Shown here: positions 1 through 64,000 of the stretch, in pieces
How positions within the stretch are numbered: the stretch's first letter is position 1
How the letters are laid out: the number at the start of each line of letters is the position of its first letter
Virus record (IMG/VR): IMGVR_UViG_3300037258_000150
Coordinates: 35 to 64,034 of that record
From: a virus
Lineage: Duplodnaviria > Caudoviricetes
Reading direction: 5' to 3' (one strand)
DNA length: 64,000 nucleotides
The notes under the pieces: generated by a model
The model's input: the letters and a program-made list of their open reading frames with translations, nothing else
The model's database searches: none
Told to the model about the DNA's origin: nothing
Position numbers and translations under genes: made by a program

Positions 1-23
1 GCCGCATCCGAAGAGGCCCCCAC

Positions 24-533
24 GTGAGCGGCTTGCCGAAGCTCTACGAAATCCTTGGCGACTTTCGCTCGCTCGAGCTTCTGGCCGAGGAGGACGACCT
101 GCCGCCCGAGGTGATCCGCGATACGCTGGAGAGTCTGGAGGGAGACCTGGAAGCCAAGGCTACCAACATCGCGAAGCTCGTCCTGGGGCTCGAAGCCGAA
201 GCCGACATGATCGATGTCGCGGCGCTCGCCATGCAGCGGCGCGCCGAGCGGCGGCGCAAGCGGGCCGAGGGCATCAGGTCCTATGTGCTGTTTCAGCTCC
301 AGAATGCGCAGCGCCCCAAGGTCGAGTGCCCCGAGTTCACCCTATACGTGCGCAAGAATCCCGACGCCGTGGAGATCACCGACCCGCTGCGCGTACCGGC
401 GGAATTCATGGTGCAACCGGAGCCGCCGCCGCCGCATCCCGACAAAGGCCTCATCAAGGTAGCGCTGAAGGCCGGCCGCGCGGTAGCGGGCTGCTGGCTG
501 CGTCAGGGGGAGCGGCTGGAGATACGCCAGTGA
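24..533 (+). CDS. Siphovirus Gp157-family protein
   Basis: KLYEI...DTLESLEGDLEAKA...coiled coil...PDKGLIKVALKAG..VAG pattern; follows the annealase gene. Confidence 0.85.
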   Translation: MSGLPKLYEILGDFRSLELLAEEDDLPPEVIRDTLESLEGDLEAKATNIAKLVLGLEAEADMIDVAALAMQRRAERRRKRAEGIRSYVLFQLQNAQRPKVECPEFTLYVRKNPDAVEITDPLRVPAEFMVQPEPPPPHPDKGLIKVALKAGRAVAGCWLRQGERLEIRQ

Positions 534-742
534 AAATCCCCCTTACCCCCCACCAGATCGAGCAGCTCGCCCCCTACATCGACCGCGTGCGGGCGGCCGC
601 GAGCAAGGGCACGCCCGGCATGCTCCTCGCGCAGTTGAAATACAACTCCCACCGCCGCCAGTGGATCATGGAGCCGGGGTTTCTCGACCACGACAAAGCC
701 AAACCGCTCGTTAAGGCCGGGCGGCGCGAGGTGCCGGCATGA
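530..742 (+). CDS. Hypothetical phage protein
   Basis: GTG overlaps the upstream TGA; part of a coupled gene chain. Confidence 0.6.
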   Translation: MKIPLTPHQIEQLAPYIDRVRAAASKGTPGMLLAQLKYNSHRRQWIMEPGFLDHDKAKPLVKAGRREVPA

Positions 743-1155
743 TCGCCTGGTGGGTATCGCTACCCTGGAGCCCCGTGCGCGCCGCCGTGCGCTCGCTGCG
801 CCGCCGGCACCAGCGGCTCGCAAAGCCGACTCCGGGCCCATGGGTTGTAGACGACTTCTGCATGCAGGACGATAACATGCTTAGAGTGGGAACAACGGAT
901 GGCTCGCCTACCTACTACCACCGCACCAAGACCATCTGCGAATGCTGGACTCGCGATCCCGAGGACGAAGGGGACGACGATCCACATATCCTCCAGGCAG
1001 AAGCGAACGCGCGCCTGATAGCCGCCGCGCCCGACATGTTGTCCGCTCTCAAGCGCGCGCTGAACTGGCTGGCGTCCTACCCAGGCGGAAATGCCCAGGG
1101 CGCCTACATGGACGCCGTAAACGCCCTGAAGAAGGCCGGCCGCTATGACGACTAA
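739..1155 (+). CDS. Hypothetical early protein (TPGPW...ANARLIAAAPDML family)
   Basis: Motif commonly seen in phage early regions; ATGA coupling. Confidence 0.75.
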   Translation: MIAWWVSLPWSPVRAAVRSLRRRHQRLAKPTPGPWVVDDFCMQDDNMLRVGTTDGSPTYYHRTKTICECWTRDPEDEGDDDPHILQAEANARLIAAAPDMLSALKRALNWLASYPGGNAQGAYMDAVNALKKAGRYDD

Positions 1156-1468
1156 AGAGAAGCGGCTCGATCCGAAGCTGCTCTCCATGCGTCTGGAGTG
1201 CATCGCTGAGACGATACAGACACGCCCCGTCCTTGGCCACTGGCCGGCGATGCAGGCTCACATTGACGCCCACGCCGTCCTCCAGGCCCGTGATGAGATC
1301 GACCTCCTGCGCGCCGCGCTCCTGGGAGCCGTCCAGGCGATCCAGACGTGGCACAACATGGGCATGAGCGGAAATCAGGCCAGTAGCATGTGGGATATTT
1401 ATTGGCGCAACGCGCCCGAGATGCAGCCGATTCGCGAGGCTCTGAGCGGAGATGCCCATGGCACCTGA
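1145..1468 (+). CDS. Hypothetical protein
   Basis: Coupled ORF in the early operon. Confidence 0.6.
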   Translation: MTTKEKRLDPKLLSMRLECIAETIQTRPVLGHWPAMQAHIDAHAVLQARDEIDLLRAALLGAVQAIQTWHNMGMSGNQASSMWDIYWRNAPEMQPIREALSGDAHGT

Positions 1469-1739
1469 CTCCCGGACATCGAAACCGCGCGTCGTATGCG
1501 CGGCCGTGCGCCTCAAGCTGGGCGTGGTGGTATGCGGTCCACGCCACTTCGATGCCACCATGCGAAAGCTCATCGAGCAGTTGCGCCTGACTGTGAGCGG
1601 TGCCGAGCAAGGTTTCGTGGACCAGTTCGGGAACTTCCTGACGCGAGAGCGGGCTTGGGACATCGCCAAGGCACAAGGCCAGATTAGGACAGAAAACAGC
1701 ATTTGCACTGGCACTCTATACAGCGAGGACTTGTACTGA
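1458..1739 (+). CDS. Conserved phage hypothetical protein
   Basis: VVCAA...RH...QGFVDQFGNFLTRERAW...LYSEDLY motif. Confidence 0.75.
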   Translation: MAPDSRTSKPRVVCAAVRLKLGVVVCGPRHFDATMRKLIEQLRLTVSGAEQGFVDQFGNFLTRERAWDIAKAQGQIRTENSICTGTLYSEDLY

Positions 1740-2020
1740 TGAACGCTCATCGGACCGAGAAACCGTCTGGCGCTGCCCATTGGTTGCGGCGAGCCGCTGA
1801 ACTTCTGAAAGAAGAAGCCGAGACGCTGAGGCAGTCCTACATGATTGACGGCGCATGGGACACGGAGGAACCCGAGATCCTCGAACGCTATCGCGAGATG
1901 ACAGAGGCGAGCCGCGCGGCCTGCGAGGCTGCCTCCAGGTGCGCGCCATGGAACGGCATGACACCTGAAAAGCAGGACGCATTCATCCGCGAGGCGAGCG
2001 GGGGCATTTATGAAGAATGA
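1739..2020 (+). CDS. Hypothetical protein
   Basis: TGATG coupling to the upstream gene. Confidence 0.6.
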   Translation: MNAHRTEKPSGAAHWLRRAAELLKEEAETLRQSYMIDGAWDTEEPEILERYREMTEASRAACEAASRCAPWNGMTPEKQDAFIREASGGIYEE

Positions 2021-2158
2021 GCAGCTCACCAAGGACGAGAGAGCCGAATTGCCGGAGACGGTGTGGGTTTGGATCGTCCCACCTGGATATTGGCAGGCAT
2101 CACCCAAGCGGCCCGAGAACGTGCCCGAAGCCATCGAATACCGGCGAGTGAGAATCGT

Positions 2159-2590
2159 ATGACCGACTCCGTGACCTCAAATCCGTTGGATCTTCTCGTC
2201 AAACGCATGCGGTCCTTGTCCGACCTGGCGAGCCACAAAGAGCCAGCGATATCAGAAGCACTGGTCGACGGGGTGATTCAGATCGAGCGCCTCCGCCAAT
2301 ACGAAGACCTGAACACCCGGCTCCTCGGGGAGATTGACTGGTCGCGCGGGGAGATCGAGAAGCTACAGCACGATATCGGGCGCCACGTGGCGATCTGCGC
2401 AGAGCAGGCCATGGAGATTGAGCGGCTGCGCGCGGCGTTGATGGGCATTAAGACGATGAGGCTGGATACCCAATGGGGCATCGATCCGATGCGAGCCGCG
2501 GGGATTCGTCACGGGCTTGATATCACTCGCGAGATCGCCGAGGCAGCGCTCGCGGGAACCGCTGACGAGGCGGAGAAAGAGCATGGCTGA
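2159..2590 (+). CDS. Hypothetical coiled-coil early protein
   Basis: Repeated EIERLR-type heptads; start re-assigned to ATG 2159. Confidence 0.6.
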   Translation: MTDSVTSNPLDLLVKRMRSLSDLASHKEPAISEALVDGVIQIERLRQYEDLNTRLLGEIDWSRGEIEKLQHDIGRHVAICAEQAMEIERLRAALMGIKTMRLDTQWGIDPMRAAGIRHGLDITREIAEAALAGTADEAEKEHG

Positions 2591-3311
2591 CGCCTCAAAT
2601 CCGGTTACCCGATGTGCCCATGTGGATAGAACCTGCGAAGGCGCGCGCCGATGTGTACTGCCGGCAACGCCAGAGCGGCACTTGCACGTATGGGGCTCTG
2701 TTCCAGAGGCAGAAGAAACAACCCCATGGCGGGCGCCAGCACCTCGAGACGAGGTATCCGCCAAGCCATCATATGGCGCCGAGAGATGTCTCCGCGAGAT
2801 TCTTGAAGAGCTGCAATTGGATGACTCTCGCCATGACCTTCAGGCAAAAATCATATCGACGCTGGGCTCACCGGACGAGACGCCAGCGCGCCGTTGCGCA
2901 CTGCCCGTCATCACGTTCCAGATGGTCGCGGACTTCGGCCAGGAGGGATTCTTCGAGCCATGCGAGGAGTCGCGCGGGGTCAAAGGCATTGGCTGGTCCC
3001 AGGCTGCCGTGGACTTTGCCTGCCTCATTCAAGGGATGCCAGCGGAGGAAACGAACTCGCCTCTATCGCGCGACGAGATTATCGAGCGCATGAGGGGGGA
3101 ACTCTTCTCGGTTCGTCAGCAGTTTTACTCGCTCCTAGATGAGCGAGCCTCCCGTCGCATGGACGGAAGCGACGAGAAGGTGCGCCTCAAGTGGCCCTAC
3201 GTGCTCAGCGTCATCCCGCTAGATGAGTGGAATCTTGCCTACGAGCAGACGATGAACGCCAAGGCGGCAAGAGCCGCTGTGAACGGGTCCGCTGTTACAT
3301 CTGGAGACTGA
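2583..3311 (+). CDS. Hypothetical modular early protein
   Basis: Long ORF overlapping the upstream stop; segments joined by SPDET/PAEET linkers. Confidence 0.6.
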   Translation: MADASNPVTRCAHVDRTCEGARRCVLPATPERHLHVWGSVPEAEETTPWRAPAPRDEVSAKPSYGAERCLREILEELQLDDSRHDLQAKIISTLGSPDETPARRCALPVITFQMVADFGQEGFFEPCEESRGVKGIGWSQAAVDFACLIQGMPAEETNSPLSRDEIIERMRGELFSVRQQFYSLLDERASRRMDGSDEKVRLKWPYVLSVIPLDEWNLAYEQTMNAKAARAAVNGSAVTSGD

Positions 3312-3312
3312 C

Positions 3313-3555
3313 ATGCACTTTATCTGGGTACTCGCCCTAATGTGTCGTACCACCCCATGTGGGCCTCTCTTGAACATTGAAGGCCGGAATTGGACCTATT
3401 ACTACACATCGCGAAAAGCCTGTCAGAAGGATGCAGACGATGAGAATTGGGATGGAGACCACAAAGTGCGGGAGAACAAGTTGGCCTGTGTAAAGGCGCG
3501 CTTAGGTCCTCGCCCTCCTGCGGATATGAGCATGTTCGGTTGGAGCAGTGGCTGA
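3313..3555 (+). CDS. Small Cys-containing, possibly exported protein
   Basis: GGAG RBS, hydrophobic N-terminus, four Cys, lower GC than neighbours. Confidence 0.55.
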   Translation: MHFIWVLALMCRTTPCGPLLNIEGRNWTYYYTSRKACQKDADDENWDGDHKVRENKLACVKARLGPRPPADMSMFGWSSG

Positions 3556-3578
3556 GCAACTGTGAGCGAGCCAGCGCT

Positions 3579-3890
3579 ATGACCACACTTCCCGATACCC
3601 CGTGGACCCAGCTCGATAAGCTCATTGAGGAGTACGTCGATGGCTACGAAGTGGCCGATTGCGAGGATGCGAACGGCAATACCGGCGATTACGTGCCGAG
3701 TGAATTCGAGCGCGGCATGATCCTGGATGCCATCCAGGGCCTCATCAGCGACAAGGAGATCGTCGACAAGCTGCTCGAGGCGCATGAGTTCACGCGGGCC
3801 TACCGGCGCGCCAACGGCGAATGCGTGGACTGCGGACGAGTGCTGCCGGAGCATTGGGGCGCGTGTTCCGGGGAGGGCAAGACAGCATGA
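3579..3890 (+). CDS. Hypothetical acidic protein with C-terminal CxxC..H...C
   Basis: ORF with typical codon usage, coupled to the next gene. Confidence 0.6.
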   Translation: MTTLPDTPWTQLDKLIEEYVDGYEVADCEDANGNTGDYVPSEFERGMILDAIQGLISDKEIVDKLLEAHEFTRAYRRANGECVDCGRVLPEHWGACSGEGKTA

Positions 3891-4219
3891 CGCCTCAACG
3901 CATACAACTGAGCCGGAAGAAGGACTGGCGCATCCCCCTGGATACGGTCGTCGTGAGCCGTCCGAGCCGATGGGGGAATCCATTCAGGGTCGGCGAGGAA
4001 GGCGTGCCCAATGCTGAGACGGCCGTGCGCCTCTTTCGCGCGCTACTGCGACGGGAGAGCAACGGCTCGAGCCATCGGGACTTCGTGTTCACCGACGCGC
4101 GATTGCGGGCCGATCTCGCCGGCAAAAATCTCGCGTGCTGGTGTCGGCTGGATCAGCCATGCCATGCGGACGTACTGCTTGAGATCGCGAACGCTTCCGA
4201 GGGCAAGACCAATGGCTGA
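3887..4219 (+). CDS. DUF4326-family protein
   Basis: PQRIQLSRKKDWR..VSRPSRWGNPF...LAGKNLACWC...CHADVLLEIAN. Confidence 0.9.
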   Translation: MTPQRIQLSRKKDWRIPLDTVVVSRPSRWGNPFRVGEEGVPNAETAVRLFRALLRRESNGSSHRDFVFTDARLRADLAGKNLACWCRLDQPCHADVLLEIANASEGKTNG

Positions 4220-4415
4220 TTGTGGCTACCCAGGTAGTTGGGTGCGGGAGCTTGAACTGGCAGGCTGGCGTCAGGAGCATTCAACGCTGTGGCAAGCTCC
4301 TTGTGGCTGTTATTTTCGCGGCCCGTATCGCGCGTGGCTAGAAATGAATGGCACACACTTGGCCGATCACATTGCAGCCCGAGCATCTGTACAGCACTCC
4401 GAGGTTACAAAGTGA
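4212..4415 (+). CDS. Hypothetical protein
   Basis: Coupled short ORF. Confidence 0.5.
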   Translation: MADCGYPGSWVRELELAGWRQEHSTLWQAPCGCYFRGPYRAWLEMNGTHLADHIAARASVQHSEVTK

Positions 4416-4951
4416 ACAAGATTCCAACCATCTTCGTCCGCGACATGAGCCGCCAGCCGGCCCTGGTGATTGACCAATGGGTGCTGGGCACCGAGTGGGT
4501 GCGCAATGGCGAGGGGATCGCCACGCGCAAGTACGACGGCACGAGCTGCCTGGTACGCGCGGGGAAGATTTACAAGCGGCGCGAGCTGCGCCAGGGTGAT
4601 ATGGCGCCCCCTGATTTCGAGAGCTTGGGGAGCGACGAGAACACGGGCAAGACGGTCGGCTGGATGCCTGTCGGGGATGGGCCTGAGGACCGCTGGCACC
4701 GAGAAGCCTTCCATGGCGAGTCTGACGGTACCTACGAGCTGCTCGGCCCCAAGATCCAGGGCAACAAAGATCAGCGCACTGAGCATGTGCTGCAGGCTCA
4801 CAGGATGGCCCGCACCTATCCCATGGCGCCTCGAGACTTCGGGGGACTCAAGGCATTCCTCACCGAGAACGTAGTAGAGGGCCTCGTGTGGCACCACGAC
4901 GACGGCCGCATGGCAAAGATCAAACGCCGCGACTTCGGGCTGAAGTGGTAG
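4412..4951 (+). CDS. RNA-ligase-like nucleotidyltransferase (DUF5565/RLIG1-like)
   Basis: KIPTIFVR, ATRKYDGT (KxDG motif I), TYELLGPKIQGN, EGLVW, MAKIKRRDFGLKW; GTG start behind GAGG. Confidence 0.75.
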   Translation: MNKIPTIFVRDMSRQPALVIDQWVLGTEWVRNGEGIATRKYDGTSCLVRAGKIYKRRELRQGDMAPPDFESLGSDENTGKTVGWMPVGDGPEDRWHREAFHGESDGTYELLGPKIQGNKDQRTEHVLQAHRMARTYPMAPRDFGGLKAFLTENVVEGLVWHHDDGRMAKIKRRDFGLKW

Positions 4952-4982
4952 CAGCAGTGATCGGAGACGGTGAGCGTTTAAA

Positions 4983-5038
4983 ATAGGACTTGACGACCTA
5001 TAGGACGCTACTGCACACTCAGCCCGTCGTCATAGGAG
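4983..5038 (+). promoter_or_regulatory. Putative promoter with ATAGGAC direct repeats upstream of the HTH-recombinase operon
   Basis: TTGACG at 4990-4995 flanked by ATAGGAC at 4983 and 5000; ATAGGAG RBS at 5032. Confidence 0.5.
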
Positions 5039-5044
5039 ATCACC

Positions 5045-5293
5045 ATGCAGATCCAAGAAACCGAGTCCCGCTATCCCGTCAAGAGTTCGATGCTCCGTCT
5101 CACCCGAGAGCAGCGCGACGCGGCCACTACGCTGCTGGAGCGACGCCCCACCGTTCTGCCTGGCACCAGGGTCATCCTGGACCGTGCAGAGGCCGTATCG
5201 TGGTTCCGTGAGGTGACGGCCACGATGGGCAAACTGGAACTGCCTGGTAACCTCGTAGACGCCTTCTGCGACGTGGCCGGAGTCCCGGACTGA
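5045..5293 (+). CDS. Hypothetical protein
   Basis: Strong AGGAG RBS; first gene after the promoter. Confidence 0.7.
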   Translation: MQIQETESRYPVKSSMLRLTREQRDAATTLLERRPTVLPGTRVILDRAEAVSWFREVTATMGKLELPGNLVDAFCDVAGVPD

Positions 5294-5294
5294 G

Positions 5295-5504
5295 ATGACC
5301 GCCAGACAGCTCCAGCGGCTCCTCGATGGGATGAAGATCTCCCAACGCGGAGCCGCAAAGGCCATCGGGATCAGTGAGCGCCAGATGCGCCGTTATTACG
5401 CAGGCGATGCCAAGATTCCAGTGACTGTTGAATGCGCGTTGATGTGGATTAGAGCAGGTAGTCGTGAAGGATACGACAGGCTTGTCGAGGAGACATCGAA
5501 TTGA
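5295..5504 (+). CDS. XRE-like HTH DNA-binding protein
   Basis: ISQRGAAKAIGISERQMRRYYAGDAKIP helix-turn-helix. Confidence 0.85.
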   Translation: MTARQLQRLLDGMKISQRGAAKAIGISERQMRRYYAGDAKIPVTVECALMWIRAGSREGYDRLVEETSN

Positions 5505-6307
5505 TCCTCTCAGACATCTTCGACCGCTATCTGCGCGACGTCCTCCCGACGCTCGCGCCCCGCACGCAGAAGGACTACGCGCGCCATATCGTGATTCTGC
5601 GCCAGCGCTTCGGACATCTCGAGGCCAACGCATTGAAGCCCCGGGACATCGGGGCATTCCTCGACGTGGCGAAGGGCAAGATCCAGCGCAACCGACAGGT
5701 AGCAGTCCTATCGGCCGTCTACGCCAAGGCCGTGGGGCGCTGGTACGTTGCCGAAAAGAACCCCTGCCGGGATGTCGAGCGCAATCCGAGTTCCAGGCGT
5801 ACGCGCTACGTGACCGATGAGGAGTACATCGCCTTCTACACCATCGCCTCGCAGCGCATCCGGATCGCGATGGACTTGGCCTTCGTCATGGGGCAGCGTC
5901 AGGGCGACGTTCTGGACTTGAAGTGGGATCAGGTAACGCCCGAGGGCATCAAGATCCAGCAGGGCAAAACGGGCAAAAAGCTGATGATTGGCTTGTCCGA
6001 AGTGCTGAACGCCATTCTCGCGCGGGCCAAACTGCTCAGTCCTACCGGCTCTCCATATGTGCTCTGTGCCCGCACAGGGACGCGCTACACGGCCGAAGGA
6101 TTCCGGGCCTGCTGGCAGCGCGCCATGCGCAAAGCGCGGCGCCTCGGGGCTGTGGGTGAGCGCTGGACGTTCCATGATCTACGCGCCAAGTGCGTGAGTG
6201 ATTCCGAGACGTTGGAGTCTGCCTTCGAGCGCGCCGGCCATACGACCATGGCCATGACTCGGGGCGTTTACGACCGGAACTTCCGCAAAGTGAGCCCGCT
6301 GAAATGA
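5501..6307 (+). CDS. Tyrosine recombinase/integrase lacking an N-terminal arm-binding domain
   Basis: Core-binding domain plus catalytic GQRQGD, KTGK, FHDLR, GH...Y. Confidence 0.9.
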   Translation: MILSDIFDRYLRDVLPTLAPRTQKDYARHIVILRQRFGHLEANALKPRDIGAFLDVAKGKIQRNRQVAVLSAVYAKAVGRWYVAEKNPCRDVERNPSSRRTRYVTDEEYIAFYTIASQRIRIAMDLAFVMGQRQGDVLDLKWDQVTPEGIKIQQGKTGKKLMIGLSEVLNAILARAKLLSPTGSPYVLCARTGTRYTAEGFRACWQRAMRKARRLGAVGERWTFHDLRAKCVSDSETLESAFERAGHTTMAMTRGVYDRNFRKVSPLK

Positions 6308-6341
6308 GACTTCCTCATTCCACATCCGCTGGGTGCTCCTG

Positions 6342-6461
6342 ATGTACGTGCGCTGCATCTGCGACCTCGACGGCAAGCTCCATGGCGAGCGCTGCCCGCA
6401 CTGCGCCGGCTGGGGCGTGCTGCTGCGGGAGCTGCCGCCGAAGCCGGAGGCTATTCCGTGA
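6342..6461 (+). CDS. Tiny zinc-finger-like protein (39 aa, not in the ORF track)
   Basis: MYVRCICD...RCPHCAGWG; its stop overlaps the methylase GTG. Confidence 0.45.
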   Translation: MYVRCICDLDGKLHGERCPHCAGWGVLLRELPPKPEAIP

Positions 6462-6985
6462 AGTCGGCCGCGCTCTTCGACATCGCGGGCATCAGCCAGG
6501 AGAACGACGAGTGGTATACACCGTCCTGGGTCTTCCGAGCGCTGGCGATAGAATTCGACCTGGACCCGTGCAGCCCAGGCCGTCCGCCCTCCTCCGTACC
6601 GGCCCGCAGGCACCTCACGAAGGCCGAGAACGGCCTCACGGCCGACTGGGAAGGTTCGGTATGGCTCAACCCGCCCTTCTCCGGGAAGCGCCCCTGGTAC
6701 GAGCGCATGGTGCTCCACGGCGATGGCATTGCCCTGATGCCCGCCAGAACCGAGACGCATGACCTGCAGGCATACATGCAAGCCGCGCAGGCGCTCCTAT
6801 TCCTGCGAGGCCGGATTTACTTCGAGCGCGGCCAGCGGCCCGGTGGCAATGGCGTGGGCGGTGTAACGACAACCCCTCCGTTCGGCGTCGTCCTTTGTGC
6901 CTACGGTGAGCGCATGGCGATCGCGCTTCTCGAAAGCAAACTGATGGGAGTGCGCGCTAGCGTGCATCCGAGAACAACCGACTAA
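6458..6985 (+). CDS. Phage DNA N6-adenine methyltransferase (Dam-like)
   Basis: DEWYTP, FDLDPC, NGL..W, VWLNPPF, ARTET motifs. Confidence 0.9.
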   Translation: MKSAALFDIAGISQENDEWYTPSWVFRALAIEFDLDPCSPGRPPSSVPARRHLTKAENGLTADWEGSVWLNPPFSGKRPWYERMVLHGDGIALMPARTETHDLQAYMQAAQALLFLRGRIYFERGQRPGGNGVGGVTTTPPFGVVLCAYGERMAIALLESKLMGVRASVHPRTTD

Positions 6986-7271
6986 ATGTCCGATGTTCAC
7001 GAATTCCACCCACGGAACCACGCCATGCGTGGAATGGTGCGTCAGCAGCGTGTCCGTAGCTGATCTGGCCCTCGAGCGCAAGAGAGTAATCGCGGTATGA
7101 GAAAGCCTGGAACCAGAAGTGAGCCTGACGCCGATATGCCAAGCCGCTCTACACGGCCTACGCCACGCGTATGGTACGGGACGGCCTCTGACATCCGGCT
7201 AAGTTTGGCTCGTGCGCAGAACGGCTTGACAGCTCGGAGAGACGGCAATGATCCATCGGTCTCGATAAAGG

Positions 7272-7514
7272 ATGAGCATGGCAACTAAACTCAGGCTGGC
7301 CGTTTCAGCGCTCGCGAGGCGCGTATACGTCGGCCGTGTGAACAAATCCGGAGATGCTTTCCTGGACGGCAAGCAAGATGTCACGAGCGATTTTTTCAAA
7401 GCGGTCATCGACTACTTTGAAGAAGGAAAAGAGATCGTGGCTAGCGATGGCGCCAAATGGAAAGTCAGTTGCGTCCCGATACCATCGTCTACATCCTCGG
7501 AGAGTCAACCATGA
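7272..7514 (+). CDS. Conserved small phage protein
   Basis: SALARRVYVGRVNK...KQDVTSDF motif; AAGGA RBS. Confidence 0.7.
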   Translation: MSMATKLRLAVSALARRVYVGRVNKSGDAFLDGKQDVTSDFFKAVIDYFEEGKEIVASDGAKWKVSCVPIPSSTSSESQP

Positions 7515-7693
7515 GCGAAAAACTGCTCCAAGAGCGACAGCGCGAACTGCTTGCGGCGCTGGATACCTCCGCGGCCTTCCATGGGCTATTAGCCGACACG
7601 ATGCGAATACAGATGGCTATCGATGGCCTTATCGAGGCGCATTTGCTGGCCTTTAGGGAAAACTCACCGTCTAGTGCGTCGGGGAGTCCATGA
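7511..7693 (+). CDS. Hypothetical protein
   Basis: ATGA coupling at both ends. Confidence 0.55.
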   Translation: MSEKLLQERQRELLAALDTSAAFHGLLADTMRIQMAIDGLIEAHLLAFRENSPSSASGSP

Positions 7694-7962
7694 GCGAAGA
7701 TAATTACACGGTCGAGCGCATGCCGCTTCCGATCGAAGAATTGAAGGTGATCGCCAATCTGACCGTCGAGTTGGTGAAGCTGCGTCAGAACGAGTGCAAG
7801 CACTTGGCTATCGAGAACATCGGCCCCGAGATATGGCGTAACTTGCTGATGGTCACGTACCCGCCCCCGCGCGTGATCGTGCAAGGCACACCTCCGGAGT
7901 GCGGCTCGGACTTATGGCCGTCACCGGACAGCGCAGGAGATGAGCATGGGCGCGATGGGTGA
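7690..7962 (+). CDS. Hypothetical protein
   Basis: GGGGAG RBS, coupled. Confidence 0.55.
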   Translation: MSEDNYTVERMPLPIEELKVIANLTVELVKLRQNECKHLAIENIGPEIWRNLLMVTYPPPRVIVQGTPPECGSDLWPSPDSAGDEHGRDG

Positions 7963-8191
7963 ATTTGGCGATGAGTGGCCTTTTCTGCGGCCGGTACCAC
8001 TGCTATGTCGGCTATTTGGCCATCGCTGGAAGCCGTCATATATCGGCGAGGTAATCCGGCGTCAGCCCAGGTGGGTCTACATTAACCACTATTGCACGCG
8101 CTGCTACGTCACTTCCGTCATTTTGCCGCCGCCTTCGATAGAAGTAGCGGATGACAGACCGCCAACCGTGTCAGATGCTCCGGCAGATTGA
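7940..8191 (+). CDS. Hypothetical protein (LCRLFGHRW...CTRC, DUF1660-like)
   Basis: Cys/His motif typical of small phage proteins. Confidence 0.55.
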   Translation: MSMGAMGEFGDEWPFLRPVPLLCRLFGHRWKPSYIGEVIRRQPRWVYINHYCTRCYVTSVILPPPSIEVADDRPPTVSDAPAD

Positions 8192-8378
8192 AATAACGCG
8201 CCGATGCGAGATGTGCGTCTCGCACGCAAAGCAGCGCATGACGTGCGTCGGTTGCAACCACGTCTGGATCGACTGCCCTGGAGCATGGGGACTTCACTTC
8301 AAGGACGGCTGCCCGCAGTGCGGGAGCCTATATTGGCGCGCGGTACCACAGTCCGAGGGGCATTCCGATAAGGCTTGA
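8151..8378 (+). CDS. Small zinc-ribbon protein
   Basis: CxxC..W...CPxCGSLY; start uncertain. Confidence 0.5.
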   Translation: MTDRQPCQMLRQIEITRRCEMCVSHAKQRMTCVGCNHVWIDCPGAWGLHFKDGCPQCGSLYWRAVPQSEGHSDKA

Positions 8379-8403
8379 CTTGGACCGGTCCAAGTGCTAG
8401 CCT
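8375..8403 (+). promoter_or_regulatory. Sigma70-type promoter with an 18-bp perfect palindromic operator
   Basis: TTGACT-17 nt-TAGCCT; ACTTGGACCGGTCCAAGT at 8378-8395. Confidence 0.7.
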
Positions 8404-8410
8404 CTCTCCC

Positions 8411-8575
8411 ATGAAGCGGGAGAACGCCATGGCAGTGCAGCATATCATCGACTGGCGGTCGGGCGAGGCGTACTTCGCCATCGTGTGCGGCTCTGAGATC
8501 GTCAAGCGTCTGCGGGACTGCCGCAACTGGACGGAAGCGGCGGCAGCCTACCGGGCGTTCAGGAAGGCCCAGTGA
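8411..8575 (+). CDS. Small hypothetical protein, probably leaderless
   Basis: ATG 7 nt after the -10 box with no SD. Confidence 0.55.
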   Translation: MKRENAMAVQHIIDWRSGEAYFAIVCGSEIVKRLRDCRNWTEAAAAYRAFRKAQ

Positions 8576-8721
8576 AGAAGTGGGGCGAGTACAAGGCGGC
8601 GGAGCGTGCCAAACGCACGGAGGTGGGTTTGAAGCGGCTTGAGCTTTGGGCTCACCCCTTGGACTGGCCGGCAATCAAGCGGTACGTGGGGCGGCTGATG
8701 AAGCGGAGGGTGGCGAAATGA
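8572..8721 (+). CDS. Small basic DNA-binding/antitoxin-like protein (49 aa, not in the ORF track)
   Basis: MKKWGEYKAAERAKRTEVGLKRLELWAHPLDWPAIKRYVGRLMKRRVAK; AGGAAGG RBS; GTGA and ATGA couplings. Confidence 0.6.
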   Translation: MKKWGEYKAAERAKRTEVGLKRLELWAHPLDWPAIKRYVGRLMKRRVAK

Positions 8722-8927
8722 ACGGTCCTTTCTACGTGTTCGAGGCATGCAAGAGCGCGGCGCTGGGTGATCTGTACCGCGGCGATCGGCCCACACTCGA
8801 TGAGGCGACGGCACTCGCCATATCAATCCATAACGAGGCCGGGAAGCGTACCTACGTTCTCGATAGCCTCGCCGAGCGAGTAGCGGTCTATCCTCGTAGC
8901 GCTGACAACCAAGCGGGTGGTAAATGA
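8718..8927 (+). CDS. Hypothetical protein
   Basis: GGAGG RBS, ATGA coupling. Confidence 0.55.
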   Translation: MNGPFYVFEACKSAALGDLYRGDRPTLDEATALAISIHNEAGKRTYVLDSLAERVAVYPRSADNQAGGK

Positions 8928-9127
8928 TCGTCACCGAAAAAGCGCACGGCCGTACCCGGTTCTTCCGAGGCGCGAGCCGTCAGTTTGAGCAGGAGTGGGA
9001 CGCCTTCACCGCCGATCGGGCGCGGGCGAAGTCCATGACAGCAGCCGAAGCGAAGACCAAATCTGCCGAGCTGAATGCTCGCCATGCCGAGCATTCGACG
9101 TGGTGCGTATACGGGGTGACGCCATGA
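8924..9127 (+). CDS. Hypothetical protein
   Basis: Coupled ORF. Confidence 0.55.
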   Translation: MIVTEKAHGRTRFFRGASRQFEQEWDAFTADRARAKSMTAAEAKTKSAELNARHAEHSTWCVYGVTP

Positions 9128-9318
9128 CGCGCCGCCGACTACTGACGGACGACCGCATGGACGATCTGCGGCGCACACCGAGACAGGCCGACGTGTCAGA
9201 CGTCGAGGATCTGGTCGGCGAAGTGGATCGTCTGCGGGCGGAGATTCTGGCCGCTCGGCATAACGGCTCGGCTCCGGAAGCGTTCTGGCTGCCGGACGCA
9301 GACGGGAATACAGGGTAA
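9124..9318 (+). CDS. Hypothetical protein
   Basis: Coupled ORF with LVGEVDRLRAE motif. Confidence 0.55.
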   Translation: MTRRRLLTDDRMDDLRRTPRQADVSDVEDLVGEVDRLRAEILAARHNGSAPEAFWLPDADGNTG

Positions 9319-9392
9319 TCGGATCAACCAGGAGATGAGCATGCGTGACGAAAAAGGCGGCTGGTAACAGCTCATAACTCAGACGAGCATCC

Positions 9393-9575
9393 ATGAAACT
9401 CCCCCTCCTCCTCTCCTGTCTGCTGTTACAATCGTGCGCCCTCTGCCAGCGCCATGAGCGCACCTGCGATGCGGTGGCTGTAGGCGCGGCAGCGCTCGTG
9501 ATCGGGAGTTTGAGCGCGAGTGACTGGCACGGCGGAGGCTGTACGTGCGGGTGTCCGGGGATGCCGCGCTGCTAG
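9393..9575 (+). CDS. Small Cys-rich lipoprotein
   Basis: MKLPLLLSCLLLQS-C lipobox; last gene of the plus arm. Confidence 0.6.
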   Translation: MKLPLLLSCLLLQSCALCQRHERTCDAVAVGAAALVIGSLSASDWHGGGCTCGCPGMPRC

Positions 9576-10396
9576 GTCGGGAAGATGCGTTCCGCCTCGG
9601 GCAGGAGCGCGATCGACGACGGGTCGAGCTCGAACGCGTAGTTCCCCGCATGGTGCGCCGCCACCGGATTGTCTGACACGCGCGCATTCGCCGGCAGCAT
9701 CGTGAGATTGTGCAGTGGCGAGTAGCCCATCCCGCCAGGGACCCGAGGCACGAGGTCGCGCTCGTACGCATAGCACACATAGTCCGTCACCCGGCTCGCG
9801 AAGTAGTCGGCGAACGCGCCATCTCCAGGGTGCGGGCTTGCGAAGAACCGTCCACGCACTGCGGCGCTACCGAAAGCCTCGGCCGCAGCGAGCGCCAGGT
9901 ACTCGGCGAGCGGTGCGCCTAAGCTGTGCCCCGTGAACGCGATCGGCCGCTTGTCGCTGAACGCCTCGAGCGGCGGCCCATCGGTACCCTTGAGGTCGCG
10001 AAACTGAAGCGACTTGAACAGGTCCCAGAAGCCGGTCTCGACGCAGCCGTCGCCCGGATGGGCCACTTTCGGCAGGAACGTCCCGTCAATAGCCCACTCG
10101 GCCATCGACTCGGTGCCCCGGATAATCACGTGCTGGCCGGCCTCGCTCTCGGTCACGAAACCGTAAAACACACGCTTGGCCCCGAGGTTGAGCCAGTCCT
10201 CAAAGAACGCGTCCTGGCCGCTCAGCCAGCCGACGAGGGAGTGCGTGGCGGCAATCCAGGGTGGTAGTGGCGGCCCGCCTGAGATGATGGCGCCTTGGGC
10301 TTCCTGCGTCGCCGGGGGCATCTCAACCGGGCCGATGTGCTCGGCCGAGTAACAGTACAAGGCCAGCCGGGCGGCTTCGGCGGGGTCGGGCGTCAC
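9572..10396 (-). CDS. Class 3 lipase (alpha/beta hydrolase)
   Basis: IRGTES..EW..D, GF, FTGHSLG, ASP..G, DLVP.VP, C-terminal His; GTG overlaps the upstream TGA. Confidence 0.88.
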   Translation of the reverse strand: MTPDPAEAARLALYCYSAEHIGPVEMPPATQEAQGAIISGGPPLPPWIAATHSLVGWLSGQDAFFEDWLNLGAKRVFYGFVTESEAGQHVIIRGTESMAEWAIDGTFLPKVAHPGDGCVETGFWDLFKSLQFRDLKGTDGPPLEAFSDKRPIAFTGHSLGAPLAEYLALAAAEAFGSAAVRGRFFASPHPGDGAFADYFASRVTDYVCYAYERDLVPRVPGGMGYSPLHNLTMLPANARVSDNPVAAHHAGNYAFELDPSSIALLPEAERIFPT

Positions 10397-11157
10397 GCGG
10401 CTTCCCTGATGGCCGACATCTGCGTCTCCAGGTCCGTGAGCGACAAGCCGGCCGGGCTCTTGCCAGTCGCCAGGATCCAATCCGCATCGGCGAGCAGATA
10501 CGCCTCATCGACGTAGGCCGACCAGAACGCCCAGGTCATCCGGTAGGCTTTGCTGCCCCAGGAGATGATGTTGAGGCCGTCCGCGTCGTAGCCGGCCGCA
10601 ATCACCGCATGACCGCCGATGATATTCGCCGTGCCCGGCCGCACATCCCAGACCTGCTCGGACATGATCCAGTCCGGTACGTTAAAGCCGAGGTAGCAAA
10701 GACCGCCATCGTAGATTGCGAGCTTCACGTCCGCGAAGTTCGACGGGTCCACTTCGACGAAGGCGCTGATGCGGTGCCGGCCGCTCGTGACCGGAATCCC
10801 TGAGAGCATGGCGAAGGTGAGCACCGACTGCTCATCCCCACCCCTGTCGGTCGAGGCATCCCCCGCTTTGTACCCGCACGCCTCAGAATAGAGCTCGATG
10901 ATATTCGAGTCCGGCTCCGTGTCGATTGGCGGGTTGGCGTTCGCCGTCCAGACCTGAAGCGCATGCCCGAGGGCGGCGCAGGTACAGTCGCCGAGCGAAT
11001 TGTTCCCCATCATGCCGAGGTCTGCCGGCAATGCGACCGTGTAGTCGCAGGAGACCGGAGGCGGCGCGAGAGCGCGGCGCCGCCCGGCCAGCAGGGCTGA
11101 GAGATGCGGCACCCGAGGATTGAATTTCCGCGGGAGCCGCCCGAGCATGCCGCCCAT
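10393..11157 (-). CDS. Papain-like (C1-related) cysteine peptidase
   Basis: GNNSLGDCTCAA, GGHAVIAAGYD, ISWG. Confidence 0.75.
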   Translation of the reverse strand: MGGMLGRLPRKFNPRVPHLSALLAGRRRALAPPPVSCDYTVALPADLGMMGNNSLGDCTCAALGHALQVWTANANPPIDTEPDSNIIELYSEACGYKAGDASTDRGGDEQSVLTFAMLSGIPVTSGRHRISAFVEVDPSNFADVKLAIYDGGLCYLGFNVPDWIMSEQVWDVRPGTANIIGGHAVIAAGYDADGLNIISWGSKAYRMTWAFWSAYVDEAYLLADADWILATGKSPAGLSLTDLETQMSAIREAA

Positions 11158-11160
11158 GCC

Positions 11161-11532
11161 TTACGCCTTCTTCTGCTGCGCGAGCTCCGCGCCAGCCGCC
11201 GCTGCAATGCCGGCTCCCGTATCGGCGAACCAGCCCTTGAGCGACTCCCCGAGGAAGGGCGAGTTCTGCACGACCTGCCAGTCGATCTGCGCGGCCGGGG
11301 TCACAAACGCCAGCGCGTTGGCGGCGAACTGCGCCATGGCCGGATCCTTGATGCCGGCGACGAGAGTCTGTAGCTGCGCGGCCATGGCCGTGAAGTCCCC
11401 CGTCCCGCCGGCATTGAAGTACGCGGCGATCGTGGAGGCGGTATTGGCGGCCGCCACCTTGTCAGCGGCCATGCTGATGGCGAGCGCGGTGGCGCCGTTG
11501 GCGGCGAGGTAGGGGATGGAAGTGTTGCTCAT
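11161..11532 (-). CDS. Ala-rich helical protein of the lysis region
   Basis: ATGA coupling; amphipathic helices. Confidence 0.65.
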   Translation of the reverse strand: MSNTSIPYLAANGATALAISMAADKVAAANTASTIAAYFNAGGTGDFTAMAAQLQTLVAGIKDPAMAQFAANALAFVTPAAQIDWQVVQNSPFLGESLKGWFADTGAGIAAAAGAELAQQKKA

Positions 11533-11798
11533 TTGGGCTCTCGTGGAGGCGCCGGCACCGCCGGCAGAATAGGGTTCGAGGCCAAGACCGCCTTGGCTTG
11601 GACGTAAGTCTGCGCTGTCACGTGACCCCTCCAATAGGTGAGTACCGCGATGGCTCCGAGACAGCCTTTCATGTACTTGTCGGGAATGAAGCCGCCCTCG
11701 GCGAGCACGGCGAGAGTGCCACCGGAGACGGCAAGGATGCGTGTCCAGCTGTTATTGAGCGCTTCCCAGACGTTGGTTGCGAAAATCCAGAAGTTCAT
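11529..11798 (-). CDS. Putative holin-like membrane protein
   Basis: 89 aa, two hydrophobic segments, near the endolysin. Confidence 0.5.
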   Translation of the reverse strand: MNFWIFATNVWEALNNSWTRILAVSGGTLAVLAEGGFIPDKYMKGCLGAIAVLTYWRGHVTAQTYVQAKAVLASNPILPAVPAPPREPK

Positions 11799-12232
11799 GG
11801 TGTCACCACTACAGTTAAGCCGCTCGGGGCGCCGGGCGTCTTCGTTGTCGGTACCGGCGCGCCCTGGCATGCCTCGCTTGAATGGGCCGACTCTATTCCG
11901 GCTACTACCGCCGTCACAAAGCCGCAAACCTGCTGGGTAGAGGTATAGCCAGAGGTCACCGCGCTCGTAAATCTGATGCCGGTCTGCACTGGCGTTGGGG
12001 CTTCACTACCGGTACCCGCTACACCAACGTAGAGGTTGTACGTGATGGTTGCCGTGCTCGGGATTGCCGTGCCATCAGTGTACTGAGTGGGGGCGACGTA
12101 AGACCAAGTCGCGGTGCCCGTCGTCTGGGCAGTGGCAACGGACGCCACCATCAGCGCGAGCAATGCGGCATGTCGCTTTCGAATCGCCATGCTCCCGCGA
12201 AGGAGGAGCCAGAGGAATTTGAGGTATTTCAC
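11795..12232 (-). CDS. Exported fibronectin-III-like protein
   Basis: Signal AALLALMVASVATA-Q, W..PTQYTDG, ESAHSSEAC, PGAPSGLTV; alternative ATG at 12190. Confidence 0.75.
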   Translation of the reverse strand: MKYLKFLWLLLRGSMAIRKRHAALLALMVASVATAQTTGTATWSYVAPTQYTDGTAIPSTATITYNLYVGVAGTGSEAPTPVQTGIRFTSAVTSGYTSTQQVCGFVTAVVAGIESAHSSEACQGAPVPTTKTPGAPSGLTVVVTP

Positions 12233-12579
12233 TTGTGCACCCCGTCGGGCGATATCGAGAAGTGATCCAAGTCCTTGAGTTGGCCGAAATCGCCTCCCCA
12301 ATAATGATCAGGCCCGAGCGTCTTCCACCACGTCCCGAGCTGCCCGTACGCGTCCCCTGTCGTCAGATACTCCCCGTCTTTGAATAGATTCAGGTCGATG
12401 GCGAGGCGTTCGCAGTGCACGGAGTCTTTGATGCCCGAGCCGTGCTCGGCATCCCATTCGGCTTGCTGAGGAGTTCGCCACGCCTCCCCGAGCGTCACGC
12501 CGTAGCCCAATTCCTGAGCCTTCTGGATGAGCTTCGCGGCGTCCTGGGAGAAGGTCTGTTGTAGATCGAGAATGCTCAC
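12229..12579 (-). CDS. Endolysin, M15 family (L-Ala-D-Glu peptidase-like)
   Basis: GEAWRT, SVHCERLAIDL, WGGDF, DLDHFS zinc motifs. Confidence 0.9.
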   Translation of the reverse strand: MSILDLQQTFSQDAAKLIQKAQELGYGVTLGEAWRTPQQAEWDAEHGSGIKDSVHCERLAIDLNLFKDGEYLTTGDAYGQLGTWWKTLGPDHYWGGDFGQLKDLDHFSISPDGVHK

Positions 12580-12890
12580 TTTTCCTCCAGCTTATCCACT
12601 CGCTCTTTCAACACCTCGACCGCGCGGACATAGGGCTCAACCTGCACATGCTTCCATTCGCGAAGGTCAAGGATATCCCGTTCGTTGCGCTCGATGCGAA
12701 TGGAGAGACCGGCCTTTGTCACCGCAGCCTCCATCTCATCGAGCCGTCTGCCCAATCCCTTGCGCCAATCCTCGCTCGCCTGCTTCCACTCGCCGAAGGC
12801 GCCGAGGAAAAACTTGGACGATCCCCACCAGGCAAGGATCGGGCTCGCGATGGCAACGGCGAGAGCGATGGCTGTGACCCATAATTCCAT
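12576..12890 (-). CDS. N-terminal TM plus coiled-coil protein (holin/spanin-like)
   Basis: Hydrophobic residues 1-24 then heptads; directly upstream of the endolysin. Confidence 0.6.
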   Translation of the reverse strand: MELWVTAIALAVAIASPILAWWGSSKFFLGAFGEWKQASEDWRKGLGRRLDEMEAAVTKAGLSIRIERNERDILDLREWKHVQVEPYVRAVEVLKERVDKLEEK

Positions 12891-12896
12891 GTCGTC

Positions 12897-13100
12897 TCAA
12901 CATTTGATGGCGCAGTACGCCGATACCCGGCAGATGTCGAGGAAGAGAAACTCCGCGACTGTCCAGGTCGACGCGTCGCGCGCGAGAATCTCATGCATCT
13001 TCGGCGCCATGTGCGTCGGTACTTTGCCCGACACCAGGGGATTACCGAGGTCGGCCTTGATACTGTCTTGAACGATGATCGAACCGTCGCCGCCTCCCAT
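12897..13100 (-). CDS. Hypothetical protein
   Basis: GAGGTG RBS; fills the gap in the operon. Confidence 0.55.
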   Translation of the reverse strand: MGGGDGSIIVQDSIKADLGNPLVSGKVPTHMAPKMHEILARDASTWTVAEFLFLDICRVSAYCAIKC

Positions 13101-13103
13101 AAC

Positions 13104-13568
13104 TCACCTCGTAGGTTTCATGCGTTGAATATTTCCGGTAGGCCCGTGCGTGTCATCGCCCGGGATCTTCCAGCCGTTCAAAATGGCGTAGGCTTCCATG
13201 TCCATATAGCGCCGCTCCAGCAGCTTACCCTGTATGTGATCGTCATTGAAAGAGCGTTCGAGGGCCCGTTGCTCGGCGATGTTCGCCCCCATCACCACCC
13301 CGCACGCCCCGATGACCGCCGTCAGCATGAGCACCGTCGGCAGAAACCACGACGTGAGGCGCTCGAGCCCCGGCGGCAGCTCGATGCGGGTGATATTGAC
13401 GTGCGCTCCGGCGTGCGCCGTAACGGCCTCATTGGGCGAGTTGTCGGGATTGGTCTGCATCGGGGCGCCAGACTCTGGCATCGGTGCTGGCGCAGCGGCT
13501 GGCGGCTTCTCAGGTGTCGCCATGTGTAGCGCCCTCTTCGGCCACTCGACGGGCTGTATATCGCTCAC
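13104..13568 (-). CDS. Single-TM membrane protein
   Basis: WFLPTVLMLTAVIGACGVVMGA segment. Confidence 0.65.
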   Translation of the reverse strand: MSDIQPVEWPKRALHMATPEKPPAAAPAPMPESGAPMQTNPDNSPNEAVTAHAGAHVNITRIELPPGLERLTSWFLPTVLMLTAVIGACGVVMGANIAEQRALERSFNDDHIQGKLLERRYMDMEAYAILNGWKIPGDDTHGPTGNIQRMKPTR

Positions 13569-13969
13569 TGTCCGCCATTCTGCCGCCTCTGCGCGAGCGC
13601 CATGATTTCAGACTGGAAGGCCGACATCTCCTGCTGCATCTGCCCTATCTGAGATTGCGAGGCGTCCTGACGGCCAGAGAGTTGGTTGACGGCGCCGTTG
13701 GTCGTGTAGACCGCCTGCAGGACGAGCGCAAACAATGTCGACATCACGATTCCAAACACCCCGAGCATCCAGAACACAACCTTCGTCGCGCCATTGAAGT
13801 GATTGACGCGTCCGTGATTGGGCGGTGAAGGCATGCGGTTGATGGCATCCTCGGCGGCTTTGCGCGCGACTTCCACCATGAAGCGCTGCATCTCACCGGA
13901 CCACTCCACGTCGATCAGACGCTCGCGCGGTACTTCGCTCATTCCAGCGATTTCCTCTTCTGCTCTCAC
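13565..13969 (-). CDS. Single-TM plus coiled-coil membrane protein
   Basis: VVFWMLGVFGIVMSTLFALVL followed by Gln-rich heptads. Confidence 0.65.
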   Translation of the reverse strand: MRAEEEIAGMSEVPRERLIDVEWSGEMQRFMVEVARKAAEDAINRMPSPPNHGRVNHFNGATKVVFWMLGVFGIVMSTLFALVLQAVYTTNGAVNQLSGRQDASQSQIGQMQQEMSAFQSEIMALAQRRQNGGQ

Positions 13970-14117
13970 GACAAACGCTCGTTAAATTGACCCCGGCGAC
14001 CTTGTCGAGCCCGATCTTAGCCTATGCGCTTGAGAAAAGCATAGCGGGCGCTTGGCATCTGTGCTAGCTATCACCGCTGCCCTGAGATTTGCGGGCGCAG
14101 TACCCATATTTCTCCCC

Positions 14118-16199
14118 TCAATTGAACGTCAAGGTATTGATGGCCACGGTGGACTGGTTCGCGCCGTTTCCGGTGAGGCACACATAATTGGCGCCGAGGA
14201 CGAGCGCCACGGTCCCGAGCGTCACGTTGCCCGTGCCGGTGGGGATGCTCACGGAGCCAGAAGTCGAAAAGGGAGTTTTCTCCCCCGCCCATTCGAGCCC
14301 CGTAGAGCCAGCCGAGCCGCCGCTATTGGTGAGATTCGCGACGAGGGAGTAGGTGCCGGCCTTCGAGCAGTTGATAAGGAACGTCGCCTGATAGCTCGTG
14401 CTGTAGTTCGGCGCCCAGGACGGGGTGGCGAAGCCGCTACCACCGAGCGTCGCGACAGCGCCAGTGGCGTTGTCGATGTAGCAATTGCCCTGGATGATCG
14501 ACCCGGTACCGCTGACGACATTGCGGGTCAGGACGTAGGAGCCGGCATTCGCGGCGATTATCGCCGCTTGACGAGGTGATCCGCTCGTAACGAAAGTTGT
14601 CCAATCCTCCGCCGACTCATTGACTGGAGTGAGGCTCGTATTGGTGTTGACGTCAACCCCCGTCCACTGCGGAACTCCACGGGAGCCGCTATTGAGCACC
14701 CCTTGGTAGTAAGCCTCCATGACGGCGGTCATTCCAGGGTCTAGAATCGCGGCGCCAGCATTGACAAGTCCAGCATTCTCATTGTTAGTCTGCCAGCCGC
14801 CCTCGTAGCAGAGCATCGAGAGGCCATCCTTTAGCCCCACGCATAGGACAGCCTCGATGTCATAGACCGAGGTCGAGGGCGTATTGGCGAGTGGGACAGC
14901 CTGTGCCACGCTAAGCAACGTCGCCTGAATTTGCGCAATGGTGTTGCTGTACTGCCCGGAGGTGTATCCAGTGTTGAGATACGGCGCTAGAGCCGTCGAG
15001 TAGAAGTCATTCGCCACATTCCAGCCGTTCGTCGCATATTCCGAGCGCACGTGAGATCTGAAGGCTACTCCATTGCCTCCCGACTGCCATGCCGACACTA
15101 GCCGGACATCAGTTCCGTACCTCGCGCCAAAGACGCCCTGGAAGATGCTCGCAAAGTTGTGATTCTGATAGCAGTAGAAGGGAACTGGAGCATTGGTACC
15201 TCCATACGTGGTGGCTGCCGAAGCCCACGCAGCGATCCCGGCGCCCTCATTGTTCCACAGCTCATCTGACTGCTCGATGTAGATCGGCAGCCCCGGCGGC
15301 ACCAGCGCAAAGAGCGCGTTCGCAAGGTCCGTAATGTAGGTGAAACTGGCGTCGAATAAATTCGGCAGGTTGAGCCACATGGGGCGCCCGACCGCCATAC
15401 AAAAGGCCGCGAGGCACTCGAGCGGAATGCCTTCCAGTCCGTTGCCTTTGTTGTAGTAAAAGCACTGCGTATTGGCGGGCGTTGCGCGATTCGCCGATGT
15501 CATTACCGTCGAGATGAAGACGCATCCCGTCCAGTCCATGCCACGGATATAGCCGGCGTTGCGATAGGTTGCCAGAGCCTCGGGCGTGAAGGCCGAGGGT
15601 GAGAGCTTGTCGTCGATGACTGGGCTCGCGTAATAACTCGGTGGGTACGCCCAGACATTGGTAGCGCCGCCAGTGGTGCCGGTGACCTTGAAACCGGCGT
15701 TGGTGCCGACACTGTTCATGTCGAAAGTGGTGTAGGCGCCCCCAGTTCCGGGTACTACATTCGATACCGAGGCCCCGTTGACACCGGTGACTGTCTCCGC
15801 TCCCGTACCAATAAATCCGCACTTCCAGGTGCCTTGCATCCACTGCGCGCGAGTACTGACGAAGTTGCCCGCGTTCATGAAGATTGAGAAATCGGTGGTT
15901 GGCCAACCGGCGGAATCCACGGTGGTCAGCGCCGAGCCGGCGGAGTTGAACCACCCCTTGGCCTCTCGAATCCTGTTCCGGTAGATCGCGAGGCCCTCGT
16001 AGTAGGTCGAGCCAGACCCGCCGGCTGAGATGTTCATGCCGGCTGGCAATTGCAAAATACCGGCCTTGAGCACGGCGCCAGCAGCTTCTACAACAGAGCC
16101 CCCGGCGGTCACCACCTGCGCGCGCGCCTCCCGCAGCGCACCGCCAGCCGCCACAAGTGCCGCTCCGGTGCGCGCGAGCATTTGGCGGCGCGTGACCAT
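14118..16199 (-). CDS. Tat-signal glycoside-hydrolase-like protein (clan GH-A-like barrel) with C-terminal CBM-like domain
   Basis: MVTRRQML...ARA-Q signal; IRGMDW, GIPLE, WLNLP, IEQSDELWN, CYEGG motifs. Confidence 0.7.
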   Translation of the reverse strand: MVTRRQMLARTGAALVAAGGALREARAQVVTAGGSVVEAAGAVLKAGILQLPAGMNISAGGSGSTYYEGLAIYRNRIREAKGWFNSAGSALTTVDSAGWPTTDFSIFMNAGNFVSTRAQWMQGTWKCGFIGTGAETVTGVNGASVSNVVPGTGGAYTTFDMNSVGTNAGFKVTGTTGGATNVWAYPPSYYASPVIDDKLSPSAFTPEALATYRNAGYIRGMDWTGCVFISTVMTSANRATPANTQCFYYNKGNGLEGIPLECLAAFCMAVGRPMWLNLPNLFDASFTYITDLANALFALVPPGLPIYIEQSDELWNNEGAGIAAWASAATTYGGTNAPVPFYCYQNHNFASIFQGVFGARYGTDVRLVSAWQSGGNGVAFRSHVRSEYATNGWNVANDFYSTALAPYLNTGYTSGQYSNTIAQIQATLLSVAQAVPLANTPSTSVYDIEAVLCVGLKDGLSMLCYEGGWQTNNENAGLVNAGAAILDPGMTAVMEAYYQGVLNSGSRGVPQWTGVDVNTNTSLTPVNESAEDWTTFVTSGSPRQAAIIAANAGSYVLTRNVVSGTGSIIQGNCYIDNATGAVATLGGSGFATPSWAPNYSTSYQATFLINCSKAGTYSLVANLTNSGGSAGSTGLEWAGEKTPFSTSGSVSIPTGTGNVTLGTVALVLGANYVCLTGNGANQSTVAINTLTFN

Positions 16200-17278
16200 C
16201 AGCCGCAGGAATTCAACGCCGCGCCATTACTGACCATCGCGTGGTCGTTGGAGAGCATCGGCTTTGACACGCAGGTAGAGACCGGCGTATAGGTGATGAC
16301 GATGATGCCTTGAGCGCCGTGGCCGAAGCCGGTGTAGGAGGCATTACCACCCCCGCCGCCACCGCCGCCGTAGAGACCGCCATTACCGGGCGGATCCGCC
16401 GAGCCGGAAGCGATGGAACCGTTGCCGCCGCCGCCACCGCCCGACCCGTGCGTAGCGTCCCATTCAGTGCCCGCGCCTCCCACTCCGCCCGCGACGCCAG
16501 CCGCCGCAGTGCCGTTGCCAAACCCGCCGCCGCCGCCGCCTCCCGATGAACTCGATGCCGCCGAGCCAGCCCCTCCCGGCACCGTGCTCGATGTACCGCC
16601 TGCGCCGCCGGTGCCGCCCACTGTGCCGCCGCCGTTGGCCCCGAGCCCTCCGGCAGTGCCCGCAGTCGTCGTGCCGCCTGCGGTGCCGGCAGAGCCCCCG
16701 CCGGCCCCTCCGCCGCCTGAGCCGCCGGTGACGTTCGCCGTGCTCGCGGCCGCACCACCCGCAGCGCCATTGCCGTTCGGGCCACCGGCGGCACCTCCGC
16801 CCGTGCCCCCGCCGTTGGTCTCGGTTGTGTAGGCGCCACCGTTGCCGCCATTAAAAAGCGTGCCGCCAATACCGCCGGTGTTGCCGGTTTGACCCCCTCC
16901 GATCCCGGCCGCGCCACTAGTTAAGGCGCCGGTCCCATGACGAGCCAGAGCGGCGGCGGTAGAGACAATCCAAGTATCCGTCCCGCTCGCGCCTACTGTC
17001 GAACCCCCTGTACCGACCTGTAACGAAGCCCCGTTTGATATAGCAAGCGATAGGGTGACGGAATATTGACCGCCACCTCCGCCCGTACCGATGGAAGGAG
17101 TGTTGTTGCCCGCCTGCCCCGCGCCGCCTCCGGCAATGAGTTCTACTTTATCCGCCGTACCGGGCCAGTCGCCTGGAGCCGTGAAGGTGCCCGCGCCCGT
17201 CGTCGTGATGTAGATGACATTGGCGCGCGCCAGTGTCCAAAAGGCGGCGAGAGCAATTGCGGATAGAGTCGTTTTCAT
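16199..17278 (-). CDS. Signal-peptide glycine-rich adhesin/fibre-tip-like protein
   Basis: MKTTLSAIALAAFWTLARA-N; GTFTAP..VELIAGGG, polyglycine runs, GAQGIIVITY. Confidence 0.8.
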   Translation of the reverse strand: MKTTLSAIALAAFWTLARANVIYITTTGAGTFTAPGDWPGTADKVELIAGGGAGQAGNNTPSIGTGGGGGQYSVTLSLAISNGASLQVGTGGSTVGASGTDTWIVSTAAALARHGTGALTSGAAGIGGGQTGNTGGIGGTLFNGGNGGAYTTETNGGGTGGGAAGGPNGNGAAGGAAASTANVTGGSGGGGAGGGSAGTAGGTTTAGTAGGLGANGGGTVGGTGGAGGTSSTVPGGAGSAASSSSGGGGGGGFGNGTAAAGVAGGVGGAGTEWDATHGSGGGGGGNGSIASGSADPPGNGGLYGGGGGGGGNASYTGFGHGAQGIIVITYTPVSTCVSKPMLSNDHAMVSNGAALNSCG

Positions 17279-17301
17279 GTGGACACTTTTTCCCGGCGCC
17301 C

Positions 17302-18150
17302 TCACCCGCACGAATTCAGCGCACCGCCGTGACTCACGACCGGGTGGCCATTCGACAGCGCGGGTTTGTGCGTACAAGGGGCTGCGGGCTCGTGAAATAC
17401 CACGACGTACGTATCGAAGTTGTCAGTGCTCGCCGTCGGCGCCGTGAAGGTTGCGGTGCTCGCCGTCGTCGCCGTGACGCGCTGGTCCTCGATGAGCGCG
17501 AAGTTCGTGCCCGTGGCAAACTGCCAGAAGGCACCCCCGCGTGCGGTATAGCCGGTACCGACGACTGGCGGCCCATCGGTAGAGTGCAGGATCGTCGAGA
17601 ATCCAATGATGATCGCAGGCTGGCTCGACAGCGTCGGCGTGGCGCCACTCGTCACGCCATTTGGGGTGCCGGAACCAGGAGCAGGCCGCTGCGAGTTCCC
17701 GTTGTCTTCCCCCGTCACGAATGGCGCCGATGTGGAAAGGCCCGAGTACTCCACGCATGCGACGCCCTTGTAGAAACTGTTCAAGCTGCTGCCATTGAAT
17801 GTCGCTGTCACGGAGTCGGCAGAGCCCCCGGTGACATTGCTCGCGTAGTAGGTCTGCGTCTCGAAAAAGTTCGTCGCGTCCTGAAGCGTCTTCACCGCCG
17901 TGAACGTATTGCCCAGGGTATCCGTCAGCGGTATCGACGTCGGGAGCGCCGTGCTCGATCCCTCTCCATCAAAGTCAGCGACGCAGAAGAGCAGGTTTCC
18001 GGTCGTCAGTGTAGTCGCAAAATTTCCGCTGGCAACGGTAGTCGTGGTGTTCGTCGTGGTGCTGTTTTGCACCAACTGGATGAACGTGCCATTCGCGTGC
18101 GCGAGAGTGCAGAGCATCGAGAGGGCGAGTGTGGAGAGAAGTGTTTTCAA
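17302..18150 (-). CDS. Signal-peptide beta-sandwich adhesin-like protein
   Basis: TTG start behind AGGAA gives MKTLLSTLALSMLCTLAHA-N (alternative ATG 18177); Thr/Ser-rich beta strands. Confidence 0.75.
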   Translation of the reverse strand: MKTLLSTLALSMLCTLAHANGTFIQLVQNSTTTNTTTTVASGNFATTLTTGNLLFCVADFDGEGSSTALPTSIPLTDTLGNTFTAVKTLQDATNFFETQTYYASNVTGGSADSVTATFNGSSLNSFYKGVACVEYSGLSTSAPFVTGEDNGNSQRPAPGSGTPNGVTSGATPTLSSQPAIIIGFSTILHSTDGPPVVGTGYTARGGAFWQFATGTNFALIEDQRVTATTASTATFTAPTASTDNFDTYVVVFHEPAAPCTHKPALSNGHPVVSHGGALNSCG

Positions 18151-18183
18151 GATGACGTTCCTAGTTTGTGTTCCCATACTGAC

Positions 18184-20097
18184 TCACTGTGCCGCTCCAA
18201 CACTGTTGACGGTCTGACCCGCGCGCGGCTGCGCGTTCAGCCCAAAGTCGTTCACCGGGTTGATGCTTGCCGCGATTGCTGCCGCGATGGCAGCGCTGCT
18301 CGTGCCGAGCCGGATATCGCTATTCGGGAAGGTCGCGTTGTTCAAGAACTTCGGGTCAGCATAGATCTTGCTCGTACCGCAGCTCGCCGTGCCGGACGTC
18401 CAGCGTCCCTGGTAGTCGAAGCATAGGTTATTGGTCGCCGTCATGCCGCCGATCGAGCCGATGAAGTTCGAGACGAAGCCGCTTGTACCGGGGCTGAAGA
18501 CGAATATGTTGTTCGTTATCGTGAACGTGCCAACAGAGTTCGCGCCCTCATTGGCAATCTGAGCGATATAAGGGCCGCTGGTGTCAGAGTAGCCGTTCAT
18601 GAAGGTGTTGTTCTCGACGCGCACGGTTCCAGTATTGTCGCTGCTGCCGTCAAGCTCAAACGCCTCTCTAACGCTGCCGATCGCCACGTTATCCCACCAC
18701 AGGCTAGGTCCACCGGCGTTGCTCCACCCGTCCATCTTCATTACGTATTTAGCGGAGTGTTCAGACCAGTTGTGGTGCACCTCGACGTCATGGAAGCCGG
18801 TGGAACCCTCCTGGTGAAATTGGATGCACTGTCCGGTCTCGCAATTGATGATGACGTTGAAGCCGATCTCTACCCAGGCGGCATCGGTAACGCTCGTCGT
18901 GCCGTCCATGTAGATGCCGTGATTCTCCAGCGATGACGGATCGCCCCCGGAGATGTTATGCACATAGTTGCCCATAATCGCGACGTGATACCCATTGCCG
19001 ACGATACCACCAGCCTTCTGATGCGCCGCCCCGGTGCTGGTCGAATTCCACTGTACGTTCAAATTGACGAAGCGCGTGAAATCGGCGGCGTTTTGGAGAT
19101 TGAAGTTAGACGCGTCGGTCGAGCCGGGGCTGCCAGTGCAGTCCGAGCGCATATTGGAGACGGTCCAGTACTGGCCGTCAGTCGTCCCACCCGACCCGCC
19201 ACGGGCATGCTGGCTGTCCGTCCCCATGAAGCCACCCTCGCCGCCGGCCGGCGTCAGGATATAAACATCCTCTGGAGTATTCCCATTGATCGGTCCGGGG
19301 TAGCTCGTGAAGGCGAAGTAGCCGGTACCGATCGTGCCGGTCGGCGCGGTTCCCCCTTGAGTGTGAAACCGCAGCAGACGATTGTCGTATCCGACTTCAT
19401 CAGAGATCGGCGTACCGCTATTGCCCCGAATGATCTCCGAATCCCCAGGCCCGATGGTCGCCCAGACTCCGGTGAACGTGCTGCCGCCATTGGCGTTTTG
19501 AAGGTAGCGATACGGGTGGGTGATATCGTCCACCACACCGGTCGAGTCATTCCCATTGACCGTATCGACGAAGTAGAAATGCCCAGGCTGGATGACGAAG
19601 TTGAACGGATTCCCGAGCACATCCGTGGTGTTCGCCGCGACACCGTTGACGGTGAGGCCGATGGTGTACGTCGTGCCGGGAGTGAGCGCCTTGACCGCCG
19701 CCGAGCCGATCTGCACATTCAACGCGTCAATGGCAGCGAAGCCAGGTCGAATCCCGTTCGTCACCGCCGGCACGAGATAGCGGCAGTTCGCTATAGGAGC
19801 GCCGCCGATGGTCACCTGCGCGCCGGCTGAGGTGCACATATCGGCAGCCGAGCCGAGATTCTCCCCGTAGAGGGTGAGGTATGACCCGTCGCCGAATTCC
19901 CCGTTTGTCGCACTGCCTGAGACGATGTCGGTGTAAAGCAGTACGGGTGCCGAGCCGCCCCCACCACCAGAGAGCGCGATAATGCTGCCGCCGGCTGCGA
20001 CAACACTCGAACCGGACAGCAGGACCTGCGCGCCAGCGAGCGTCGTTAAGAGGAAAGTTGCCGCGCCCAGCAGCAGTTGTTTAAGCGTCACTTTCAC
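18184..20097 (-). CDS. Signal-peptide Ig-like plus right-handed beta-helix (depolymerase-like) protein
   Basis: MKVTLKQLLLGAATFLLTTLAGA-Q; LTLYGENLG; FVDTVNGNDSTG; Asn ladders GNYVHN, HGIY, ENNTF. Confidence 0.78.
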   Translation of the reverse strand: MKVTLKQLLLGAATFLLTTLAGAQVLLSGSSVVAAGGSIIALSGGGGGSAPVLLYTDIVSGSATNGEFGDGSYLTLYGENLGSAADMCTSAGAQVTIGGAPIANCRYLVPAVTNGIRPGFAAIDALNVQIGSAAVKALTPGTTYTIGLTVNGVAANTTDVLGNPFNFVIQPGHFYFVDTVNGNDSTGVVDDITHPYRYLQNANGGSTFTGVWATIGPGDSEIIRGNSGTPISDEVGYDNRLLRFHTQGGTAPTGTIGTGYFAFTSYPGPINGNTPEDVYILTPAGGEGGFMGTDSQHARGGSGGTTDGQYWTVSNMRSDCTGSPGSTDASNFNLQNAADFTRFVNLNVQWNSTSTGAAHQKAGGIVGNGYHVAIMGNYVHNISGGDPSSLENHGIYMDGTTSVTDAAWVEIGFNVIINCETGQCIQFHQEGSTGFHDVEVHHNWSEHSAKYVMKMDGWSNAGGPSLWWDNVAIGSVREAFELDGSSDNTGTVRVENNTFMNGYSDTSGPYIAQIANEGANSVGTFTITNNIFVFSPGTSGFVSNFIGSIGGMTATNNLCFDYQGRWTSGTASCGTSKIYADPKFLNNATFPNSDIRLGTSSAAIAAAIAASINPVNDFGLNAQPRAGQTVNSVGAAQ

Positions 20098-20109
20098 GCG
20101 GCTCCCCTA

Positions 20110-23100
20110 TCAGGAGGCGCCGCACATGAACCCGATGACATCCCCGGACACAATCGTGCCGCCGAGTGTCGCGCTGGTCGAGGTCCAGGTCGTCTGCTGG
20201 AACGTGTCGGCGGAGGTCGTCTTATCGAGCGACTTGCAGATCCATATCCCATTGTTGGCCGTGGGTAGCGTGATGACGGCTGTGGATACGCCACTCGTGC
20301 CCGAGCAGACGAAGCTGCCGATGGCCGTGCCACCAGTGAGCGTCGTCGTCGTCGCGCAGGCGCCAGTCCCTGAAGCGATGGTGAACGTAGTCCCGGTGTC
20401 ATCGAGATAGGTGACGGTAGACGCAGCCACCAGTTGATTGGAACTGTTGGACCCCAGAATCAACGCACTCGTCGGTACTGCCGCGCCGTTGACCTTGACG
20501 ACACTCGTCGCCACTGTACCCACGGTCGAGATGACATCGCCAGTGAGCGCTGGCATCTGCGCGGCTGCGAGCGTCCCGGAATTCACCTCACTGGCCGCGA
20601 TGGACTTGTTGGTGAGTGTCTGCGTCGCGGCTAGCCCTGTAGCAGTATCAGTGGCGGCAGGGAGCGTCCAGGTGTAATTGGTCGCGCTCGCATTGGCACT
20701 TGCCAACGCCGTCGTGCCCGTGCTCGATCCTTTGATGAGGATATCGCTGCCGGGGAACGTGTTTGCCGCGCCCCACGTCTGCGCGGTGGTGAGGCCCGCG
20801 ATGGTCTGCGAGGTCGCGGGGAACGTCATCGTCGTCGCGTCGGTGCCGGCAAGAGTGAGGGAGTTCGACACGGTCAATGTCTTGCCGCTCGTCACCGAAA
20901 GGCCGGTGACGCTGGTGGCAGCGATGGTGCCCGTGCTCACCGTAGCGAGACTCGCGCCCGCCCCGACCACCATGGCGGCCGTCGTGTTCGTGCTGCTGGT
21001 CAACGCGCTGAACGCCGTGCTGCCACCGCTGCCGCAATCGGAGCCGGTGCCGGAGACGACGCCCGAAGTGTTGACATGAAGGCACTGCGTGGAGCCCGTG
21101 ATACCCGCAATCGTGAGTGCGTTCTCTACTGCATTGCCCTGATAATTCACACTGAAAACAGAGGTGCCGCCATTGACGTAGAAATCGAAAATGTTTCCCA
21201 CATACGCGCTGGGGAAATTAGCAGCCCACAGCGTACCCCCGGTGCTGAACGTGGTAGGGGCAGTCGGGCCAGTTGGGTTGTAGTAGTTGTACGGCCAAGT
21301 GGTTGTGCCGGTACCCCCGGTAAAGATGGTCCCCTGCTCATATAGCGCAGAAGTGCTTGCCACTGGGTTGTACAAAAGAACCGCGCGGGCGCCAAAACTC
21401 TGAGAGAGCGACCAACTATTGGCCAGGTTGGTTTCAGCGACCTGTCCTGTGTTAGCCGGAAAGCTCGCCGTCGCAGAGCCCAACGCTCCCGTCACAGACA
21501 CCAGCGTCACCGTGCCGCTCGTCGCATTGCCCATTTGTATACTGCCGGCCGTACCCGAGGCCCCGAGCGTCAACGCGCCCGCCGTGATGGACGCGTTTGT
21601 CGTGCCCGACACCGCAGTACCCGTCGAGGCATAGTAGGCGAGCTGCGCTGCCGTGCCGCTATTGACGGTGCCGGAGCCGCCGCCGCCGCCACAGGTCGCT
21701 CCAGAACCGGCGACCACGCCCGAGGTATTCACCTGCAAGCACTGCGTAGAACCGGTGATTGCGGAAAGCGTCAACCCGGAAGCCGTCGCAGCCCCCAGCG
21801 TCGGGGTGGTGAAGGTCGGTGAGGTCGCGAATACGATGTTGCCGGTACCGGTCGCCCCCGCCGCCGTGACGCCGCCAATTGAGATATCGGTGCCGAAGGT
21901 CTGCAACGCGCTGAAGGTCTGCGCGAGGTTCAGCTCCGGGACGGTGCCGGTGTTCGCCGGAAAGGTCGCGGTGTAGTTCGTCGCGCCAGCATCGGAGGTC
22001 GTCAGCGTCACAGCGCCCGTGGATGAGCCCAGGAGGTCGAGGTTGTCGGTCGTCGTGAAGCTCGCGCCGCTCCCCACCACCATGGCGGCGGTGGTATTGG
22101 TCGCGCTGGAGAGAGACGAGAAGGGCAGCGTCGCGGTGGTCGTGCAGCCGATTAGCTGCCCAGAGCTATTGCTCGCGATGCAAGTCTGACTCGCCGGTAC
22201 CGTGGCGCCGTTCACCTGGTCAGCGTTCAGGACCCCGGTGCCGGAGAAGGTGAGCGTGCCGCCGGTGCCCACCGTCATGGTGGCAGTCGTATTGGTCGCG
22301 GTCGTGATGGCGGAGAAGGCCGGCGCGCCCCCGCAGCCGGCGCCTGAACCCGCCACGACGCCGGAGGTGTTCACCTGAAGGCACTGAGTGGAGCCTGTGA
22401 TCGAGGAGAGGGTGAGCCCCGAGGCCGTGGCAGCGCCGAGGGTCGGGGTGACGAGCGAGGGCGACGTGGCGAAGACGACGGCGCCCGCGCCCGTTTCACC
22501 CGTCACGGCGGCAGCGAAGTTCGCACTTGACGGGGTGGCCAAGAAGGTGGCGACGCCCGTGCCGAGGCCTGAGACGCCAGTCGCGATGGGCAAACCGACC
22601 AGGTTCGTCGCGGTGCCGCCGGAGGGAGTGCCGAGTGCACCCCCATTGACGACGGGCGCGCCGGCCGTGCCGACGTTGATGGCGAGCGCGGTAGCGACCC
22701 CAGTGCCAAGGCCGGTGAGGCCTGAGAGCGGAGAACTGGTGGCGGTGATCGTGCCGGAGCCGGTCGCGGCGAGACTCGCGCCGGTGCCGACTAGCATGGC
22801 GGCGGTGGTGTTGGTGCTGCCGGTAAGGGCGCTGAATGCGGTCGCGCCGGTCGCGCTCGCAGTGATGGTCTGATTGGGCCAGGAGCCGGTGATCGTGACG
22901 TTGGTGCCGGCGACGAGACTTGGAGTGGTAGTACCGGAGCCGCCACTGGTCACTGCCAAGGGCGTCGCTAGCACGAGAGTCGGCATCGAAATGGCAGATA
23001 CCCCGCTGGAACCAGTGTGGTTAAACAGCAGGCTGCTAGTTGGATTGGTACCAGTTCCTATTTGATCTTGTATAGACCAATTATCAACAGCTGAAGCCGA

Positions 23101-23934
23101 CCCAGTCCAATACGTGCCGGCTATATTCACAAGAGGCGAAGAAAAATTGCTCCCCGAGGTTGCCGCGATGAATGTAGCAAAGTGCTGTGAGAGAGGCCAA
23201 TTGGGGCTAATAACACTCGTCGGTATGAGATTGGTTGCGCTATAGCTAACATCCCAAGCTGAACCAGTGGAATTGGCTATGCCGACGCCGGGATATACCA
23301 TGCCCCCACCGCCAGTCGCATTCACCGTCTGATTGGGCCAGGCCCCAGTAATCGTGACGTTCGTCCCCGCAACCAAACTCGGCGATGCCGTCCCAGTGCC
23401 GCCGTGCGCGACCGGCAGCAATCCAGTCACCCCAAGCGTAAGGTCCAACTGCCCGAAGACCGCCGTCCCCGAGGAGCCATCCGACAGCAGCGGATACCCC
23501 AGAGTCCCCAGCGCGATGCCGCCGAACGTACCGGAATTGTTGTACTGGAGCTCGAAATTGGAACCACCGGGAGAGCCGCCGCCGGGGCAGCTTCCCCATG
23601 AGCCAAGGCCTGCGGTCGTGGTAGAGAGGAAGCACTGCGAAGGTGTTGTGGTTGTCGGCCCCGTCACAAATTCCGATGCCGTCGCCGGAATGGTGACGCC
23701 GCCGATGCTCGTCACCCCGGAAATCATCGAACTGAAAGCCGGGTAGCCCGTCGAACCGTTCGAGACGTAGGCCTGACCCGCACTCCCGGGCCCGATCCCG
23801 TAGCAATGGGTCGGGTCACTGAAGCTACAGGTCTGGTACTTCGTCTGCGCGAGCGCCTGGTGCGGGTGCGCGAAACTGCCCACGATGGCGAGAGCCAGGA
23901 GAAGGAGGGGGCGCCTCCAGAGATCAATGTTCAA
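20110..23934 (-). CDS. Large repetitive tail-fibre-like protein with signal peptide
   Basis: TTG overlapping the upstream TGA gives MNIDLWRRPLLLLALAIVGSFAHPHQALA-Q; phage fibre motifs LPVAHGGTG, GLGTGVATFLATPSSAN, VFATSP.L.TP.LG, TQTLTNK. Confidence 0.8.
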   Translation of the reverse strand: MNIDLWRRPLLLLALAIVGSFAHPHQALAQTKYQTCSFSDPTHCYGIGPGSAGQAYVSNGSTGYPAFSSMISGVTSIGGVTIPATASEFVTGPTTTTPSQCFLSTTTAGLGSWGSCPGGGSPGGSNFELQYNNSGTFGGIALGTLGYPLLSDGSSGTAVFGQLDLTLGVTGLLPVAHGGTGTASPSLVAGTNVTITGAWPNQTVNATGGGGMVYPGVGIANSTGSAWDVSYSATNLIPTSVISPNWPLSQHFATFIAATSGSNFSSPLVNIAGTYWTGSASAVDNWSIQDQIGTGTNPTSSLLFNHTGSSGVSAISMPTLVLATPLAVTSGGSGTTTPSLVAGTNVTITGSWPNQTITASATGATAFSALTGSTNTTAAMLVGTGASLAATGSGTITATSSPLSGLTGLGTGVATALAINVGTAGAPVVNGGALGTPSGGTATNLVGLPIATGVSGLGTGVATFLATPSSANFAAAVTGETGAGAVVFATSPSLVTPTLGAATASGLTLSSITGSTQCLQVNTSGVVAGSGAGCGGAPAFSAITTATNTTATMTVGTGGTLTFSGTGVLNADQVNGATVPASQTCIASNSSGQLIGCTTTATLPFSSLSSATNTTAAMVVGSGASFTTTDNLDLLGSSTGAVTLTTSDAGATNYTATFPANTGTVPELNLAQTFSALQTFGTDISIGGVTAAGATGTGNIVFATSPTFTTPTLGAATASGLTLSAITGSTQCLQVNTSGVVAGSGATCGGGGGSGTVNSGTAAQLAYYASTGTAVSGTTNASITAGALTLGASGTAGSIQMGNATSGTVTLVSVTGALGSATASFPANTGQVAETNLANSWSLSQSFGARAVLLYNPVASTSALYEQGTIFTGGTGTTTWPYNYYNPTGPTAPTTFSTGGTLWAANFPSAYVGNIFDFYVNGGTSVFSVNYQGNAVENALTIAGITGSTQCLHVNTSGVVSGTGSDCGSGGSTAFSALTSSTNTTAAMVVGAGASLATVSTGTIAATSVTGLSVTSGKTLTVSNSLTLAGTDATTMTFPATSQTIAGLTTAQTWGAANTFPGSDILIKGSSTGTTALASANASATNYTWTLPAATDTATGLAATQTLTNKSIAASEVNSGTLAAAQMPALTGDVISTVGTVATSVVKVNGAAVPTSALILGSNSSNQLVAASTVTYLDDTGTTFTIASGTGACATTTTLTGGTAIGSFVCSGTSGVSTAVITLPTANNGIWICKSLDKTTSADTFQQTTWTSTSATLGGTIVSGDVIGFMCGAS

Positions 23935-24308
23935 GAGGTGACTCCTGGGGATACCGTCACGGCGCCACTTAGGAACCGCGTGACACCCCCTGACGGATCG
24001 GTGAGCAATAGGTCGTAAACGCCAGACCACCAGGTGAACCCTTCGGTCGTCGCGGCGGGAATCGCGAGCGTGATCGTCCCGGCAGCGCCGCCCAAGGTGA
24101 TATCAGGGCTCGCGTCATAGAGCACGGTCGGCGACAGCGCGAAGGCTCGAATTTGCATGGTCGCCGTCCAGCCGGTGAGGTCCACCGGGGTCGGCGCGGC
24201 GCCCGCTGGTCCGCCGGGAACGGGCAGTGTGGTCCAGGTGAGGACTTTGGTCAGGGTCGCGCCCTGGGCTACACAAAGGTCATAGGTCGGGGTGCAGCAG
24301 CCACTCAC
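23931..24308 (-). CDS. BppU-N/LtfC-like Ig-fold fibre adaptor protein
   Basis: QGAT...PVDLTGWTATMQIR...GTITL.I...T.....GVYDL......VTRFLSG.VTVSP.VT. Confidence 0.8.
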   Translation of the reverse strand: MSGCCTPTYDLCVAQGATLTKVLTWTTLPVPGGPAGAAPTPVDLTGWTATMQIRAFALSPTVLYDASPDITLGGAAGTITLAIPAATTEGFTWWSGVYDLLLTDPSGGVTRFLSGAVTVSPGVTS

Positions 24309-26605
24309 GTGGACGGTCTCCCTGAAATCTCGAGCGCGCGGCGAATGGTCTCATCGGGGAAGTGAAGGAGTGGCTCGGTCGTTTTGTTGGATGCTTTTCG
24401 AGCGCTGTGCCAGCGGTCGAGGAGGCGGCTGACTAGGACCTCGTGGTCGACTTTGCCACCGGAGGTGCGCCCGCCAGCGGGCGGCGTTGCTCCCATGTCT
24501 ATACCAGCTCCTGGCGCAACCGCCTCTTGCGCGAATTTAAGTTTCGCTGCCTTCAACGCTGCCGCCGCCTTTGCTTCTCTTGCGTTCTTCAGGAGTCCGG
24601 AGCCTATTTTCTTAACGGCATAACCAACCGGTCCGGTGTGCGCAGCCCCGACATCGGCCGCATAATCTGCCAGTGTACCGGCGACTCCAGGGCTAGACGG
24701 AGCCGGCGGCGCCCCGAATCTTTGCAGCGTCAACGCGGTGTTTGATCGATTGACGGTTGCGGCCTTACCTTCGTCGTTCACATATCCGGATACTCGCTTT
24801 AACTGATCGGTCGATTCTGCGCTCTGAGGACTCATCAGAACGTCCGCCTTATTAACCATGGCATTACGTGCGTTGCGATAGGAGTCATTACGGAATGATC
24901 CACTGTCGAACTCATCTAGACCAGCGGAGTTACGAAGTTTGTTGAGCGCGGACGCTTCCACAGCTTGAGAGAAATCCGGATTCGACCCCAACAGCGTTTG
25001 CATACGAGCCACATAGGCTCTTGACGCGGTTTGGCCATTCCCGAGGAAATAGCGATCCATGAATGTGTCCGCCAGTGGCGACGGAACGCCGATCACATGC
25101 AGCCCGTTTGGACCCTTCGGCACGTTGTCATTTATCGCAGCCTCATAGGCCGGATTTTGCTCGATAGTGGAGAAGCGCGCTTTAGCAGCCTTGCGCGCTG
25201 TGTCAGCCAGACCCTTGAGATTCGACGCCTCATCTGACAGCGGCATATTCTCAAGTTCATTGCGCACGATCTCAGCCGCCTTGGCATCCGCTGGCGCCGC
25301 TCCGCGTTGAACGCCAGCGAGGTTGGTGCGCGCGTTCTCGAATGACTCAAACGACATCGGTTGGCCAGATGTGATGCCATCCATGATCTCGGAAATAACT
25401 GGATTTTGAGCGGCCGTCTTCGTCAGAAACCCTTTCGAGAGCGCCGCCGTTATAGAGTCGGCAGCTGTGCCGGTGTCAATCGGCATCGCTCCTGCGTTCT
25501 GATCCGCTAGGGCCTTATACTTGGTCCTGATGTCCTTGACGGCTTCATTGTCCTGACTCTTGATCGCGTCAACAGCCGTCTGGCCATGCTCGGGTGTGGA
25601 TCGCTGTACGATAGCTGGCGTAGCGCGCGTACGAATCTCGCCCATCGCCGCGCCAAGTTTCGCATTCTGGTCCGTGATAGATTTAGATAAGAGGCCCTGT
25701 GTGTCAGGATCTGCTCGCAGGTTCTTCTCGTCAGATATTTGTTGGGCATCGCCAATGGCCTGCCCTTTGCGCAACTGTAGCGGCTGCATACCATCCGGCA
25801 ACGGTAGAGTTTCAGCATCTATTTGCCGGAGAAGCGCATCGTGATTGATGTTCTTTGCATTCGCTACGACGTCCTTTAGTTCGGGTGACGTTCCGACAAG
25901 AGATGGCGCTGTAACAGCGGCCCCTACGTTCCCTTTCGAGGCGGCAACCTGAGCCGCGAGATTCTCCTCAGCTGTGGGAGTCGCAGACTTCAGCACCTCT
26001 TCGGGCGCTGAGGCGAACGCGCGCTCCACCAAGCCGGTAGCGCCGGCCGCTAGCGGGGCCGCCACTGGGGCGAGTTGCGCGAGATCGCCGCCTATACGCG
26101 TCGCGCCGTGAACGACACTGGCAAGTCCCGGCCTATTCTGCTTGAGGATTTCATCCTGCTCGACAATTCCCTGTCGCACTCGGTCGATATCGCCGGCCAC
26201 AGTAGTGCCACCGAGACCAGGAGCGCTCCCTATTTTCTGAATGAACGACTTGCCTGACTCATTCAATCCCGGGCTGATCGCCGGAGTTTCTGACGGTTCC
26301 CCACGCATGAACCGATACGCGTCCACGGCGGCATTCTCCGCAGAAGCCGGAACGTTTCCTATGGCCGTTCCGAGTACATCACCAACTCCTGCTCCGGTAG
26401 GTCCGGCGAGGTCGCCGCCTACTGCGGACAGGGCATTACCGAATCGCGATGTCGGCGCCGAAGGAGGATGCGGACTCGCTCCTGGTAATGCACCAGGATC
26501 GGCCTGCAACTCAAACCCTGAGGGTAGTCCAGATGATCCAGTTGGTGGTGTGCCTGGATCGTCCTCAAGCTGAAAACCAGCAGGAAGTCCGGAAGTGTCG
26601 CTCAC
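24305..26605 (-). CDS. Putative internal virion/DNA ejection protein
   Basis: Large helical Ala-rich protein with N-terminal LPxGFxL repeats; follows the ejection gene with GTGA coupling. Confidence 0.7.
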   Translation of the reverse strand: MSDTSGLPAGFQLEDDPGTPPTGSSGLPSGFELQADPGALPGASPHPPSAPTSRFGNALSAVGGDLAGPTGAGVGDVLGTAIGNVPASAENAAVDAYRFMRGEPSETPAISPGLNESGKSFIQKIGSAPGLGGTTVAGDIDRVRQGIVEQDEILKQNRPGLASVVHGATRIGGDLAQLAPVAAPLAAGATGLVERAFASAPEEVLKSATPTAEENLAAQVAASKGNVGAAVTAPSLVGTSPELKDVVANAKNINHDALLRQIDAETLPLPDGMQPLQLRKGQAIGDAQQISDEKNLRADPDTQGLLSKSITDQNAKLGAAMGEIRTRATPAIVQRSTPEHGQTAVDAIKSQDNEAVKDIRTKYKALADQNAGAMPIDTGTAADSITAALSKGFLTKTAAQNPVISEIMDGITSGQPMSFESFENARTNLAGVQRGAAPADAKAAEIVRNELENMPLSDEASNLKGLADTARKAAKARFSTIEQNPAYEAAINDNVPKGPNGLHVIGVPSPLADTFMDRYFLGNGQTASRAYVARMQTLLGSNPDFSQAVEASALNKLRNSAGLDEFDSGSFRNDSYRNARNAMVNKADVLMSPQSAESTDQLKRVSGYVNDEGKAATVNRSNTALTLQRFGAPPAPSSPGVAGTLADYAADVGAAHTGPVGYAVKKIGSGLLKNAREAKAAAALKAAKLKFAQEAVAPGAGIDMGATPPAGGRTSGGKVDHEVLVSRLLDRWHSARKASNKTTEPLLHFPDETIRRALEISGRPST

Positions 26606-29600
26606 GGCACCCACTGCCCGTTTATGTGGTAGAGCTTCTCTCCGGTCTTCGGATTGACCGCTATTTTGTCAGCGTTGGCGATCTTCTCGACCGGATAATA
26701 TAACTGTGACCACTTACCGAAATTCAGCGGCTGGTTAGTCGGGCTTTGGGGGTTTCCGATGTATGCCTTGGCACGTTTGCCGTTTGCGATCACGTTGGCC
26801 GCCACGCGCGCATTGACTGCGAGCAGGTCGTTGATGGTGTCGTCATTCATCTTGACGTTCGGGCTCATCTCCTCGAATTGCATACCGACTTCCTGCTGTG
26901 TGGCTGACGGGAAATTGGCTTTCGCGGATTGTGCTGCAGCGTTCCCCAAATATTTGGCCAACTCCTGAAAATTGGTCGAGTCAACTTTTCCGGTGAAGGG
27001 GCCGCTATACCTTGATGCGTCAGATAGAACGCCGCCATACGCGCCAACCGTCGCTCCCTGAGACTGCATGATCGATTGTGCGGCCCTTATGTATTGCAAT
27101 GTCGATGCCGCCACGGCAGTCGTGGCATCGGTGTCCGCAAGAAGTTTGGCGGCGTTGGCAAGATTAGTCTTCTGAGTATCCAGAGCCATTGGAGCTTGCG
27201 TAGTACCCTGTCTAACTGGTGCCGGAGGCACTCTGAATGACGTATCTGACAAGGCTTTAGCAAGGTATGGACTGACCGGTGATGTCTGTGAGTGGGCGAC
27301 CGGAATGACGCCTGCCGGGGACATCGCTAGCGCCCGCGCAGGCGTTTTGCCTGTGACTGCGGTTGACGGGGATGGCTGGTTACTAGTCGTTGGTGCGGCA
27401 CCAGGCCAATTCGGCAGCAGAGTCTGTGCGTAAGACTCTATGCTCGGCGCGTGATGTGCCTGCCATGCTGGCATCTGGGTAGACGTGCCGTCTGTGTTCG
27501 GTACGTTCACCAACTCCTGCGCCTTTGCCATCGCCGCTGACCGGTCAGACGGGGTAAATCCCTGCTGAGCGATCGGCCCAATCTCCGGCTGGTTCGTGCG
27601 TGTGTTCCTGACGATGCCGCCCTCGAGCGCTGTCCCGTCACCGGTCCATTGGCGTAGCGCATTGTAGCGGGCAAGCGCCGCCTGTCGCGCCGCCGGAGGG
27701 CTAGCCTGATCGGTGGCCGTGGCATATTGGGCATCGGCCGCCTGCTGGGCGGCGTTACGATTATTCTGCTGGTCGCGCTGGACTCTGGCCTGAAAGTCGG
27801 TATCCGCCTGCTGCGAAAACATCGTGCCGCCGACGGCCCAGTCATTTTTTATCGCAGCATCCTTGGCCGCTTGCTCCTCCGGGGTGCGGGCCTGATTGAC
27901 GAAGAACCGCGACCGATACTGCGCAGCGAGCCCTGCGGCCGTCTGCGCCGCGCTCGGTGAGGGCTGCTGCCCCGGGGATGCTGGCGGCGCCGGAGCCTGC
28001 GCTGAGGCGCTGGGGGTCGACGCAATGGTCGCTGGCGCAGGATTTATGGTCTGAGGCGGCGGCGTCGACTGCGGAGCGGCCGGCTGGGGCGCGAGTCCAC
28101 CAGGGGTGGGTGCAAACGCGTGCTGCGCGACACCGAGCTTGATGGCCGCCAAGCGGTTTGCGATCTGCGTGCTCTGCGCTGTCGCCTCCCGCTCCTGCGC
28201 TCGAGCGAGGCCTTCCTGCGTCGGCACGTAGGCATTCGCGGCCGCCTCGAGCCCTGCGGCAAGCGCGACACCAGGGTGGACGCTGCGCTCGGTGCCGGCC
28301 GCGCCGATGCCGGCCAGGATCGGCACGACGAGGCCCTTGTTGCGCCCCCACCAGCCGGCGAGGCCAGTTGCGGGCGCGGCCGCGGGTGCCGTGTCGGCCG
28401 CGGGCGGCGTGTCGGAGTCGGCATCCGTCGCATCCCCGCCGTCGTCAAACCCGCGCCGCCCGGCGACGCCGCCAGTGGCGAGCGCCTGGTTGCTGAACAT
28501 CGAGCCCATGAGGGAGCTCGTGTCATTGGGGTTGCTCATGTAGAGGATGCTCTGAAGACCCGTCGGCTGCTTGCCGGCGGCGGGGGCGGCTTTGAGCGTG
28601 TTCGTGTTCGGCTGATTGGGGATATTGATGTCCCCCTGCGGCTCGGCATAGGGGCCAGCGAGCCCGGCGCCCCCCGAGTACGGCATGCCGCCAGAGTCAT
28701 AGCCGCGGCGCACGGCACCACCGCGGTTCGCCATCATCACGGCGGCGGCTCCTACGTCTGCCGCGGCGTATTCGGCTGCAATGGCGGCGGCGGCTTCGGC
28801 AGCGGCGGTCGTCCCGGCTCCCACGGCAGCCGTCCCGGCGGCTCCTGCGGCGGCCGTCCCGGCGGCTTCGGCAGCGGCAGGAGCGGCGGCGCTTGCGGCG
28901 CTAGCAGCGGCAGGAGCTGCAGCGGCGGCCGCGTCACCGGCACCCGCGGCAGCTCCTGGGGCTGCAGCCACTCCGCTCGCCGCCGGAGCTGCCGTCGCGG
29001 TGGCTTCAGGAGCGCCGGCCGTGATGACGCCACTTGGCTGAAGGCCCGCAGCCGATAACGAAGACGAGGGAGCGACGCCAGTGGCGGCAGCGGGCTCTGA
29101 GACGACGCTGGTGGCGCCGGTGTCGTACCCCAAGCCGGCGTTGTACGAGTTCCAGGCGCTCTGAACAGCCGGATCCGTCGATCCGACGCCACTCGGTGCG
29201 GCTGAGGGAGCGCTCATGCTCTTGTAGAGCTTGTCGGCTTTCTCCGCCAGGCTAATCGACTGGCCTAGCTCACTCGACCCAGATGGAGGGGGTGAGGCGG
29301 GCGCATTCGTGACGGCAAGCGAATGTCCGCCGCCGCCGGTCGTCGAGTTGATCTGCCGGCGCTGCTGGCCGGATCCCGGCATGCTCGCGTACATCTGCTG
29401 CTGCGCCTGAAGCACTCCCGCAAGGCCCCCTCCAGTATCACGGTGCACGCGGCGCATCGGCACGACGCCCCCAGCATAGAAGTGCCCCTTGTTCGCCGCT
29501 TCCTGAGTCGCCTTCCCGTAGTCGACCACCTTGAAGCCGCCGGCGAGCCCGACGGCATGAGGATGCTTTTTCTCCACATCCTGAGCGATGAGTCCGATTC

Positions 29601-30585
29601 TCGTGCGCTCATCCTCGCCCATCTTGTAGGTGACGACATCCTGGCCGTCGAAGGTCTCGCCGATCTTCTTGATGTCGCGCTTGAGGCGTTTATCGCTGAA
29701 GAAGCCGCCTGGTTGAGTCGTGGTGGTCGTCGAGCCGGAGAGACTACCCGTCCCCTCGGAAATATCGGCTAACCACTGTCCTACCTGAAATGGATAGGAC
29801 TGTTGCTGCAAGAATTGGTTGTACGCGGCAGTATCTTGCGCCTGTTGAGTCTGCTGTTGTACGGTACCGGCGGAGATCTGCGCCTGCGCTCCGGCAAGAC
29901 CCGCTGACTGCGCGCCAGTCCCAAGCGCTCCAAGCTCGGATGCCGTGTTGGCTCCCTCTCCGTAGGCCGTCTGTCCTATATTTGCGAGTTGCTGCGCGCC
30001 GGCTAGTCCGATCTGCTGCTGCCCCTGCGCGGTGCTCAATGCGGACTGATATCCGGTATTTGCTATTCCGGAGATTATGTTGGCATTTGCTAGAGATTGC
30101 TGTTGCCCGAGATTCGCCGCGGCAATTCCCGTGCGATCGGACCCGAAGGCCCCAGACGTGATCGCATTGCCAAGCTGTCCTGCCTGCTGCTGCTGATTTT
30201 CCTGATTCTGGATCGCCTCCGTGCTACCGAGTACTGTTCCCAAATACGGCGACAGATATTGATCTATTTGGGAGCCAGTCAATGGGGCCGCGCTTTCTGC
30301 GGTTCCAATCTCAGCAGCGGTGTTTACTGGCGCTGTCGCCGCCTGGGTCGCTCCTAGCGTTCCGGTGGCTGCTCCGTAGTACGGCTGCGCTTCGTTGGCG
30401 GCTGCATTGGTCGCGGAGATTCCTTGTGACTGTTCGCTGTTGACTGGCGCCACAAATTCGCCACCGTATTTTTCAAACGGTGTCTGCGCTGTTTGATTTG
30501 CGGAGTTGACAACGCTCTGATATTGCGCGAGCACGGCGGGTGGCACGGCGACATTGGAGCTGGTGGTACTGGTCTTCCCGCCCAC
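26602..30585 (-). CDS. Putative DNA ejection protein with an internal peptidase S74 (intramolecular chaperone) domain
   Basis: MGGKTSTTS, YLSPY, GAFGSDR N-terminal domain; SDKRLKRDIKKIG...IGLIAQDVEKKHPHAV...VDY. Confidence 0.8.
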   Translation of the reverse strand: MGGKTSTTSSNVAVPPAVLAQYQSVVNSANQTAQTPFEKYGGEFVAPVNSEQSQGISATNAAANEAQPYYGAATGTLGATQAATAPVNTAAEIGTAESAAPLTGSQIDQYLSPYLGTVLGSTEAIQNQENQQQQAGQLGNAITSGAFGSDRTGIAAANLGQQQSLANANIISGIANTGYQSALSTAQGQQQIGLAGAQQLANIGQTAYGEGANTASELGALGTGAQSAGLAGAQAQISAGTVQQQTQQAQDTAAYNQFLQQQSYPFQVGQWLADISEGTGSLSGSTTTTTQPGGFFSDKRLKRDIKKIGETFDGQDVVTYKMGEDERTRIGLIAQDVEKKHPHAVGLAGGFKVVDYGKATQEAANKGHFYAGGVVPMRRVHRDTGGGLAGVLQAQQQMYASMPGSGQQRRQINSTTGGGGHSLAVTNAPASPPPSGSSELGQSISLAEKADKLYKSMSAPSAAPSGVGSTDPAVQSAWNSYNAGLGYDTGATSVVSEPAAATGVAPSSSLSAAGLQPSGVITAGAPEATATAAPAASGVAAAPGAAAGAGDAAAAAAPAAASAASAAAPAAAEAAGTAAAGAAGTAAVGAGTTAAAEAAAAIAAEYAAADVGAAAVMMANRGGAVRRGYDSGGMPYSGGAGLAGPYAEPQGDINIPNQPNTNTLKAAPAAGKQPTGLQSILYMSNPNDTSSLMGSMFSNQALATGGVAGRRGFDDGGDATDADSDTPPAADTAPAAAPATGLAGWWGRNKGLVVPILAGIGAAGTERSVHPGVALAAGLEAAANAYVPTQEGLARAQEREATAQSTQIANRLAAIKLGVAQHAFAPTPGGLAPQPAAPQSTPPPQTINPAPATIASTPSASAQAPAPPASPGQQPSPSAAQTAAGLAAQYRSRFFVNQARTPEEQAAKDAAIKNDWAVGGTMFSQQADTDFQARVQRDQQNNRNAAQQAADAQYATATDQASPPAARQAALARYNALRQWTGDGTALEGGIVRNTRTNQPEIGPIAQQGFTPSDRSAAMAKAQELVNVPNTDGTSTQMPAWQAHHAPSIESYAQTLLPNWPGAAPTTSNQPSPSTAVTGKTPARALAMSPAGVIPVAHSQTSPVSPYLAKALSDTSFRVPPAPVRQGTTQAPMALDTQKTNLANAAKLLADTDATTAVAASTLQYIRAAQSIMQSQGATVGAYGGVLSDASRYSGPFTGKVDSTNFQELAKYLGNAAAQSAKANFPSATQQEVGMQFEEMSPNVKMNDDTINDLLAVNARVAANVIANGKRAKAYIGNPQSPTNQPLNFGKWSQLYYPVEKIANADKIAVNPKTGEKLYHINGQWVP

Positions 30586-30587
30586 GA

Positions 30588-31304
30588 TTACACTCTCCGC
30601 TCCACTATCTTGTTGTGCTTACTGCAATTCTCAAACTCAGTGAGAATCTGCAGATTCCACGGTACATGCAGACCGTGCACGCCAACGCCGCGCAACGGCA
30701 CCTCGTGGTCGACGTGATGTTTGATTCCGGTCTGCGTCGTCCGCGCGGCGGCAATCTCGTAGAATTCCTGAATCTGCGCCTTCTGGATTGCGTTTAGCCA
30801 CGGAGGCACGGCGCGTGTCTCAGCTGCGCGGCGCCGTCCATTCTTGGCGCGTACAATGGATCGGTTGTTCTGCAGGTATCGGCGCTCGCGCGCCTTCTCC
30901 CTTTCGATATTGGCCAGACGAAATGCTTTGCGTGCAGCAAGTCGTTTGGCTTTATGTTTCTGGTAAGAACGACGCCTGATCTCTGCGGCACTCATCCTTG
31001 GTGTAGTACGTGGTGGCTTCGGCGCGCATGGGTGTGCATCCTTCCATTCCGCCGTACGAGCATATGCGCATTCCTTGCAAGAGTTGAGATAGCCATCGGC
31101 CATTCCTCTGTTCTTCGGAAACAGCTCGATTGACTTCTCGTTGCCACACTTGTTGCACGTCTTGACCTTCGGAGCGATGAAATTCTGCTCTTTCAGCGCG
31201 CGACGCTTGCTTGCGTTGCGTTTACGCGCCTCTACGGCTAGCTTTTGAAGAGCTGGCGTCATAGTCCATCCGCGCGGCGGCGCTCCTAGTCTGCGCTTCG
31301 TCAT
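30588..31304 (-). CDS. HNH homing endonuclease
   Basis: KTCNKC..K....F...SCKEC; HHVDHEVPLRG..V.GLHVPWNLQIL...N.SK.N. Confidence 0.9.
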   Translation of the reverse strand: MTKRRLGAPPRGWTMTPALQKLAVEARKRNASKRRALKEQNFIAPKVKTCNKCGNEKSIELFPKNRGMADGYLNSCKECAYARTAEWKDAHPCAPKPPRTTPRMSAAEIRRRSYQKHKAKRLAARKAFRLANIEREKARERRYLQNNRSIVRAKNGRRRAAETRAVPPWLNAIQKAQIQEFYEIAAARTTQTGIKHHVDHEVPLRGVGVHGLHVPWNLQILTEFENCSKHNKIVERRV

Positions 31305-31804
31305 GATACAACCTTATGGTCGCCCGTTTTGGCGCCCAACACCCAGAAACACCCCGCCGGCTCCCCGAGCAGCCTGCGGTAAAGCTCCACTTTCTGTTTG
31401 GTATTGCTATGACTCAACACACCGATGAGTAGCGGCAGCCCCATGCGCTCGGCAGTTGACTTACTGAACTGCACCAACTTGTTGGCGCGCCCTCCTTTCG
31501 CACTGCGAAATTCAGGCTTCACGAATAGCGTGCGCTCCTCCATGCAGATCTCATCGCTATAGGTCAGTGTGCCAATGACGAGCACGACTATGCCCTCGAT
31601 CTCCCCTCCTTCTTTCCCGATGCATCCCACCATTCCCTTGTCCAAGTTCAAGCACGGATAGATAGTCTTGACGAGATGCGATGCGGAGCAGTCGAAAAGG
31701 CTGTTCTCCTTCGCGGCCGCTATCGCCAGTTCCATGACTTCAGGGAGGTCGGCGAGCGTGCCGAGGCGCATGCGTAAGCCGTCGTAGATGGGCAGTTGCA
31801 GCAT
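31301..31804 (-). CDS. GNAT-fold acetyltransferase-like protein
   Basis: RLGTLADLPEV, LFVKPEFRS..GG.A..L; usual position before ejection genes. Confidence 0.7.
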   Translation of the reverse strand: MLQLPIYDGLRMRLGTLADLPEVMELAIAAAKENSLFDCSASHLVKTIYPCLNLDKGMVGCIGKEGGEIEGIVVLVIGTLTYSDEICMEERTLFVKPEFRSAKGGRANKLVQFSKSTAERMGLPLLIGVLSHSNTKQKVELYRRLLGEPAGCFWVLGAKTGDHKVVS

Positions 31805-31806
31805 AG

Positions 31807-32022
31807 CTAATCCAGCTTTGCACCTTTTGCGCGCGATCTCTCGACGACATCCTTGAAATGCTCTAGCGTCTCACCTTTGGTATGCGGTGGCGCTCCTGTT
31901 ATATCGACGCCGTGAAGATATCCGCGAATGCCAGGCGTCAATAAATCCCTAGATCCAGGCGTCTTGATGCCAAGACCGTCTAAAATACAGTCGAGAGCGA
32001 CTCTGTCGTCTTTCATGGTCAA
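31807..32022 (-). CDS. Hypothetical protein (lower-GC insert)
   Basis: Fills the gap between structural genes. Confidence 0.5.
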   Translation of the reverse strand: MTMKDDRVALDCILDGLGIKTPGSRDLLTPGIRGYLHGVDITGAPPHTKGETLEHFKDVVERSRAKGAKLD

Positions 32023-32987
32023 TCCCGCCTCGGCCCTGGAAGTTTCTGTAGCGTGCCAATGAGTTCTTGACGCACGCGCTTGACGAACGAGTCGAGCACG
32101 CGATGGCCGGTGTCAATATCGCCGTGGCCCACCCGCTTGACCTGAGACGGGGAGATCACCCATTCCCCCCCGGCCGCGACAATCGGCACGCCTGATACTT
32201 CTCCGCCAGCGGCCTTGCGCGCGCGGGCCTTGAGTTTCTTGAGCGCCGCGCGCACGCCGGGATGCAGCGGTAGTTTTTCGGCTTCATCAAGACCCACCCA
32301 TTCAGCCCTGTCGTGCTCGTCGTTGAGTTCAGGCTTGAACTCATCCGGAGCATGGGCCAAGTAGGTGGTGAACGCAACGTTCTCCCGGTCGCTGTGCATG
32401 AAGGGCGAGAGGCCACCATCGTGCTCGTAGCCGGTCTCTTCGCGCACTTCGCGGCGAGCGGCATCTTCGGGACGCTCGCCCTTCTCGATGTGGCCCGCCG
32501 GCAATGCCCACTCTCCTGCGTGCTCTTGCCCCTTGCGGCGCATCAGCAGTACCTCACGTTTAGGCGAGAGAAAGAGCACGCCAGCGGCCTTGATGCGGCC
32601 GCCCCTGGCGTAGGTGACGGGTAGGCCGTAGACACCACCCGTTTGGCCATAGGGCGAAGTGCCCGCGTAGGGCTCACCGCCAAAGGTGCGGCGCAGGACC
32701 TTGAAGCCGGCGAGCGTGTTACCTTCGCCCCCGGCGCTAACGATATCAGCTGGTAAAACGTAACTGCCTGACTCCACCGTCATCGGCAGGTGATCCGTGC
32801 GGCCGGACACGGCGGCATGGATGGGGCCTACGTGAAAGCGGCGCGTGATGTCCGTGCCGCCGCCGTCTTGCCGGTGCTTACGGGCGACATTGAGAGCCGC
32901 CGCGATTGACTGATCGCGCGGATGGCCGGCGTCCTCCATTTCCTCGATGTTGTGACCGATGTTTGTTTTACCTGGAAGTAACGGCAT
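32019..32987 (-). CDS. Putative internal virion protein with an inserted Nudix hydrolase domain
   Basis: GRTDHLP.....GSYVLPADIVS..GEGNT and GGEWVISP segments surround the Nudix box GHIEKGERPEDAARREVREETG. Confidence 0.85.
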   Translation of the reverse strand: MPLLPGKTNIGHNIEEMEDAGHPRDQSIAAALNVARKHRQDGGGTDITRRFHVGPIHAAVSGRTDHLPMTVESGSYVLPADIVSAGGEGNTLAGFKVLRRTFGGEPYAGTSPYGQTGGVYGLPVTYARGGRIKAAGVLFLSPKREVLLMRRKGQEHAGEWALPAGHIEKGERPEDAARREVREETGYEHDGGLSPFMHSDRENVAFTTYLAHAPDEFKPELNDEHDRAEWVGLDEAEKLPLHPGVRAALKKLKARARKAAGGEVSGVPIVAAGGEWVISPSQVKRVGHGDIDTGHRVLDSFVKRVRQELIGTLQKLPGPRRD

Positions 32988-32989
32988 AG

Positions 32990-33655
32990 TTATATCGCTC
33001 CCGCCAACAATCCAGCGTCGTTGGTTTTCGGATTACGTTTGTGCTTCCATCCGCTTTTTTGCTCTGGCAGGTGCTCAATCGTGTGACAGTTTGGGCACAG
33101 AATTTCTATATTATGCTTCGTGTTGTTAGTTCTATCTCGATTCTTGTGATGGAGCGCCAGTATTTCAGGAACTTCTTTATAGCCACATCGCTCGCAATTG
33201 ATCATGAGGCCGCGCTTCCTGAGCCACGCAGCAATAGCTTGTGTTCTCTGTGATTTTGGCCATTCAACCAATTTTCCTACGCCCATGCATTTGTAACTGC
33301 AATATGTTGGAGCGTAGACGCCGTGATGGCGTCTCTCAAACTCCACGCCGCATGTTTTGCACTTCGTTTTGATCTTTGGATACGTTGGTTTTTTGCCGCC
33401 TCCTCGATTAGCAGGTTGTATACCCTTGCGTATGGCATTTCCTAAGCATTTTTTATTACAGAATCTAGCCGTTTTAGCGCGTGGCGCCGTAGTGAAGAAT
33501 GTTGCGCCGCAATTCAGGCAGATCCTGGGATAGTTCTTGCATTTATTCCGCTCTTTGGCGCACGCGGCGCACCTAAATGGCTTCTTGCCGTGGCGGTCGC
33601 GTTTCCGCGACGTTATTACACCGCAGTCATCACAGGGCATCTCCATTGTGTTCAT
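32990..33655 (-). CDS. HNH homing endonuclease with zinc-finger repeats
   Basis: CxxCG..F...CxxxC repeats; CERCG...HHKNRDRTNN...N...LCPNCH. Confidence 0.88.
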   Translation of the reverse strand: MNTMEMPCDDCGVITSRKRDRHGKKPFRCAACAKERNKCKNYPRICLNCGATFFTTAPRAKTARFCNKKCLGNAIRKGIQPANRGGGKKPTYPKIKTKCKTCGVEFERRHHGVYAPTYCSYKCMGVGKLVEWPKSQRTQAIAAWLRKRGLMINCERCGYKEVPEILALHHKNRDRTNNTKHNIEILCPNCHTIEHLPEQKSGWKHKRNPKTNDAGLLAGAI

Positions 33656-33658
33656 ATA

Positions 33659-34042
33659 CTATGACCAACTTATGCTGACTGACATTCCACTTCCGGGCAC
33701 CACGAGTATCCCAGAGTCGCAGGCCATATTCACCACATACGGCTCACCGTTACTCGCCGCAGTCTCCGGAATTATCCACAGCGGCATTACCTGCGCGATA
33801 CTGGCCGAGTCGTAGATCATCCCCGTGGTCGAGCCGGCGGTGATGATGCTGACGGAGGCGACTCTTCCGGGGGATGTCTTGACTACCTTGGGGGCCGTGA
33901 TCGCCTCGGTGGTGGAGGCGCCGTTGACGTCCTTAAATGCCTGCGTCGCGCCGTTTAACGCAATGACGAGATTCTTGATGCTCGTCAGAATGTCAGAGAG
34001 AGAGGCTCCAGGCTGCGGTGTTTGTGTCGTCGGGTTGGGCAT
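33659..34042 (-). CDS. Small virion (tail) protein
   Basis: ASLSDILTSIKNLV helix plus beta domain ending GILVVPGSG; follows the nozzle gene. Confidence 0.65.
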   Translation of the reverse strand: MPNPTTQTPQPGASLSDILTSIKNLVIALNGATQAFKDVNGASTTEAITAPKVVKTSPGRVASVSIITAGSTTGMIYDSASIAQVMPLWIIPETAASNGEPYVVNMACDSGILVVPGSGMSVSISWS

Positions 34043-36102
34043 CAGAATTTTCCGTCAGGCGCATAGCGGTACCGCAGCGCCCCGATGCGCCACCAGGTGC
34101 CGAGATCGCTGCTTGAGACCCTGATCGCCACGAGCCGACCCCGCAGCCTAGTGTTGAAATACTGTGTCGCCTGAGTCACGGTGTAGGGTCCAAATTGCTG
34201 CGGCGTGTCGCCTGGGTAATCCACCACAAGGAACGTGATCTGAACGGTAGCGTTCTGCGCCTCGCTCCACTGTCCCCAGCGCATGTCGGGCCACACAAGG
34301 TCGACGAACGTCTTGAAGTCACCCTCTGCTATCGTGAAGTACCCCGTCTGGAAGTACGGCAGCATCGCCACTCCGTCGGCATCGTTCGAGGTCTCGTGCT
34401 GATAGAGGTAGAGTGAAGTCGGATCGGAGCCGATTGGCGGCCCGAGCACCGACTGATCAACCCAGGCGCTGCGACCCAAGGTGCCGTAGTCCCAGAGCCC
34501 CAAGTTGACGTTGTACTTGACGTACGAGTCGACTTCTCCGGAGCCGCCGGCCGATGGGTAGAACCACTGAATCTCACCGAAGAGCGAGTTGACCGCGATG
34601 CGGATTTTGGACGCCGCCGCAGCACCGGGATAAAGATTCTGATACACCACGTCCCACACGGTACAGGGGAGCACTTCCACACCCGAGCCGCCGTAGACGT
34701 AGAATTGCTTGAATCCCATCCAGTACGCGATGCCGTTGTAGAAGGCTGCGGCCTTACGGCCTATGAGTCCGCAGCCGGTACCGATCTGGTTGAATGAGTA
34801 GACATACGGCGGACCGACGTACTGCATCGAATACACGTCGATGTCAGTCCAGATGAGGGCCTGCTGCGGCCCCTGCATGCCGCACACGATCCTGGATCCA
34901 GTCGGGATGCGATCTGACCCGGCCTGATTCGTGACGAGGGCTATCCATTGGTTCGGGTTATTGACATCGCACCAGTTGATGAGGAGCGGGTCCTGGATGC
35001 CGGTCTCGGTCGAGCCCCACGCGACGATTTGCCGCTGCGGCATCGCGACGAACACCCCATCGTTGACGGGTGGCGCTTGGGGTATGACGGCGGCGGTCGG
35101 TTGCTGGCCCGGCGTCCAGAGGTAAATCGGCTGATACGGTATCGCTTGCGCGAGGTCCGTGGAGGTCGTCGGGCAGGCGATGAGGTCCTCGCCAAAATTC
35201 GACATGGTCCAGTCGTCCGTCTCTATCGGCAGCGCCCCCGGCGGGGTCGTCGGGACACCCAGTCCGTTGTAGACGTAGATCACGGTGCCGCCGTTGATCG
35301 GCGCGGCGCCGGTTGAAGTCGCGGGAGCGCTCGCGGCGATCTCGAACGTATTCACGTCGATGACGTCCTCGACGATGTAGTTACCGTAGATGGTGAGCCC
35401 ACCGACGGTCGTCGATACCAACACCGGGAACGTCGCACCGACCGAAAACCCGTGATCGGGGAGCGCGACGGTGACGATGTTCGAGGACACCACGGTCGAG
35501 AGCTGCGGAAGGACGGCGGTATTCGTATTGGTGGCCGGATTTAGCGCCCCCAGTAGCGTCGTGGCGTAGACCGTGTACGTGTTGGAGCCGGTGTATCCAT
35601 TGGGGTCACACGGATAGAGTCCGAAGAGAACGACTCCGCCTATGGCTATGTGGATCGGGATGTAGACGCTGCAGCTGTTGTTCACGCCGGTGACGATGTT
35701 GTCGGTGATCGTGATGACGGGACTTCCGACAGTCGATGCCGCAGCAACAGGGGTGAAGGCGCTGTGCGTCTGTAGCGGCGTGATGTCGGTGAGCGTGCCA
35801 CCGGTGATCACGGCGAGTTGCGAGCGCGTGGTCGTCGGGACGACCTGAGTGCCGACCGCAAGCCATGCGTTTAGGTTCAAGTCCTCCCACGCCCAGAGCG
35901 CTCGTACCACAGCCACCATGGCGCTAGAGAGAAACTTCGACCATCCGCCGAGCTTCTGGATCAGCGCTGAGAATGCCGGCGGGTCGGGCTGAAACCTGAT
36001 GAGGTTGGTTTGCGAGATTCCAGCGTTCTCATTGAGCGCTGGCGTCTCCGTCGTATTGACGGCCCCGGTGTAAGGCGCGAGCTTGAATACGGCGTGCGGC
36101 AT
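34042..36102 (-). CDS. Tail nozzle/stabilisation protein (beta-propeller type)
   Basis: QKLGGW, DPLLINWCD, NQAGS.R...GS.I, IWTD, W..GTLGRSAW.D, WRIG..R......DG. Confidence 0.75.
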   Translation of the reverse strand: MPHAVFKLAPYTGAVNTTETPALNENAGISQTNLIRFQPDPPAFSALIQKLGGWSKFLSSAMVAVVRALWAWEDLNLNAWLAVGTQVVPTTTRSQLAVITGGTLTDITPLQTHSAFTPVAAASTVGSPVITITDNIVTGVNNSCSVYIPIHIAIGGVVLFGLYPCDPNGYTGSNTYTVYATTLLGALNPATNTNTAVLPQLSTVVSSNIVTVALPDHGFSVGATFPVLVSTTVGGLTIYGNYIVEDVIDVNTFEIAASAPATSTGAAPINGGTVIYVYNGLGVPTTPPGALPIETDDWTMSNFGEDLIACPTTSTDLAQAIPYQPIYLWTPGQQPTAAVIPQAPPVNDGVFVAMPQRQIVAWGSTETGIQDPLLINWCDVNNPNQWIALVTNQAGSDRIPTGSRIVCGMQGPQQALIWTDIDVYSMQYVGPPYVYSFNQIGTGCGLIGRKAAAFYNGIAYWMGFKQFYVYGGSGVEVLPCTVWDVVYQNLYPGAAAASKIRIAVNSLFGEIQWFYPSAGGSGEVDSYVKYNVNLGLWDYGTLGRSAWVDQSVLGPPIGSDPTSLYLYQHETSNDADGVAMLPYFQTGYFTIAEGDFKTFVDLVWPDMRWGQWSEAQNATVQITFLVVDYPGDTPQQFGPYTVTQATQYFNTRLRGRLVAIRVSSSDLGTWWRIGALRYRYAPDGKF

Positions 36103-36105
36103 GGC

Positions 36106-36888
36106 TCACCGCGTTGGAGTCGCGGCGGTTGGAGTGGAGTAGGAGGACCAGCCTGAGCCCTCGGCCTTACGGCGATCCTCGACTGCTATTGCACCCAAGC
36201 GCAACGCTTGGTACTGCTTTTCGTATGACATTCCCATATCTGGCTGATCGCTTTGCGCACTAAAATTGCGCTGATATGCTGATATGAAGATCATGCTGCT
36301 CATAACCAACATGTCCGGATAGTACTGCGAGATATACGTATACGCGGTATCCGCAAGTCCGCTGGAAGCGTTGATATAGAGACTCGGCGGAAATGCGGTC
36401 CCTGTCACGCGTAGAGAATACGTATAGTTCGGCGGAGGGCCCAATAAGATGTTTGTATTCGTGTTCTGTTCACTCCCGAACTGATCTCCATAGAGTGCCG
36501 CGAATCTAGGCATTCCGGATTGTGCTATGCCGCTATAGCAATTCTGAATGAACTCCTTTGAGACGAACGTCAGTGGCGAGGAAGTGACCACTATCCCGCT
36601 GGAGATTTGCACGATTTCAGCGGTCTGTATGGTCCAGAAATCTCCAGCGGGTATCGCGAAGACGGATTGTCCCATCGTCAAAGAATATGTATTTGATGTC
36701 TGTGAGGACAGCAGATCCAGATCGCGCGCAATCCGGCTTTCCGCATAGGCGAGGATCTGCGGCAATATCTGCTGCAATGGCGCATCAACGAAAGCGTAAA
36801 CGCCGCCCGACTCCTGCGTAAGCTCAACGGCCAACGAACCGATCGTTTGCACCCATGCGTTAAATGAAAGCGGATTCGGGCTGCTCAT
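36106..36888 (-). CDS. Head-tail adaptor/tail tubular protein A-like
   Basis: YAESRIARDLD, G.PRFAA, LLGPPPN..Y, YISQYYPDML; upstream of the nozzle gene. Confidence 0.7.
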   Translation of the reverse strand: MSSPNPLSFNAWVQTIGSLAVELTQESGGVYAFVDAPLQQILPQILAYAESRIARDLDLLSSQTSNTYSLTMGQSVFAIPAGDFWTIQTAEIVQISSGIVVTSSPLTFVSKEFIQNCYSGIAQSGMPRFAALYGDQFGSEQNTNTNILLGPPPNYTYSLRVTGTAFPPSLYINASSGLADTAYTYISQYYPDMLVMSSMIFISAYQRNFSAQSDQPDMGMSYEKQYQALRLGAIAVEDRRKAEGSGWSSYSTPTAATPTR

Positions 36889-37643
36889 TCGGCCTTCTTG
36901 GCATGACGCCGTCTGGCTGCCATTGCTATATTCGCGCGCCCCTCCGGTGACTTGCGTTTTCCTTTGTTGCCAGCAGAAATAGCGGCACGATGAGCCGCTG
37001 ACATGGGGCCAAGTTTTTTTCCTTTCTTGGCAGCCGATAACTTAGCGCGTGTCTCTGCCGTTTGAATTCTAGGCTTACCAACATGCGACAAACGCAGCGC
37101 TTCTTTGACATGCGGAGGCATTGGACGCCCCTTGGATGCGGCACCGATGTTTGCTTTGTGCTCCTCGGTAAAATAGCGCTTTTTCCCGCGATTTATAGAA
37201 GCGAGCATCTCTATCACTGCGGTATTGACTTTCCTGCCAGCAGCTCTAGCGGCTATTCTTGCGCGCGTCTCTGCCGAGCGCTTACGGCCAGTGTGAAACG
37301 CCACAGTCTTGGCGATAGCCTCTGGAGTATGCTTATAGCCAGAACAGCCTTCACCGCCGCAACTCAAGTTCACCAGGCCGAACCCGGCATCGCGCCAATA
37401 AGCTATTCTTTCTCGCTCCATGGCGAAAGCGGCTTCTTCCGATAGTCGGTTGGCGACGATCCTGATTTGGATGGAGACCCCCAAGGCCGCTAACTGAGAC
37501 CGCATGGCGACATGAGTGCTATTGCGGCCGTTAAGCATATCGGATGACCGGGAGCCATGACCTTTCCCGACGTAGAAGGGGACATTGATATCGCTGCGCC
37601 AGTGTTCATAAACGTAAAATTTGGTATCGTCTGTGTCAGCCAT
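36885..37643 (-). CDS. GIY-YIG-type homing endonuclease with NUMOD3 repeats
   Basis: FYVYEHWRSD...FYVGKG...R, E...I....LVNL..GGEG, repeated SAETRAKLS-type motifs; GAGGA RBS before ATG 37643. Confidence 0.88.
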   Translation of the reverse strand: MADTDDTKFYVYEHWRSDINVPFYVGKGHGSRSSDMLNGRNSTHVAMRSQLAALGVSIQIRIVANRLSEEAAFAMERERIAYWRDAGFGLVNLSCGGEGCSGYKHTPEAIAKTVAFHTGRKRSAETRARIAARAAGRKVNTAVIEMLASINRGKKRYFTEEHKANIGAASKGRPMPPHVKEALRLSHVGKPRIQTAETRAKLSAAKKGKKLGPMSAAHRAAISAGNKGKRKSPEGRANIAMAARRRHAKKAE

Positions 37644-37675
37644 GATCGCATCCTCATCATGCATCGTGGTTAGGG

Positions 37676-37716
37676 GGCGCGTGACGTTCGTAGCGTCTCG
37701 CGTCCTCCGAATTATA
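37676..37716 (-). promoter_or_regulatory. Putative endonuclease-associated promoter (-10 TATAAT) followed by a hairpin
   Basis: Minus strand reads TATAAT...gacgcgagacg-ctacgaa-cgtcacgcg...ctaacca, then RBS. Confidence 0.5.
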
Positions 37717-37730
37717 GCTGCAGCACGATC

Positions 37731-37796
37731 CGCCAGCACCCCCAGCTGCTGAACGTAGGCGTTGTATGAGAGAGGAGTGGTGGCTGAGGCTGTCAT
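37731..37796 (-). pseudogene. Orphan 5' fragment of an alternative allele of the adaptor gene
   Basis: MTASATTPLSYNAYVQQLGVLA aligns with MSSPNPLSFNAWVQTIGSLA of 36106-36888. Confidence 0.7.
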
Positions 37797-37799
37797 GTT

Positions 37800-38543
37800 T
37801 TAGTAGTAGAAGACCGGATAGCTGCCGCCCGAGGAAAGAGGACACGAGGTAGTCCATGTCCAAATACCAGCCGCACCCGTATAAGAGTAAGTCGCACTGG
37901 AGGTTAAATAGAGAGTGCCGTTTATCGACAAACCGGTGACATAACCAGAGTTAGAAGACGGCAGGAATACATCTAAAGATAGAGTGCCACTACTTGAATC
38001 GCAAAGAAGTGAGGGCACTCCATGTCCGTTGTAATCGGTACTCGGAGACAGAGAGCCGATACCGATTGAGGTCGAATAGCCCGTGAGATTGGGAGAACTG
38101 AAGCCAGCCACCAGAGTTGCAGTGCCAGCCGATGGAGGTAACAGCGGGATGCGCGTAAGAGAGACCGAGACATCGGCGTATGGGGCTGATATCGGTCTCG
38201 CATCACTCACAAGACATTGGGCTACTCCGCTGTAGGTGGTATTGGCAACTGCGCCGCTTACAGTGAAGTTGGTAGTCGCACTCGCAGAGGATCCGATCGA
38301 AATGCCTGCGCCACCGCTCGCCCATGACCAACCGTACACATATGGAGGAATTCCACCTTTCCCGGTGCACGTCGTGGACGCGGATGTCAGCGTCGCACTG
38401 GGATTGCTGTAGGTGATAGCCGTAGGGGATGCCGAGGAACTCAGAACAGCGATGGCGCCAGCGAGTAGGATATTCAGAACCCCGCCAGCGCGGGCGACGC
38501 GCGGCAGCAACGCGAGCAGGATATACGGGACGAAGCGCTTCAT
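37800..38543 (-). CDS. Signal-peptide fibre-tip/adhesin-like protein
   Basis: MKRFVPYILLALLPRVARA-GGVLNILLAG; Ig-like GG.PPY.Y.W; two Cys pairs. Confidence 0.7.
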   Translation of the reverse strand: MKRFVPYILLALLPRVARAGGVLNILLAGAIAVLSSSASPTAITYSNPSATLTSASTTCTGKGGIPPYVYGWSWASGGAGISIGSSASATTNFTVSGAVANTTYSGVAQCLVSDARPISAPYADVSVSLTRIPLLPPSAGTATLVAGFSSPNLTGYSTSIGIGSLSPSTDYNGHGVPSLLCDSSSGTLSLDVFLPSSNSGYVTGLSINGTLYLTSSATYSYTGAAGIWTWTTSCPLSSGGSYPVFYY

Positions 38544-39793
38544 CAGGTAATCCCTGAACCGCTGATGACGAAGGTCGTGCTATTCACGCACAATATTGTG
38601 GCAAGCCCTACTGAGGTGAGGGTCCTGGAACCGCTTGTGACGTTTCCAATTGCCCAGTAAAGAGTCACACCGCCAGCGGGCGCGATGGTAAAGGACGTTG
38701 TGCCATTGAGCGCCAGAATCGTGATGACATCACCGCCTGAGAATACTCCGGAGGGTATCGTCACGGTCCCCGAGCTACCATCAAGCTCTACGGTCTTACC
38801 ACGGTCCGCGAGTGTTAGGGGGTAACTGCCGCCCTGCACATTGAGCGGCGTACCCAAGTATCCGACTTGAAATAGACCGTTTCCCGCACTGTCTGAAATT
38901 CCGACCGTGCCATCGCCCAGGACTCGGAAGAAGCTAGTCGTCCCTGCGCGATTTTTCACCTCTAATGCGACATCGCTGGAATTCGTTCCGGCGGTGACAA
39001 GTAATCCATTCGATGATCCAGTCGTGGAACTGCCGATGACCTTGGTGTACTGAGCCAGTCCATTCGTGACATCAAGCGCATCATTGCTCGCGTTTCCATT
39101 GATCGCGAGCCCGACGCCGCTCGCGGGCGCCATCGTGGTCGAGCCCGTCCACGTCGGCGAGGAGGAGAGCGGCAGGTCAGCGTCCACCATGCCGCGGAAA
39201 CTCGGCAGCGCCGGGGTCCCTGAGGCGGGACCGGCAAAAAGCGTGTTCGCCGATTCGTTCACGACCGAGAATGGCGTGATGCACCCGGTGGCGTTGCCAT
39301 TTGCGAGGATGCCCTGTGCGGCCTGCCCGCTCGAGCACAGCGCTGGCGTGGAGGCCAGTGCCGTGGCCGCTGCGGCCAGCGTGGCGGTGGCGGCGTTACC
39401 GGTCGTGCTTTGGTTCAGCGTCGGGAAATTACCGGCTACGGCCGCCTGCAATCCGCTGCCGGTGGAATACCCAATACCGGTAAATGTCGGCGCCAGAGTG
39501 ATCGCTGCGGCCGTGGTCGGGTTTGCGACAGACCCCGACAAGCCATTTGCGGACACGACGGACACCGAGGTAACGGTCCCGGTTGAACTTCCCACCGGGA
39601 CCCCGTTGACGTATAGGCCCTGGACATTGAGCGTTCCGGGGCCGAACCCGGCGCCGGCGGCGGATCCTAAGACCATGCCGGTGGTGGTCGAGTATGCGAT
39701 CCCGGGCGGCGGGAAGTAGTTGTAGACCGGGGATGACTGCGCGAGCGCCGTAGCGGCAAAGAGCGCCAGGATGGTCCATCGCAAATACTTCAT
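38543..39793 (-). CDS. Signal-peptide tail-fibre protein
   Basis: MKYLRWTILALFAATALA-Q; GTVTSVSVVSANG, FPTLNQSTTGNAATAT, PSFR..V.AD.P; C-terminal RTL...GLATILCV..TFVISGSGIT fibre domain. Confidence 0.8.
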   Translation of the reverse strand: MKYLRWTILALFAATALAQSSPVYNYFPPPGIAYSTTTGMVLGSAAGAGFGPGTLNVQGLYVNGVPVGSSTGTVTSVSVVSANGLSGSVANPTTAAAITLAPTFTGIGYSTGSGLQAAVAGNFPTLNQSTTGNAATATLAAAATALASTPALCSSGQAAQGILANGNATGCITPFSVVNESANTLFAGPASGTPALPSFRGMVDADLPLSSSPTWTGSTTMAPASGVGLAINGNASNDALDVTNGLAQYTKVIGSSTTGSSNGLLVTAGTNSSDVALEVKNRAGTTSFFRVLGDGTVGISDSAGNGLFQVGYLGTPLNVQGGSYPLTLADRGKTVELDGSSGTVTIPSGVFSGGDVITILALNGTTSFTIAPAGGVTLYWAIGNVTSGSRTLTSVGLATILCVNSTTFVISGSGIT

Positions 39794-40248
39794 AGCGCCA
39801 CCCACTTGCCGATCGTCGCGGAGTACTTGAACGACTGCGCGTTGTTCTCCCCGAGGGCGATATCGGCGACCATGCGAAATTGGTTAGCGGGCTGCGAGCC
39901 GCCGTTCAACGCGTTCAGGGTCAGTGCGTAGGTGCTCAGGTTCGTGACGACGGCGATCTGCCCATCGTAGCCGGCCGAGAGTCCCGTGATGTTTGCGATG
40001 CCGGTCGGGGTAAGCTCGAGGAACCCCGTCGTCGCCCCGAATCCCGTCGGCGCGTAGTCATTGTTCGCCCCGGTCGCGGGCACCGCATTGACAACGCCAG
40101 TGGGGCCGGTGGGGGAGATGACCGAGCCTAAGGACGCCACTTGGGCGGACGTGCCGCGAACGGAGGTACCGTTCTGCACCATCTCGACCGACTCGGCGCC
40201 AGTCAGGGAGTTCGCTTGGGGAAGCTGCAGGATAGTTGCGGTGGCCAT
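39790..40248 (-). CDS. Fibre-associated virion protein
   Basis: N-terminal TILQLPQANSLTGAESVEMVQNG motif common at the start of phage fibre proteins; no signal peptide. Confidence 0.65.
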   Translation of the reverse strand: MATATILQLPQANSLTGAESVEMVQNGTSVRGTSAQVASLGSVISPTGPTGVVNAVPATGANNDYAPTGFGATTGFLELTPTGIANITGLSAGYDGQIAVVTNLSTYALTLNALNGGSQPANQFRMVADIALGENNAQSFKYSATIGKWVAL

Positions 40249-40251
40249 AAC

Positions 40252-41175
40252 TTAACCGGTCGATATCGGCTGTCCGCTTTGATTGTAGATCTGATCACCG
40301 GATTGATTCAGCAGATTGCCGCCGACGCCGGCGCTGCCGACCGGCGCGCACCCGAGTGGCGGAATGGTCCGCGAGGCGTAAGGTAGCCCCGCGCGCGCCG
40401 TGATGATGCGCGGGGAGCCTGGTACGGGGCCCGACTCGAGCCCCATCTGCTCGCCGTCCTGGTTGTAGATCGGATCGCCCGCCTCGTTGAAGAGCCCACC
40501 GACACGCGTCGCGGGCGTCAAGAGCGAGCCGGCGGCCACGTTGTGGGCCACCAGATACGTGAAGGCGGTCGCCGTGAGGACTGCGACGCTGTGAAAGCCG
40601 TTGGTCGCCGTGAGCCCCTCGGCGGATATCTGGCAATCGGTCTGAAGCCCGTGAACTCTTGAGCACGTCACGCTCACCGTGGCCGTCCCGTTGGCGGTCA
40701 CTGAGAGAATCGCGAGCGGCACGGCGAAAGGCTTCTGCAGGCCGCCGTTGTAGGGCATCACGGCGTTTTGAATCAGCCCCTCGGGGCAGCCGATGGGCTG
40801 CGTGATGCGGTTCTCGGCGTCCTGCGTGACGCGTAGTGCCGCCCTTGCCGGGACGGGGATGCCGACTATTGGGTCGATGGGAATGGGGAGTGTCGTGCGG
40901 TAGTTTGTTTCGTCGGACTCGAATTGCTCGACACTGGGGAAGTAGACCGGAGTTGGGTCGGCTGGGAGAACAATCGCTCTATTTTGGTCAGTAGGTATAT
41001 CAAGGCACTTCTGACACACCAGTATGTAGATATTGGTCAGTTGCGTTCCGCGCCACTGGTACTGAAAAGACAGATTCACGCGATTGAACCACAGGCCGCA
41101 GCGCATGCAAACTGCGAACGCCTGCGGTCGCTTCAGCGATGTGCGCGCATGACCGGACCGGGAGGCATATGCCAT
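40252..41175 (-). CDS. Virion protein: CxxC/CxxC N-domain, beta domain and acidic NxxG hairpin repeats
   Basis: AFAVCMRCG...LVCQKCLD.P; LFNEAGDPIYNQDGEQM and LLNQSGDQIYNQSGQPI. Confidence 0.65.
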   Translation of the reverse strand: MAYASRSGHARTSLKRPQAFAVCMRCGLWFNRVNLSFQYQWRGTQLTNIYILVCQKCLDIPTDQNRAIVLPADPTPVYFPSVEQFESDETNYRTTLPIPIDPIVGIPVPARAALRVTQDAENRITQPIGCPEGLIQNAVMPYNGGLQKPFAVPLAILSVTANGTATVSVTCSRVHGLQTDCQISAEGLTATNGFHSVAVLTATAFTYLVAHNVAAGSLLTPATRVGGLFNEAGDPIYNQDGEQMGLESGPVPGSPRIITARAGLPYASRTIPPLGCAPVGSAGVGGNLLNQSGDQIYNQSGQPISTG

Positions 41176-41307
41176 TCATGCCACCCTTGGGAGATATCGA
41201 AAGGTACGCCCTGCAGCGCTCTTTCGCACTCCACGGCAGACTTCAGCATCCGGGCGCCAGTGCTCGTATACGTAGTAATCAACACGGATTAGATCAGGCT
41301 TGCTCAT
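41176..41307 (-). pseudogene. Truncated GIY-YIG homing endonuclease remnant
   Basis: YYVYEHWRPD matches FYVYEHWRSD of 36885-37643; the ORF ends after 43 aa. Confidence 0.7.
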
Positions 41308-42014
41308 CTGAAGTACGACGAAACCTGAGGGCTGATGTAAATTTGAGACGTTTCCGTGTTCTGCCGCGTCGCCACCCCCCACGCTTCGTCAGCCATCACC
41401 TTAAGTCCCGGCGCACGATCTGGAGCCCAGATTGCGGCGAGTCGGGTCGCGAGTGCGAAGGCAAACCACTCCAGAAAATAGACAGGAATTTCAGCGCTCT
41501 GGCCGCCCTGCAAATTTGAATCTTGAATCTGGCGCAACCGGTAATACTTGAATGCTGCCTGTTGGCCATTAGGCGTTGTCCAAAGGGTTACGGTAGGTGA
41601 TAACAAACGATCCATCCAATACACAGTCGGTGCTCCTTCCTGCTGTTTGTTTGGATAGTTTGCATACTCCGTCCTTGAAATAGGAGTCATGATCCTGTCT
41701 ATCTCTTGCTGACCATTGTTGATGGTGTAATATGCATCCAGAATGACTATGGTGTTGTTTGGTACCTGATAAGTGGCTTGACCTTGAACCAGAGTCACTT
41801 GCTGAAGGTCTACACCCCACAGATTCACGCCATCCGCGCTGGCGCGCATCATCAGCATGTTGGTCGCGATGCGCGCGTCCTCAAGATGAGATTGCGTCAG
41901 GGCGGTGCGCCGTATACCACACAGACCATAGCTGTATAGAATTACCCCTCCTACGCCCGGAGCGAAGTTATACGTCCCGGAGGTATTCGGCGGATTGGGC
42001 GCGAAGCTATTCAC
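41304..42014 (-). CDS. Head-tail connector/adaptor protein
   Basis: TSGTYNF, GVNLW, ISRTEY..YPNK..G.P, LA..LA; GTG overlaps the upstream TAG. Confidence 0.72.
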   Translation of the reverse strand: MNSFAPNPPNTSGTYNFAPGVGGVILYSYGLCGIRRTALTQSHLEDARIATNMLMMRASADGVNLWGVDLQQVTLVQGQATYQVPNNTIVILDAYYTINNGQQEIDRIMTPISRTEYANYPNKQQEGAPTVYWMDRLLSPTVTLWTTPNGQQAAFKYYRLRQIQDSNLQGGQSAEIPVYFLEWFAFALATRLAAIWAPDRAPGLKVMADEAWGVATRQNTETSQIYISPQVSSYFR

Positions 42015-42268
42015 TAGCCCACCCGCCAAAAGGTGCCGTCGAAGAAACATGGCACGACGAAGGTCCCCCCGCCGCTCAGGAGCGCATAGAAGTCGGTGCT
42101 CGTCGAGTCCGTCACCATCGCTCGAGTGCCCTGCGGGGATGAGGGGAGCTGCCCGACGGCGAGCGGGGTGGTGAAGGAGGCGGAGCCGGCGGGCCCCGGG
42201 ATGCCCTGCGGGCCCGGGGTCGCGACCTCAATGAGGTCGGAGGTGATCTCGCTGACGGAGACGGCCAT
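42014..42268 (-). CDS. Small collagen-motif trimeric virion protein
   Basis: IEVATPGPQGIPGPAG; GTRAMVTD...GGG...VPCFFDGTFWRVG. Confidence 0.7.
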   Translation of the reverse strand: MAVSVSEITSDLIEVATPGPQGIPGPAGSASFTTPLAVGQLPSSPQGTRAMVTDSTSTDFYALLSGGGTFVVPCFFDGTFWRVG

Positions 42269-42270
42269 GG

Positions 42271-42948
42271 CTAGTACGGCACGGCGCCGGCCTGCTGAAC
42301 AGTCATCGCAACGCTGCCTGAGCCGCTATTGAGGGTCGCGCGCACAAAGAGCGGTACGAGAGCGGCATAGGCGAGGAGCGCCCCGTAGCCGGTTTGGATC
42401 GAGGTGCTGGCGGCGACGGCATTGGTGTCGGGAGAGTTTAGCCACGTGACGTTCTGCGGCAGCACCGGATCGGTCGTGCTATTCGGATCGTCCTGCGTCG
42501 ATTGCACGGTGTAATTCGCGGTACCGGTGACGACGCATTGGATGGCCACGTGCGGGAGAGCCCACTCATCGAGGCGCGCCCAGGGCGTGCTCGCAATACC
42601 GGCAGTGCCGACGGTCACCGCGGCCGTAGCGGCGCCGTTGATCGTCACCGAGGTCACGGTATAGAAGTCCTGCGCCGTATGCGCCGAGCTCGTAATGGGA
42701 CCCACCGTCTCGGAGATCACCGCTCCGGTGGGCGTCGTGCCCGTCACCGTGAACACATGGGTCGTATCGGCGGTCGTGATGAGAACGCGCTGGGCGGCGC
42801 CCGGAACGCTGCCTAAGCGCGCGGCTGCGGAACTGACGAGTGAGCCGTTCAGCGTCAGCGCGCCCGCGCCCGCTGGGGTCTGCGACAGCGCGATATTGTT
42901 CGCGACGCTCGCGAGGATGGGGCCTACTGTCGCAGTGACTGGTCGCAT
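42271..42948 (-). CDS. Virion structural protein
   Basis: IALSQTPAGAGALTLNG, FTVTGT, beta-rich; follows the capsid cluster. Confidence 0.7.
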   Translation of the reverse strand: MRPVTATVGPILASVANNIALSQTPAGAGALTLNGSLVSSAAARLGSVPGAAQRVLITTADTTHVFTVTGTTPTGAVISETVGPITSSAHTAQDFYTVTSVTINGAATAAVTVGTAGIASTPWARLDEWALPHVAIQCVVTGTANYTVQSTQDDPNSTTDPVLPQNVTWLNSPDTNAVAASTSIQTGYGALLAYAALVPLFVRATLNSGSGSVAMTVQQAGAVPY

Positions 42949-42961
42949 TCACGTACTCCAA

Positions 42962-42991
42962 ATGAAAAACGGGGCCTACTTGAGGCCCCGT
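42962..42991 (-). terminator. Rho-independent terminator after the capsid cluster
   Basis: Minus strand acggggcct-caagt-aggccccgt followed by ttttcattt. Confidence 0.8.
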
Positions 42992-43032
42992 CTATCATAC
43001 GCTGTGGGCCAGCAGCCCTTGACGCTTAGGGG

Positions 43033-43362
43033 TCAATCCTCGCCGAAACCGAGTTCGCCCTTCATCACCTTGCGGCCCGGGGCATCCTCTCCCTTGCGCG
43101 CGCTCGTGAACGGGTTCGCATCCGAGGTCGAGCGGCCGCCTGACTTGCGCGGCTTGCGGCCGGCGTGGTGCATGGGCTCGTGGCCCTCGACCTTGCCAAC
43201 CTCGGTCTTGCCGCCTCTCTTGCGCTTCGCCCGGCCGCCCTTCTTCAGCTCCTCGGCCTCGGCGTCGATCTTCTTGGCGTCGGTGCGCGCTTCCGGCTTG
43301 GTCTTCTCGTCCTCTTCGGCCTCGTTGGTGCCGCCGGTCTCACGGTGCTTGCGACCCTTCAT
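43033..43362 (-). CDS. Small highly charged internal-head-like protein with xxxGG motifs
   Basis: RETGG, LKKGG, RKRGG, RKSGG. Confidence 0.65.
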   Translation of the reverse strand: MKGRKHRETGGTNEAEEDEKTKPEARTDAKKIDAEAEELKKGGRAKRKRGGKTEVGKVEGHEPMHHAGRKPRKSGGRSTSDANPFTSARKGEDAPGRKVMKGELGFGED

Positions 43363-43378
43363 GATTCGTCTCTCCAGC

Positions 43379-43969
43379 TCAGGAAGCCAAGTTGATCTGC
43401 GGAATATACTCGACCGTGAGCGTGCCGACACCACTTCCGGTGCTCCCTGACAGCGCGACGATCTGGATATCCTGCGTGCCGACGTTGTCCCAGTTGCCGA
43501 TCTGCGTGGCGCCGGTGCCCGGCACGACGGAGACTTGCCCCAGGGTGGCGCCAGAGATCGCCGCCGCAGTCGTGAGCGCGGTGGCCGAGGCGCCGGTGCC
43601 GAGCCCCAGTGTCGTCGTGGTGGTCCAGGCGGTCGTCACCATGAGGGTGATGCGGATGATCTGCGACTGCGCGGGGATGACGATCGGGCAGGCAAACTGA
43701 CCCGTGGTGCCGTCGTTCGTGGCCTGGGTGATGACGCAGGACTGGGCCTGCACCCCGAAGCCGCGGTTTGCGGTTCCCGCGGTGCCCCCGACGCCCGCTA
43801 AGTTGTTCGAACCGTCGCTGTGTTGGACGGTGCCGGCGAGTAGAGGACCCGCGAAGGACGTGCCGGGAGTGGGCGGGCTGCCGTTCGGCTGTGCGCCCTG
43901 CGCGCCGGTCCAGTCTGTCTGGATGTCGGGGTAAGCCTGACCGCTGGTCGGGGGGATGTACTGGGTCAT
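43379..43969 (-). CDS. Capsid decoration/minor structural protein
   Basis: TSFAGPLLAG N-motif, IPAQSQI...V.TAW, G.GTLTVEY; directly after the major capsid gene. Confidence 0.7.
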   Translation of the reverse strand: MTQYIPPTSGQAYPDIQTDWTGAQGAQPNGSPPTPGTSFAGPLLAGTVQHSDGSNNLAGVGGTAGTANRGFGVQAQSCVITQATNDGTTGQFACPIVIPAQSQIIRITLMVTTAWTTTTTLGLGTGASATALTTAAAISGATLGQVSVVPGTGATQIGNWDNVGTQDIQIVALSGSTGSGVGTLTVEYIPQINLAS

Positions 43970-43981
43970 GACAGCCCCCGA

Positions 43982-44896
43982 TTAAGAGGTCGGCAGGTTC
44001 GCGTAGAGCGCGCGCCAATTGAAGTAGCTTAGCGAGTATCTCTCGTAGCCCTTCGTTAGCAAATTATCGGTGACGAAGTCCACCTGCATGTCCGTCTCGA
44101 ACGCGATGCGCTCCATGTAGGAGAGGCCCGCGACGTTGGTGAGCATGAACCACGCGTAGAACGAGGTGAGAAAGTCCATCACCATGTAGCCCTCGGGGAC
44201 GCCACCGGCGGTCGAGAGGATCGCGTTCACGTCGTTGTCAGCGGTGCCCGGGCGCAGCTCCGTCTTCGTCAGGCGAATCGCCACCGGCTCCAACTGCGGC
44301 GGTACGATCAGTTTGCGTCCGCGCGCGAACATCTTCAGGTTCGCCTGGTCCCGGAAGTTGTAGCGGATGTTGATCATCGCGGCGAGCAGGGTCGCCTCGT
44401 TCAGATCAACCTGCGTGGAGGGCGTATTGGCCACGACGCCGCCGTCGATCGGGTGCGAGGCCGAGGCGAGTGCGACGCCGTCGCCGCCCACGTTCGCGTT
44501 GTACGTGCTGCAGGTGTTGAGCACGTTCGCCGCGTAGATTTCCTTGGTCTGGTGGAAGGACTCCATCAGTCCGAGGTTCGACGGGTGGAACTGCGTCTTG
44601 TAGAGGTTGTCGTCGATGGCCTTGCGGGTCATCGCATACCCGAGCGCGATCTCCACGTGCTCCTGGTTGTAGACGTAGCGCTCACCGGCGTTGTTGTCGA
44701 ACTGGGTCTGACCGCCTTCGGTCTTCAGCTGCGCGAGCCCCAAGTATCGCATCTCGGCGGTGCGTTCGAGGGCGAGCTTGGAGTTGAACTTGGTGAAGAC
44801 CTTGTCGTACTGGCTCGGGATCTGCTCGTACTTTCCCGTGATCCCGCGAAGGCCGGGGAGGAGCAGGTCTTTGATCGCACTTAAGTTGACGGCCAT
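43982..44896 (-). CDS. Major capsid protein (HK97 fold, Mu gpT-like family)
   Basis: LLPGL, K.EG....FD, ALGY..T...I.DNLY, GDGVAL....HP, LIVPP.L, ERYS. Confidence 0.88.
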   Translation of the reverse strand: MAVNLSAIKDLLLPGLRGITGKYEQIPSQYDKVFTKFNSKLALERTAEMRYLGLAQLKTEGGQTQFDNNAGERYVYNQEHVEIALGYAMTRKAIDDNLYKTQFHPSNLGLMESFHQTKEIYAANVLNTCSTYNANVGGDGVALASASHPIDGGVVANTPSTQVDLNEATLLAAMINIRYNFRDQANLKMFARGRKLIVPPQLEPVAIRLTKTELRPGTADNDVNAILSTAGGVPEGYMVMDFLTSFYAWFMLTNVAGLSYMERIAFETDMQVDFVTDNLLTKGYERYSLSYFNWRALYANLPTS

Positions 44897-44908
44897 TTAC
44901 GTTGCTCC

Positions 44909-45535
44909 TCAGACCGCTGTCGCGTTCTTGGTTTCGACGTTGTTGAACGCGACGACCCCGTAGACATACGGCGATGCCGTCGCCGCCGTCGCCCCCTGCG
45001 CTGTGCCTGGCGCGCCCGGCGGGTCAGTCACGAGGCCGATGAGCCTGAAAGGATAGGCTGCCGCGGTCTGGGCCGTGTGCAGCAGGAAGGCACCGGAGAT
45101 GCCGTTGGCCGCCGTGCCGGTGCCGATGTTGAAGTCGAAGTTGCTGCCGACGCCAGTCTGCGCAAGGCCCGTCGCATCGCCCTGTACGAGGAACTGGGCG
45201 TTGGGGTCATTCACGACGTAGGCTTCGATCGTCGACTGGTTCGCGCTCGTGACATCCGAGGCGGGCCAGTAGTTTGACCAGACGGTGCGTTTCTGCGCGG
45301 TGGAGAGGTACTTGCAGCCGATGAAGATGCCGGCCATCGTGACGGTGCTGCCACCGGCTGCCCCCGGGGCCTGCGCGATGGTGCCGTCGGACTGGCGATT
45401 GACCGGATCCCCGAAGTAGATCGCGCCAGCGGTGTAGGCGATGCCGCCGTTGCGGAAGGTCGTCTGCTCGTAGGTCGGCGCGGAGCCGGTGCCCTGACGC
45501 TGCTGAAACCCGAAGGGTGCGGACACGTTCGCCAT
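44909..45535 (-). CDS. Capsid cement/decoration protein
   Basis: MAN..APFGF, IYFGDPV, GIF.GC.Y, V.DPNA.F.VQ; strong AAGGAG RBS. Confidence 0.75.
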   Translation of the reverse strand: MANVSAPFGFQQRQGTGSAPTYEQTTFRNGGIAYTAGAIYFGDPVNRQSDGTIAQAPGAAGGSTVTMAGIFIGCKYLSTAQKRTVWSNYWPASDVTSANQSTIEAYVVNDPNAQFLVQGDATGLAQTGVGSNFDFNIGTGTAANGISGAFLLHTAQTAAAYPFRLIGLVTDPPGAPGTAQGATAATASPYVYGVVAFNNVETKNATAV

Positions 45536-45632
45536 TGCGAGAACTCCTTCACGGAGGTCGCATGGCTGCCGGAGCGATGGAGGACCCGAAAAATTCTTAG
45601 AGCTAAAGGCTGCACCGGGCAGCCGTGCGGGG

Positions 45633-45662
45633 GTTATCGCATGATCACGCGCGCGTTGTCAA
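45633..45662 (-). promoter_or_regulatory. Putative promoter for the capsid operon
   Basis: TTGACA then 18 nt then TGc-GATAAC; weak -10. Confidence 0.4.
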
Positions 45663-45665
45663 CTG

Positions 45666-45905
45666 TCATCCCTTCAATGCGACGGAATTGCGCCAGTTGG
45701 CATAAGCGGCGAGCGCCCGACTTCCACCAGGGCTCACCGTGTCACCCAGGCTCGCCAGCGCCTGCTCGAGCGCGCTGACACGAGCCTCGAGCGACCGCGT
45801 TGCAGGCTCGGTCGCCGGGATCGTTTCGGACTCGCCGGTGACGGTAGCCGTCTCGGTGTCGCTCGCGGGGATATCGGTCGCGTCGTCGGTCATGTCGGTT
45901 CTCAC
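45666..45905 (-). CDS. Hypothetical protein
   Basis: Acidic N-terminus, LEARVSALE coil. Confidence 0.55.
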   Translation of the reverse strand: MRTDMTDDATDIPASDTETATVTGESETIPATEPATRSLEARVSALEQALASLGDTVSPGGSRALAAYANWRNSVALKG

Positions 45906-46489
45906 TCCGGAATCGGGATGCTGCCGTAGGTCTTCTTGACGGTGGCCATGGGATTGCCCTTGTTGTCGCGCTCGAATTGCCCTGCGGGAGCGGCGCCCAA
46001 CTGCTGCTCCTTCTGGCGCACCTGCTCACGCGCCCGGCGATTATCCTGCGCGCGCACCTCATCGGTGATCTCTTTCGGGCGCTCCATCAGCAGGCATCCC
46101 TTGCGCGGGATGTGCGCGCCGGTCCAACCGGGCGGCACGAGCTGCGGATGGCGGCTCGCGGGCACCGGGTCCCAGCCGCGTTGAGCCAAGGTGACCTGGT
46201 AGGAGTGATCGGGCTGGCCGAGCACCGTCTCGCGCTTCCACTCGTACGACCAGCCGTCGGGGATGATGGCCGGGTCGATGTAGAACTCGTCCGTCCCCTC
46301 CCCGAGACCGTCGCCCAAATGCTCACGCAGCTGCGCGGCGCGGGCAGCAGCGCGGGTACGCGGGTCGCTCTCGGACTGGGTCGACTCGGCTTGCGACTCG
46401 GCATCGGCAGCTGCGGAAGTGGCCTCGCCAGGCAGTGGATGGATTCGCGGGCGGCCAGGGCCGCGCTTGATGGGCTCTTCGGTGCTCAC
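45902..46489 (-). CDS. Conserved head-module protein
   Basis: IPDGWSYEWKR...G, GW.PVPA.RHP, G.LLMERP. Confidence 0.7.
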   Translation of the reverse strand: MSTEEPIKRGPGRPRIHPLPGEATSAAADAESQAESTQSESDPRTRAAARAAQLREHLGDGLGEGTDEFYIDPAIIPDGWSYEWKRETVLGQPDHSYQVTLAQRGWDPVPASRHPQLVPPGWTGAHIPRKGCLLMERPKEITDEVRAQDNRRAREQVRQKEQQLGAAPAGQFERDNKGNPMATVKKTYGSIPIPE

Positions 46490-47484
46490 GACAACTTTCC
46501 TTCCTTTTTGAGGGCCATTTTGTTGCGGGCATACTCCTCGACGGTCATGCCCATATTCTGCGCGACCTCGACCTCATCGGCGCTCAAGCGCACGACGTTG
46601 GAACGGGAGCCGTTGCCTGCCGTGCCTGAACGACTGACGGGGGCGGCCGCGGGGGCGGTCTGGCGCCCTCCGGTAGCGGCCGCGGCACTGGGATCGGCGA
46701 GGGGATCCGTCTCTCCTGCGTGCGCGACTCCGTTGCCGGCGCCGTTGGTGGTGGCTGCGGCGGTGAGATCGAGTGTTTTCTCGACTGATCTGAAATAATC
46801 GTCGGTGTCTGCCTTATATCCCCGTGCCGTCGCCAACTGATGCGCGGCGATCATTTGCTGGTTTTTGTTCTCGTCGCGAATGAATTCCGGATGCGCGCGG
46901 AGCCATTCACGGCTGCGTGGATATTCAGGGCCTATGGTGGAAATGTATTGCTCGACAGCATCGACAGGGACCCGCGCCGTGGGCTTGGGCTGCCTTTCGA
47001 GGTGCGTCTTGCCGGCTTCGAGCTGGGCGAGCTTCGCGGAATTGTCGCCCATCTGCCGCTGTAGCTTCGCGGCACCGGCCCAGTCCTGAGCGGCCATCGA
47101 CTCGGCGTATTTGGACTCGAGCGCATCGTTCGCCTGGGTGACGGTGGCGATCGCGTTCTTGACCAAGTCCAATTCTGTCGTCTGGACGCGCCCGCGGGCC
47201 TCCGCTTCCGCCTTTGAGGCCTCGCGGGCCCGGGTTTCGGCGGACGCGCGGGCGGAATCGGCCGCCTCGCGAGCGGCGCGCTCGTCTTTGAGCTGCTTCT
47301 GCAGCTTCTCGATGCCCTGTTCGGGGGTCAGAGCGTCTGCGGCGCCATTTTTGGCCGTCACTTCCGGGTCGACGATGACTTTGGGCTCTGCGGCTGCCTT
47401 CTCGGACTGCTTTTCGGCCTTTTTCGCCGCAGCAGCATCGAGTGCCTCGATGTCGACTGTCACTTCTTCGGTTGCGGTTGCCAT
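46486..47484 (-). CDS. Scaffolding protein
   Basis: Long coiled coil; C-terminal VRLS..E...A..MG.T.EEYA. Confidence 0.75.
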   Translation of the reverse strand: MATATEEVTVDIEALDAAAAKKAEKQSEKAAAEPKVIVDPEVTAKNGAADALTPEQGIEKLQKQLKDERAAREAADSARASAETRAREASKAEAEARGRVQTTELDLVKNAIATVTQANDALESKYAESMAAQDWAGAAKLQRQMGDNSAKLAQLEAGKTHLERQPKPTARVPVDAVEQYISTIGPEYPRSREWLRAHPEFIRDENKNQQMIAAHQLATARGYKADTDDYFRSVEKTLDLTAAATTNGAGNGVAHAGETDPLADPSAAAATGGRQTAPAAAPVSRSGTAGNGSRSNVVRLSADEVEVAQNMGMTVEEYARNKMALKKEGKLS

Positions 47485-47487
47485 GGG

Positions 47488-47931
47488 TCACCAAATGACG
47501 CGCGGATCTGCCACACGCATGCGGATCTGGTCATCGTATACGAGGCGACACTGCACAAAGTCCTGAATTTGCAGCCCTTCGACATCCGAGTTGATGTCGA
47601 GTGCCCAGGTATCAGACGGGCGCACGACAACCCAGTCGTGAAGTTTGATGTTGATGCCATATTCGACGCCGGTGTCAGCGGTTTGGCGCACGAACCGGCA
47701 CGCGGAGCCGATCTTGACGACGAGTCCGCACTTGCCCTGATAGCGATCCTCCTTCAAATTCTGCTGCGGCAGAACGATGCCGCCAGTGGTCTTCTCCGGT
47801 CTCATGTAGATGGCGAGCAGGACCTCGTTCTGCGCGATCTCGAGGTGCGAAAGGTCGCCTAACTTCTCGAGCAACTCGCGCCTGGGATCATATTGCGGCT
47901 CACTCACCTTGTGTAGCGTCGCTGACTTCAT
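47488..47931 (-). CDS. GroES-like co-chaperonin
   Basis: VLL...RPEKTTGGIVLP...GLVVKIG...DWVV; start re-assigned to ATG 47931. Confidence 0.8.
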   Translation of the reverse strand: MKSATLHKVSEPQYDPRRELLEKLGDLSHLEIAQNEVLLAIYMRPEKTTGGIVLPQQNLKEDRYQGKCGLVVKIGSACRFVRQTADTGVEYGINIKLHDWVVVRPSDTWALDINSDVEGLQIQDFVQCRLVYDDQIRMRVADPRVIW

Positions 47932-47938
47932 TGACTCG

Positions 47939-48142
47939 TTACCCCTGATCGATGATTGTTTGAATTTCCGGGCAAAACTCATTGGTGACGCGCTTCAGTG
48001 CTGCGATGCGCCCGACGTAATTCTGGTATTTGGCGTGATCGGTGACGGCGATCCCGACTTCAAGGTCATTGCGCAAGCGTTCGAGTTCTTGGGCAATGCG
48101 CTTCTTTAACTCACGCTCGAATCTAGCGTCATAAGAGCTCAC
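47939..48142 (-). CDS. Small conserved head-module protein
   Basis: L..G...D.A.Y...VG.I.AL motif preceding the GroES-like gene. Confidence 0.65.
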   Translation of the reverse strand: MSSYDARFERELKKRIAQELERLRNDLEVGIAVTDHAKYQNYVGRIAALKRVTNEFCPEIQTIIDQG

Positions 48143-49218
48143 GACCGGGCGGCGGCTTTCGCCTTCTCGAGCCTCCCTAAGCCACTGCCGGCGCCAGCGT
48201 CGATCGGATAGGCGCGCCCGCCAGCGGCGCGCATCGGCATGGTAGCCCCGGGTGCCATGGCGGCAGGGGGCATCATTGGCGGCGGCGGTGCGCCCTGATG
48301 AAGTCCCACGGGGGCTTGACCCGGCGGTGGCATCATCGGGCGCGGCGGCATGGGAGCGCCCGCACCCGCACCCTGGGGAGCGATGATGATGTTGACGTTC
48401 GTGCCCTTCTTCGTGCGCCCGCCACCCTTGCGCGCAAGGCGGCCGCCAGTGGGGCGAGTCCCGTCGTTGATCGCGGCGCGGTCGACTGAGCCGCCAGACT
48501 TCTTGTGCAGCCCCTTCAGGGTCTCGGCGAGATGTGCTTTCTTGGCTTCCTTCGGATTCTTGCTGTGCTCGGCCTTTTCGAGCTTCTTCTCGGGGATGTC
48601 GTGACCCGCCTTGACGTGCAACTCCTTGCGCAAGGAACCGGGGTGTTTGATCGCGTCGGCGATCCAGTGATCCGTACTGCCACCAGCCTTGCGCTCAACG
48701 CGACCGCCGGAGCACTTGCCGCACTTGCAGCCCATCTCGTGGATGAGTGCCCGGTCCTGCGCCTCGTCTTTATGGACCTTGCCGCCCTCGGTCCGCATGG
48801 GGCGGTGCAGCATGCCGAGCTTTTGCTGCGGGGTGAGGGCGCCACCGATCAGCTTGTGGACGCGCTCGGCCATGGCTTCGGCGCGGCCGCCGCGTTTCAT
48901 GCCGCCCACGTGTTTCGTGCCGGCGCGGTCCTCGTTCGCCGCCTTGACGTTGCGGTTGATGAGCGAGTCGGCGGTGAGCGCGCCTCCTGCGGCCCGACGC
49001 TTGCGGTCCGCACGCGGAGCCGTTGCCATGCCTTCGACGCTGCCGCCGCGGCGGTACTGGCGGCGCGAGATGGGGCGGGGTCCGGTTTGAACGTCACCGT
49101 TGAGTGCGCCTTCGGGACTGTAGCCGCTGGCGTCGACGCGCGCGTGAGGGTCGGAGCGGCTCAGGCGCTCGACCTTCTCTTTGGCGGCGGCGCGGGCCTT
49201 TTCTGACATTTCGCTCAT
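48139..49218 (-). CDS. Basic low-complexity internal-head-like protein with many xxxGG motifs
   Basis: YRRGG, RAAGG, MKRGG, RTEGG, RKAGG, KKSGG and others; embedded WIADAIKHPGSL module. Confidence 0.7.
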   Translation of the reverse strand: MSEMSEKARAAAKEKVERLSRSDPHARVDASGYSPEGALNGDVQTGPRPISRRQYRRGGSVEGMATAPRADRKRRAAGGALTADSLINRNVKAANEDRAGTKHVGGMKRGGRAEAMAERVHKLIGGALTPQQKLGMLHRPMRTEGGKVHKDEAQDRALIHEMGCKCGKCSGGRVERKAGGSTDHWIADAIKHPGSLRKELHVKAGHDIPEKKLEKAEHSKNPKEAKKAHLAETLKGLHKKSGGSVDRAAINDGTRPTGGRLARKGGGRTKKGTNVNIIIAPQGAGAGAPMPPRPMMPPPGQAPVGLHQGAPPPPMMPPAAMAPGATMPMRAAGGRAYPIDAGAGSGLGRLEKAKAAARS

Positions 49219-49228
49219 GACGGGCTCC

Positions 49229-49432
49229 TCACTGTGGCGCTGAATCTACGCTCGCGCCAGCGCTTGCGCAATCGGCGGTCACGATCACGCAGGGAATGCA
49301 GGTCGTCGCGGTGGTGGCGCAGAAGTGACACTTCCAGACCTGCGTCAGGTTGCCGGCGCCGTACTTCTCGCTTTCGAGCGCCATCACGATGACTTTCGGC
49401 TCACACGTCGGGCAGTGCAGGTTCGCTCTCAC
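49229..49432 (-). CDS. Small zinc-ribbon protein
   Basis: CPTC...WKCHFC. Confidence 0.5.
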   Translation of the reverse strand: MRANLHCPTCEPKVIVMALESEKYGAGNLTQVWKCHFCATTATTCIPCVIVTADCASAGASVDSAPQ

Positions 49433-49436
49433 GGGC

Positions 49437-51785
49437 CTACTCTCCAAGTCCCTTCTCGATCTGGTGAATGATGCCGGTCGCCTTTCTGCCGGCGCCCGGG
49501 GCATCGCTCGGGTCCGTGATGACGGCCTTGGCGAGGTCAATGGCATCGTCCTTCTGCCGCGCGTCACGCTCGAGCGCCGCGTCGTGGCTCTGCGTGGCCT
49601 GGGCTACCGCCTTCAGCCCCACCTCGCGCTGACGGGTGTGGGCGTCCATCAGTTTCGCCTGCGCGCTCGCCAGATCAAGTTGCGACTCTGGCGGCTCAGC
49701 GGGGGCGGCCGCCGCCTCCTTGCCCTTGGGCGCGAACGCGCCCGCAGCGGTTTTCGCTTCGATCTCATCGGCCTTCGCCTGCGCTTCGGTCGCGCGAGCG
49801 TTCGCCTCAGTGGTCTTGGCTTTGGCAGCGGCAGCCTCGTTCGCCATCTGGGACTGCGCCTGCTGGAGCTGCATCGGCGGGGCCGTGCGGGCCTGAGGGG
49901 GGATGAAGAAGAGTTCAGGATCCGGCCATCCCATGGCGCCCAAGGCTGCCGTGTGGGTCTTGATCGGGTCGTAGAGCTGCGGGGCCTGCGCCGAGAGCTG
50001 CATGAGGCCCATCACCTTCATCAGGCGCTGGCCGCTCGAGGCGGTATTGGGATCCGCCTGCGGCACCATGTCGCAGTTGCCAAGCGCCGCCAAGAAGCTC
50101 TCCCGGTCCCACTTCGTCTTTGACTTGCAGCCGCGCTGAAAGAAACTCTCCGGGTTCTCCCGAAAGAGCTCCTTCAGGAGCTGAAACTCCTCGGCCTGCG
50201 CGGCGTGAATGCGCTTATGCACTGCATCGAGCACCTTCACCGCCTGCTCGATGAGGGCGAGCGTCGTGCCCACGGGCACATCGGCCCGGCCCTCCCCGAC
50301 CTGCACCTCGGACGTACCGCCTAGGCGCCGGCCAGTGTCGACCATGTTCTCGACCAACTGCATGGTGGCGGGCATGCCCTGGGTCGAGTAGGGGAGCGGC
50401 ATCACCGCATCGCGGATCGCAAGGCCATTGGTCTTGATGGGGGCGCCGCCGCCCGGCGGCACACGAAAGATGTTCGTATTCTGGCGGCCACCGCCGTCGG
50501 CCATCAGGAAGCCGGGAAAATTCGCGTACATGCCTGTATCGAGCATTTCCCGCCAGGCCGCAGTCACCGCGTTCGTCGTGTTGCCCAAAATGTGCAGCAG
50601 GCCAATGGGGTAGAACCCGATTCCCGGGACGAAGGGGTAGAGGACGAAGCGCTTTCGCGCGATGGGAAGCGGCTCGTCCTTCTCGCCGTAGTTGCGCACC
50701 ACGGCCAAGCACTCGCGCGAGGAACGGTCAATCGTCACCGCATAGGGCACCGCGAGGCCGCTTTCCTTGCCGTCTAACTTGTGCTCGAAGCCCTTGATGT
50801 CGAGTTCGCAGCAGATCTCGTAAATCTCCCGCTCACGATCCTCGGGGCGCCCGAGCGCGTTGACCGTGATGCCCTGCTGCGCGCGCTTCTCGTCATCGAG
50901 CGGGTTTGACTCCTGGGGCAGCGGGTCGGCGAGGGTCACGTCGCGGTACACGCCGAGCAACTGCATGCGCCGTACGACCGAGGGCCTCATCATCACCCGA
51001 TGCGTCACACGTTGCGCGTTTGCAAGGTCGGTGGCCGACTGGTTGACGATCAGGTCCTCGGCATCGACGGATTCCGACACCGGGCGCATGCGAAGCGGGC
51101 ATTTGTAGACTTTCTTGAACGCGCCGCCGCCAAAGCCCACCTGAAACAACATCCGGTCGGTGTCGGGGTAGTACTCCGTCGCGACCGCCGTCAGGTAGTG
51201 ATTCAAGTCCATCTCGAGCGCATTTGCGACCGCATCGTCAATGGGGGTCGGGGAGGTCGAGTCGTTTCGCACCTTCACCGGGCCATCGGCGGGGAGCAGC
51301 TCGCCTCTGGCGTTCGCCTGGAACCTCAAGACCGCCTCGAGCAGGAGCGGATGGCGCACGCGGCTCATGCCCTCGACCGGCGCCCCATCGGTCGCGCCCT
51401 GAACGTTCGGCAGCTCGATTTTAAGGCCCAAGAGCTTGATGCCCTGCGCGCGGTCCTCGATCCACTCGGCTCGGGAGGTGAGATCATCCGCGACGCCGCG
51501 CAGCAGATCCTCGGTGATCGAGCTGAGTTCGTCCTTGTCGATGCGCGCGGCCAAATTGTCGAACCACTGCGTGGGCTCGCCGGGCTTGCCGGCATCGCCT
51601 AAGGGCTTGCCGTCGAGGGAGACGGTGATCGAGCCGTCGCCATGCTCGATACGCAGGATGTTGTTCTTGTCGTCGATGACGGGCGCATCGGCACCGGGCT
51701 CGATCTCGACGACGACATCGGCGGGAGCGGGCGCAGCGGGGGGCGCCGGCGGCACGAGGCGAAGGTTGCCGGCTAAGCCGCTCAT
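49437..51785 (-). CDS. Portal protein
   Basis: FDNLA, D..SR.EW, HPLL.EA..RFQA.A..EL.PA.GPVK, G..FKKVY, PVGTTLAL.E; downstream of TerL. Confidence 0.9.
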   Translation of the reverse strand: MSGLAGNLRLVPPAPPAAPAPADVVVEIEPGADAPVIDDKNNILRIEHGDGSITVSLDGKPLGDAGKPGEPTQWFDNLAARIDKDELSSITEDLLRGVADDLTSRAEWIEDRAQGIKLLGLKIELPNVQGATDGAPVEGMSRVRHPLLLEAVLRFQANARGELLPADGPVKVRNDSTSPTPIDDAVANALEMDLNHYLTAVATEYYPDTDRMLFQVGFGGGAFKKVYKCPLRMRPVSESVDAEDLIVNQSATDLANAQRVTHRVMMRPSVVRRMQLLGVYRDVTLADPLPQESNPLDDEKRAQQGITVNALGRPEDREREIYEICCELDIKGFEHKLDGKESGLAVPYAVTIDRSSRECLAVVRNYGEKDEPLPIARKRFVLYPFVPGIGFYPIGLLHILGNTTNAVTAAWREMLDTGMYANFPGFLMADGGGRQNTNIFRVPPGGGAPIKTNGLAIRDAVMPLPYSTQGMPATMQLVENMVDTGRRLGGTSEVQVGEGRADVPVGTTLALIEQAVKVLDAVHKRIHAAQAEEFQLLKELFRENPESFFQRGCKSKTKWDRESFLAALGNCDMVPQADPNTASSGQRLMKVMGLMQLSAQAPQLYDPIKTHTAALGAMGWPDPELFFIPPQARTAPPMQLQQAQSQMANEAAAAKAKTTEANARATEAQAKADEIEAKTAAGAFAPKGKEAAAAPAEPPESQLDLASAQAKLMDAHTRQREVGLKAVAQATQSHDAALERDARQKDDAIDLAKAVITDPSDAPGAGRKATGIIHQIEKGLGE

Positions 51786-51795
51786 GCCAGCGCCG

Positions 51796-52017
51796 TCATT
51801 TCTTGGCTCCGGGCGAGAAGTCCTTCGGTGCGCAGCCCTCGCGGTACATCCACTCGATGCGCTCGTTGATGCGCTTGCAGCTGCGGCACTCTACGGTCCC
51901 ATCGCAGTGCATGTAGAAATGCTGACTGCCACACTCGCACTCAAAGACGTACTCGGGCTTTTTCTCTCTGAAGTCGGCCAACTCCACGACCTTACCATCG
52001 GCGCCGGGAACGATCAC
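51796..52017 (-). CDS. Small zinc-ribbon protein
   Basis: CECG...F......ECRSC. Confidence 0.6.
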   Translation of the reverse strand: MIVPGADGKVVELADFREKKPEYVFECECGSQHFYMHCDGTVECRSCKRINERIEWMYREGCAPKDFSPGAKK

Positions 52018-52271
52018 TGCAGCCTCGCGCGTGGCGCCAGGTCGGCCAACTGCTGACGTACGAGGTAGGGGAGGAACTCCCGCACGAAGAGCTGCATACC
52101 TTTCATCGCGGCGGAATTCTCATCGGGCGCTGAGATCTTGTACTCGACCCGGTGCGCGTGAGGGGGCTCGCCGGTGACGATGACCTTGAAGAGGTAGGGG
52201 CGAAAGACGCGCGAAATGAGGTCGACCGTGCAGGTGCAGCGGGGAGGCGCCGTCTCGGGGGTGAGGACCAT
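52014..52271 (-). CDS. Hypothetical protein
   Basis: Lies between TerL and portal; coupled. Confidence 0.6.
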   Translation of the reverse strand: MVLTPETAPPRCTCTVDLISRVFRPYLFKVIVTGEPPHAHRVEYKISAPDENSAAMKGMQLFVREFLPYLVRQQLADLAPRARLQ

Positions 52272-52282
52272 GGGCGGCTACT

Positions 52283-53914
52283 CTACACCGAATAAAGCGG
52301 CTCTTCGCGCCCGCGGTACTGGCGGTCGGCTTCGAGCTCCGCTTCCCGCTCGGGCTGGCGGACCAGGAGGCCCATGTCGCGCAGCTTTTTCAAGCCCCCC
52401 GAAGTGCAGTCCGCGTACTCATCGTGCTTACCTTTGGGGAACTGCCCCACCTGAGCGATCACCTTCTCCATCCAGGCCCGGTCAGGGCCATAGACCATTC
52501 CTTCGGCGAATATGTGCTGCACGCTGATCAGTCTCGCGACTTTGTCCTGGCGCCCGGGATCGGCCAACTGAACCGAAAAGCGCTCGCGGCTGTAAAGGCG
52601 CCTCAGCTCCTGGGCGACGCTGATGCCGGAGGCCTTGTTCTCGATCACCAGCACATCGACCTTCATCTTTGTGCAGACTTCGGCGCTTTTCTTCACCAAC
52701 TCATGTAACTCGAGGCGCTCGGTCCACGCGTACATGCACATCACGCGCGGCGCAAATTCCGAATACGTCGAGGCGTGCGGAAGGGGCTCGCCATTTGCGC
52801 CTACTATCCTTGTCGTCGCGGCGCTGACATCTCCGGAGTAAATCCCCCAGATGATCATCCCGCTCGGATCGTTGATCTCGTGCTCCGTGTAGGCTGTATC
52901 GAGCCACGCGAGCACAAAATCCATGGGGGGAAAACTTTGTGCATCCCAGAGCCGCCACCACTCCCGCCTGATGAGCCCTCCGCCCTTGGGCTCCGGCCTC
53001 TGTTGCAGCTGACCGGCCGCTCGAAAGGGTCCGAGCCTCTTCTCAAGGCGGGTGGTGGCCTGCTCGTTGAACCTTTCCGGCCACATCAACTCCCCAGGCT
53101 CCGTGCGCGGATCCTTCCAGCCGGTCACCGTCGGATACGAGCGCTCCGGCTCGTACTTCATCGGGATCATCAGGTGAACCCAGTCCTCCATCTCGGTTTC
53201 CAGGATGTGTCCGGTCAGATCATTCTCGAACGTGCGCTGCTGGATGACGATACGAGCGCCGGTGTTCTGGTTGTTGAGCCGGGTGGGCATGACCCCATCC
53301 CACCAGTCAATCACGGTCTGAATGGAGGCCTCGGAGTCCACATCATCGACGGAGTTGTTATCATCGTTGATGATGCACATGGCGCCTTCCCCGGTGTTGG
53401 CGCCCACAACGGATGAAATGAGGCTCTCGCCGCCCTTGTCGTTCCTGAACCGCGCCTTGGTATTCTGGTCTTCCAGTAGCTGGAACCTGCCGCCCCACCG
53501 CGCCTGATACCACGGCGACTCGATGAGGCGACGGCGCTTGCCGGAGTCTCTCTCGACCAACTGCTTGGCGTAGGAGGTGTGGAGGAAGGAGACCTGAGGC
53601 CCGCTCACGGGACCGATTTTCGGCTGCACCCACACCCACGCGGGAAAGGTAACGGAGCACAAATTCGACTTCGAGCAGCGCGGGCTGATGTTGATCAGCA
53701 GATTACGTATCTGCCCGTCGACGACCGCCTGCAAGTGCTCGCAGATCGCATCGATGCACCAGCCATCGACCCAGGGGGCGGGGTCGATGATGCTCCACGC
53801 GGCCTTGAAGAACTCATAGAGATTCTCCTCGCAGTCGGCCCGCTCCAGGTCAAGGAGCTGCGCCTCCCCATCGACCGAGCGCGGGTCGAATTTGTCCAAG
53901 TTGAGGGCGGGCAC
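52283..53914 (-). CDS. terL: Terminase large subunit
   Basis: LLINISPRCSKS Walker A, IINDD Walker B, QQR...DL.G, QLQQ.P, DTAY, IENKASG, FP.G.HDEYAD nuclease. Confidence 0.93.
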   Translation of the reverse strand: MPALNLDKFDPRSVDGEAQLLDLERADCEENLYEFFKAAWSIIDPAPWVDGWCIDAICEHLQAVVDGQIRNLLINISPRCSKSNLCSVTFPAWVWVQPKIGPVSGPQVSFLHTSYAKQLVERDSGKRRRLIESPWYQARWGGRFQLLEDQNTKARFRNDKGGESLISSVVGANTGEGAMCIINDDNNSVDDVDSEASIQTVIDWWDGVMPTRLNNQNTGARIVIQQRTFENDLTGHILETEMEDWVHLMIPMKYEPERSYPTVTGWKDPRTEPGELMWPERFNEQATTRLEKRLGPFRAAGQLQQRPEPKGGGLIRREWWRLWDAQSFPPMDFVLAWLDTAYTEHEINDPSGMIIWGIYSGDVSAATTRIVGANGEPLPHASTYSEFAPRVMCMYAWTERLELHELVKKSAEVCTKMKVDVLVIENKASGISVAQELRRLYSRERFSVQLADPGRQDKVARLISVQHIFAEGMVYGPDRAWMEKVIAQVGQFPKGKHDEYADCTSGGLKKLRDMGLLVRQPEREAELEADRQYRGREEPLYSV

Positions 53915-54184
53915 TTATTTGCCGATCAGCTCCGTCAGCCGCTCGATCTCAACCATCGCCTCGTTGTAGAGGCGATGATCTACCGGGGCGCCTGCGGGTG
54001 GTAGGCCGGCGGCGAGGATGCGCACGCACCCATCATGCTCGCGGCAGAACGCCCGGACGCGCTCGAAGTTCTCCGCAGTGTCGGCGTCTTGGCCAAGCCG
54101 ATAATCTTCGAGCAGCCTTAAAAATTGGCGGGATTCCCAGGCGTCGGCGGTATCGCTCGGAGTTCGCGGGGGCGCCTCACTCAT
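53915..54184 (-). CDS. Hypothetical protein
   Basis: GGAGG RBS; between TerS and TerL. Confidence 0.55.
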   Translation of the reverse strand: MSEAPPRTPSDTADAWESRQFLRLLEDYRLGQDADTAENFERVRAFCREHDGCVRILAAGLPPAGAPVDHRLYNEAMVEIERLTELIGK

Positions 54185-54351
54185 CGGCCCCCTCCAGCGC
54201 CCGATAAAATTCCTCCGGCAGCGGAAATAACTCCTCGCGCAAAATCGCACGCAATCCAGGCTCAACGAGCGTGCGAAATGTCGGCGCCGACACTAGCATC
54301 TTCGTCGGTGTCGGTGTTCGGTGATGGGGCTGGGCGCCCTCATCGCTGGCC

Positions 54352-54990
54352 TCACTCATCGCCCCCGCCCCCATGCTCCAACGCCGAGAGCTGCTCCCGA
54401 GCACTCGCCGCCATAATGATCGCCCGCAGCGCCGCCCTTTCCTCCACCGTCAGCTTGCTCGAATCGATCACGTTCGCCTTCGGTGCGGGCCTTGAAATCT
54501 CGAGCTTCTGGGTGGGCGGCCGCCAGGGCTCGCCGCCCCGGCTTCGCATGATCTCCACCGCCGCCTTCACCGCCACCCGGTCGTTCGTGCTCGTCGCAAT
54601 GCGCAGCAAATTCGCCGCCACCTGACCCACCATCGCCGCCGAGCCTACCGCATACTCACCCGCATACTCGGCCTTGAACCGCACCTCACCGACGCCCATC
54701 AGCGCCGCCGCCACGTCCTCCGGCACCCCGAGTGCGCCAAATACCCGCGCCTGACTCTCAAGCACCGCATCGGCACCCTTCGCCACCGTCTCGCCCCGGC
54801 CCTTGGCGGCGCGCTTCAAGTCCGCCACCTGCTCGCGCCACCACACCGAGACCAGCTCCCGGTCGGTCGGGGGCGCCTTCGGCGGGTCCGTCAGGTTCGG
54901 CGGCGGGCGGATCATCCAGTCGCCCGTGTTCTCGTCCCGACGCGCCTGCTCGGCTAGGCGGCGCGCGCGATTTTGGGGGCTACCGGCCAT
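54352..54990 (-). CDS. Putative terminase small subunit
   Basis: HTH-like G.P...VA..MG.G, VA.NL...A, D.SKLT.EE; upstream of TerL. Confidence 0.65.
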   Translation of the reverse strand: MAGSPQNRARRLAEQARRDENTGDWMIRPPPNLTDPPKAPPTDRELVSVWWREQVADLKRAAKGRGETVAKGADAVLESQARVFGALGVPEDVAAALMGVGEVRFKAEYAGEYAVGSAAMVGQVAANLLRIATSTNDRVAVKAAVEIMRSRGGEPWRPPTQKLEISRPAPKANVIDSSKLTVEERAALRAIIMAASAREQLSALEHGGGGDE

Positions 54991-55120
54991 TACGCACCGT
55001 TACTCTGCACAACTAACATCCCGAAGGTGACGAGCATCATCAATGCGCCCCAGCCCCAACGGCGCGCCATGCAACAGCCGACGGCGGATAGAAATATCAC
55101 AAGAGTGGCGAAAATCATAC

Positions 55121-55274
55121 GGGGACCCTCGCGGGGGGGGGGGGGTGAATGACTGATGGCGTTGGGTGCGCGCCGGACACAAAGTGGAATTGAGATTTGG
55201 GGTGGGTAGCGAGGAGGGGCGCGAGCACCGGTACTAGGGACTCCGATCCTGCCAAAAGGGGGGTCGGGAGGGGG
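55121..55274. other. G-tract-rich non-coding region upstream of TerS, candidate packaging/terminus region
   Basis: G13 at 55133-55145 and further G runs to 55274 in a roughly 320-bp gap. Confidence 0.4.
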
Positions 55275-55308
55275 TCAAAAACCTGGCTGAGAGCGCTGGG
55301 TGAATTCG

Positions 55309-55995
55309 TCACGGGGCGCGCTCCAATAGCCTGAGCAGCCGGCGCACCGAGGCTGGGAACCAGCGACCGCCGCGCGGGGTAGTGATGCCGAGCGCGTTGA
55401 GGTGATCGGCAAGCGCCTTGAGCGACGTACGCCCGAGCGTGCGGGCATCGGCCACGATGTCACGCAGGTCATTCGCCCTGACGCCAGCCACCTGCGCGTT
55501 GGCGCGTGAGGCGGCGATCGCGCTCGACTTGTCCCCGGCTTTGAGGCGCGGGTTGCCGAGCACGACGCCTTGGGCCTTCGCCGCAGCGAGGCCGGCACGC
55601 GTGCGCTCGCTGATCAACTGGCGCTCCTTCTCGGCGAGGGCGGCAAAGAGGTGCAACACGAACGGGTCAGCCTGGCGCCCGAGCTCGGTCACGACGAACT
55701 CCACGCGCTCGGCCATGAGCCCACTCACGAAGTGGACATCGCGCGAGAGGCGGTCGAGCTTGCTCACGAGGATCGGCCCGCGCAGGGCCCGCCCAGTGCG
55801 CAGCGCCGCGGCAAGCTGGGGTCGGCGCTCGAGCGCGTCCGAGCCTTTACCGGTCTCGACCTCGGTGAACCACTGCGCGATCTCAATCCCCTCGCGCCCG
55901 GCGAAGGCCTCGATGGCGGCGCGCTGAGCCGCCAGCCCCAGGCCCGACTTCTCCTGGTCGGTCGTCGACACGCGCGTATAGGCTACAGCCTGCAT
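55309..55995 (-). CDS. Serine recombinase (resolvase catalytic domain plus short recombinase DNA-binding domain)
   Basis: AYTRVST..Q, RPQL, KLDRLSR, AEKER..ISERT..GL, LN..G..T.RGG.W. Confidence 0.93.
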
Positions 55996-56024
55996 TTACT
56001 CTCTCCTAACGGTCGTATGATGGA

Positions 56025-56120
56025 AGAGTACACCGGCGAGCGGCAATGTCAAGCCTGAGTGAAATTGATCAAAACGCCAATTCTTTGATCAAACTGTCAG
56101 TTTTTTGACGTTTTGATCAG
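56025..56120 (-). promoter_or_regulatory. Recombinase promoter plus AT-rich inverted-repeat (res/att-like) site
   Basis: TTGACA-16 nt-TACTCT; 14/15 inverted repeat 56066-56080 vs 56105-56119; central TTTGATCAAA. Confidence 0.6.
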
Positions 56121-56587
56121 TATCGTTGGAGCAAATCGCCAGCTCGTGATACTCGCGCGCGGATCACCCGCTCGACCTGCGCGGCTGCCTCCCCACTTCT
56201 GACCATCTGCGCATCGAACTCGAGCACCGCGATGCCCATCTCGATCGCCGCGTTCATCTTCTGCCGGTCATCGTGAAAGCCACGTCCTCGTACGTGTCGT
56301 CCGCCGTCGTAAGTCCCCCCGTGTATTTCGACGCCTAAGCGCCCCTCGGCGGCGTAGAGGTCGAGGCGCCACTTGCGGGTGTGGTGAAAGCGTGCCTCGC
56401 GCTCAAAGGCTCCTGCGAGGCCAAGGAGGGTGAGGTGATGCAGGAGCAGAGCCTCGAGCTTCCCGCGCTCGGCGGCGGCGATGAGCTTGGCGCCAGCGGA
56501 GGGCGTAAGAGGCGCGCTCGGCAGGCGCTTCAGCCCGCGCCCGATTTCGGCGAGGTCGGCTTCGGTCCAGCGACGTGTACTACGCAT
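56117..56587 (-). CDS. PD-(D/E)XK endonuclease (DUF559/Vsr-like)
   Basis: REARFH..RKWRLD......VEIHGG....GRH..G.GF..D..K.N.A. Confidence 0.82.
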   Translation of the reverse strand: MRSTRRWTEADLAEIGRGLKRLPSAPLTPSAGAKLIAAAERGKLEALLLHHLTLLGLAGAFEREARFHHTRKWRLDLYAAEGRLGVEIHGGTYDGGRHVRGRGFHDDRQKMNAAIEMGIAVLEFDAQMVRSGEAAAQVERVIRARVSRAGDLLQRY

Positions 56588-56600
56588 AATTGGACTTAGC

Positions 56601-56725
56601 TTGCCGGGTTTGCCGGGTTTGCCGGGATAAGTACAGGCTAGCCGTTACGCGCGCGCGACCCTGTGTATAACCTGTGTATAAGTAAGAGTGTAGGGACTTC
56701 AGGATAAAAGCCGGCAAACCCGGCA
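56601..56725. repeat. Iteron-like repeats, probable replication origin
   Basis: TTGCCGGG(T) x3 at 56601-56626, inverted copies at 56711-56725, CCTGTGTATAA x2 at 56660-56681. Confidence 0.65.
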
Positions 56726-56828
56726 TTGCGTAGAAATGGGGGTCTCGTGAAGAATTTTTGTTCTTTATTGACATTGACAATCTGCAACTGTCAGAATCAG
56801 TACTCTGTATTAACTGAGAGTGTCGAAA

Positions 56829-57044
56829 GTGAAACCACAAATCTTCCTTGGGCGCACCGGTCTCGCCTCCTTTCTCGGAGTTTCCGTCACACGATTGTCG
56901 CAAATCCAACCCCCTCCAGACGCCTTGATAGGAAGCCGTCCGGCGTGGCTACCCGAGACTGCTGCTGCACTTAAGGCGGACCGTGAACGACGTCGGGCGC
57001 AGCGTGAAGCTCGTCATGTTCGCTCAGAGTCCAATCGCGCGTAG
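56829..57044 (+). CDS. Small HTH (excisionase/AlpA-like) protein on the opposite strand
   Basis: LGRTGLASFLGVS..RLSQ..PPPD..IG.RP.W; tandem TTGACA at 56768-56779 upstream. Confidence 0.7.
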   Translation: MKPQIFLGRTGLASFLGVSVTRLSQIQPPPDALIGSRPAWLPETAAALKADRERRRAQREARHVRSESNRA

Positions 57045-57065
57045 CGGGCGGCTCTTCCTTAGAGT

Positions 57066-59612
57066 TCATTGCAGGTCGCTCCAGTGCTTTTCACGCGCAT
57101 ACTTTGCGTCCTCATCCTCTTCCGCTCTGCGCATGTGATCTTTCGGCATCGGCAGCGAAATTCCAATAAACACGACCGATTTTCCTCGATTGTCCATGCT
57201 TCTCTTAAACCCGTGCGCTTCCAGTTGGTCAGTGAACGCATTACGCCCTAGCGGCGGGGCTGCATTCTTCTCGCACCACTCGCGGTAGGAGCGATGGCCG
57301 GCAGAGAGCTTCAATTGCCCCGCCTTCTCGCACGCCTCATTCACCCACTGCGCGATCGAGTCCTCGGCATCTAAATAATCAGCCGTGGAGGCAAGCACGC
57401 TTGCCGGGGGTTTCAATCCCTCGCGCCGCCAGGTGATGCAGCCTTTCAGCGCCCACGCGAGCACCCCGCCATATTCCGCGGCAAGCTTGTCCGGTAATTC
57501 CGTATCACGCTTCAACGCATCGATCGTCACGCCGAATTCCACGAGCTGCATGCGGGCCCGCATGGCCTCATCGACCGAGCGCAGGCCCGGCTTTGTGTTT
57601 CCGATGATGAGCAGCGTATGCGTCGGCTCGAATTCAAATAGATCCTTGCCAATATAGCGCGCGCTGATCGGATCTCCGCCCGTCAAGCGCTTGAGCCGCG
57701 CCTCATTCCATCGCCGGCCCGTGTCGATTTCCGAGGCTACGACGAACCTCGCGCCGCGCAGCACCGCAATTTCAGTCGGGTGACGCTCGTGGTGGCTCTC
57801 CATGAATAATTCCGCGCCCACCTCGAGCCCATAATCCCCGAGCGCGCGCCGAAATGCGTGTGCGATCGTTCCCTTGCCGTTTCTACCAGAGCCCCACCAG
57901 AACGAGAGGGCGTGATCGCGCGAGGAGCCGGTGAGCCCGTACCCGAAAAGGCGCTGTACGTACTCCTTCACCTCATCGGCTGGCAGCGCCTCGGTGAGTG
58001 TCTTGATGAATATCGGGCATTCCCCGCCTGGCGCGGCGGCGGTCATTTTCGTGTGAAGCGCACAAGGGTCGTGAGGTCGCATCAGTCCGGTGCGCAGGTC
58101 CAGTATTCCAGCGGGCGTATTGAGCGCCCAGGGATCCGCGTCGAGCTCCCGCACTGACACCGCGTGCACGGGGTCCGAGCCTGCGAGCTTCGTGATGTTG
58201 TAGACGGTCTTCGCGTCCCCTAAGCGCTTACGAAGCCCTTTGCGCTGCGTGTCGGTGAGGGGCTGCGCCAGGTGCTCGGCGAGCACTTCGCGGCAGATAG
58301 CCCGCGAGAGATCGAATACGGAGCGCTTCTCATCGTGTGCCCAGCGCTTGCCATCCCACAGCAGCCACCGGTCCCAGGCCGCGACGTAGCGCAGGCTTTT
58401 GCCGTAGCGAGCCGTGAAGCGTAGCGCGAGCTCATCATCGGAGAGGCCGAGCTCGCCGTCGTCTTTCTCCTGGCCGTCTGCGGCGGGATTCTCCCTTCCC
58501 TGCGAAGGGATTTTCTGGGAGGTTCCACGTGAAACGTTCGCTTGATCAGCGCGTGCGTCGGCGAAGCGCTTAGCCTCCTCTTCATAAGTGGATAGCGGCG
58601 GAATATCTGCCTGCGGCGCCGGAATATTCTCCGGAATATTCATCCCCGTCTTCAGCGCCAAAGCAGCGGCGCGGGCCCGATGCACCAGCGTGCCTACGGT
58701 GACGGTGGCCCCGCGAGCCTTGTCGTGCCGAAAGCTAGCCCAGCGGTAGCGGCAGTCGTGGATCCCGGCGTAATTAACCGGGCACTCACCGGTTAATTCC
58801 CCGGCGCTCCACGCGTGCCAGAGCGCAAAGCCATCGTCCACCCCCCCGCAGGCGAGGCTAATGGCCATCCCTGCGTCTATCCATGCCCCGTAGCTCACTG
58901 GGTCAATCCATGGAAGCGTCTGCAGCAGCGTCTGCCGATCGCAGCCCCAGGAGGCTGGCGTTGCGGCGGGGAGCGGCTCGAGCGCGCGCGGCTCGACTTT
59001 GCGCTCATCGATGAGACCCGCCGGTAGCAGGATGGTCTCCCCCGAGGCGGATCCGCCGTGAAGCGGCCACCAGATGACGTAGCCGCCGGAAGCGCGCAGG
59101 TCGAGGCCGACGCGCACCTTGCCATTGAGCGCAAGCGACACGCCCCCGCGATATTCCACCGTCGGGGTGACACGGAAGAGGTAATGCCTCCCGCCCGAGA
59201 GCGTCGCGTGACTGCGGGTCTCGCAAAGCGCCACGGAGTTCTCGGCGATCCAATCCTTTGCCGCCGCATCCGCCTTGTATTCGTCGTAGTCGACGACGAG
59301 AAAGCCGGTTGCGGGCCCCGTGGGCACCCCCACCAGCGCATCGGGGTGCTCGCGCCACCAGGCGCGGATCTGGTCCGGGTCCTGGCTCGCGTCCTGAAAT
59401 CCGTGCGGGGTGAGTGGGGATTTCGCCTTGACCACTTTGCGCTCGCCGCGCCAAAGGATCTGCGTCGGATGGAGCCGGCACGGGAAAACCGGATATTCGC
59501 GTGCGAGCCTCAGCACCGCCTCCACGGGCGCGATGCTGCAGACGAGCTGTTCGTTCCCCGCCACTCTCACAATCCCCATCGCAGCAGTAAATTGCGCAGC
59601 CACCACGGGCAA
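57066..59612 (-). CDS. Bifunctional primase-polymerase / PriCT / D5-like SF3 helicase
   Basis: VFPC, P.TPHGF.DA, VVDYD, T.SGGRHYLF, GGYV; W..WDG..W; G.GRNGKGT Walker A; LTGGD.I.AR; start uncertain. Confidence 0.92.
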   Translation of the reverse strand: MPVVAAQFTAAMGIVRVAGNEQLVCSIAPVEAVLRLAREYPVFPCRLHPTQILWRGERKVVKAKSPLTPHGFQDASQDPDQIRAWWREHPDALVGVPTGPATGFLVVDYDEYKADAAAKDWIAENSVALCETRSHATLSGGRHYLFRVTPTVEYRGGVSLALNGKVRVGLDLRASGGYVIWWPLHGGSASGETILLPAGLIDERKVEPRALEPLPAATPASWGCDRQTLLQTLPWIDPVSYGAWIDAGMAISLACGGVDDGFALWHAWSAGELTGECPVNYAGIHDCRYRWASFRHDKARGATVTVGTLVHRARAAALALKTGMNIPENIPAPQADIPPLSTYEEEAKRFADARADQANVSRGTSQKIPSQGRENPAADGQEKDDGELGLSDDELALRFTARYGKSLRYVAAWDRWLLWDGKRWAHDEKRSVFDLSRAICREVLAEHLAQPLTDTQRKGLRKRLGDAKTVYNITKLAGSDPVHAVSVRELDADPWALNTPAGILDLRTGLMRPHDPCALHTKMTAAAPGGECPIFIKTLTEALPADEVKEYVQRLFGYGLTGSSRDHALSFWWGSGRNGKGTIAHAFRRALGDYGLEVGAELFMESHHERHPTEIAVLRGARFVVASEIDTGRRWNEARLKRLTGGDPISARYIGKDLFEFEPTHTLLIIGNTKPGLRSVDEAMRARMQLVEFGVTIDALKRDTELPDKLAAEYGGVLAWALKGCITWRREGLKPPASVLASTADYLDAEDSIAQWVNEACEKAGQLKLSAGHRSYREWCEKNAAPPLGRNAFTDQLEAHGFKRSMDNRGKSVVFIGISLPMPKDHMRRAEEDEDAKYAREKHWSDLQ

Positions 59613-59691
59613 AATCGCAGGTCAAGCGCCCGGCGTGCCCGCTTCCCGATGCGCGAGTCGGCCTCAGCCGAGCCGTCGGTCGTGAAGTCCC

Positions 59692-59958
59692 TCATACCGC
59701 CGCCGACTTTGGGGCGCGCCCTTTCTTCGGCACCAGCGCCTCCCCAAACACATCCTCGAACGCCCGCTCGTATGTGCGCACCTTCCCATCCTGCCCCCGC
59801 CACACGATCACCTCGGCGAGTCCGCCCTCGATGATGCGCTCCCTCACCTTCTCCTTGCCGATCTCCATCCACGACAGCTCCACCCCGTGCTCGCGCAGCC
59901 GGTGGGCGAGATGCGCCGCATCGTGATGGAGCGTAAACATGTCTTTCGTCTCAGCCAT
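59692..59958 (-). CDS. Hypothetical protein
   Basis: GGAG RBS. Confidence 0.6.
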   Translation of the reverse strand: MAETKDMFTLHHDAAHLAHRLREHGVELSWMEIGKEKVRERIIEGGLAEVIVWRGQDGKVRTYERAFEDVFGEALVPKKGRAPKSAAV

Positions 59959-60061
59959 TTTTCATCTCCAGCCACACCGACGCCCATACCGCCCCGATGA
60001 CGATAATCACGAGGCACGATGGCGCACATCAGGCGCTCGGTGAGCGGCAGGTCGGGCTCCC

Positions 60062-60244
60062 TCATGCCGCCCGCCTCACCCGCACCGCTGCCCCGTCCCA
60101 GCGCGTGCGAAACACCCAGTGCTTGCGATACGCAAACTTCGATGCCGCCGTCTGCACCGCGTTCGCCGCGCGCCGGTCGTGGGCCTCGATCGCCTCCACT
60201 GTGCCGATGGCTACGGGCCAGGGATAGCGCTGGCGGCGGCTCAT
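60062..60244 (-). CDS. Small basic hypothetical protein
   Basis: YPW....G...V.V.R motif. Confidence 0.55.
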   Translation of the reverse strand: MSRRQRYPWPVAIGTVEAIEAHDRRAANAVQTAASKFAYRKHWVFRTRWDGAAVRVRRAA

Positions 60245-60285
60245 TTCACCGGCGCCTCAGAGCGGGCCGCACATCGTCGAGGGTG

Positions 60286-60313
60286 AATAAAATCGGGGCC
60301 ATGAGGGCCCCGA
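60286..60313 (-). terminator. Putative terminator
   Basis: Minus strand tcggggcc-ctcat-ggccccga followed by ttttatt. Confidence 0.6.
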
Positions 60314-60367
60314 CGCGCCAGTCATCGCGCAGCGGGGAGCGCGGCGCGAGGTGGGAAAAGTGGCGAG

Positions 60368-60404
60368 AAAAAGGTGAAGGCCGGGAAGTGGTGGCCTCCC
60401 GGCC
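60368..60404 (-). terminator. Putative terminator
   Basis: ggccggga/tcccggcc stem followed on the minus strand by ttcaccttttt. Confidence 0.45.
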
Positions 60405-60561
60405 CTCGGGTTGCGCAGACGCAGGACGGAATGACAGCGTGCGCGCAGACTGAGCAGCAGGATTCGCTCCTGACTGCGATACTCTCGACCCCATCGTTCC
60501 GTCCTTCCCGGCGCTAGCGGCCGGTTATGTCATCGTGCTTCCCCCACCAGGGGCGGCGCGA

Positions 60562-60783
60562 TCAAACGTTAGCGTTCTGCGTTCGCAGGCTCCGGTATGT
60601 GACGCGCTTCTCGACGCCGAGCCCTTCAAGGAGTCTATCCGTAATATCGCGGCGCCCTTTGAGCACATCGCATATGAACTGGCGCGATACCCCTAGGCGT
60701 TTGGCCACCTTACTTTGCGAGGACTTCTTGCACTCGGCCTTCAGCATCTGCAGCGGATCTATCGTTGCCATGGATTTCAGCAT
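60562..60783 (-). CDS. Cro-like HTH regulator
   Basis: SQSKVAKRLGVSRQFICDVLKGRR; first gene of the leftward arm. Confidence 0.85.
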   Translation of the reverse strand: MLKSMATIDPLQMLKAECKKSSQSKVAKRLGVSRQFICDVLKGRRDITDRLLEGLGVEKRVTYRSLRTQNANV

Positions 60784-60821
60784 ACGCTAGCCGCGAGTCA
60801 GTACGCAAGTTTGCAGAACGC

Positions 60822-60849
60822 TTGACACGTACCAAAAAGAGCGTACAGT
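60822..60849 (+). promoter_or_regulatory. Rightward early promoter at the divergence point
   Basis: TTGACA-16 nt-TACAGT, ATG 9 nt downstream with no SD; inverted GTACGC/GCGTAC at 60801 and 60841. Confidence 0.6.
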
Positions 60850-60858
60850 CCCTTCCAC

Positions 60859-61191
60859 ATGAACACCGCGCCCACCCTCTCCGCCAAAAACCGCGCGATC
60901 TGCGCCGATATCGCGAGCGAGCTCACCGCGCACCCGGAGCGCTGGACGCAGGTGGTAATGGCCCGTGATGACATGGGATGCTCCGTCGCCTCTTATGATC
61001 CACGGGCTACCCGCTGGTGCGCGCTCGGCCATGTGGCCCGCAGGGTGCCCTTTCGGCAGTGGGTGCGCCATCCGATCGTATTCGCTCTTGAGGCGGCAAT
61101 GGACAGCGACATTTCCACCTTCAACGACGCCGCTGATACAACTGCCGCCGACGTCGCGCGAGTCTTCCACGCCCTGAGCGACCCCACATGA
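60859..61191 (+). CDS. Conserved phage protein (DUF6197-like)
   Basis: RWTQ...ARD..G, WCALG, FND......DV. Confidence 0.75.
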   Translation: MNTAPTLSAKNRAICADIASELTAHPERWTQVVMARDDMGCSVASYDPRATRWCALGHVARRVPFRQWVRHPIVFALEAAMDSDISTFNDAADTTAADVARVFHALSDPT

Positions 61192-61275
61192 CCGACACCG
61201 CCTACGCCGAGGCATTGAAGCTCTGGACGCTGACCCAAGCGTGCACGCGCCCCCTTCCCACACCTTGAGATCATC

Positions 61276-61413
61276 ATGAACCTGATGAAACCCAACAGCT
61301 ACGAACTCTCCATCGCAGGCGAGACGCTCGCCATCACCCTCGCCGTGCTCGTCGTCGGCGTCGTGTGGGGGCTCATTTACGTGGCAGTGCTCGCGATCCG
61401 GGCGGGGGTGTAA
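61276..61413 (+). CDS. Small single-TM protein (45 aa, not in the ORF track)
   Basis: LAITLAVLVVGVVWGLIYVAVLAI. Confidence 0.55.
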   Translation: MNLMKPNSYELSIAGETLAITLAVLVVGVVWGLIYVAVLAIRAGV

Positions 61414-61418
61414 TCCGA

Positions 61419-61646
61419 ATGATCCACACCGAATCAGGCCCCGTCCTCACCCGCGACGCCTTCGTCATCGAGTCCCGCGTTGATGGCTATACCCATGTGC
61501 GCCTTCACGGCACCTGTCCTGCCGGCACGACGAAGCAGCAGGTTGCGCAGTGCTGGTATCACCCCGTCTTCGGCGGCAGGGAAGCTGAAGTGTGGACGAG
61601 TGAGGACGGCATCACTCATTTCATCGTCGTGCGCCATACCGACTGA
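61419..61646 (+). CDS. Hypothetical protein
   Basis: ORF in the early chain. Confidence 0.6.
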   Translation: MIHTESGPVLTRDAFVIESRVDGYTHVRLHGTCPAGTTKQQVAQCWYHPVFGGREAEVWTSEDGITHFIVVRHTD

Positions 61647-61652
61647 GCCGCC

Positions 61653-61865
61653 ATGCTGACCGTCATTTTCTGCCCGCTCTGCCACGATCTCGAGCCGGAC
61701 CCCGGCGAGCGCATCTGCTGCGAGTGTCTGAGCAAAAGCGAGCCGGGACCGGTAGTCGCCGCCTTCAGCGATGTGGGCCTAGCGTATGCGTACTGCAAGT
61801 CCAAGGGCGCGGGGTACGTCATCACGGCAGGCGTTGATTTCCCGTTCTGCGTCCGGAGGGTGTGA
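61653..61865 (+). CDS. Small zinc-finger protein
   Basis: CPLC...CCEC. Confidence 0.55.
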   Translation: MLTVIFCPLCHDLEPDPGERICCECLSKSEPGPVVAAFSDVGLAYAYCKSKGAGYVITAGVDFPFCVRRV

Positions 61866-62233
61866 TGGATGCCATGATCGAAGTCGGCGAGTGTACCATC
61901 GGTCTCTGGTCGGTCTCCTTACCCGCCGGCGACTGGCTGCAGCACTTGGGTGTCATGCCCGATGGCACCTACGAAATCGTCTACCGCTTTCGCTGGTACC
62001 GCGATGACAAGACCTTCGACAGTGCCGATGAGAAACGTTGGTTTCGTATTCGCACAAAGACTGGCGAGTCTGAGGCTCACGCCCTTGAGGTCGCCCGCTA
62101 TGCCTACGGCACGTTGAATAAGTTGGGCGCGCATTGGGAACTGATGCGCGGTGCTCGCTCGTCCCAAGAGTTTGCCGACGTGTTGCTCGCGATGCCTGGA
62201 ATGACGGCGCGGCATGAAGTGGTGGCAGCATGA
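61862..62233 (+). CDS. Hypothetical protein
   Basis: GGAGG RBS; YRFRWYRDDK.FDS.D.K.W motif. Confidence 0.65.
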   Translation: MMDAMIEVGECTIGLWSVSLPAGDWLQHLGVMPDGTYEIVYRFRWYRDDKTFDSADEKRWFRIRTKTGESEAHALEVARYAYGTLNKLGAHWELMRGARSSQEFADVLLAMPGMTARHEVVAA

Positions 62234-62427
62234 ACCCCATAAAACTCCTCGCCGTGGCACTGTTGCTCGACCTCTCAGGCTGCGCTGTGGCGCCTCCACT
62301 GACCGCGATGGCCCCGAATTTCTCAGAGACGCTGGTCTGCCACTTGGACGCCGCCACGGTGCCCGCAGCGTGGGAGTGCTCGGCGCTGCCGGAACGTCTC
62401 CTCATGATCGAGGAGCGTACGCCGTGA
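62230..62427 (+). CDS. Small lipoprotein
   Basis: MNPIKLLAVALLLDLSG-C lipobox; further Cys pair. Confidence 0.6.
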   Translation: MNPIKLLAVALLLDLSGCAVAPPLTAMAPNFSETLVCHLDAATVPAAWECSALPERLLMIEERTP

Positions 62428-62627
62428 CCGCGACCCACCTCGCCGCCATCCGTGAGCGCGATGCCAGCGCCGCCGTCACCTGGTTCAAGGTGCCCGCACT
62501 CGGCGCCTGTGGCCGAGCCTTCATCGACCGGCGCTGGCTCCTGAGCGAAGTGGATCGCCTCACGGCCGAACTCACCGCCGCGCAGGTCGCCCCGCTGGCT
62601 GAGGGCTTCTTCGGAGAAGGCCCGTGA
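62424..62627 (+). CDS. Hypothetical protein
   Basis: LAAIRERD...DRRWLLSEVDRL; GTGA coupling. Confidence 0.6.
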   Translation: MTATHLAAIRERDASAAVTWFKVPALGACGRAFIDRRWLLSEVDRLTAELTAAQVAPLAEGFFGEGP

Positions 62628-62854
62628 GCCGCACCTGCCAACATGCCGTCCTCTACGTCGTGAGCGGCAGTGCGCGCCACGAGTTCGTCCCGTGCCTTTT
62701 CTGCGAGCGCGATGCAGCGCTGTCGCTACTCACCAGCGCACTTGCCGAGTATCACGCCGAGTATGGCGAGCTGATCGGGGAAAGCGAGCACTGGTCGTTC
62801 GAGGCGCGGCGGCTGTTGGGAGAATTTCCGCCGCCTGCTGCTCCAATCCGTTGA
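62624..62854 (+). CDS. Hypothetical protein
   Basis: Coupled ORF. Confidence 0.55.
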   Translation: MSRTCQHAVLYVVSGSARHEFVPCLFCERDAALSLLTSALAEYHAEYGELIGESEHWSFEARRLLGEFPPPAAPIR

Positions 62855-62882
62855 TATTCCCCCACAACACCTGAGAATAATC

Positions 62883-63098
62883 ATGCCCACTCCCCGCCCC
62901 GACACCCGCATCTACTTGGTCACCGACAAAAAGGCCGACGCCAAGCGCCTGGTGCGCGCCCCGAACAACGCCCAGGCCATCCGCCACTGCGCCAAGGACT
63001 TCAGCGCCACAGTGGCGAGTCAGGACGAGCTGATCGCGGCGGTTGGCGCGGGGGTGAAGGTGGAGGAGGCGAAAGCCTCGACAGATTTCGAGTCCTGA
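62883..63098 (+). CDS. Conserved small phage protein
   Basis: TRIYLV...RLVRA...AQA.RH.A......VASQD.L. Confidence 0.7.
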   Translation: MPTPRPDTRIYLVTDKKADAKRLVRAPNNAQAIRHCAKDFSATVASQDELIAAVGAGVKVEEAKASTDFES

Positions 63099-63127
63099 TT
63101 CTCGCATCTACAACTGGAGATTCTTCT

Positions 63128-63931
63128 ATGTCAACTTCCACTCCGCGAACCGCAGTAAGCACGCAGGTTGCAGCGGACGGAAATCGGTCCCTGGCCGTTA
63201 CGTTCGAGCAACTGGAGAGGATGGCGGCGACCGTCGCCAAGTCAGGCTTGTTCGCCGTCAAGACCCCCGAAGCCGCGCTTTCCCTCATGTTGATTGCGCA
63301 GGCCGAAGGCATCCACCCCGCGCAGGCCATGATGGATTACGATGTGATCGAGGGGAAACCCTCACTCAAGTCCTCCGCCATGCTGACCCGGTTCCTGCGC
63401 GCCGGCGGCCAAGTCGAATGGCTCGAATGCTCGGACGCCAAGGTCACGGGCCGTTTCACATCCCCCAAAGGCAAGCAACTCTCCGTGACCTGGGACGACG
63501 CGCGCGTGAAGACCGCGGGCCTCGCCTCGCGCCCGAATCATCAGAAATTTCCCATGCAGATGAAGCGTGCGCGCTGCATCTCAGAGGGCATCCGTGCGCT
63601 CTGGCCGGTGACGCAGCTCTATACGCCCGAGGAGTTTGCCGACACGCCCGACTCCATCGACGTGACCCCGCAGCGCATGGCGGATGCCGTGAAAGCCGCC
63701 GTCGCCAGCGCGCAAGCCTCGGCAACCGCGCTCACGGCGGAGGAGGGTGAGGAGCACTTCAACGCCATGAAGGGGGCGAAGAATCAGGCGGAGCTCGCCA
63801 GCACCTTCGCTGCCGCCTGGAAGCACGCCGGAGACGCCAAGGACGCAGCCGCACGCGAGGCATTCAAGGCGATGTACGATGCCCGCAAGGCCGAGTTGGC
63901 CGCCGCCGCATCCGAAGAGGCCCCCACGTGA
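63128..63931 (+). CDS. RecT/Redbeta-like single-strand annealing protein
   Basis: MA..VAKSGLF.VKT, G..P..A.....VIEGKP, P.QM..AR.IS...R; coupled to Gp157 across the circular junction. Confidence 0.78.
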   Translation: MSTSTPRTAVSTQVAADGNRSLAVTFEQLERMAATVAKSGLFAVKTPEAALSLMLIAQAEGIHPAQAMMDYDVIEGKPSLKSSAMLTRFLRAGGQVEWLECSDAKVTGRFTSPKGKQLSVTWDDARVKTAGLASRPNHQKFPMQMKRARCISEGIRALWPVTQLYTPEEFADTPDSIDVTPQRMADAVKAAVASAQASATALTAEEGEEHFNAMKGAKNQAELASTFAAAWKHAGDAKDAAAREAFKAMYDARKAELAAAASEEAPT

Positions 63932-64000
63932 GCGGCTTGCCGAAGCTCTACGAAATCCTTGGCGACTTTCGCTCGCTCGAGCTTCTGGCCGAGGAGGACG
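63905..64000 (+). repeat. 96-bp direct terminal repeat identical to 1-96 (circular assembly overlap)
   Basis: gccgcatccgaagaggcccccacgtg...gaggaggacg occurs at both 1-96 and 63905-64000; it lies across the RecT-like/Gp157 gene junction. Confidence 0.97.

What the first reader, a model, noticed from the sequence alone, without database searches (positions are those of the whole stretch)
14118..39793. Candidate new system: phage tail-fibre/adhesin proteins that carry export signal peptides
Seen: seven fibre or adhesin genes start with basic-hydrophobic-AxA signals: 14118-16199 (Tat, TRRQML), 16199-17278, 17302-18150, 18184-20097, 20110-23934, 37800-38543 and 38543-39793. Capsid, portal, adaptor, nozzle and ejection proteins have none. 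The mature parts contain motifs typical of phage fibres, and two of the genes sit inside the neck/tail gene order. Established: tailed-phage virions are understood to assemble in the cytoplasm from signal-less proteins. Inference: these appendages are exported to the periplasm, fold there and join the virion at or after inner-membrane breakdown; alternatively they form a phage-encoded cell-surface filament. I know of no description of this but could not search the literature.
Basis: partly seen in the sequence, partly recalled or inferred. Interest (0 to 1): 0.92.

Follow-up and report, generated by a model that had tools for sequence, protein, structure and literature searches.

The report
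Phage tail fibres carrying export signals
In this uncultured soil phage every long fibre-like or enzyme-like tail appendage gene begins with a bacterial secretion signal, so these parts probably fold outside the cytoplasm where tailed-phage particles are built, a route I found in no paper.

Summary
Observation confirmed. The window is a complete 64-kb short-tailed phage genome from soil. All seven ORFs start with signal-like N-termini at the best-supported start codons. A crude rule flags 7 of 7, against 1 of 66 other ORFs and 1 of 165 core proteins in 11 related genomes. No trained predictor was available.

The signals are under selection. 19 of 19 homologues of 38543-39793 keep a variable signal ahead of a conserved mature N-terminus. 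They are add-ons to ordinary fibre parts:
- 17302-18177 aligns from its predicted cleavage site to a signal-less relative.
- An N-terminal fibre module that starts at residue 1-6 in 139 of 150 database proteins follows a signal directly in a few relatives.

Signal-bearing proteins hold about four times more cysteine than signal-less fibres. This phage and one relative are the only 2 of 11 complete genomes with no long signal-less fibre.

Export is likely (about 0.85). Joining the particle at lysis is my preferred but unproven reading (about 0.35).

The scan has noted the same pattern before on other phage DNA. My six topic searches found no description in print.

The parts
14118..16199 (-). 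g1, 693 aa. Twin-arginine-type signal (MVTRRQML...REARA|QVV), then a large enzyme-like core and a C-terminal beta domain.
   Evidence: Start overlaps the stop of g2. Flagged by the heuristic. The Atlas model's core resembles secreted or surface bacterial proteins and one half-viral cluster, TM 0.57-0.72. No Pfam, PHROG, NCBIfam or PDB sequence match. 11 Cys in the mature part.
16199..17278 (-). g2, 359 aa. Sec-type signal (MKTTLSAIALAAFWTLARA|NV), a glycine-rich body and a C-terminal Cys-bracketed 24-aa tag shared with g3.
   Evidence: The C-terminal 34 aa are 53% identical to g3, E 1e-8.
17302..18177 (-). g3, 291 aa. Sec-type signal (…LCTLAHA|NG), then a domain homologous to a signal-less ORF in a relative's fibre cluster.
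   Evidence: Residues 30-219 align to residues 6-180 of the signal-less 242-aa ORF L117:6361-7089(-), 30% identity, E 8e-10. A signal-bearing homologue exists in L020.
18184..20097 (-). g4, 637 aa. Sec-type signal (…TTLAGA|QVLL), then a TIG plus right-handed beta-helix type enzyme-like protein.
   Evidence: GGGGAG lies 5 nt before the GTG. Atlas feature look-alikes score 0.96 to TIG/'disaggregatase-related' clusters, commonest in Acidobacteriota; this is a lead only. No phage match by tblastn.
20110..23934 (-). g5, 1274 aa. Sec-type signal (MNIDLWRRPLLLLALAIVGSFAHPHQALA|QTKYQ), then a long repetitive fibre with 16 Cys.
   Evidence: The TTG start lies behind AGGAG and overlaps the stop of 23931-24308. 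Segments match signal-less fibres of relatives: L020, L076, L080, L083, at 55-72% over 39-133 aa. Cys count.
23931..24308 (-). p125, a signal-less 125-aa protein immediately upstream of g5. Conserved in relative G001.
   Evidence: phrog_1084, E 3e-24. 67% identical to L019:21370-21825.
37800..38543 (-). g6, 247 aa. Signal-like N-terminus followed by a second hydrophobic stretch. Exported or membrane-anchored; fold unknown.
   Evidence: 4 Cys.
38543..39793 (-). g7, 416 aa. Sec-type signal (MKYLRWTILALFAATALA|QSSPVYNYF), a conserved mature N-terminus, fibre shaft repeats and a C-terminal domain shared with phage tail fibres.
   Evidence: The ATGA overlap with p152. 19 of 19 homologues keep the signal. 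The C-terminal 100 aa match fibres of Synechococcus phages S-CBS2 and S-B28 and others, E 1e-9. The shaft motif occurs in signal-less fibres.
39790..40248 (-). p152, a signal-less short fibre: an N-terminal 'anchor' module plus a C-terminal knob. Candidate docking partner of g7.
   Evidence: Anchor profile E 3e-21. Homologues in relatives carry collagen-like inserts or are fused to long fibres. 0 Cys.
11795..12190 (-). The only other signal-bearing ORF of the window, in the lysis block downstream.
   Evidence: Neighbours include an endolysin-type and an esterase/lipase-type protein.

Best explanation
The seven proteins are late-operon phage appendage parts. Six are exported through the inner membrane by Sec and one probably by Tat. 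Their signals are cut off, often leaving an N-terminal glutamine, and they fold in the periplasm with disulfide bonds.

The head, the tail hub and short signal-less 'anchor' proteins (39790-40248, perhaps 23931-24308) assemble in the cytoplasm. The holin then opens the inner membrane and the cell lyses. The two pools mix, and the exported distal fibres and enzyme modules dock onto the particle. So the host-recognition gear is a split fibre: a cytoplasmic anchor plus a periplasm-matured distal part.

Shown here (by computation only):
- signal-like N-termini, and their conservation in homologues;
- their add-on position relative to signal-less homologues;
- cysteine enrichment;
- operon coupling;
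- the absence of any long signal-less fibre in this genome.

Inferred: actual export (about 0.85), disulfide bonding, and docking to the virion. Docking is the weakest step. The confidence given is for the whole chain including docking.
For: 1. Signals are real features. 7 of 7 are flagged, against 1 of 66 other ORFs and 1 of 165 core proteins. Start codons are supported by Shine-Dalgarno sites or by overlap with the upstream stop.

2. Selection. 19 of 19 g7 homologues (45-77% identical) keep a basic-hydrophobic-AxA N-terminus: 18 of 19 by the strict rule, 19 of 19 by the loose rule. The signal varies in sequence (majority fraction 0.58), while the first 40 mature columns are conserved (0.81).

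3. The signal is an add-on to fibre parts.
- g3 aligns from residue 30 to residue 6 of a signal-less homologue.
- The anchor module starts at residue 1-6 in 139 of the best 150 hits, out of 9,168 database hits.
- It follows a signal directly in the L021 protein (E 4e-7), in P0270 (1.5e-8) and in P0297 (2e-10). It does so more weakly in the 707-aa protein of L062/G004 and the 568-aa protein of L054 (E 0.08-1).

4. Adaptation to an oxidising compartment.
- 27 signal-bearing proteins hold 1.52 Cys per 100 aa (185 in 12,201 aa).
- 25 signal-less fibres and anchors hold 0.36 (47 in 13,009 aa).
- A cysteine pair sits inside the anchor in 3 of 3 signal-bearing rows and in 0 of 14 signal-less rows of alignment A6, and also in P0270 and P0297.

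5. Fibre identity. The g7 C-terminus matches phage fibres. Shaft segments of g5 and g7 match signal-less fibres.

6. Split architecture. In 6 of 18 related loci with an anchor ORF, a signal-bearing ORF follows at once (L040, L020, L054, L030, L032, L033), as in the window. In L068, L076, L070 and L083 the same slot holds one long signal-less fibre that begins with the anchor.

7. Replacement. Of 11 complete genomes, only the window (7 signal-bearing) and G001 (3) have neither the canonical terminal fibre nor any long signal-less fibre.

8. Co-expression with virion genes. The overlaps are ATGA, TGATG and TTGA. Promoter- and terminator-like sites do not exceed chance.
Against: - No experiment, no virion proteomics and no cultured relative with such proteins. 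The cultured relatives CRP-901 and DSL-LC04 have signal-less, cysteine-poor fibres.
- No trained signal predictor was run.
- No tailed phage is known to add periplasmic proteins to its particle. Later checks of similar notes elsewhere in this scan priced that reading at about 10 in 100.
- The phage is not left without a signal-less receptor-binding candidate. The knob of p152 could serve, so the replacement argument is not compelling.
- The anchor module occurs in tandem copies in some proteins, so it may be a shaft element rather than a docking element.
- Signal-plus-anchor was found in none of the best 150 database hits (8 of the 11 late-starting hits were inspected). It is statistically firm for only three proteins.
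- g1 and g4 resemble secreted bacterial enzymes and could act free.
- 5 of the 7 mature proteins have even cysteine counts (g1, g4 and g7 are odd in the table after removal of 30 residues), so pairing is not perfect.
Confidence: 0.35

Rival explanations
1. The proteins are exported but never become part of the particle. They fold in the periplasm and are released at lysis, or reach the surface by a host secretion system. They then act free. The enzymes g1 and g4 strip capsule or exopolysaccharide. The fibre-like g5 and g7 coat receptors on debris or on the infected cell. This would cut loss of progeny or block superinfection, as phage-encoded envelope proteins do.
For: - Export is the plain meaning of a signal peptide.
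- g1 and g4 resemble secreted bacterial proteins.
- They lie next to the lysis block.
- Phage-encoded exported proteins are known: lambda Lom (passage in PMC12309495), Q-rule signal proteins of Porphyromonas phages (passages in PMC10367356), and sortase substrates and outer-membrane proteins of huge phages (passages in 10.64898/2026.10.24.761521).
- p152 gives the particle a signal-less knob.
- Many relatives carry signal-bearing proteins in addition to a full set of signal-less fibres (G003, G004, G310, G318).
Against: - A receptor-binding fibre in the periplasm cannot reach a surface receptor before lysis, and lysis would release a cytoplasmic protein just as well.
- A 1274-aa fibre is a costly decoy.
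- The fibre-type N-terminal module sits directly behind a signal in several proteins.
- The window and G001 have no other long fibre.
- The genes overlap virion genes.
Confidence: 0.3
2. The hydrophobic N-termini do not lead to export. They would tether the proteins to the cytoplasmic face of the membrane, be removed by a phage protease, or aid folding or trimerisation. The fibres would then join the particle in the cytoplasm as usual.
For: - Matrishin and others (PMC10367356, passage read) report predicted signals on major capsid proteins, which they think the prohead protease cuts. So predicted signals on phage structural proteins need not mean export.
- No trained predictor or experiment was available here.
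- g6 has a second hydrophobic stretch.
Against: - The full n-h-c layout with AxA and a following Gln is kept in 19 of 19 homologues while the sequence drifts.
- Fourfold cysteine enrichment and cysteine pairs gained only in signal-bearing versions are hard to explain for cytoplasmic proteins.
- One protein has a twin-arginine motif.
- Core virion proteins are not flagged: 1 of 165.
Confidence: 0.12
3. The genes are cargo for the lysogen. They would form a phage-borne cell-surface adhesin or filament set, expressed from the prophage to change adhesion or biofilm.
For:
- Bdellovibrio uses phage-fibre-like trimeric proteins with signal peptides as surface adhesins (PMC10769870, passages read).
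Against: - The genes sit inside the late operon and overlap virion genes.
- Promoter- or terminator-like sites do not exceed chance: 4 found against 2.6 expected, and 4 against 6.7; then 1 against 3.0, and 8 against 5.3.
- No usher, pilus or secretion machinery was seen in the window.
- g7 homologues lie on contigs of at most 68 kb, which is phage-sized.
Confidence: 0.08
4. Artefact of start choice or chance hydrophobic N-termini.
For: - Starts were chosen by eye.
- g1 has an alternative internal GTG behind GGGAGG, and g3 has downstream TTG/GTG codons.
Against: - 7 of 7 against 1 of 66, p = 5e-9.
- No alternative start exists for four of the genes.
- The signal region is kept as an open, hydrophobic coding stretch in 19 of 19 homologues.
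Confidence: 0.03

Closest known systems
Signal-less tail fibres of the same short-tailed phage family. These are the anchor-type fibres of L068, L076, L070 and L083, and the canonical terminal fibre of MW202675.1, G003 and G004.
   Same: Same gene slots, same N-terminal anchor module, shared shaft repeats and, for g7, a shared type of C-terminal domain.
   Different: They start directly with the anchor or fibre N-terminus, have no signal and hold about a quarter of the cysteine. Here the anchor is a separate 152-aa protein and the distal part carries the signal.
Bdellovibrio bacteriovorus mosaic adhesive trimer (MAT) fibres (Caulton and others 2024, PMC10769870; passages read).
   Same: Phage-tail-fibre-like proteins with a signal peptide followed at once by a conserved N-terminal domain. 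This shows that this fibre type can be exported and fold outside the cytoplasm. Their variable tips are recalled from memory, not from the passages read.
   Different: MATs are chromosomal genes of a predatory bacterium and decorate its own surface or vesicle. Here the genes lie in the late operon of a tailed phage. No sequence comparison with MATs was made.
Phage-encoded exported envelope proteins. These include lambda Lom (passage in PMC12309495), Q-rule signal proteins of Porphyromonas gingivalis phages (PMC10367356), and sortase substrates and beta-barrel proteins of huge phages (10.64898/2026.10.24.761521). Bor, Cor and T5 Llp are recalled from memory.
   Same: Phage genes, often near tail-fibre genes, whose products use the host's general secretion route. 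Many cleavage sites here also expose Gln, as in the Q-rule.
   Different: Those proteins are small membrane proteins, lipoproteins or proteins of unknown function, are not homologous to fibres, and are discussed as host-modifying factors. None of the passages I read mentions tail fibres with signals.
Filamentous phage coat proteins pIII and pVIII (recalled; the gIII signal peptide is named in the listing of PMC9402515).
   Same: Virion proteins made with Sec signals and matured outside the cytoplasm, with disulfides in pIII (the disulfides are recalled).
   Different: Inoviruses assemble at the membrane and extrude without lysis. Here a tailed, DNA-packaging, lytic-cassette phage is involved.
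Late in-vitro addition of tail fibres and tailspikes to finished particles (T4 fibres, P22 tailspike; recalled classical complementation work, no paper read).
   Same: It shows that fibres can bind finished particles after cell breakage, which the proposed route needs.
   Different: In those phages both partners are cytoplasmic.

Membership tests
Sec-type (signal peptidase I) signal peptide | Basic n-region, hydrophobic h-region of about 7-15 residues, and a c-region with small residues at -3 and -1 | tested here: met
   The strict home-made rule flags g1-g7. The false-positive rate is 1 of 165 core proteins. g6 is doubtful because of a second hydrophobic stretch.
Sec-type (signal peptidase I) signal peptide | The feature is kept in homologues while the sequence drifts | tested here: met
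   19 of 19 g7 homologues. Not tested for g1, g2, g4, g5 or g6.
Sec-type (signal peptidase I) signal peptide | Positive call by a trained predictor (SignalP, DeepTMHMM), and cleavage shown by experiment | not testable with these tools
Tat (twin-arginine) signal peptide, for g1 | S/T-R-R-x-F-L-K-type motif, a mildly hydrophobic h-region and a basic c-region | tested here: inconclusive
   T-R-R-Q-M-L, AALVAAGGAL and REARA are seen by eye. No Pfam or NCBIfam family matched g1; that those libraries hold a Tat-signal model is recalled.
Tail fibre or tailspike of a tailed phage | Shaft or receptor-binding modules homologous to known phage fibres | tested here: met
   g7 C-terminus; g5 and g7 shaft segments; g3. 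Not met for g1, g4 and g6: no phage-fibre match.
Tail fibre or tailspike of a tailed phage | N-terminal particle-binding module on the same polypeptide | tested here: not met
   None of g1-g7 matches the anchor profile. In the window only p152 does. Signal-plus-anchor proteins exist in relatives.
Tail fibre or tailspike of a tailed phage | Made without a signal and assembled in the cytoplasm; present in purified virions | not testable with these tools
   The signal is present. Virion content is unknown. No cultured relative has such proteins.
Moron or lysogenic-conversion envelope protein (Lom/Bor type) | Own promoter and terminator, expressed from the prophage | tested here: not met
   Start and stop codons overlap with virion genes. 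Promoter- and terminator-like sites are at or below chance. This is a weak consensus test.
Bdellovibrio MAT fibre family | Conserved ~130-aa beta-rich domain right after the signal; S74 chaperone in one subfamily; bacterial chromosomal genes | not tested
   Only the paper's passages were read. No MAT sequence was compared. The context here is a phage genome.

The most novel reading that the evidence does not exclude
Two-compartment assembly of a tailed phage. The head, the tail hub and short anchor proteins are built in the cytoplasm. The whole distal host-recognition set (fibres, beta-helix enzyme, glycanase-like enzyme) is exported by Sec or Tat and cut by signal peptidase. It is then disulfide-bonded in the periplasm and snaps onto the anchors only when the holin opens the inner membrane. 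The periplasm would thus serve as an oxidative folding chamber for virion parts. Particles in the cytoplasm would be fibreless and non-infectious until lysis.
Probability: 0.3. Interest if true: 0.9.

Novelty: new variant of a known kind. Interest (0 to 1): 0.72.

Why it matters
Textbook assembly of tailed phages takes place wholly in the cytoplasm. If these appendages mature in the periplasm and join the particle at lysis, several things follow:
- Assembly would span two compartments.
- Host secretion and disulfide machinery would become host factors for infectivity.
- Fibres could carry disulfides, and perhaps other periplasmic modifications, that help them survive in soil.
- Lysis timing would become part of morphogenesis.

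Even if the proteins act free, a large class of uncultured phages would be sending fibre-like binders and enzymes into the envelope of the infected cell, which is unexplored biology.

Practical consequences:
- Gene callers and annotation pipelines that treat a signal peptide as evidence against a virion role would mislabel these genes.
- Expressing such receptor-binding proteins in the cytoplasm for host-range or biotechnology work would probably fail.

The question is directly testable by export fusions and virion mass spectrometry once a host is found.

Tried and rejected
- **Family searches.** Pfam, PHROGs and NCBIfam gave nothing for the seven proteins, even at loose thresholds. PDB sequence searches of g1, g4 and g5 gave nothing usable.
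- **Complex prediction.** I tested three copies of p152 with three copies of g7 residues 20-125. The result was no answer (score 0.00), which is neither for nor against binding.
- **Structure of p152.** The model was poor (mean pLDDT 63). Foldseek against the PDB found no match at E <= 0.001. The best weak rows were a 'chaperone-substrate complex' (6o38) and the N-terminal part of phage CBA120 tailspike 4. I do not use them.
- **Host.** Searching g4 in 301 genomes of the phylum of L076's genome (a MAG whose record title names Terracidiphilus) gave 2 weak partial matches. It gave none in three genomes holding related prophage-like loci. The host stays unknown. Genome bins holding related nozzle genes span many phyla and may be mis-binned.
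- **p125 relatives.** A scan of viral contigs found none.
- **g2.** It gave no alignment against a signal-less glycine-rich ORF of L049.
- **BLASTP of signal-bearing against signal-less proteins.** A search across the 11 complete genomes, signal-bearing against all other ORFs, gave four pairs: the g3 pair, two short shaft matches, and a 61-aa N-terminal match between the 614-aa signal-bearing protein of G310 and a 183-aa ORF of G314.
- **All-against-all BLAST of the seven.** It showed only low-complexity similarity, apart from the g2/g3 C-terminal tag.
- **Profile search of 1.84 billion representatives.** It defined the anchor family. It showed no signal-plus-anchor protein among the best 150. 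I inspected 8 of the 11 hits where the match starts late, and all 8 had tandem copies or other N-termini, not signals.
- **Sequencing runs.** One DNA run is listed, a soil metagenome that may be the source. No RNA holder is listed.
- **Literature.** Seven searches (only located a named paper) and passages of six papers gave no description of signal-bearing tail fibres.
- **A faulty rule.** My looser signal rule gave false positives such as p152 from an internal start, the ejection protein and the p225-type protein. I therefore counted only hand-checked cases.

Full report
**What the window is.** The window is nearly all of a 64,034-base virus record that CheckV rates complete. One soil-metagenome run holds the stretch and may be its source. 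On the minus strand a late operon runs in this order:
- large terminase (52283-53914), portal (49437-51785) and major head protein (43982-44896);
- adaptor-like proteins, then a nozzle-type 'virion structural protein' (34042-36102, phrog_3287);
- two large ejection-type proteins (26602-30585, 24305-26614);
- a block holding an endolysin-type protein (12229-12579) and an esterase/lipase-type protein (9572-10480).

The nearest public phage record is the uncultured MW202675.1, with 49% identity in the nozzle protein. Cultured phages are far more distant.

**The observation.** All seven ORFs are present. Their starts are as well supported as sequence alone allows:
- Four overlap the stop codon of the gene before: TGATG at 16199 and 38543, ATGA at 39793, TTGA at 23934.
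- Two lie behind good Shine-Dalgarno sites: AGGAG before 23934, GGGGAG before 20097.
- For four genes, no other start codon exists that would drop the hydrophobic segment.

I wrote a strict rule: net positive n-region, a 10-residue uncharged core of mean hydropathy 2.0 or more, and small residues at -3 and -1. It flags all seven. It flags one further real ORF of the window (11795-12190, in the lysis block) and 1 of 165 core proteins of 11 complete related genomes. In the window this is 7 of 7 against 1 of 66, Fisher p = 5e-9.

This is not a trained predictor, and none was on hand. Three reservations apply:
- The twin-arginine reading of g1 rests on the motif T-R-R-Q-M-L, a weak h-region and a basic c-region. 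No profile model matched.
- g1 also has an internal GTG behind GGGAGG that could give a signal-less form.
- g6 has a second hydrophobic stretch and may stay in the membrane.

**The signals are under selection.** A search with g7 found 119 proteins. I aligned the 18 best with it; most cover its whole length, at 45-77% identity and on contigs of at most 68 kb. All 19 sequences begin with a basic residue or two, a hydrophobic run and an A-x-A or A-Q site: 18 of 19 by the strict rule and 19 of 19 by the loose one. The signal itself drifts (majority fraction 0.58 over 19 columns). The mature N-terminus VYNYFPPPGI and the next 40 columns are conserved (0.81). That is the pattern of a cleaved signal in front of a functional N-terminus.

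**The proteins are fibre parts, and relatives have signal-less versions.**
- The C-terminal 100 residues of g7 match the C-termini of tail-fibre genes of Synechococcus phages and others.
- The g7 shaft motif occurs in 15 viral loci. Of these, 9 have plain fibre N-termini, 2 could not be judged, and 4 (one sequence on four contigs) again start with a signal.
- That last lineage (L005) has three further signal-bearing proteins between the capsid gene and the adaptors.
- Segments of g5 match signal-less fibres in L020, L076, L080 and L083.
- g3 aligns from its residue 30, just after the predicted AHA|NG site, to residue 6 of a signal-less 242-aa ORF in the fibre cluster of the complete relative G319 (30% identity, E 8e-10). 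The signal is therefore an N-terminal add-on.
- g1 and g4 are different. They look like secreted bacterial enzymes: a large fold shared with Calx-beta, PA14 or CBM9-bearing surface proteins, and a TIG plus beta-helix type commonest in Acidobacteriota. These are leads only.

**A split fibre.** Upstream of g7, with an ATGA overlap, lies a signal-less 152-aa protein (39790-40248). Its first 45 residues form an 'anchor' module (L-P-x-A...G-x-E...Q-x-G...R-x-T...Q-I-A).

A profile of this module finds 9,168 representative proteins at E <= 0.001. In the best 150 the match starts at residue 1-6 in 139. I inspected 8 of the other 11, and they had tandem copies or other N-termini and no signal.

The nozzle family gave 49 viral and 16 genomic loci. 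Within it:
- The same gene slot holds one long signal-less fibre beginning with the anchor in L068 (1604 aa), L076 (638), L070 (647) and L083 (582 and 865).
- Of 18 loci with an anchor ORF, 6 have a short or collagen-containing anchor protein followed at once by a signal-bearing ORF: L040, L020, L054, L030, L032 and L033. The window does the same.
- The Pedobacter-binned contig L078 repeats the layout at 39% nozzle identity.

More telling, the anchor module itself follows a signal directly in several proteins:
- the L021 protein (i-E 4e-7 against 6,549 frames);
- its homologue P0270 (1.5e-8);
- the unrelated P0297 (2e-10);
- more weakly, the 707-aa protein that fills the slot in the complete genome G004 (E 0.2-1) and the 568-aa protein of L054 (E 0.08-0.7).

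In the alignment, the predicted mature N-terminus falls where Met1/Ala2 of the signal-less proteins lie.

**Cysteines.**
- 27 signal-bearing fibre-like proteins from the window and relatives hold 185 Cys in 12,201 mature residues (1.52 per 100). 20 of the 27 have even counts.
- 25 signal-less fibres and anchors hold 47 in 13,009 residues (0.36 per 100).
- In the g7 family one pair (C153, C171) is invariant. Extra cysteines come and go in pairs by inspection of the alignment.
- Inside the anchor module a cysteine pair is present in the 3 signal-bearing rows and in none of the 14 signal-less rows of alignment A6. It is also present in P0270 and P0297.

This fits oxidative folding outside the cytoplasm, although disulfides could in principle also form after release.

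**Survey of complete genomes.** I fetched 10 further records rated at least 90% complete and listed all late-strand ORFs.
- A canonical signal-less terminal fibre (N-terminus T-x-N-K...W...P-x-N...I-D-x-A-L-G-G) is present in 8 of the 11 (5 by pattern, 3 by eye). It is absent from the window and G001 and was not seen in G314.
- Nine genomes carry two to seven long signal-less fibre-like ORFs.
- The window and G001 carry none. They have 7 and 3 signal-bearing proteins instead.
- The other genomes have 0 to 3 signal-bearing proteins (G003 1; G004 2-3; G310 1-2; G318 1; G314 0-1; G312, G313, G317 and G319 0).

So the signal-bearing set can add to, or wholly replace, the usual fibre set. The short p152 knob remains as a possible signal-less receptor binder, so replacement is suggestive rather than compelling.

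**Operon structure.** The seven genes are packed against virion genes with overlapping codons. Promoter- and terminator-like sites in both blocks are at or below the number found in shuffles. That argues against independent moron cassettes, but it is a weak test.

**How it most likely works.** Export by Sec (Tat for g1), cleavage and disulfide bonding in the periplasm is well supported by indirect evidence, at about 0.85.

For what follows, I prefer docking onto the particle when the holin and lysis mix the compartments (about 0.35 for the whole chain). Four points favour this reading:
- The proteins are homologous to virion fibres.
- They take over the fibres' gene slots.
- They can carry the fibre N-terminal module right behind the signal.
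- They are co-translated with short signal-less anchors.

Fibres and tailspikes of model phages bind finished particles in lysates (recalled), so late docking is mechanically plausible.

The main rival (0.3) is that they act free after release, which suits g1 and g4 best. The remaining rivals are:
- signals that do not export (0.12);
- lysogen cargo (0.08);
- artefact (0.03).

**Known work.**
- Seven full-text searches (only located a named paper) found no account of tail fibres with export signals.
- The nearest are Matrishin and others 2023, who report signal peptides on capsid, spanin and five unknown genes of Porphyromonas phages that follow the Gln-at-+1 rule (passages read).
- A 2026 preprint on huge phages describes sortase substrates with signals (passages).
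- The Bdellovibrio MAT fibres have a conserved domain right after the signal peptide (passages).
- The scan's own notebook shows the same pattern noted on many other phage genomes. Follow-up agents confirmed the observation. Later checks put the virion-joining reading near 10 in 100.
- My own evidence that goes beyond those notes, for this window, is the signal-plus-anchor proteins and the complete-genome survey.

**Limits.**
- Everything is computational.
- The signal rule is home-made.
- The host is unknown.
- The complex prediction gave no answer.
- The p152 model was poor.

Noticed in passing
window 16115-16135 (minus strand): Inside the signal-coding part of g1, a GGGAGG lies 11 nt before a GTG at 16115. 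That GTG sits at the predicted mature N-terminus. One gene might therefore give both an exported and a signal-less form.
   Followed up: no
cleavage sites of g1, g4, g5, g7 and of relatives (A2; L019, L033, L062, L054, P0297): Most predicted cleavage sites expose Gln (ARA|Q, AGA|Q, ALA|Q). This resembles the 'Q-rule' described for Bacteroidetes (abstract of PMC10653852 in the listing; PMC10367356). It may hint at the host group or at pyroglutamate capping.
   Followed up: partly
window 16199-16273 and 17302-17376; 16059-16115 and 19966-20025: g2 and g3 end in the same Cys-bracketed tag. Their last 34 aa are 53% identical, E 1e-8. g1 and g4 share a short Gly/Val-rich stretch right after the signal (seen). 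These are possible docking peptides between the exported proteins.
   Followed up: partly
G003, G310, G312, G314, G318 (loci L094-L129), fibre clusters between capsid and adaptor genes: Relatives with signal-less fibres carry collagen-like (G-P-T repeat) fibres of 600-1150 aa. They also carry one or two ORFs that start like glycosyltransferases (MKIAVYAIAKNE...; my reading by eye, no family search) in the same cluster. The window and G001 have neither.
   Followed up: no
proteins P0120-P0142, P0180, P0259: The N-terminal anchor module forms a very large family: 9,168 representatives at E <= 0.001. In some proteins it occurs as two to five tandem copies. Its role (docking or shaft element) is open.
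   Followed up: partly
G001 (L121), opposite strand: record positions 49704-50762 and 54195-56426: The closest complete relative with only signal-bearing fibres also has two further exported proteins on the other strand. One is a 352-aa protein with a lipobox-like N-terminus (…LIAGC). The other is a 743-aa signal-bearing protein.
   Followed up: no
window 30588-31304, 32990-33655, 36885-37796: Three homing-type nucleases sit between virion genes: an endonuclease VII/HNH type, an HNH type, and a GIY-YIG type. One of them lies between g6 and the adaptor gene.
   Followed up: no
window 40252-41175: A conserved family protein next to the anchor gene holds 8 Cys, including CxxC pairs near its N-terminus. 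It may be a zinc ribbon. It is signal-less and present in nearly all relatives.
   Followed up: no
L002 (MW202675.1) 1639-2403 and 3443-3850: In the nearest public relative, the slot before the adaptor gene holds the lysis genes plus two signal-bearing proteins. One is annotated as nuclease-like. So this slot collects exported proteins in several lineages.
   Followed up: no

Follow-up and report, generated by a model that had tools for sequence, protein, structure and literature searches.

In phage T4, the internal proteins and Alt carry a capsid targeting sequence that is removed by the prohead protease gp21. Each protein has a single such tag, at its N terminus; the cut falls at Leu/Ile-x-Glu and requires a recognizable prohead protease. 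The cysteine proteases of adenovirus, African swine fever virus, and poxviruses process core polyproteins at Gly-Gly-X; these cuts follow the two glycines and need a clan CE protease. Tape measure proteins and ejection proteins both pass the tail channel.

For polyvalent proteins, processing through built-in metallopeptidase domains has been proposed (Iyer, Burroughs, Anand, de Souza, and Aravind 2017, PMC5512222), in a paper whose main text contains neither "glycine" nor "linker." The T5 tape measure pb2 is cut after R1127, as mapped by mass spectrometry, into pb2* and pb2C (Linares et al. 2023, PMC10038345); an older mapping, as cited in PMC3326045, placed the cut after Val1148. Lambda gpH yields gpH* and gpHC by a cut in its Gly-rich C-terminal region, with the catalyst stated to be unknown; gpH* is estimated at about residues 1–710, the exact cut not being mapped (PMC12617516). 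The crAss001 cargo C1 (gp45) runs as one chain from the portal to the tail barrel, and the accessible text of that report mentions no cleavage (Bayfield et al. 2023, PMC10172136).

Here, we analyzed a 64-kb virus record (the window is the whole stretch of 64,000 nucleotides) that encodes an adaptor, a nozzle, and an SU10-type portal protein (49437–51785, minus strand; Pfam SU10_portal, 3e-13; 63% identity to the portal of MW202675, the nearest phage, with 81 CDS).

A Gly-Gly motif in a defined sequence context

The preliminary description of this DNA listed Gly-Gly motifs in five proteins, and we found every instance in the translations. The consensus spans seven residues, [R/K/F/Y/M/H]-[A/K/R]-x-G-G-x-[V/I/A/T], and a literature search found no description of it. 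Matches to a loose regex, [FYHRKM]..GG, and to a strict one, which adds.[VIAT], were compared with 1000 shuffles per protein over the 65 window proteins. The 359-residue protein encoded at 48139–49218 has 12 loose matches vs. 1.9 expected, a number reached in 0/1000 shuffles, and 8 strict matches vs. 0.5. Enrichment was also seen for 32019–32987 (loose, 4 vs. 1.3, p = 0.03; strict, 3 vs. 0.3, p = 0.007) and for 43033–43362 (loose, 3 vs. 0.8, p = 0.04). The count for 26602–30585 (loose, 4 vs. 1.8, p = 0.12) is not significant alone, and 24305–26614 is without enrichment (loose, 1 vs. 1.2). The support from counts is strong for the first protein and moderate for the next two. In the other two, the sites are conserved in position.

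Compared with the Gly-Gly background, the context itself is specific. Loose matches made up 24 of 49 Gly-Gly sites in the five named proteins vs. 19 of 140 in the 60 others (Fisher p = 1.7e-6), strict matches 15/49 vs. 6/140 (p = 4e-6), and loose matches 12/36 when the 359-residue protein was left out (p = 0.012), with the regex and the protein set both derived from the tested data. With the regex fixed beforehand, MW202675 gave 32/77 vs. 14/82 (loose, p = 8e-4) and 21/77 vs. 5/82 (strict, p = 4e-4), replicating the enrichment. All four glycine codons (GGC, GGT, GGA, and GGG) are used at the motif, the codons of the first motif vary among 16 genes, and flanking codons differ between relatives, which supports a selected signal at the protein level. 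In an alignment of 44 sequences (A3), motif glycines account for 10 of the 32 invariant columns, and motif positions are kept across ~60% identity and synonymous codon changes.

Basic Gly-rich linkers might resemble such a motif by chance or composition, a suspicion fed by the choice of the regex after the data had been seen and by the two proteins without enrichment by count. This explanation is already contradicted by the conditional enrichment, the codon and A3 data, and the MW202675 replicate. Gly-rich, fiber-like proteins also lack the context: 20110–24030 has 25 Gly-Gly pairs and 2 loose matches vs. 2.0 expected, and 14118–16199 has 10 pairs and none. We regard its probability as nearly negligible.

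A split carrier with an inserted Nudix module

The protein encoded at 32019–32987 (minus strand) was dissected with Pfam, an alignment of homologs (A1), and an AF2 model. It consists of a helix pair (residues 1–40), RQDGG, an N unit (residues ~54–103), a linker, YARGG, a Nudix domain (residues 132–249), KAAGG, and a C unit (residues 263–322). The Nudix module (32241–32594, minus strand; Pfam NUDIX, 3e-24), an inserted cargo, contains the Nudix box GHIEKGERPEDAARREVREETGY at residues 165–187; its top Foldseek matches are Ap4A hydrolases, RppH, and Dcp2. It is present in the Acidisoma prophage homolog and missing from the MW202675 homolog. The N unit (32679–32828, minus strand), with the pattern GPIH..GRTDHLP..SGSYVLPADIVS..GEGNT.AGFKVLRR.F, is modeled as a hairpin (strands 67–72 and 76–78) followed by two helices (80–86 and 91–102) and is better conserved than the Nudix domain in A1.

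The C unit (32022–32201, minus strand) has the pattern GVPIVAAGGEWVI.P..V..VG.GD.D.GH.VLD.FV...LPGP..D. A phmmer search against 1.84 billion representatives gave at least 1500 matches at E ≤ 1e-3 and 619 at E ≤ 1e-10. The match lies within 5 residues of the C terminus in 150/150 matches listed, and the unit ends at least 1500 protein clusters, with lengths of 94–1495 residues. A conserved virion protein of ~190 residues, whose halves are the N and C units, exists without the Nudix domain in MW202675. The protein 32019–32987 is a split carrier, a conserved virion protein into which a Nudix domain has been inserted. Because the C unit terminates so many clusters and the virion protein is split, the role that this unit suggests is that of a carrier or anchor rather than of a reader.

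The idea that the motif is "read by that domain" found no support: this virion protein has as its two halves the GRTD..GSYV.PAD.VS segment and a twin of that segment at the C-terminal end, and the neighboring motifs (pLDDT <50) are not docked on the units in the AF2 model. That the hairpin-helix units read the motif on other proteins, by binding or cutting, is very unlikely in our estimate. In its favor, the units co-occur with motif proteins (MW202675 has both; n = 2 phages compared), and in Caulobacter phage RW the carrier query had no match and the head-module region examined held no Gly-Gly protein. The units also surpass the Nudix domain in conservation, with invariant Asp, His, and Glu, and the corresponding T5 stretch is called a zinc metallopeptidase motif in the accessible text of PMC3326045. 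However, the H-x-x-E of T5 and lambda is not kept, the carrier having VAAGGEW and VESGSYV instead; the units sit at the ends of cargo-bearing proteins, as expected of a carrier; the adjoining motifs are undocked; and a search for a solved relative found none.

The nearest named Atlas cluster of carrier homolog P0253 is crAss_CARG1 (score 0.82, a lead only); 0 of 34 carrier-family members match any Pfam crAss_CARG1 model at E ≤ 1. A tblastn search with P0253 in the phage collection returned only 2 uncultured records and no cultured family member.

The motif marks joints between exchangeable modules

Modules were proposed to sit between motifs, and they do: the Nudix domain is flanked by YARGG (residues 126–130) and KAAGG (residues 258–262), and in 48139–49218 the module WIADAIKHPGSL...LKGLH lies between RKAGG and KKSGG. 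All three motifs of 32019–32987 fall in segments of pLDDT <50 adjoining folded parts, and in 8 of 10 longer homologs inspected, an extra module is bounded by an extra motif. In a set of 14 carrier-family proteins that together contain 15 Pfam domains, motifs per 100 residues numbered 0.25 inside domains (5/1986), 1.82 within 35 residues of them (18/989), and 0.81 elsewhere (28/3451). The cargo is Nudix in the window phage and ART-PolyVal, InPase, GNAT, M15, lysozyme, and others in relatives. Our results show that a seven-residue peptide marks the flexible joints of head-packaged and injected proteins, and that cargo modules are gained, lost, and swapped along with one motif copy. Because disordered joints hold the motif and exchangeable modules are bounded by it, the build is polyprotein-like. 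The proposal that the internal proteins are polyproteins stands to this extent; the cleavage that it implied is plausible but unproven.

The same location would suit a structural joint, a Gly-Gly turn or hinge for storing, unfolding, and threading modules through portal and nozzle that has no dedicated reader. The motif does lie in disordered linkers at domain borders, A-A-G-G-E-W-V forms the hairpin turn of the C unit in the AF2 model (strands 266–271 and 276–278), and passage through the tail channel is required of tape measures and ejection proteins alike. Glycines alone would suffice for a hinge, whereas the conservation of a bulky residue at −3, of Ala at −2 (present at 49% of the 999 Gly-Gly sites counted over 147 carrier-family proteins), and of Val/Ile at +2 argues for recognition. 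We consider this explanation unlikely.

Other motif-bearing proteins of the window

The Gly-Gly repeat protein (48139–49218, minus strand; 359 residues, pI 10.5, 12 motif copies), encoded directly after the portal gene, is mostly disordered (Atlas model pLDDT, 0.47). It contains an H..GCxCxxC cluster, the WIADAIKHPGSL module, a Pro/Met-rich stretch, and a conserved C-terminal tail, ...GLGRLEK. Among 8000 sequences scored, 1959 homologs had E ≤ 1e-3; some family members end ...AYGG-stop or ...AYG-stop. Of 18 related loci, 15 have a motif-rich homolog after the portal gene; in the remaining 3, the contig ends ~1.3 kb or less past the portal gene. Downstream of the capsid gene, a basic protein of 109 residues (43033–43362, minus strand; pI 9.7) has four motif copies (RETGG, LKKGG, RKRGG, and RKSGG), the first at its N-terminal end (MKGRKHRETGG); its counterparts are ORFs of 118 residues in the related locus L008 and 121 residues in the Acidisoma prophage (L074).

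Two ejection-type proteins complete the set. The larger (26602–30585, minus strand; 1327 residues; PHROG "DNA ejection protein" and "virion structural protein") has, after an N-terminal domain, an internal Peptidase_S74 self-cleaving chaperone domain (29551–29697, minus strand; Pfam, 5e-9; residues 297–345, SDKRLK). FYAGG follows 72 residues past S74, then an Ala-rich region, ANRGG/YDSGG, LATGG/FDDGG, and a long C-terminal part. The motif places are conserved in homologs: among seven examined, the S74 start was found by regex in four, and [FYK]AxGG lies 67–72 residues past it in 4/4. Relatives carry SLT or Hydrolase_2 modules. The smaller (24305–26614, minus strand; 769 residues) has one motif, RTSGG (residues 716–720), followed by a conserved C-terminal tail of ~50 residues; the motif is conserved as RKSGG in MW202675.

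The main rival to cleavage is an uncut docking or tether tag that would bind DNA or a site in the head interior (capsid wall, scaffold, or portal) and thereby load and hold every module and the multivalent 359-residue protein. It would explain motifs at extreme protein ends, the presence of 12 copies in a single disordered, basic protein whose gene lies next to that of the portal, and the lack of a recognizable protease, and crAss001 C1 sits on the portal wing through a small domain with no cleavage reported in the accessible text (PMC10172136). However, a single tag could serve a whole chain, but almost all junctions carry one; the motif also occurs in tape measure proteins, which are outside the head; and acidic junctions such as YADGGEV mean that DNA binding cannot be general. 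Moreover, phage RW has homologous head genes and no Gly-Gly proteins in the head-module region examined, so no head gene is motif-specific. Capsid targeting by the motif is possible, and docking without proteolysis seems to us a tenable but rather doubtful account.

A GroES-like protein (47488–47982, minus strand; weak Cpn10 matches), which gave no protease signal in any search run, raises the possibility that the motif imitates the mobile loop of GroES (K-x-x-G-G-I-V-L) and brings in host GroEL for folding or refolding of large cargo. This protein and its relatives fit the regex (KTTGGIV), several junctions are hydrophobic after Gly-Gly (FYAGGVVP, YAEGGIV, and FADGGIV), and a 1973 paper, by its title, concerns host involvement in T5 tail-protein cleavage. 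Most window copies, however, read GG-[K/R/S]-[V/A] followed by a polar residue, with no hydrophobic triplet; the loose regex also fits 19/140 background sites; and phage RW has GroES-like genes in the absence of Gly-Gly proteins (head-module region examined). Such mimicry is extremely unlikely.

Cleavage at the motif as the preferred reading

We give a probability of roughly 0.4 to the reading that the motif is a shared processing site cut by an enzyme still to be named. The motif would be a site-specific signal cut just before Ala, as in T5 pb2 (R/AEGG; a slash marks the cut). Cutting, whether it follows assembly or injection, would release the modules from one another and from the carrier, and the 359-residue protein would yield short basic peptides retained with the DNA. 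In MW202675, an M15 cell-wall peptidase, GNAT, and ART modules are joined in one chain, and separation could let each act in its own compartment.

This reading is favored by a real and specific motif selected at the protein level, by one motif per junction, by motifs in low-pLDDT segments adjoining folded parts, and by the T5 pb2 cut and the lambda gpH cut region. The pb2 translation reads ...FVPR/AEGGMMYP, the sole measured cut at such a motif; pb2 has only 2 such motifs in 1219 residues, and the R-A-x-G-G at the cut place persists in all 3 tape measures of Demerecviridae that were compared, with identity as low as 37%. Cleavage is also favored by the Rhizobium lusitanum P1-7 prophage, where a WIAGAVKHPGAL module is free-standing: when this module is aligned with the window protein, its last residue falls on position −3 of the next motif (n = 1).

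Several points count against it. As the preliminary description held, no classical prohead protease is evident (none by Pfam in 65 proteins or by PHROGs in 18), and protease searches by Pfam, PHROGs, and NCBIfam gave nothing, so that either an enzyme of the host or a cryptic activity of the phage would make the cut. The −3 residues (R, K, F, Y, M, and H) are broad for a protease P1; motifs at protein ends, as in an MW202675 protein ending ...HARGGVAK-stop, mean that a cut there would remove only a few residues; the T5 link is a single mapped site, with the older mapping at Val1148; and no cleavage of the crAss001 gp45 chain is mentioned in the accessible text.

Comparison with known systems

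The resemblance of the carrier to a tape measure element is weak. In lambda gpH, FATGG (733–737) and YATGG (778–782) flank a carrier-like unit, and the arrangement FATGG ... GEFVF ... YATGG matches KAAGG ... GGEWVI of the carrier. The C unit HMM scores only 5.0 bits on gpH residues 741–771, reached by 0/500 gpH shuffles, whereas T5 pb2 shuffles reach 5.4 bits; hhalign gave E = 0.044 and a probability of 1.2%; and TIGR01541 had no match among window proteins. T5 pb2 itself had no match at the expected place, and no relationship to the carrier unit is detectable in the sequence that follows its motif. Unlike the window proteins, pb2 is a tail protein with one site, not head cargo with many; like the window cargo, it is ejected, and its cut, for which no protease is known, splits off a C-terminal module (PMC10038345).

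The T4 tag is similarly a short peptide common to unrelated packaged proteins and tied to loading and cleavage, but the window motif shows none of its traits (N-terminal, single, Leu/Ile-x-Glu, prohead protease). In adenovirus, African swine fever virus, and poxviruses, Gly-Gly sites likewise punctuate DNA-associated core precursors; no clan CE protease was found in the window, however, and the T5 cut precedes A-x-G-G. The crAss001 gp45 is injected cargo held at the portal by a small domain and threaded tailward, with no Gly-Gly motif mentioned in the accessible text (PMC10172136). The polyvalent proteins of phages and conjugative elements are chains of conflict-related enzyme modules (ART-PolyVal, InPase, GNAT, M15, and Nudix) whose genes neighbor virion genes and which are presumed to be injected (PMC5512222). 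Post-portal proteins of the relatives carry these same Pfam domains, but the window phage has no such built-in peptidase; a junction peptide and a split carrier organize its chains.

Gene order of the structural module

The virus record comprises 64,034 bases, of which the window covers almost all. Its structural module spans ~24 to 54 kb with every gene on the minus strand, and it encodes a terminase (52283-53914), an SU10-type portal (49437-51785), a 359-aa repeat protein (48139-49218), a GroES-like protein (47488-47982), a scaffold-like protein (46486-47484), the major capsid protein (43982-44896), a 109-aa basic protein (43033-43362), two SU10-type adaptor paralogs (41304-42050, Pfam 4.8e-6, and 36106-36888, Pfam 3.1e-11), a nozzle-like protein (34042-36102), a Nudix protein (32019-32987), a GNAT protein (31301-31804), two large ejection-type proteins of 1327 aa (26602-30585) and 769 aa (24305-26614), and fibre-like proteins. 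The paired adaptor paralogs resemble phi24B, which has been described with two adapter rings. Among phage records, the uncultured MW202675.1 is closest (63% portal identity). Sequence searches against solved structures gave no match for the capsid protein at E ≤ 0.01 and, for a 195-aa head-module protein (45902-46489), a best value of only 0.087, to an esterase.

The module is broken up by three homing-endonuclease-like genes of the endonuclease VII/HNH (30588-31304), HNH (32990-33655), and GIY-YIG (36885-37796) types, whose third-position GC is below that of their neighbours. The GIY-YIG/NUMOD3 gene begins MTASATTPLSYNAYVQQLGVLA, and the adaptor just downstream (36106-36888) begins similarly (MSSPNPLSFNAWVQTIGSLAVE), as if the adaptor 5' end had been duplicated by homing-endonuclease insertion. 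A class 3 lipase gene (9572-10480, minus strand) lies among the early/accessory genes.

Enrichment and conservation of a di-glycine motif

The preliminary description proposed that a short xxxGG motif punctuates five internal virion proteins (the 359-, 109-, 1327-, and 769-aa proteins and the Nudix protein), and all the instances that it named are present in the translations. The motif consists of a bulky or basic residue at position -3, Ala, Lys, or Arg at -2, any residue, Gly-Gly, any residue, and Val, Ile, Ala, or Thr. We scored enrichment with the expression [FYHRKM]..GG against 1000 shuffles per protein. Enrichment by count stood for three of the five proteins: the 359-aa repeat protein (12 copies versus 1.9 expected), the Nudix protein (4 versus 1.3, p = 0.03), and the 109-aa protein (3 versus 0.8, p = 0.04). 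It was not found by count for the 1327-aa protein (4 versus 1.8, p = 0.12) or the 769-aa protein (1 versus 1.2). It also stood for the context at the glycine pair, which was present at 24/49 GG sites in the five proteins versus 19/140 in the other 60 (p = 1.7e-6), and at 12/36 sites when the 359-aa protein was left out (p = 0.012). In the Gly-rich fibre-like proteins, GG pairs are abundant and the motif context is missing. Because the pattern had been defined from window data, we fixed it and then ran it on the 81 annotated genes of MW202675, where the comparison gave 32/77 versus 14/82 (p = 8e-4).

Of 8000 candidates scored, 1959 were homologs of the 359-aa protein at E ≤ 1e-3, and in a 44-sequence alignment of this family the motif glycines make up 10 of the 32 invariant columns. 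The stretches between motifs are variable in the same alignment, some being swapped outright, and the WIADAIKHPGSL module is replaced in three members (P0010, P0012, and P0036). The sole motif of the 769-aa protein, RTSGG, has RKSGG as its counterpart in the matching position of MW202675. All four Gly codons are used at the motifs, and the first-motif codons differ among 16 genes. This synonymous variation indicates that selection acts on the protein, and on that ground we rejected a DNA-level recombination signal. Of 18 related viral contigs, 15 have a motif-rich protein after the portal gene; the remaining three stop ~1.3 kb or less past the portal gene, and two contigs (L005 and L006) seem to be duplicates.

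Position of the motif at module joints

In MW202675, the genes for the portal and the repeat protein are separated by those of three large proteins, which contain GNAT, Peptidase_M15, ART-PolyVal, and InPase domains with motifs in between, and one of the three has a motif at its C terminus (...HARGGVAK). Among 6774 candidates, 1042 were homologs of the Nudix protein at E ≤ 1e-5. In 8 of the 10 longer homologs inspected, an extra module is bounded by an extra [R/K/H]AxGG; this module is ART-PolyVal in one of them (P0200) and PF19593 in two (P0148 and P0154). The MW202675 counterpart lacks Nudix, and both flanks are connected via a linker and KAAGG. Across 14 proteins of this wider family, which hold 15 Pfam domains, the number of motifs per 100 residues was 0.25 in the domains themselves, 1.82 in the zone up to 35 residues away from a domain, and 0.81 in the rest of the chain.

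Paired motifs also come before the SLT or Hydrolase_2 module of some relatives of the 1327-aa protein. The window protein itself has an Ala-rich low-complexity stretch at aa ~540-620, a place held by SLT in MW202675 and by Hydrolase_2 in a related contig (L064). It contains a Peptidase_S74 domain (PF13884 at 5e-9, aa 297-345) that begins with SDKRLK (aa 297-302) and is predicted from its sequence to cleave itself; in S74 domains, the Ser...Lys pair at the domain start is catalytic. The domain lies mid-protein in this ejection-type protein, its usual site being the C terminus of tail fibres. Pfam finds S74 in five of seven scanned homologs, and [FYK]AxGG follows the S74 start by 67-72 residues in all four homologs with a start found by regular expression (seven examined).

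For the 359-aa protein, the Atlas model reaches a mean pLDDT of 0.47, and neither this protein nor either flank of the Nudix protein has a Pfam match at E ≤ 1. Between two motifs of the 359-aa protein, at aa ~160-170, lies an H..GCxCxxC cluster (IHEMGCKCGKCSGG) that hardly varies among family members and may form a small zinc knuckle. In the genome of Rhizobium lusitanum P1-7 (L077), a minus-strand ORF of 88 aa (1426-1692) carries the WIAGAVKHPGAL module free-standing; YASGG precedes it, and the ORF stops where the next motif of the window protein would start.

Short helix-like tails resemble one another at the C termini of several cargo proteins (...DVSKALALTRSFTKR, ...IDRALSLTSRYTAR..., ...DVSDALALTRRYVKN, and ...IRRALEISGRPST). 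They occur in the 769-aa window protein (24305-26614) and in four related contigs: L001 (12532-15075 and 15117-17813), L014 (15143-17494), L022 (16287-17276), and L027 (3161-4738). A similar AAL.VARK helix stands before the first motif of the Nudix protein. Judged by these sequence likenesses, the tail may be a second tag and perhaps the actual loading signal.

The Nudix protein as a probable carrier

The Nudix domain is clear (Pfam 3e-24), with the box G-x5-E-x7-R-E-U-x-E-E-x-G-U at aa 165-187. AF2 modelled the protein at a mean pLDDT of 73. The Nudix domain is predicted confidently and either flank as a hairpin and two helices; all three motifs fall in segments with pLDDT <50. Foldseek searches with the Nudix-containing model returned Nudix enzymes exclusively, Ap4A hydrolases and RppH among them (E ~1e-9 to 1e-10). 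The flanks are an internal duplication (DHLPMTVESGSYVLPADIVSAGGEGNTLAGFKVLRRTF versus SGVPIVAAGGEWVISPSQVKRVGHGDIDTGHRVLDSFV) and are more conserved than the Nudix domain.

The C-terminal flank unit alone matched at least 1500 cluster representatives at E ≤ 1e-3, 619 of them at E ≤ 1e-10. It lies at the extreme C-terminal end in all 150 matches listed, in proteins of 94 to 1495 residues. Among the matches listed, 14 of the 85 proteins of at least 280 residues contain Pfam cargo domains (ART-PolyVal in five, InPase in three, and NUDIX, GNAT, lysozyme, M15_4, DNA-ligase adenylation, nucleotidyltransferase, and ketoacyl synthase), and 71 of the 85 have no Pfam domain at E ≤ 1e-5. Such a C-terminal placement on cargo proteins is what would be expected of a carrier or anchor. 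The preliminary description had cast the flank domain as a reader of the motif. We found nothing supporting a reading role, and a complex prediction with both carrier units and residues 40-125 of the repeat protein scored 0.00, a value that bears on binding in neither direction. The profile of the Nudix-less carrier family had no match to solved structures at E ≤ 1, and 0 of 34 family members matched crAss cargo protein 1 (PF25725) at E ≤ 1 in a Pfam copy possibly without that model. The carrier fold might conceivably resemble that of ribbon-helix-helix proteins or of crAss001 gp45.

The same profile located 39 loci in genome contigs; a single-sequence scan of genome contigs with the portal gave no match. 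Related prophages occur in cultured strains of Rhizobium (R. lusitanum P1-7 and Rhizobium sp. BK316) and Acidisoma (A. cellulosilyticum HW T5.17). They share the gene order of the window and encode both the carrier and short repeat proteins, and the motif family is therefore open to experimental test through virion N-terminal proteomics.

Tape measure proteins of T5 and lambda

The T5 tape measure pb2 is cleaved after R1127 according to mass spectrometry reported by Linares et al. (PMC10038345). In the translated T5 record, ...NSFVPR precedes this cut and AEGGMMYPGVSYQMGEHGTEVV follows it, which places the cut between motif positions -3 and -2. Only two such motifs occur in the 1219 residues of pb2, and R-A-x-G-G recurs at the same place in two Vibrio phages, at 42% (Chloris) and 37% (D391) identity. 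An older mapping, cited in PMC3326045, puts the cut after Val1148. The lambda tape measure gpH reads FATGG(733-737)...GEFVF...YATGG(778-782), and both motifs fall in the Gly-rich region where gpH loses ~14 kDa; a T5-type cut would be predicted at F733|A734 or Y778|A779. The 2025 Ur-lambda paper (PMC12617516) describes the catalyst of the gpH cut as unestablished and names T5 and lambda as the only phages with demonstrated tape measure cleavage.

A likeness between the carrier unit and an element of tape measure proteins, suggested at the outset, is weak. The C-unit HMM scored 5.0 bits on gpH aa 741-771, a value never reached by gpH shuffles and exceeded by pb2 shuffles (5.4), and it had no match at the expected place in pb2. 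Comparison with gpH and pb2 by hhalign was not significant (E = 0.044), and neither hhalign nor HMM searches gave significant homology of the flanking protein to pb2. TIGR01541, which scores gpH itself at 1e-134, had no match at E ≤ 1 in the five motif proteins and two other window proteins.

Mechanism

We consider a processing site the most likely reading of the motif, at a probability of roughly 0.4. We rate it so because there is one motif per junction, because the linkers are exposed, because T5 offers a precedent, because relatives join cell-wall and cytoplasmic enzymes in one chain, and because an internal S74 would need a second cut for release. Against it, Pfam, PHROGs, and NCBIfam revealed no recognisable protease, some motifs are located at protein ends, and the crAss001 cargo is seemingly uncut in the part of its description available. 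A motif that serves as an uncut docking tag is a possible but less probable explanation, a hinge for threading is improbable, and the remaining rivals are minor.

Two candidates for the missing activity were rejected. The GroES-like protein (47488-47982, head module), considered as a disguised protease or as a dedicated reader, resembles GroES and also occurs in phage RW, where the head-module region surveyed has no motif proteins; its predicted mobile loop, KTTGGIVLP, fits the motif pattern. S74 is known solely as an intramolecular enzyme, and on that ground it was rejected as a trans-acting cutter.

Extending the processing reading, we tentatively propose that one code (bulky-Ala-x-Gly-Gly) is common to the tape measures of long-tailed phages (T5 and lambda) and to the head cargo of short-tailed phages, that it would be cut by a host or cryptic activity, and that the split carrier might let an enzyme of any kind be inserted between two motif copies and injected. 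If so, the cuts in pb2 and gpH would be explained too. Should the motif be a processing or loading signal, it would provide a simple finder and delimiter for modules of injected cargo (many of which are probably counter-defence enzymes) in the genomes of uncultured phages, and a concrete handle on tape measure cutting in T5 and lambda; payload exchange among phages would then proceed by cassettes, each made up of a module and a junction peptide.

Comparison with known systems

Literature listings and abstracts on phage internal virion, polyvalent, capsid-cargo, and tape measure proteins yielded no description of the junction peptide, and the words "glycine" and "linker" are absent from the main text of the polyvalent-protein paper (PMC5512222). 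No prohead protease of the T4-type system was found by Pfam (65 proteins), PHROGs (18), or NCBIfam (7), and no clan CE cysteine protease of the adenain type; M15_4 (12229-12579) and S74 were the only peptidase families found. T4-type capsid targeting uses one N-terminal tag, whereas the window motifs are internal and multiple.

Polyvalent proteins require at least two conflict-related enzymatic domains per chain (Iyer et al. 2017), whereas in the window 32019-32987 has Nudix alone and 26602-30585 has S74 alone. Relatives do combine domains (GNAT, M15, and ART in MW202675; InPase and M15_4 in P0343), and the signature domains ART-PolyVal and InPase, absent from the window proteins, are present at homologous positions in relatives. 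Polyvalent proteins are encoded among virion genes and would be delivered with the DNA; the position of the window genes, after the portal gene and after the nozzle gene, fits the first of these traits. The site cut in T5 pb2 (RAEGG, cleaved after the arginine of R-A-x-G-G) is matched in the window by RAAGG (twice), KAAGG, YARGG, and related forms.
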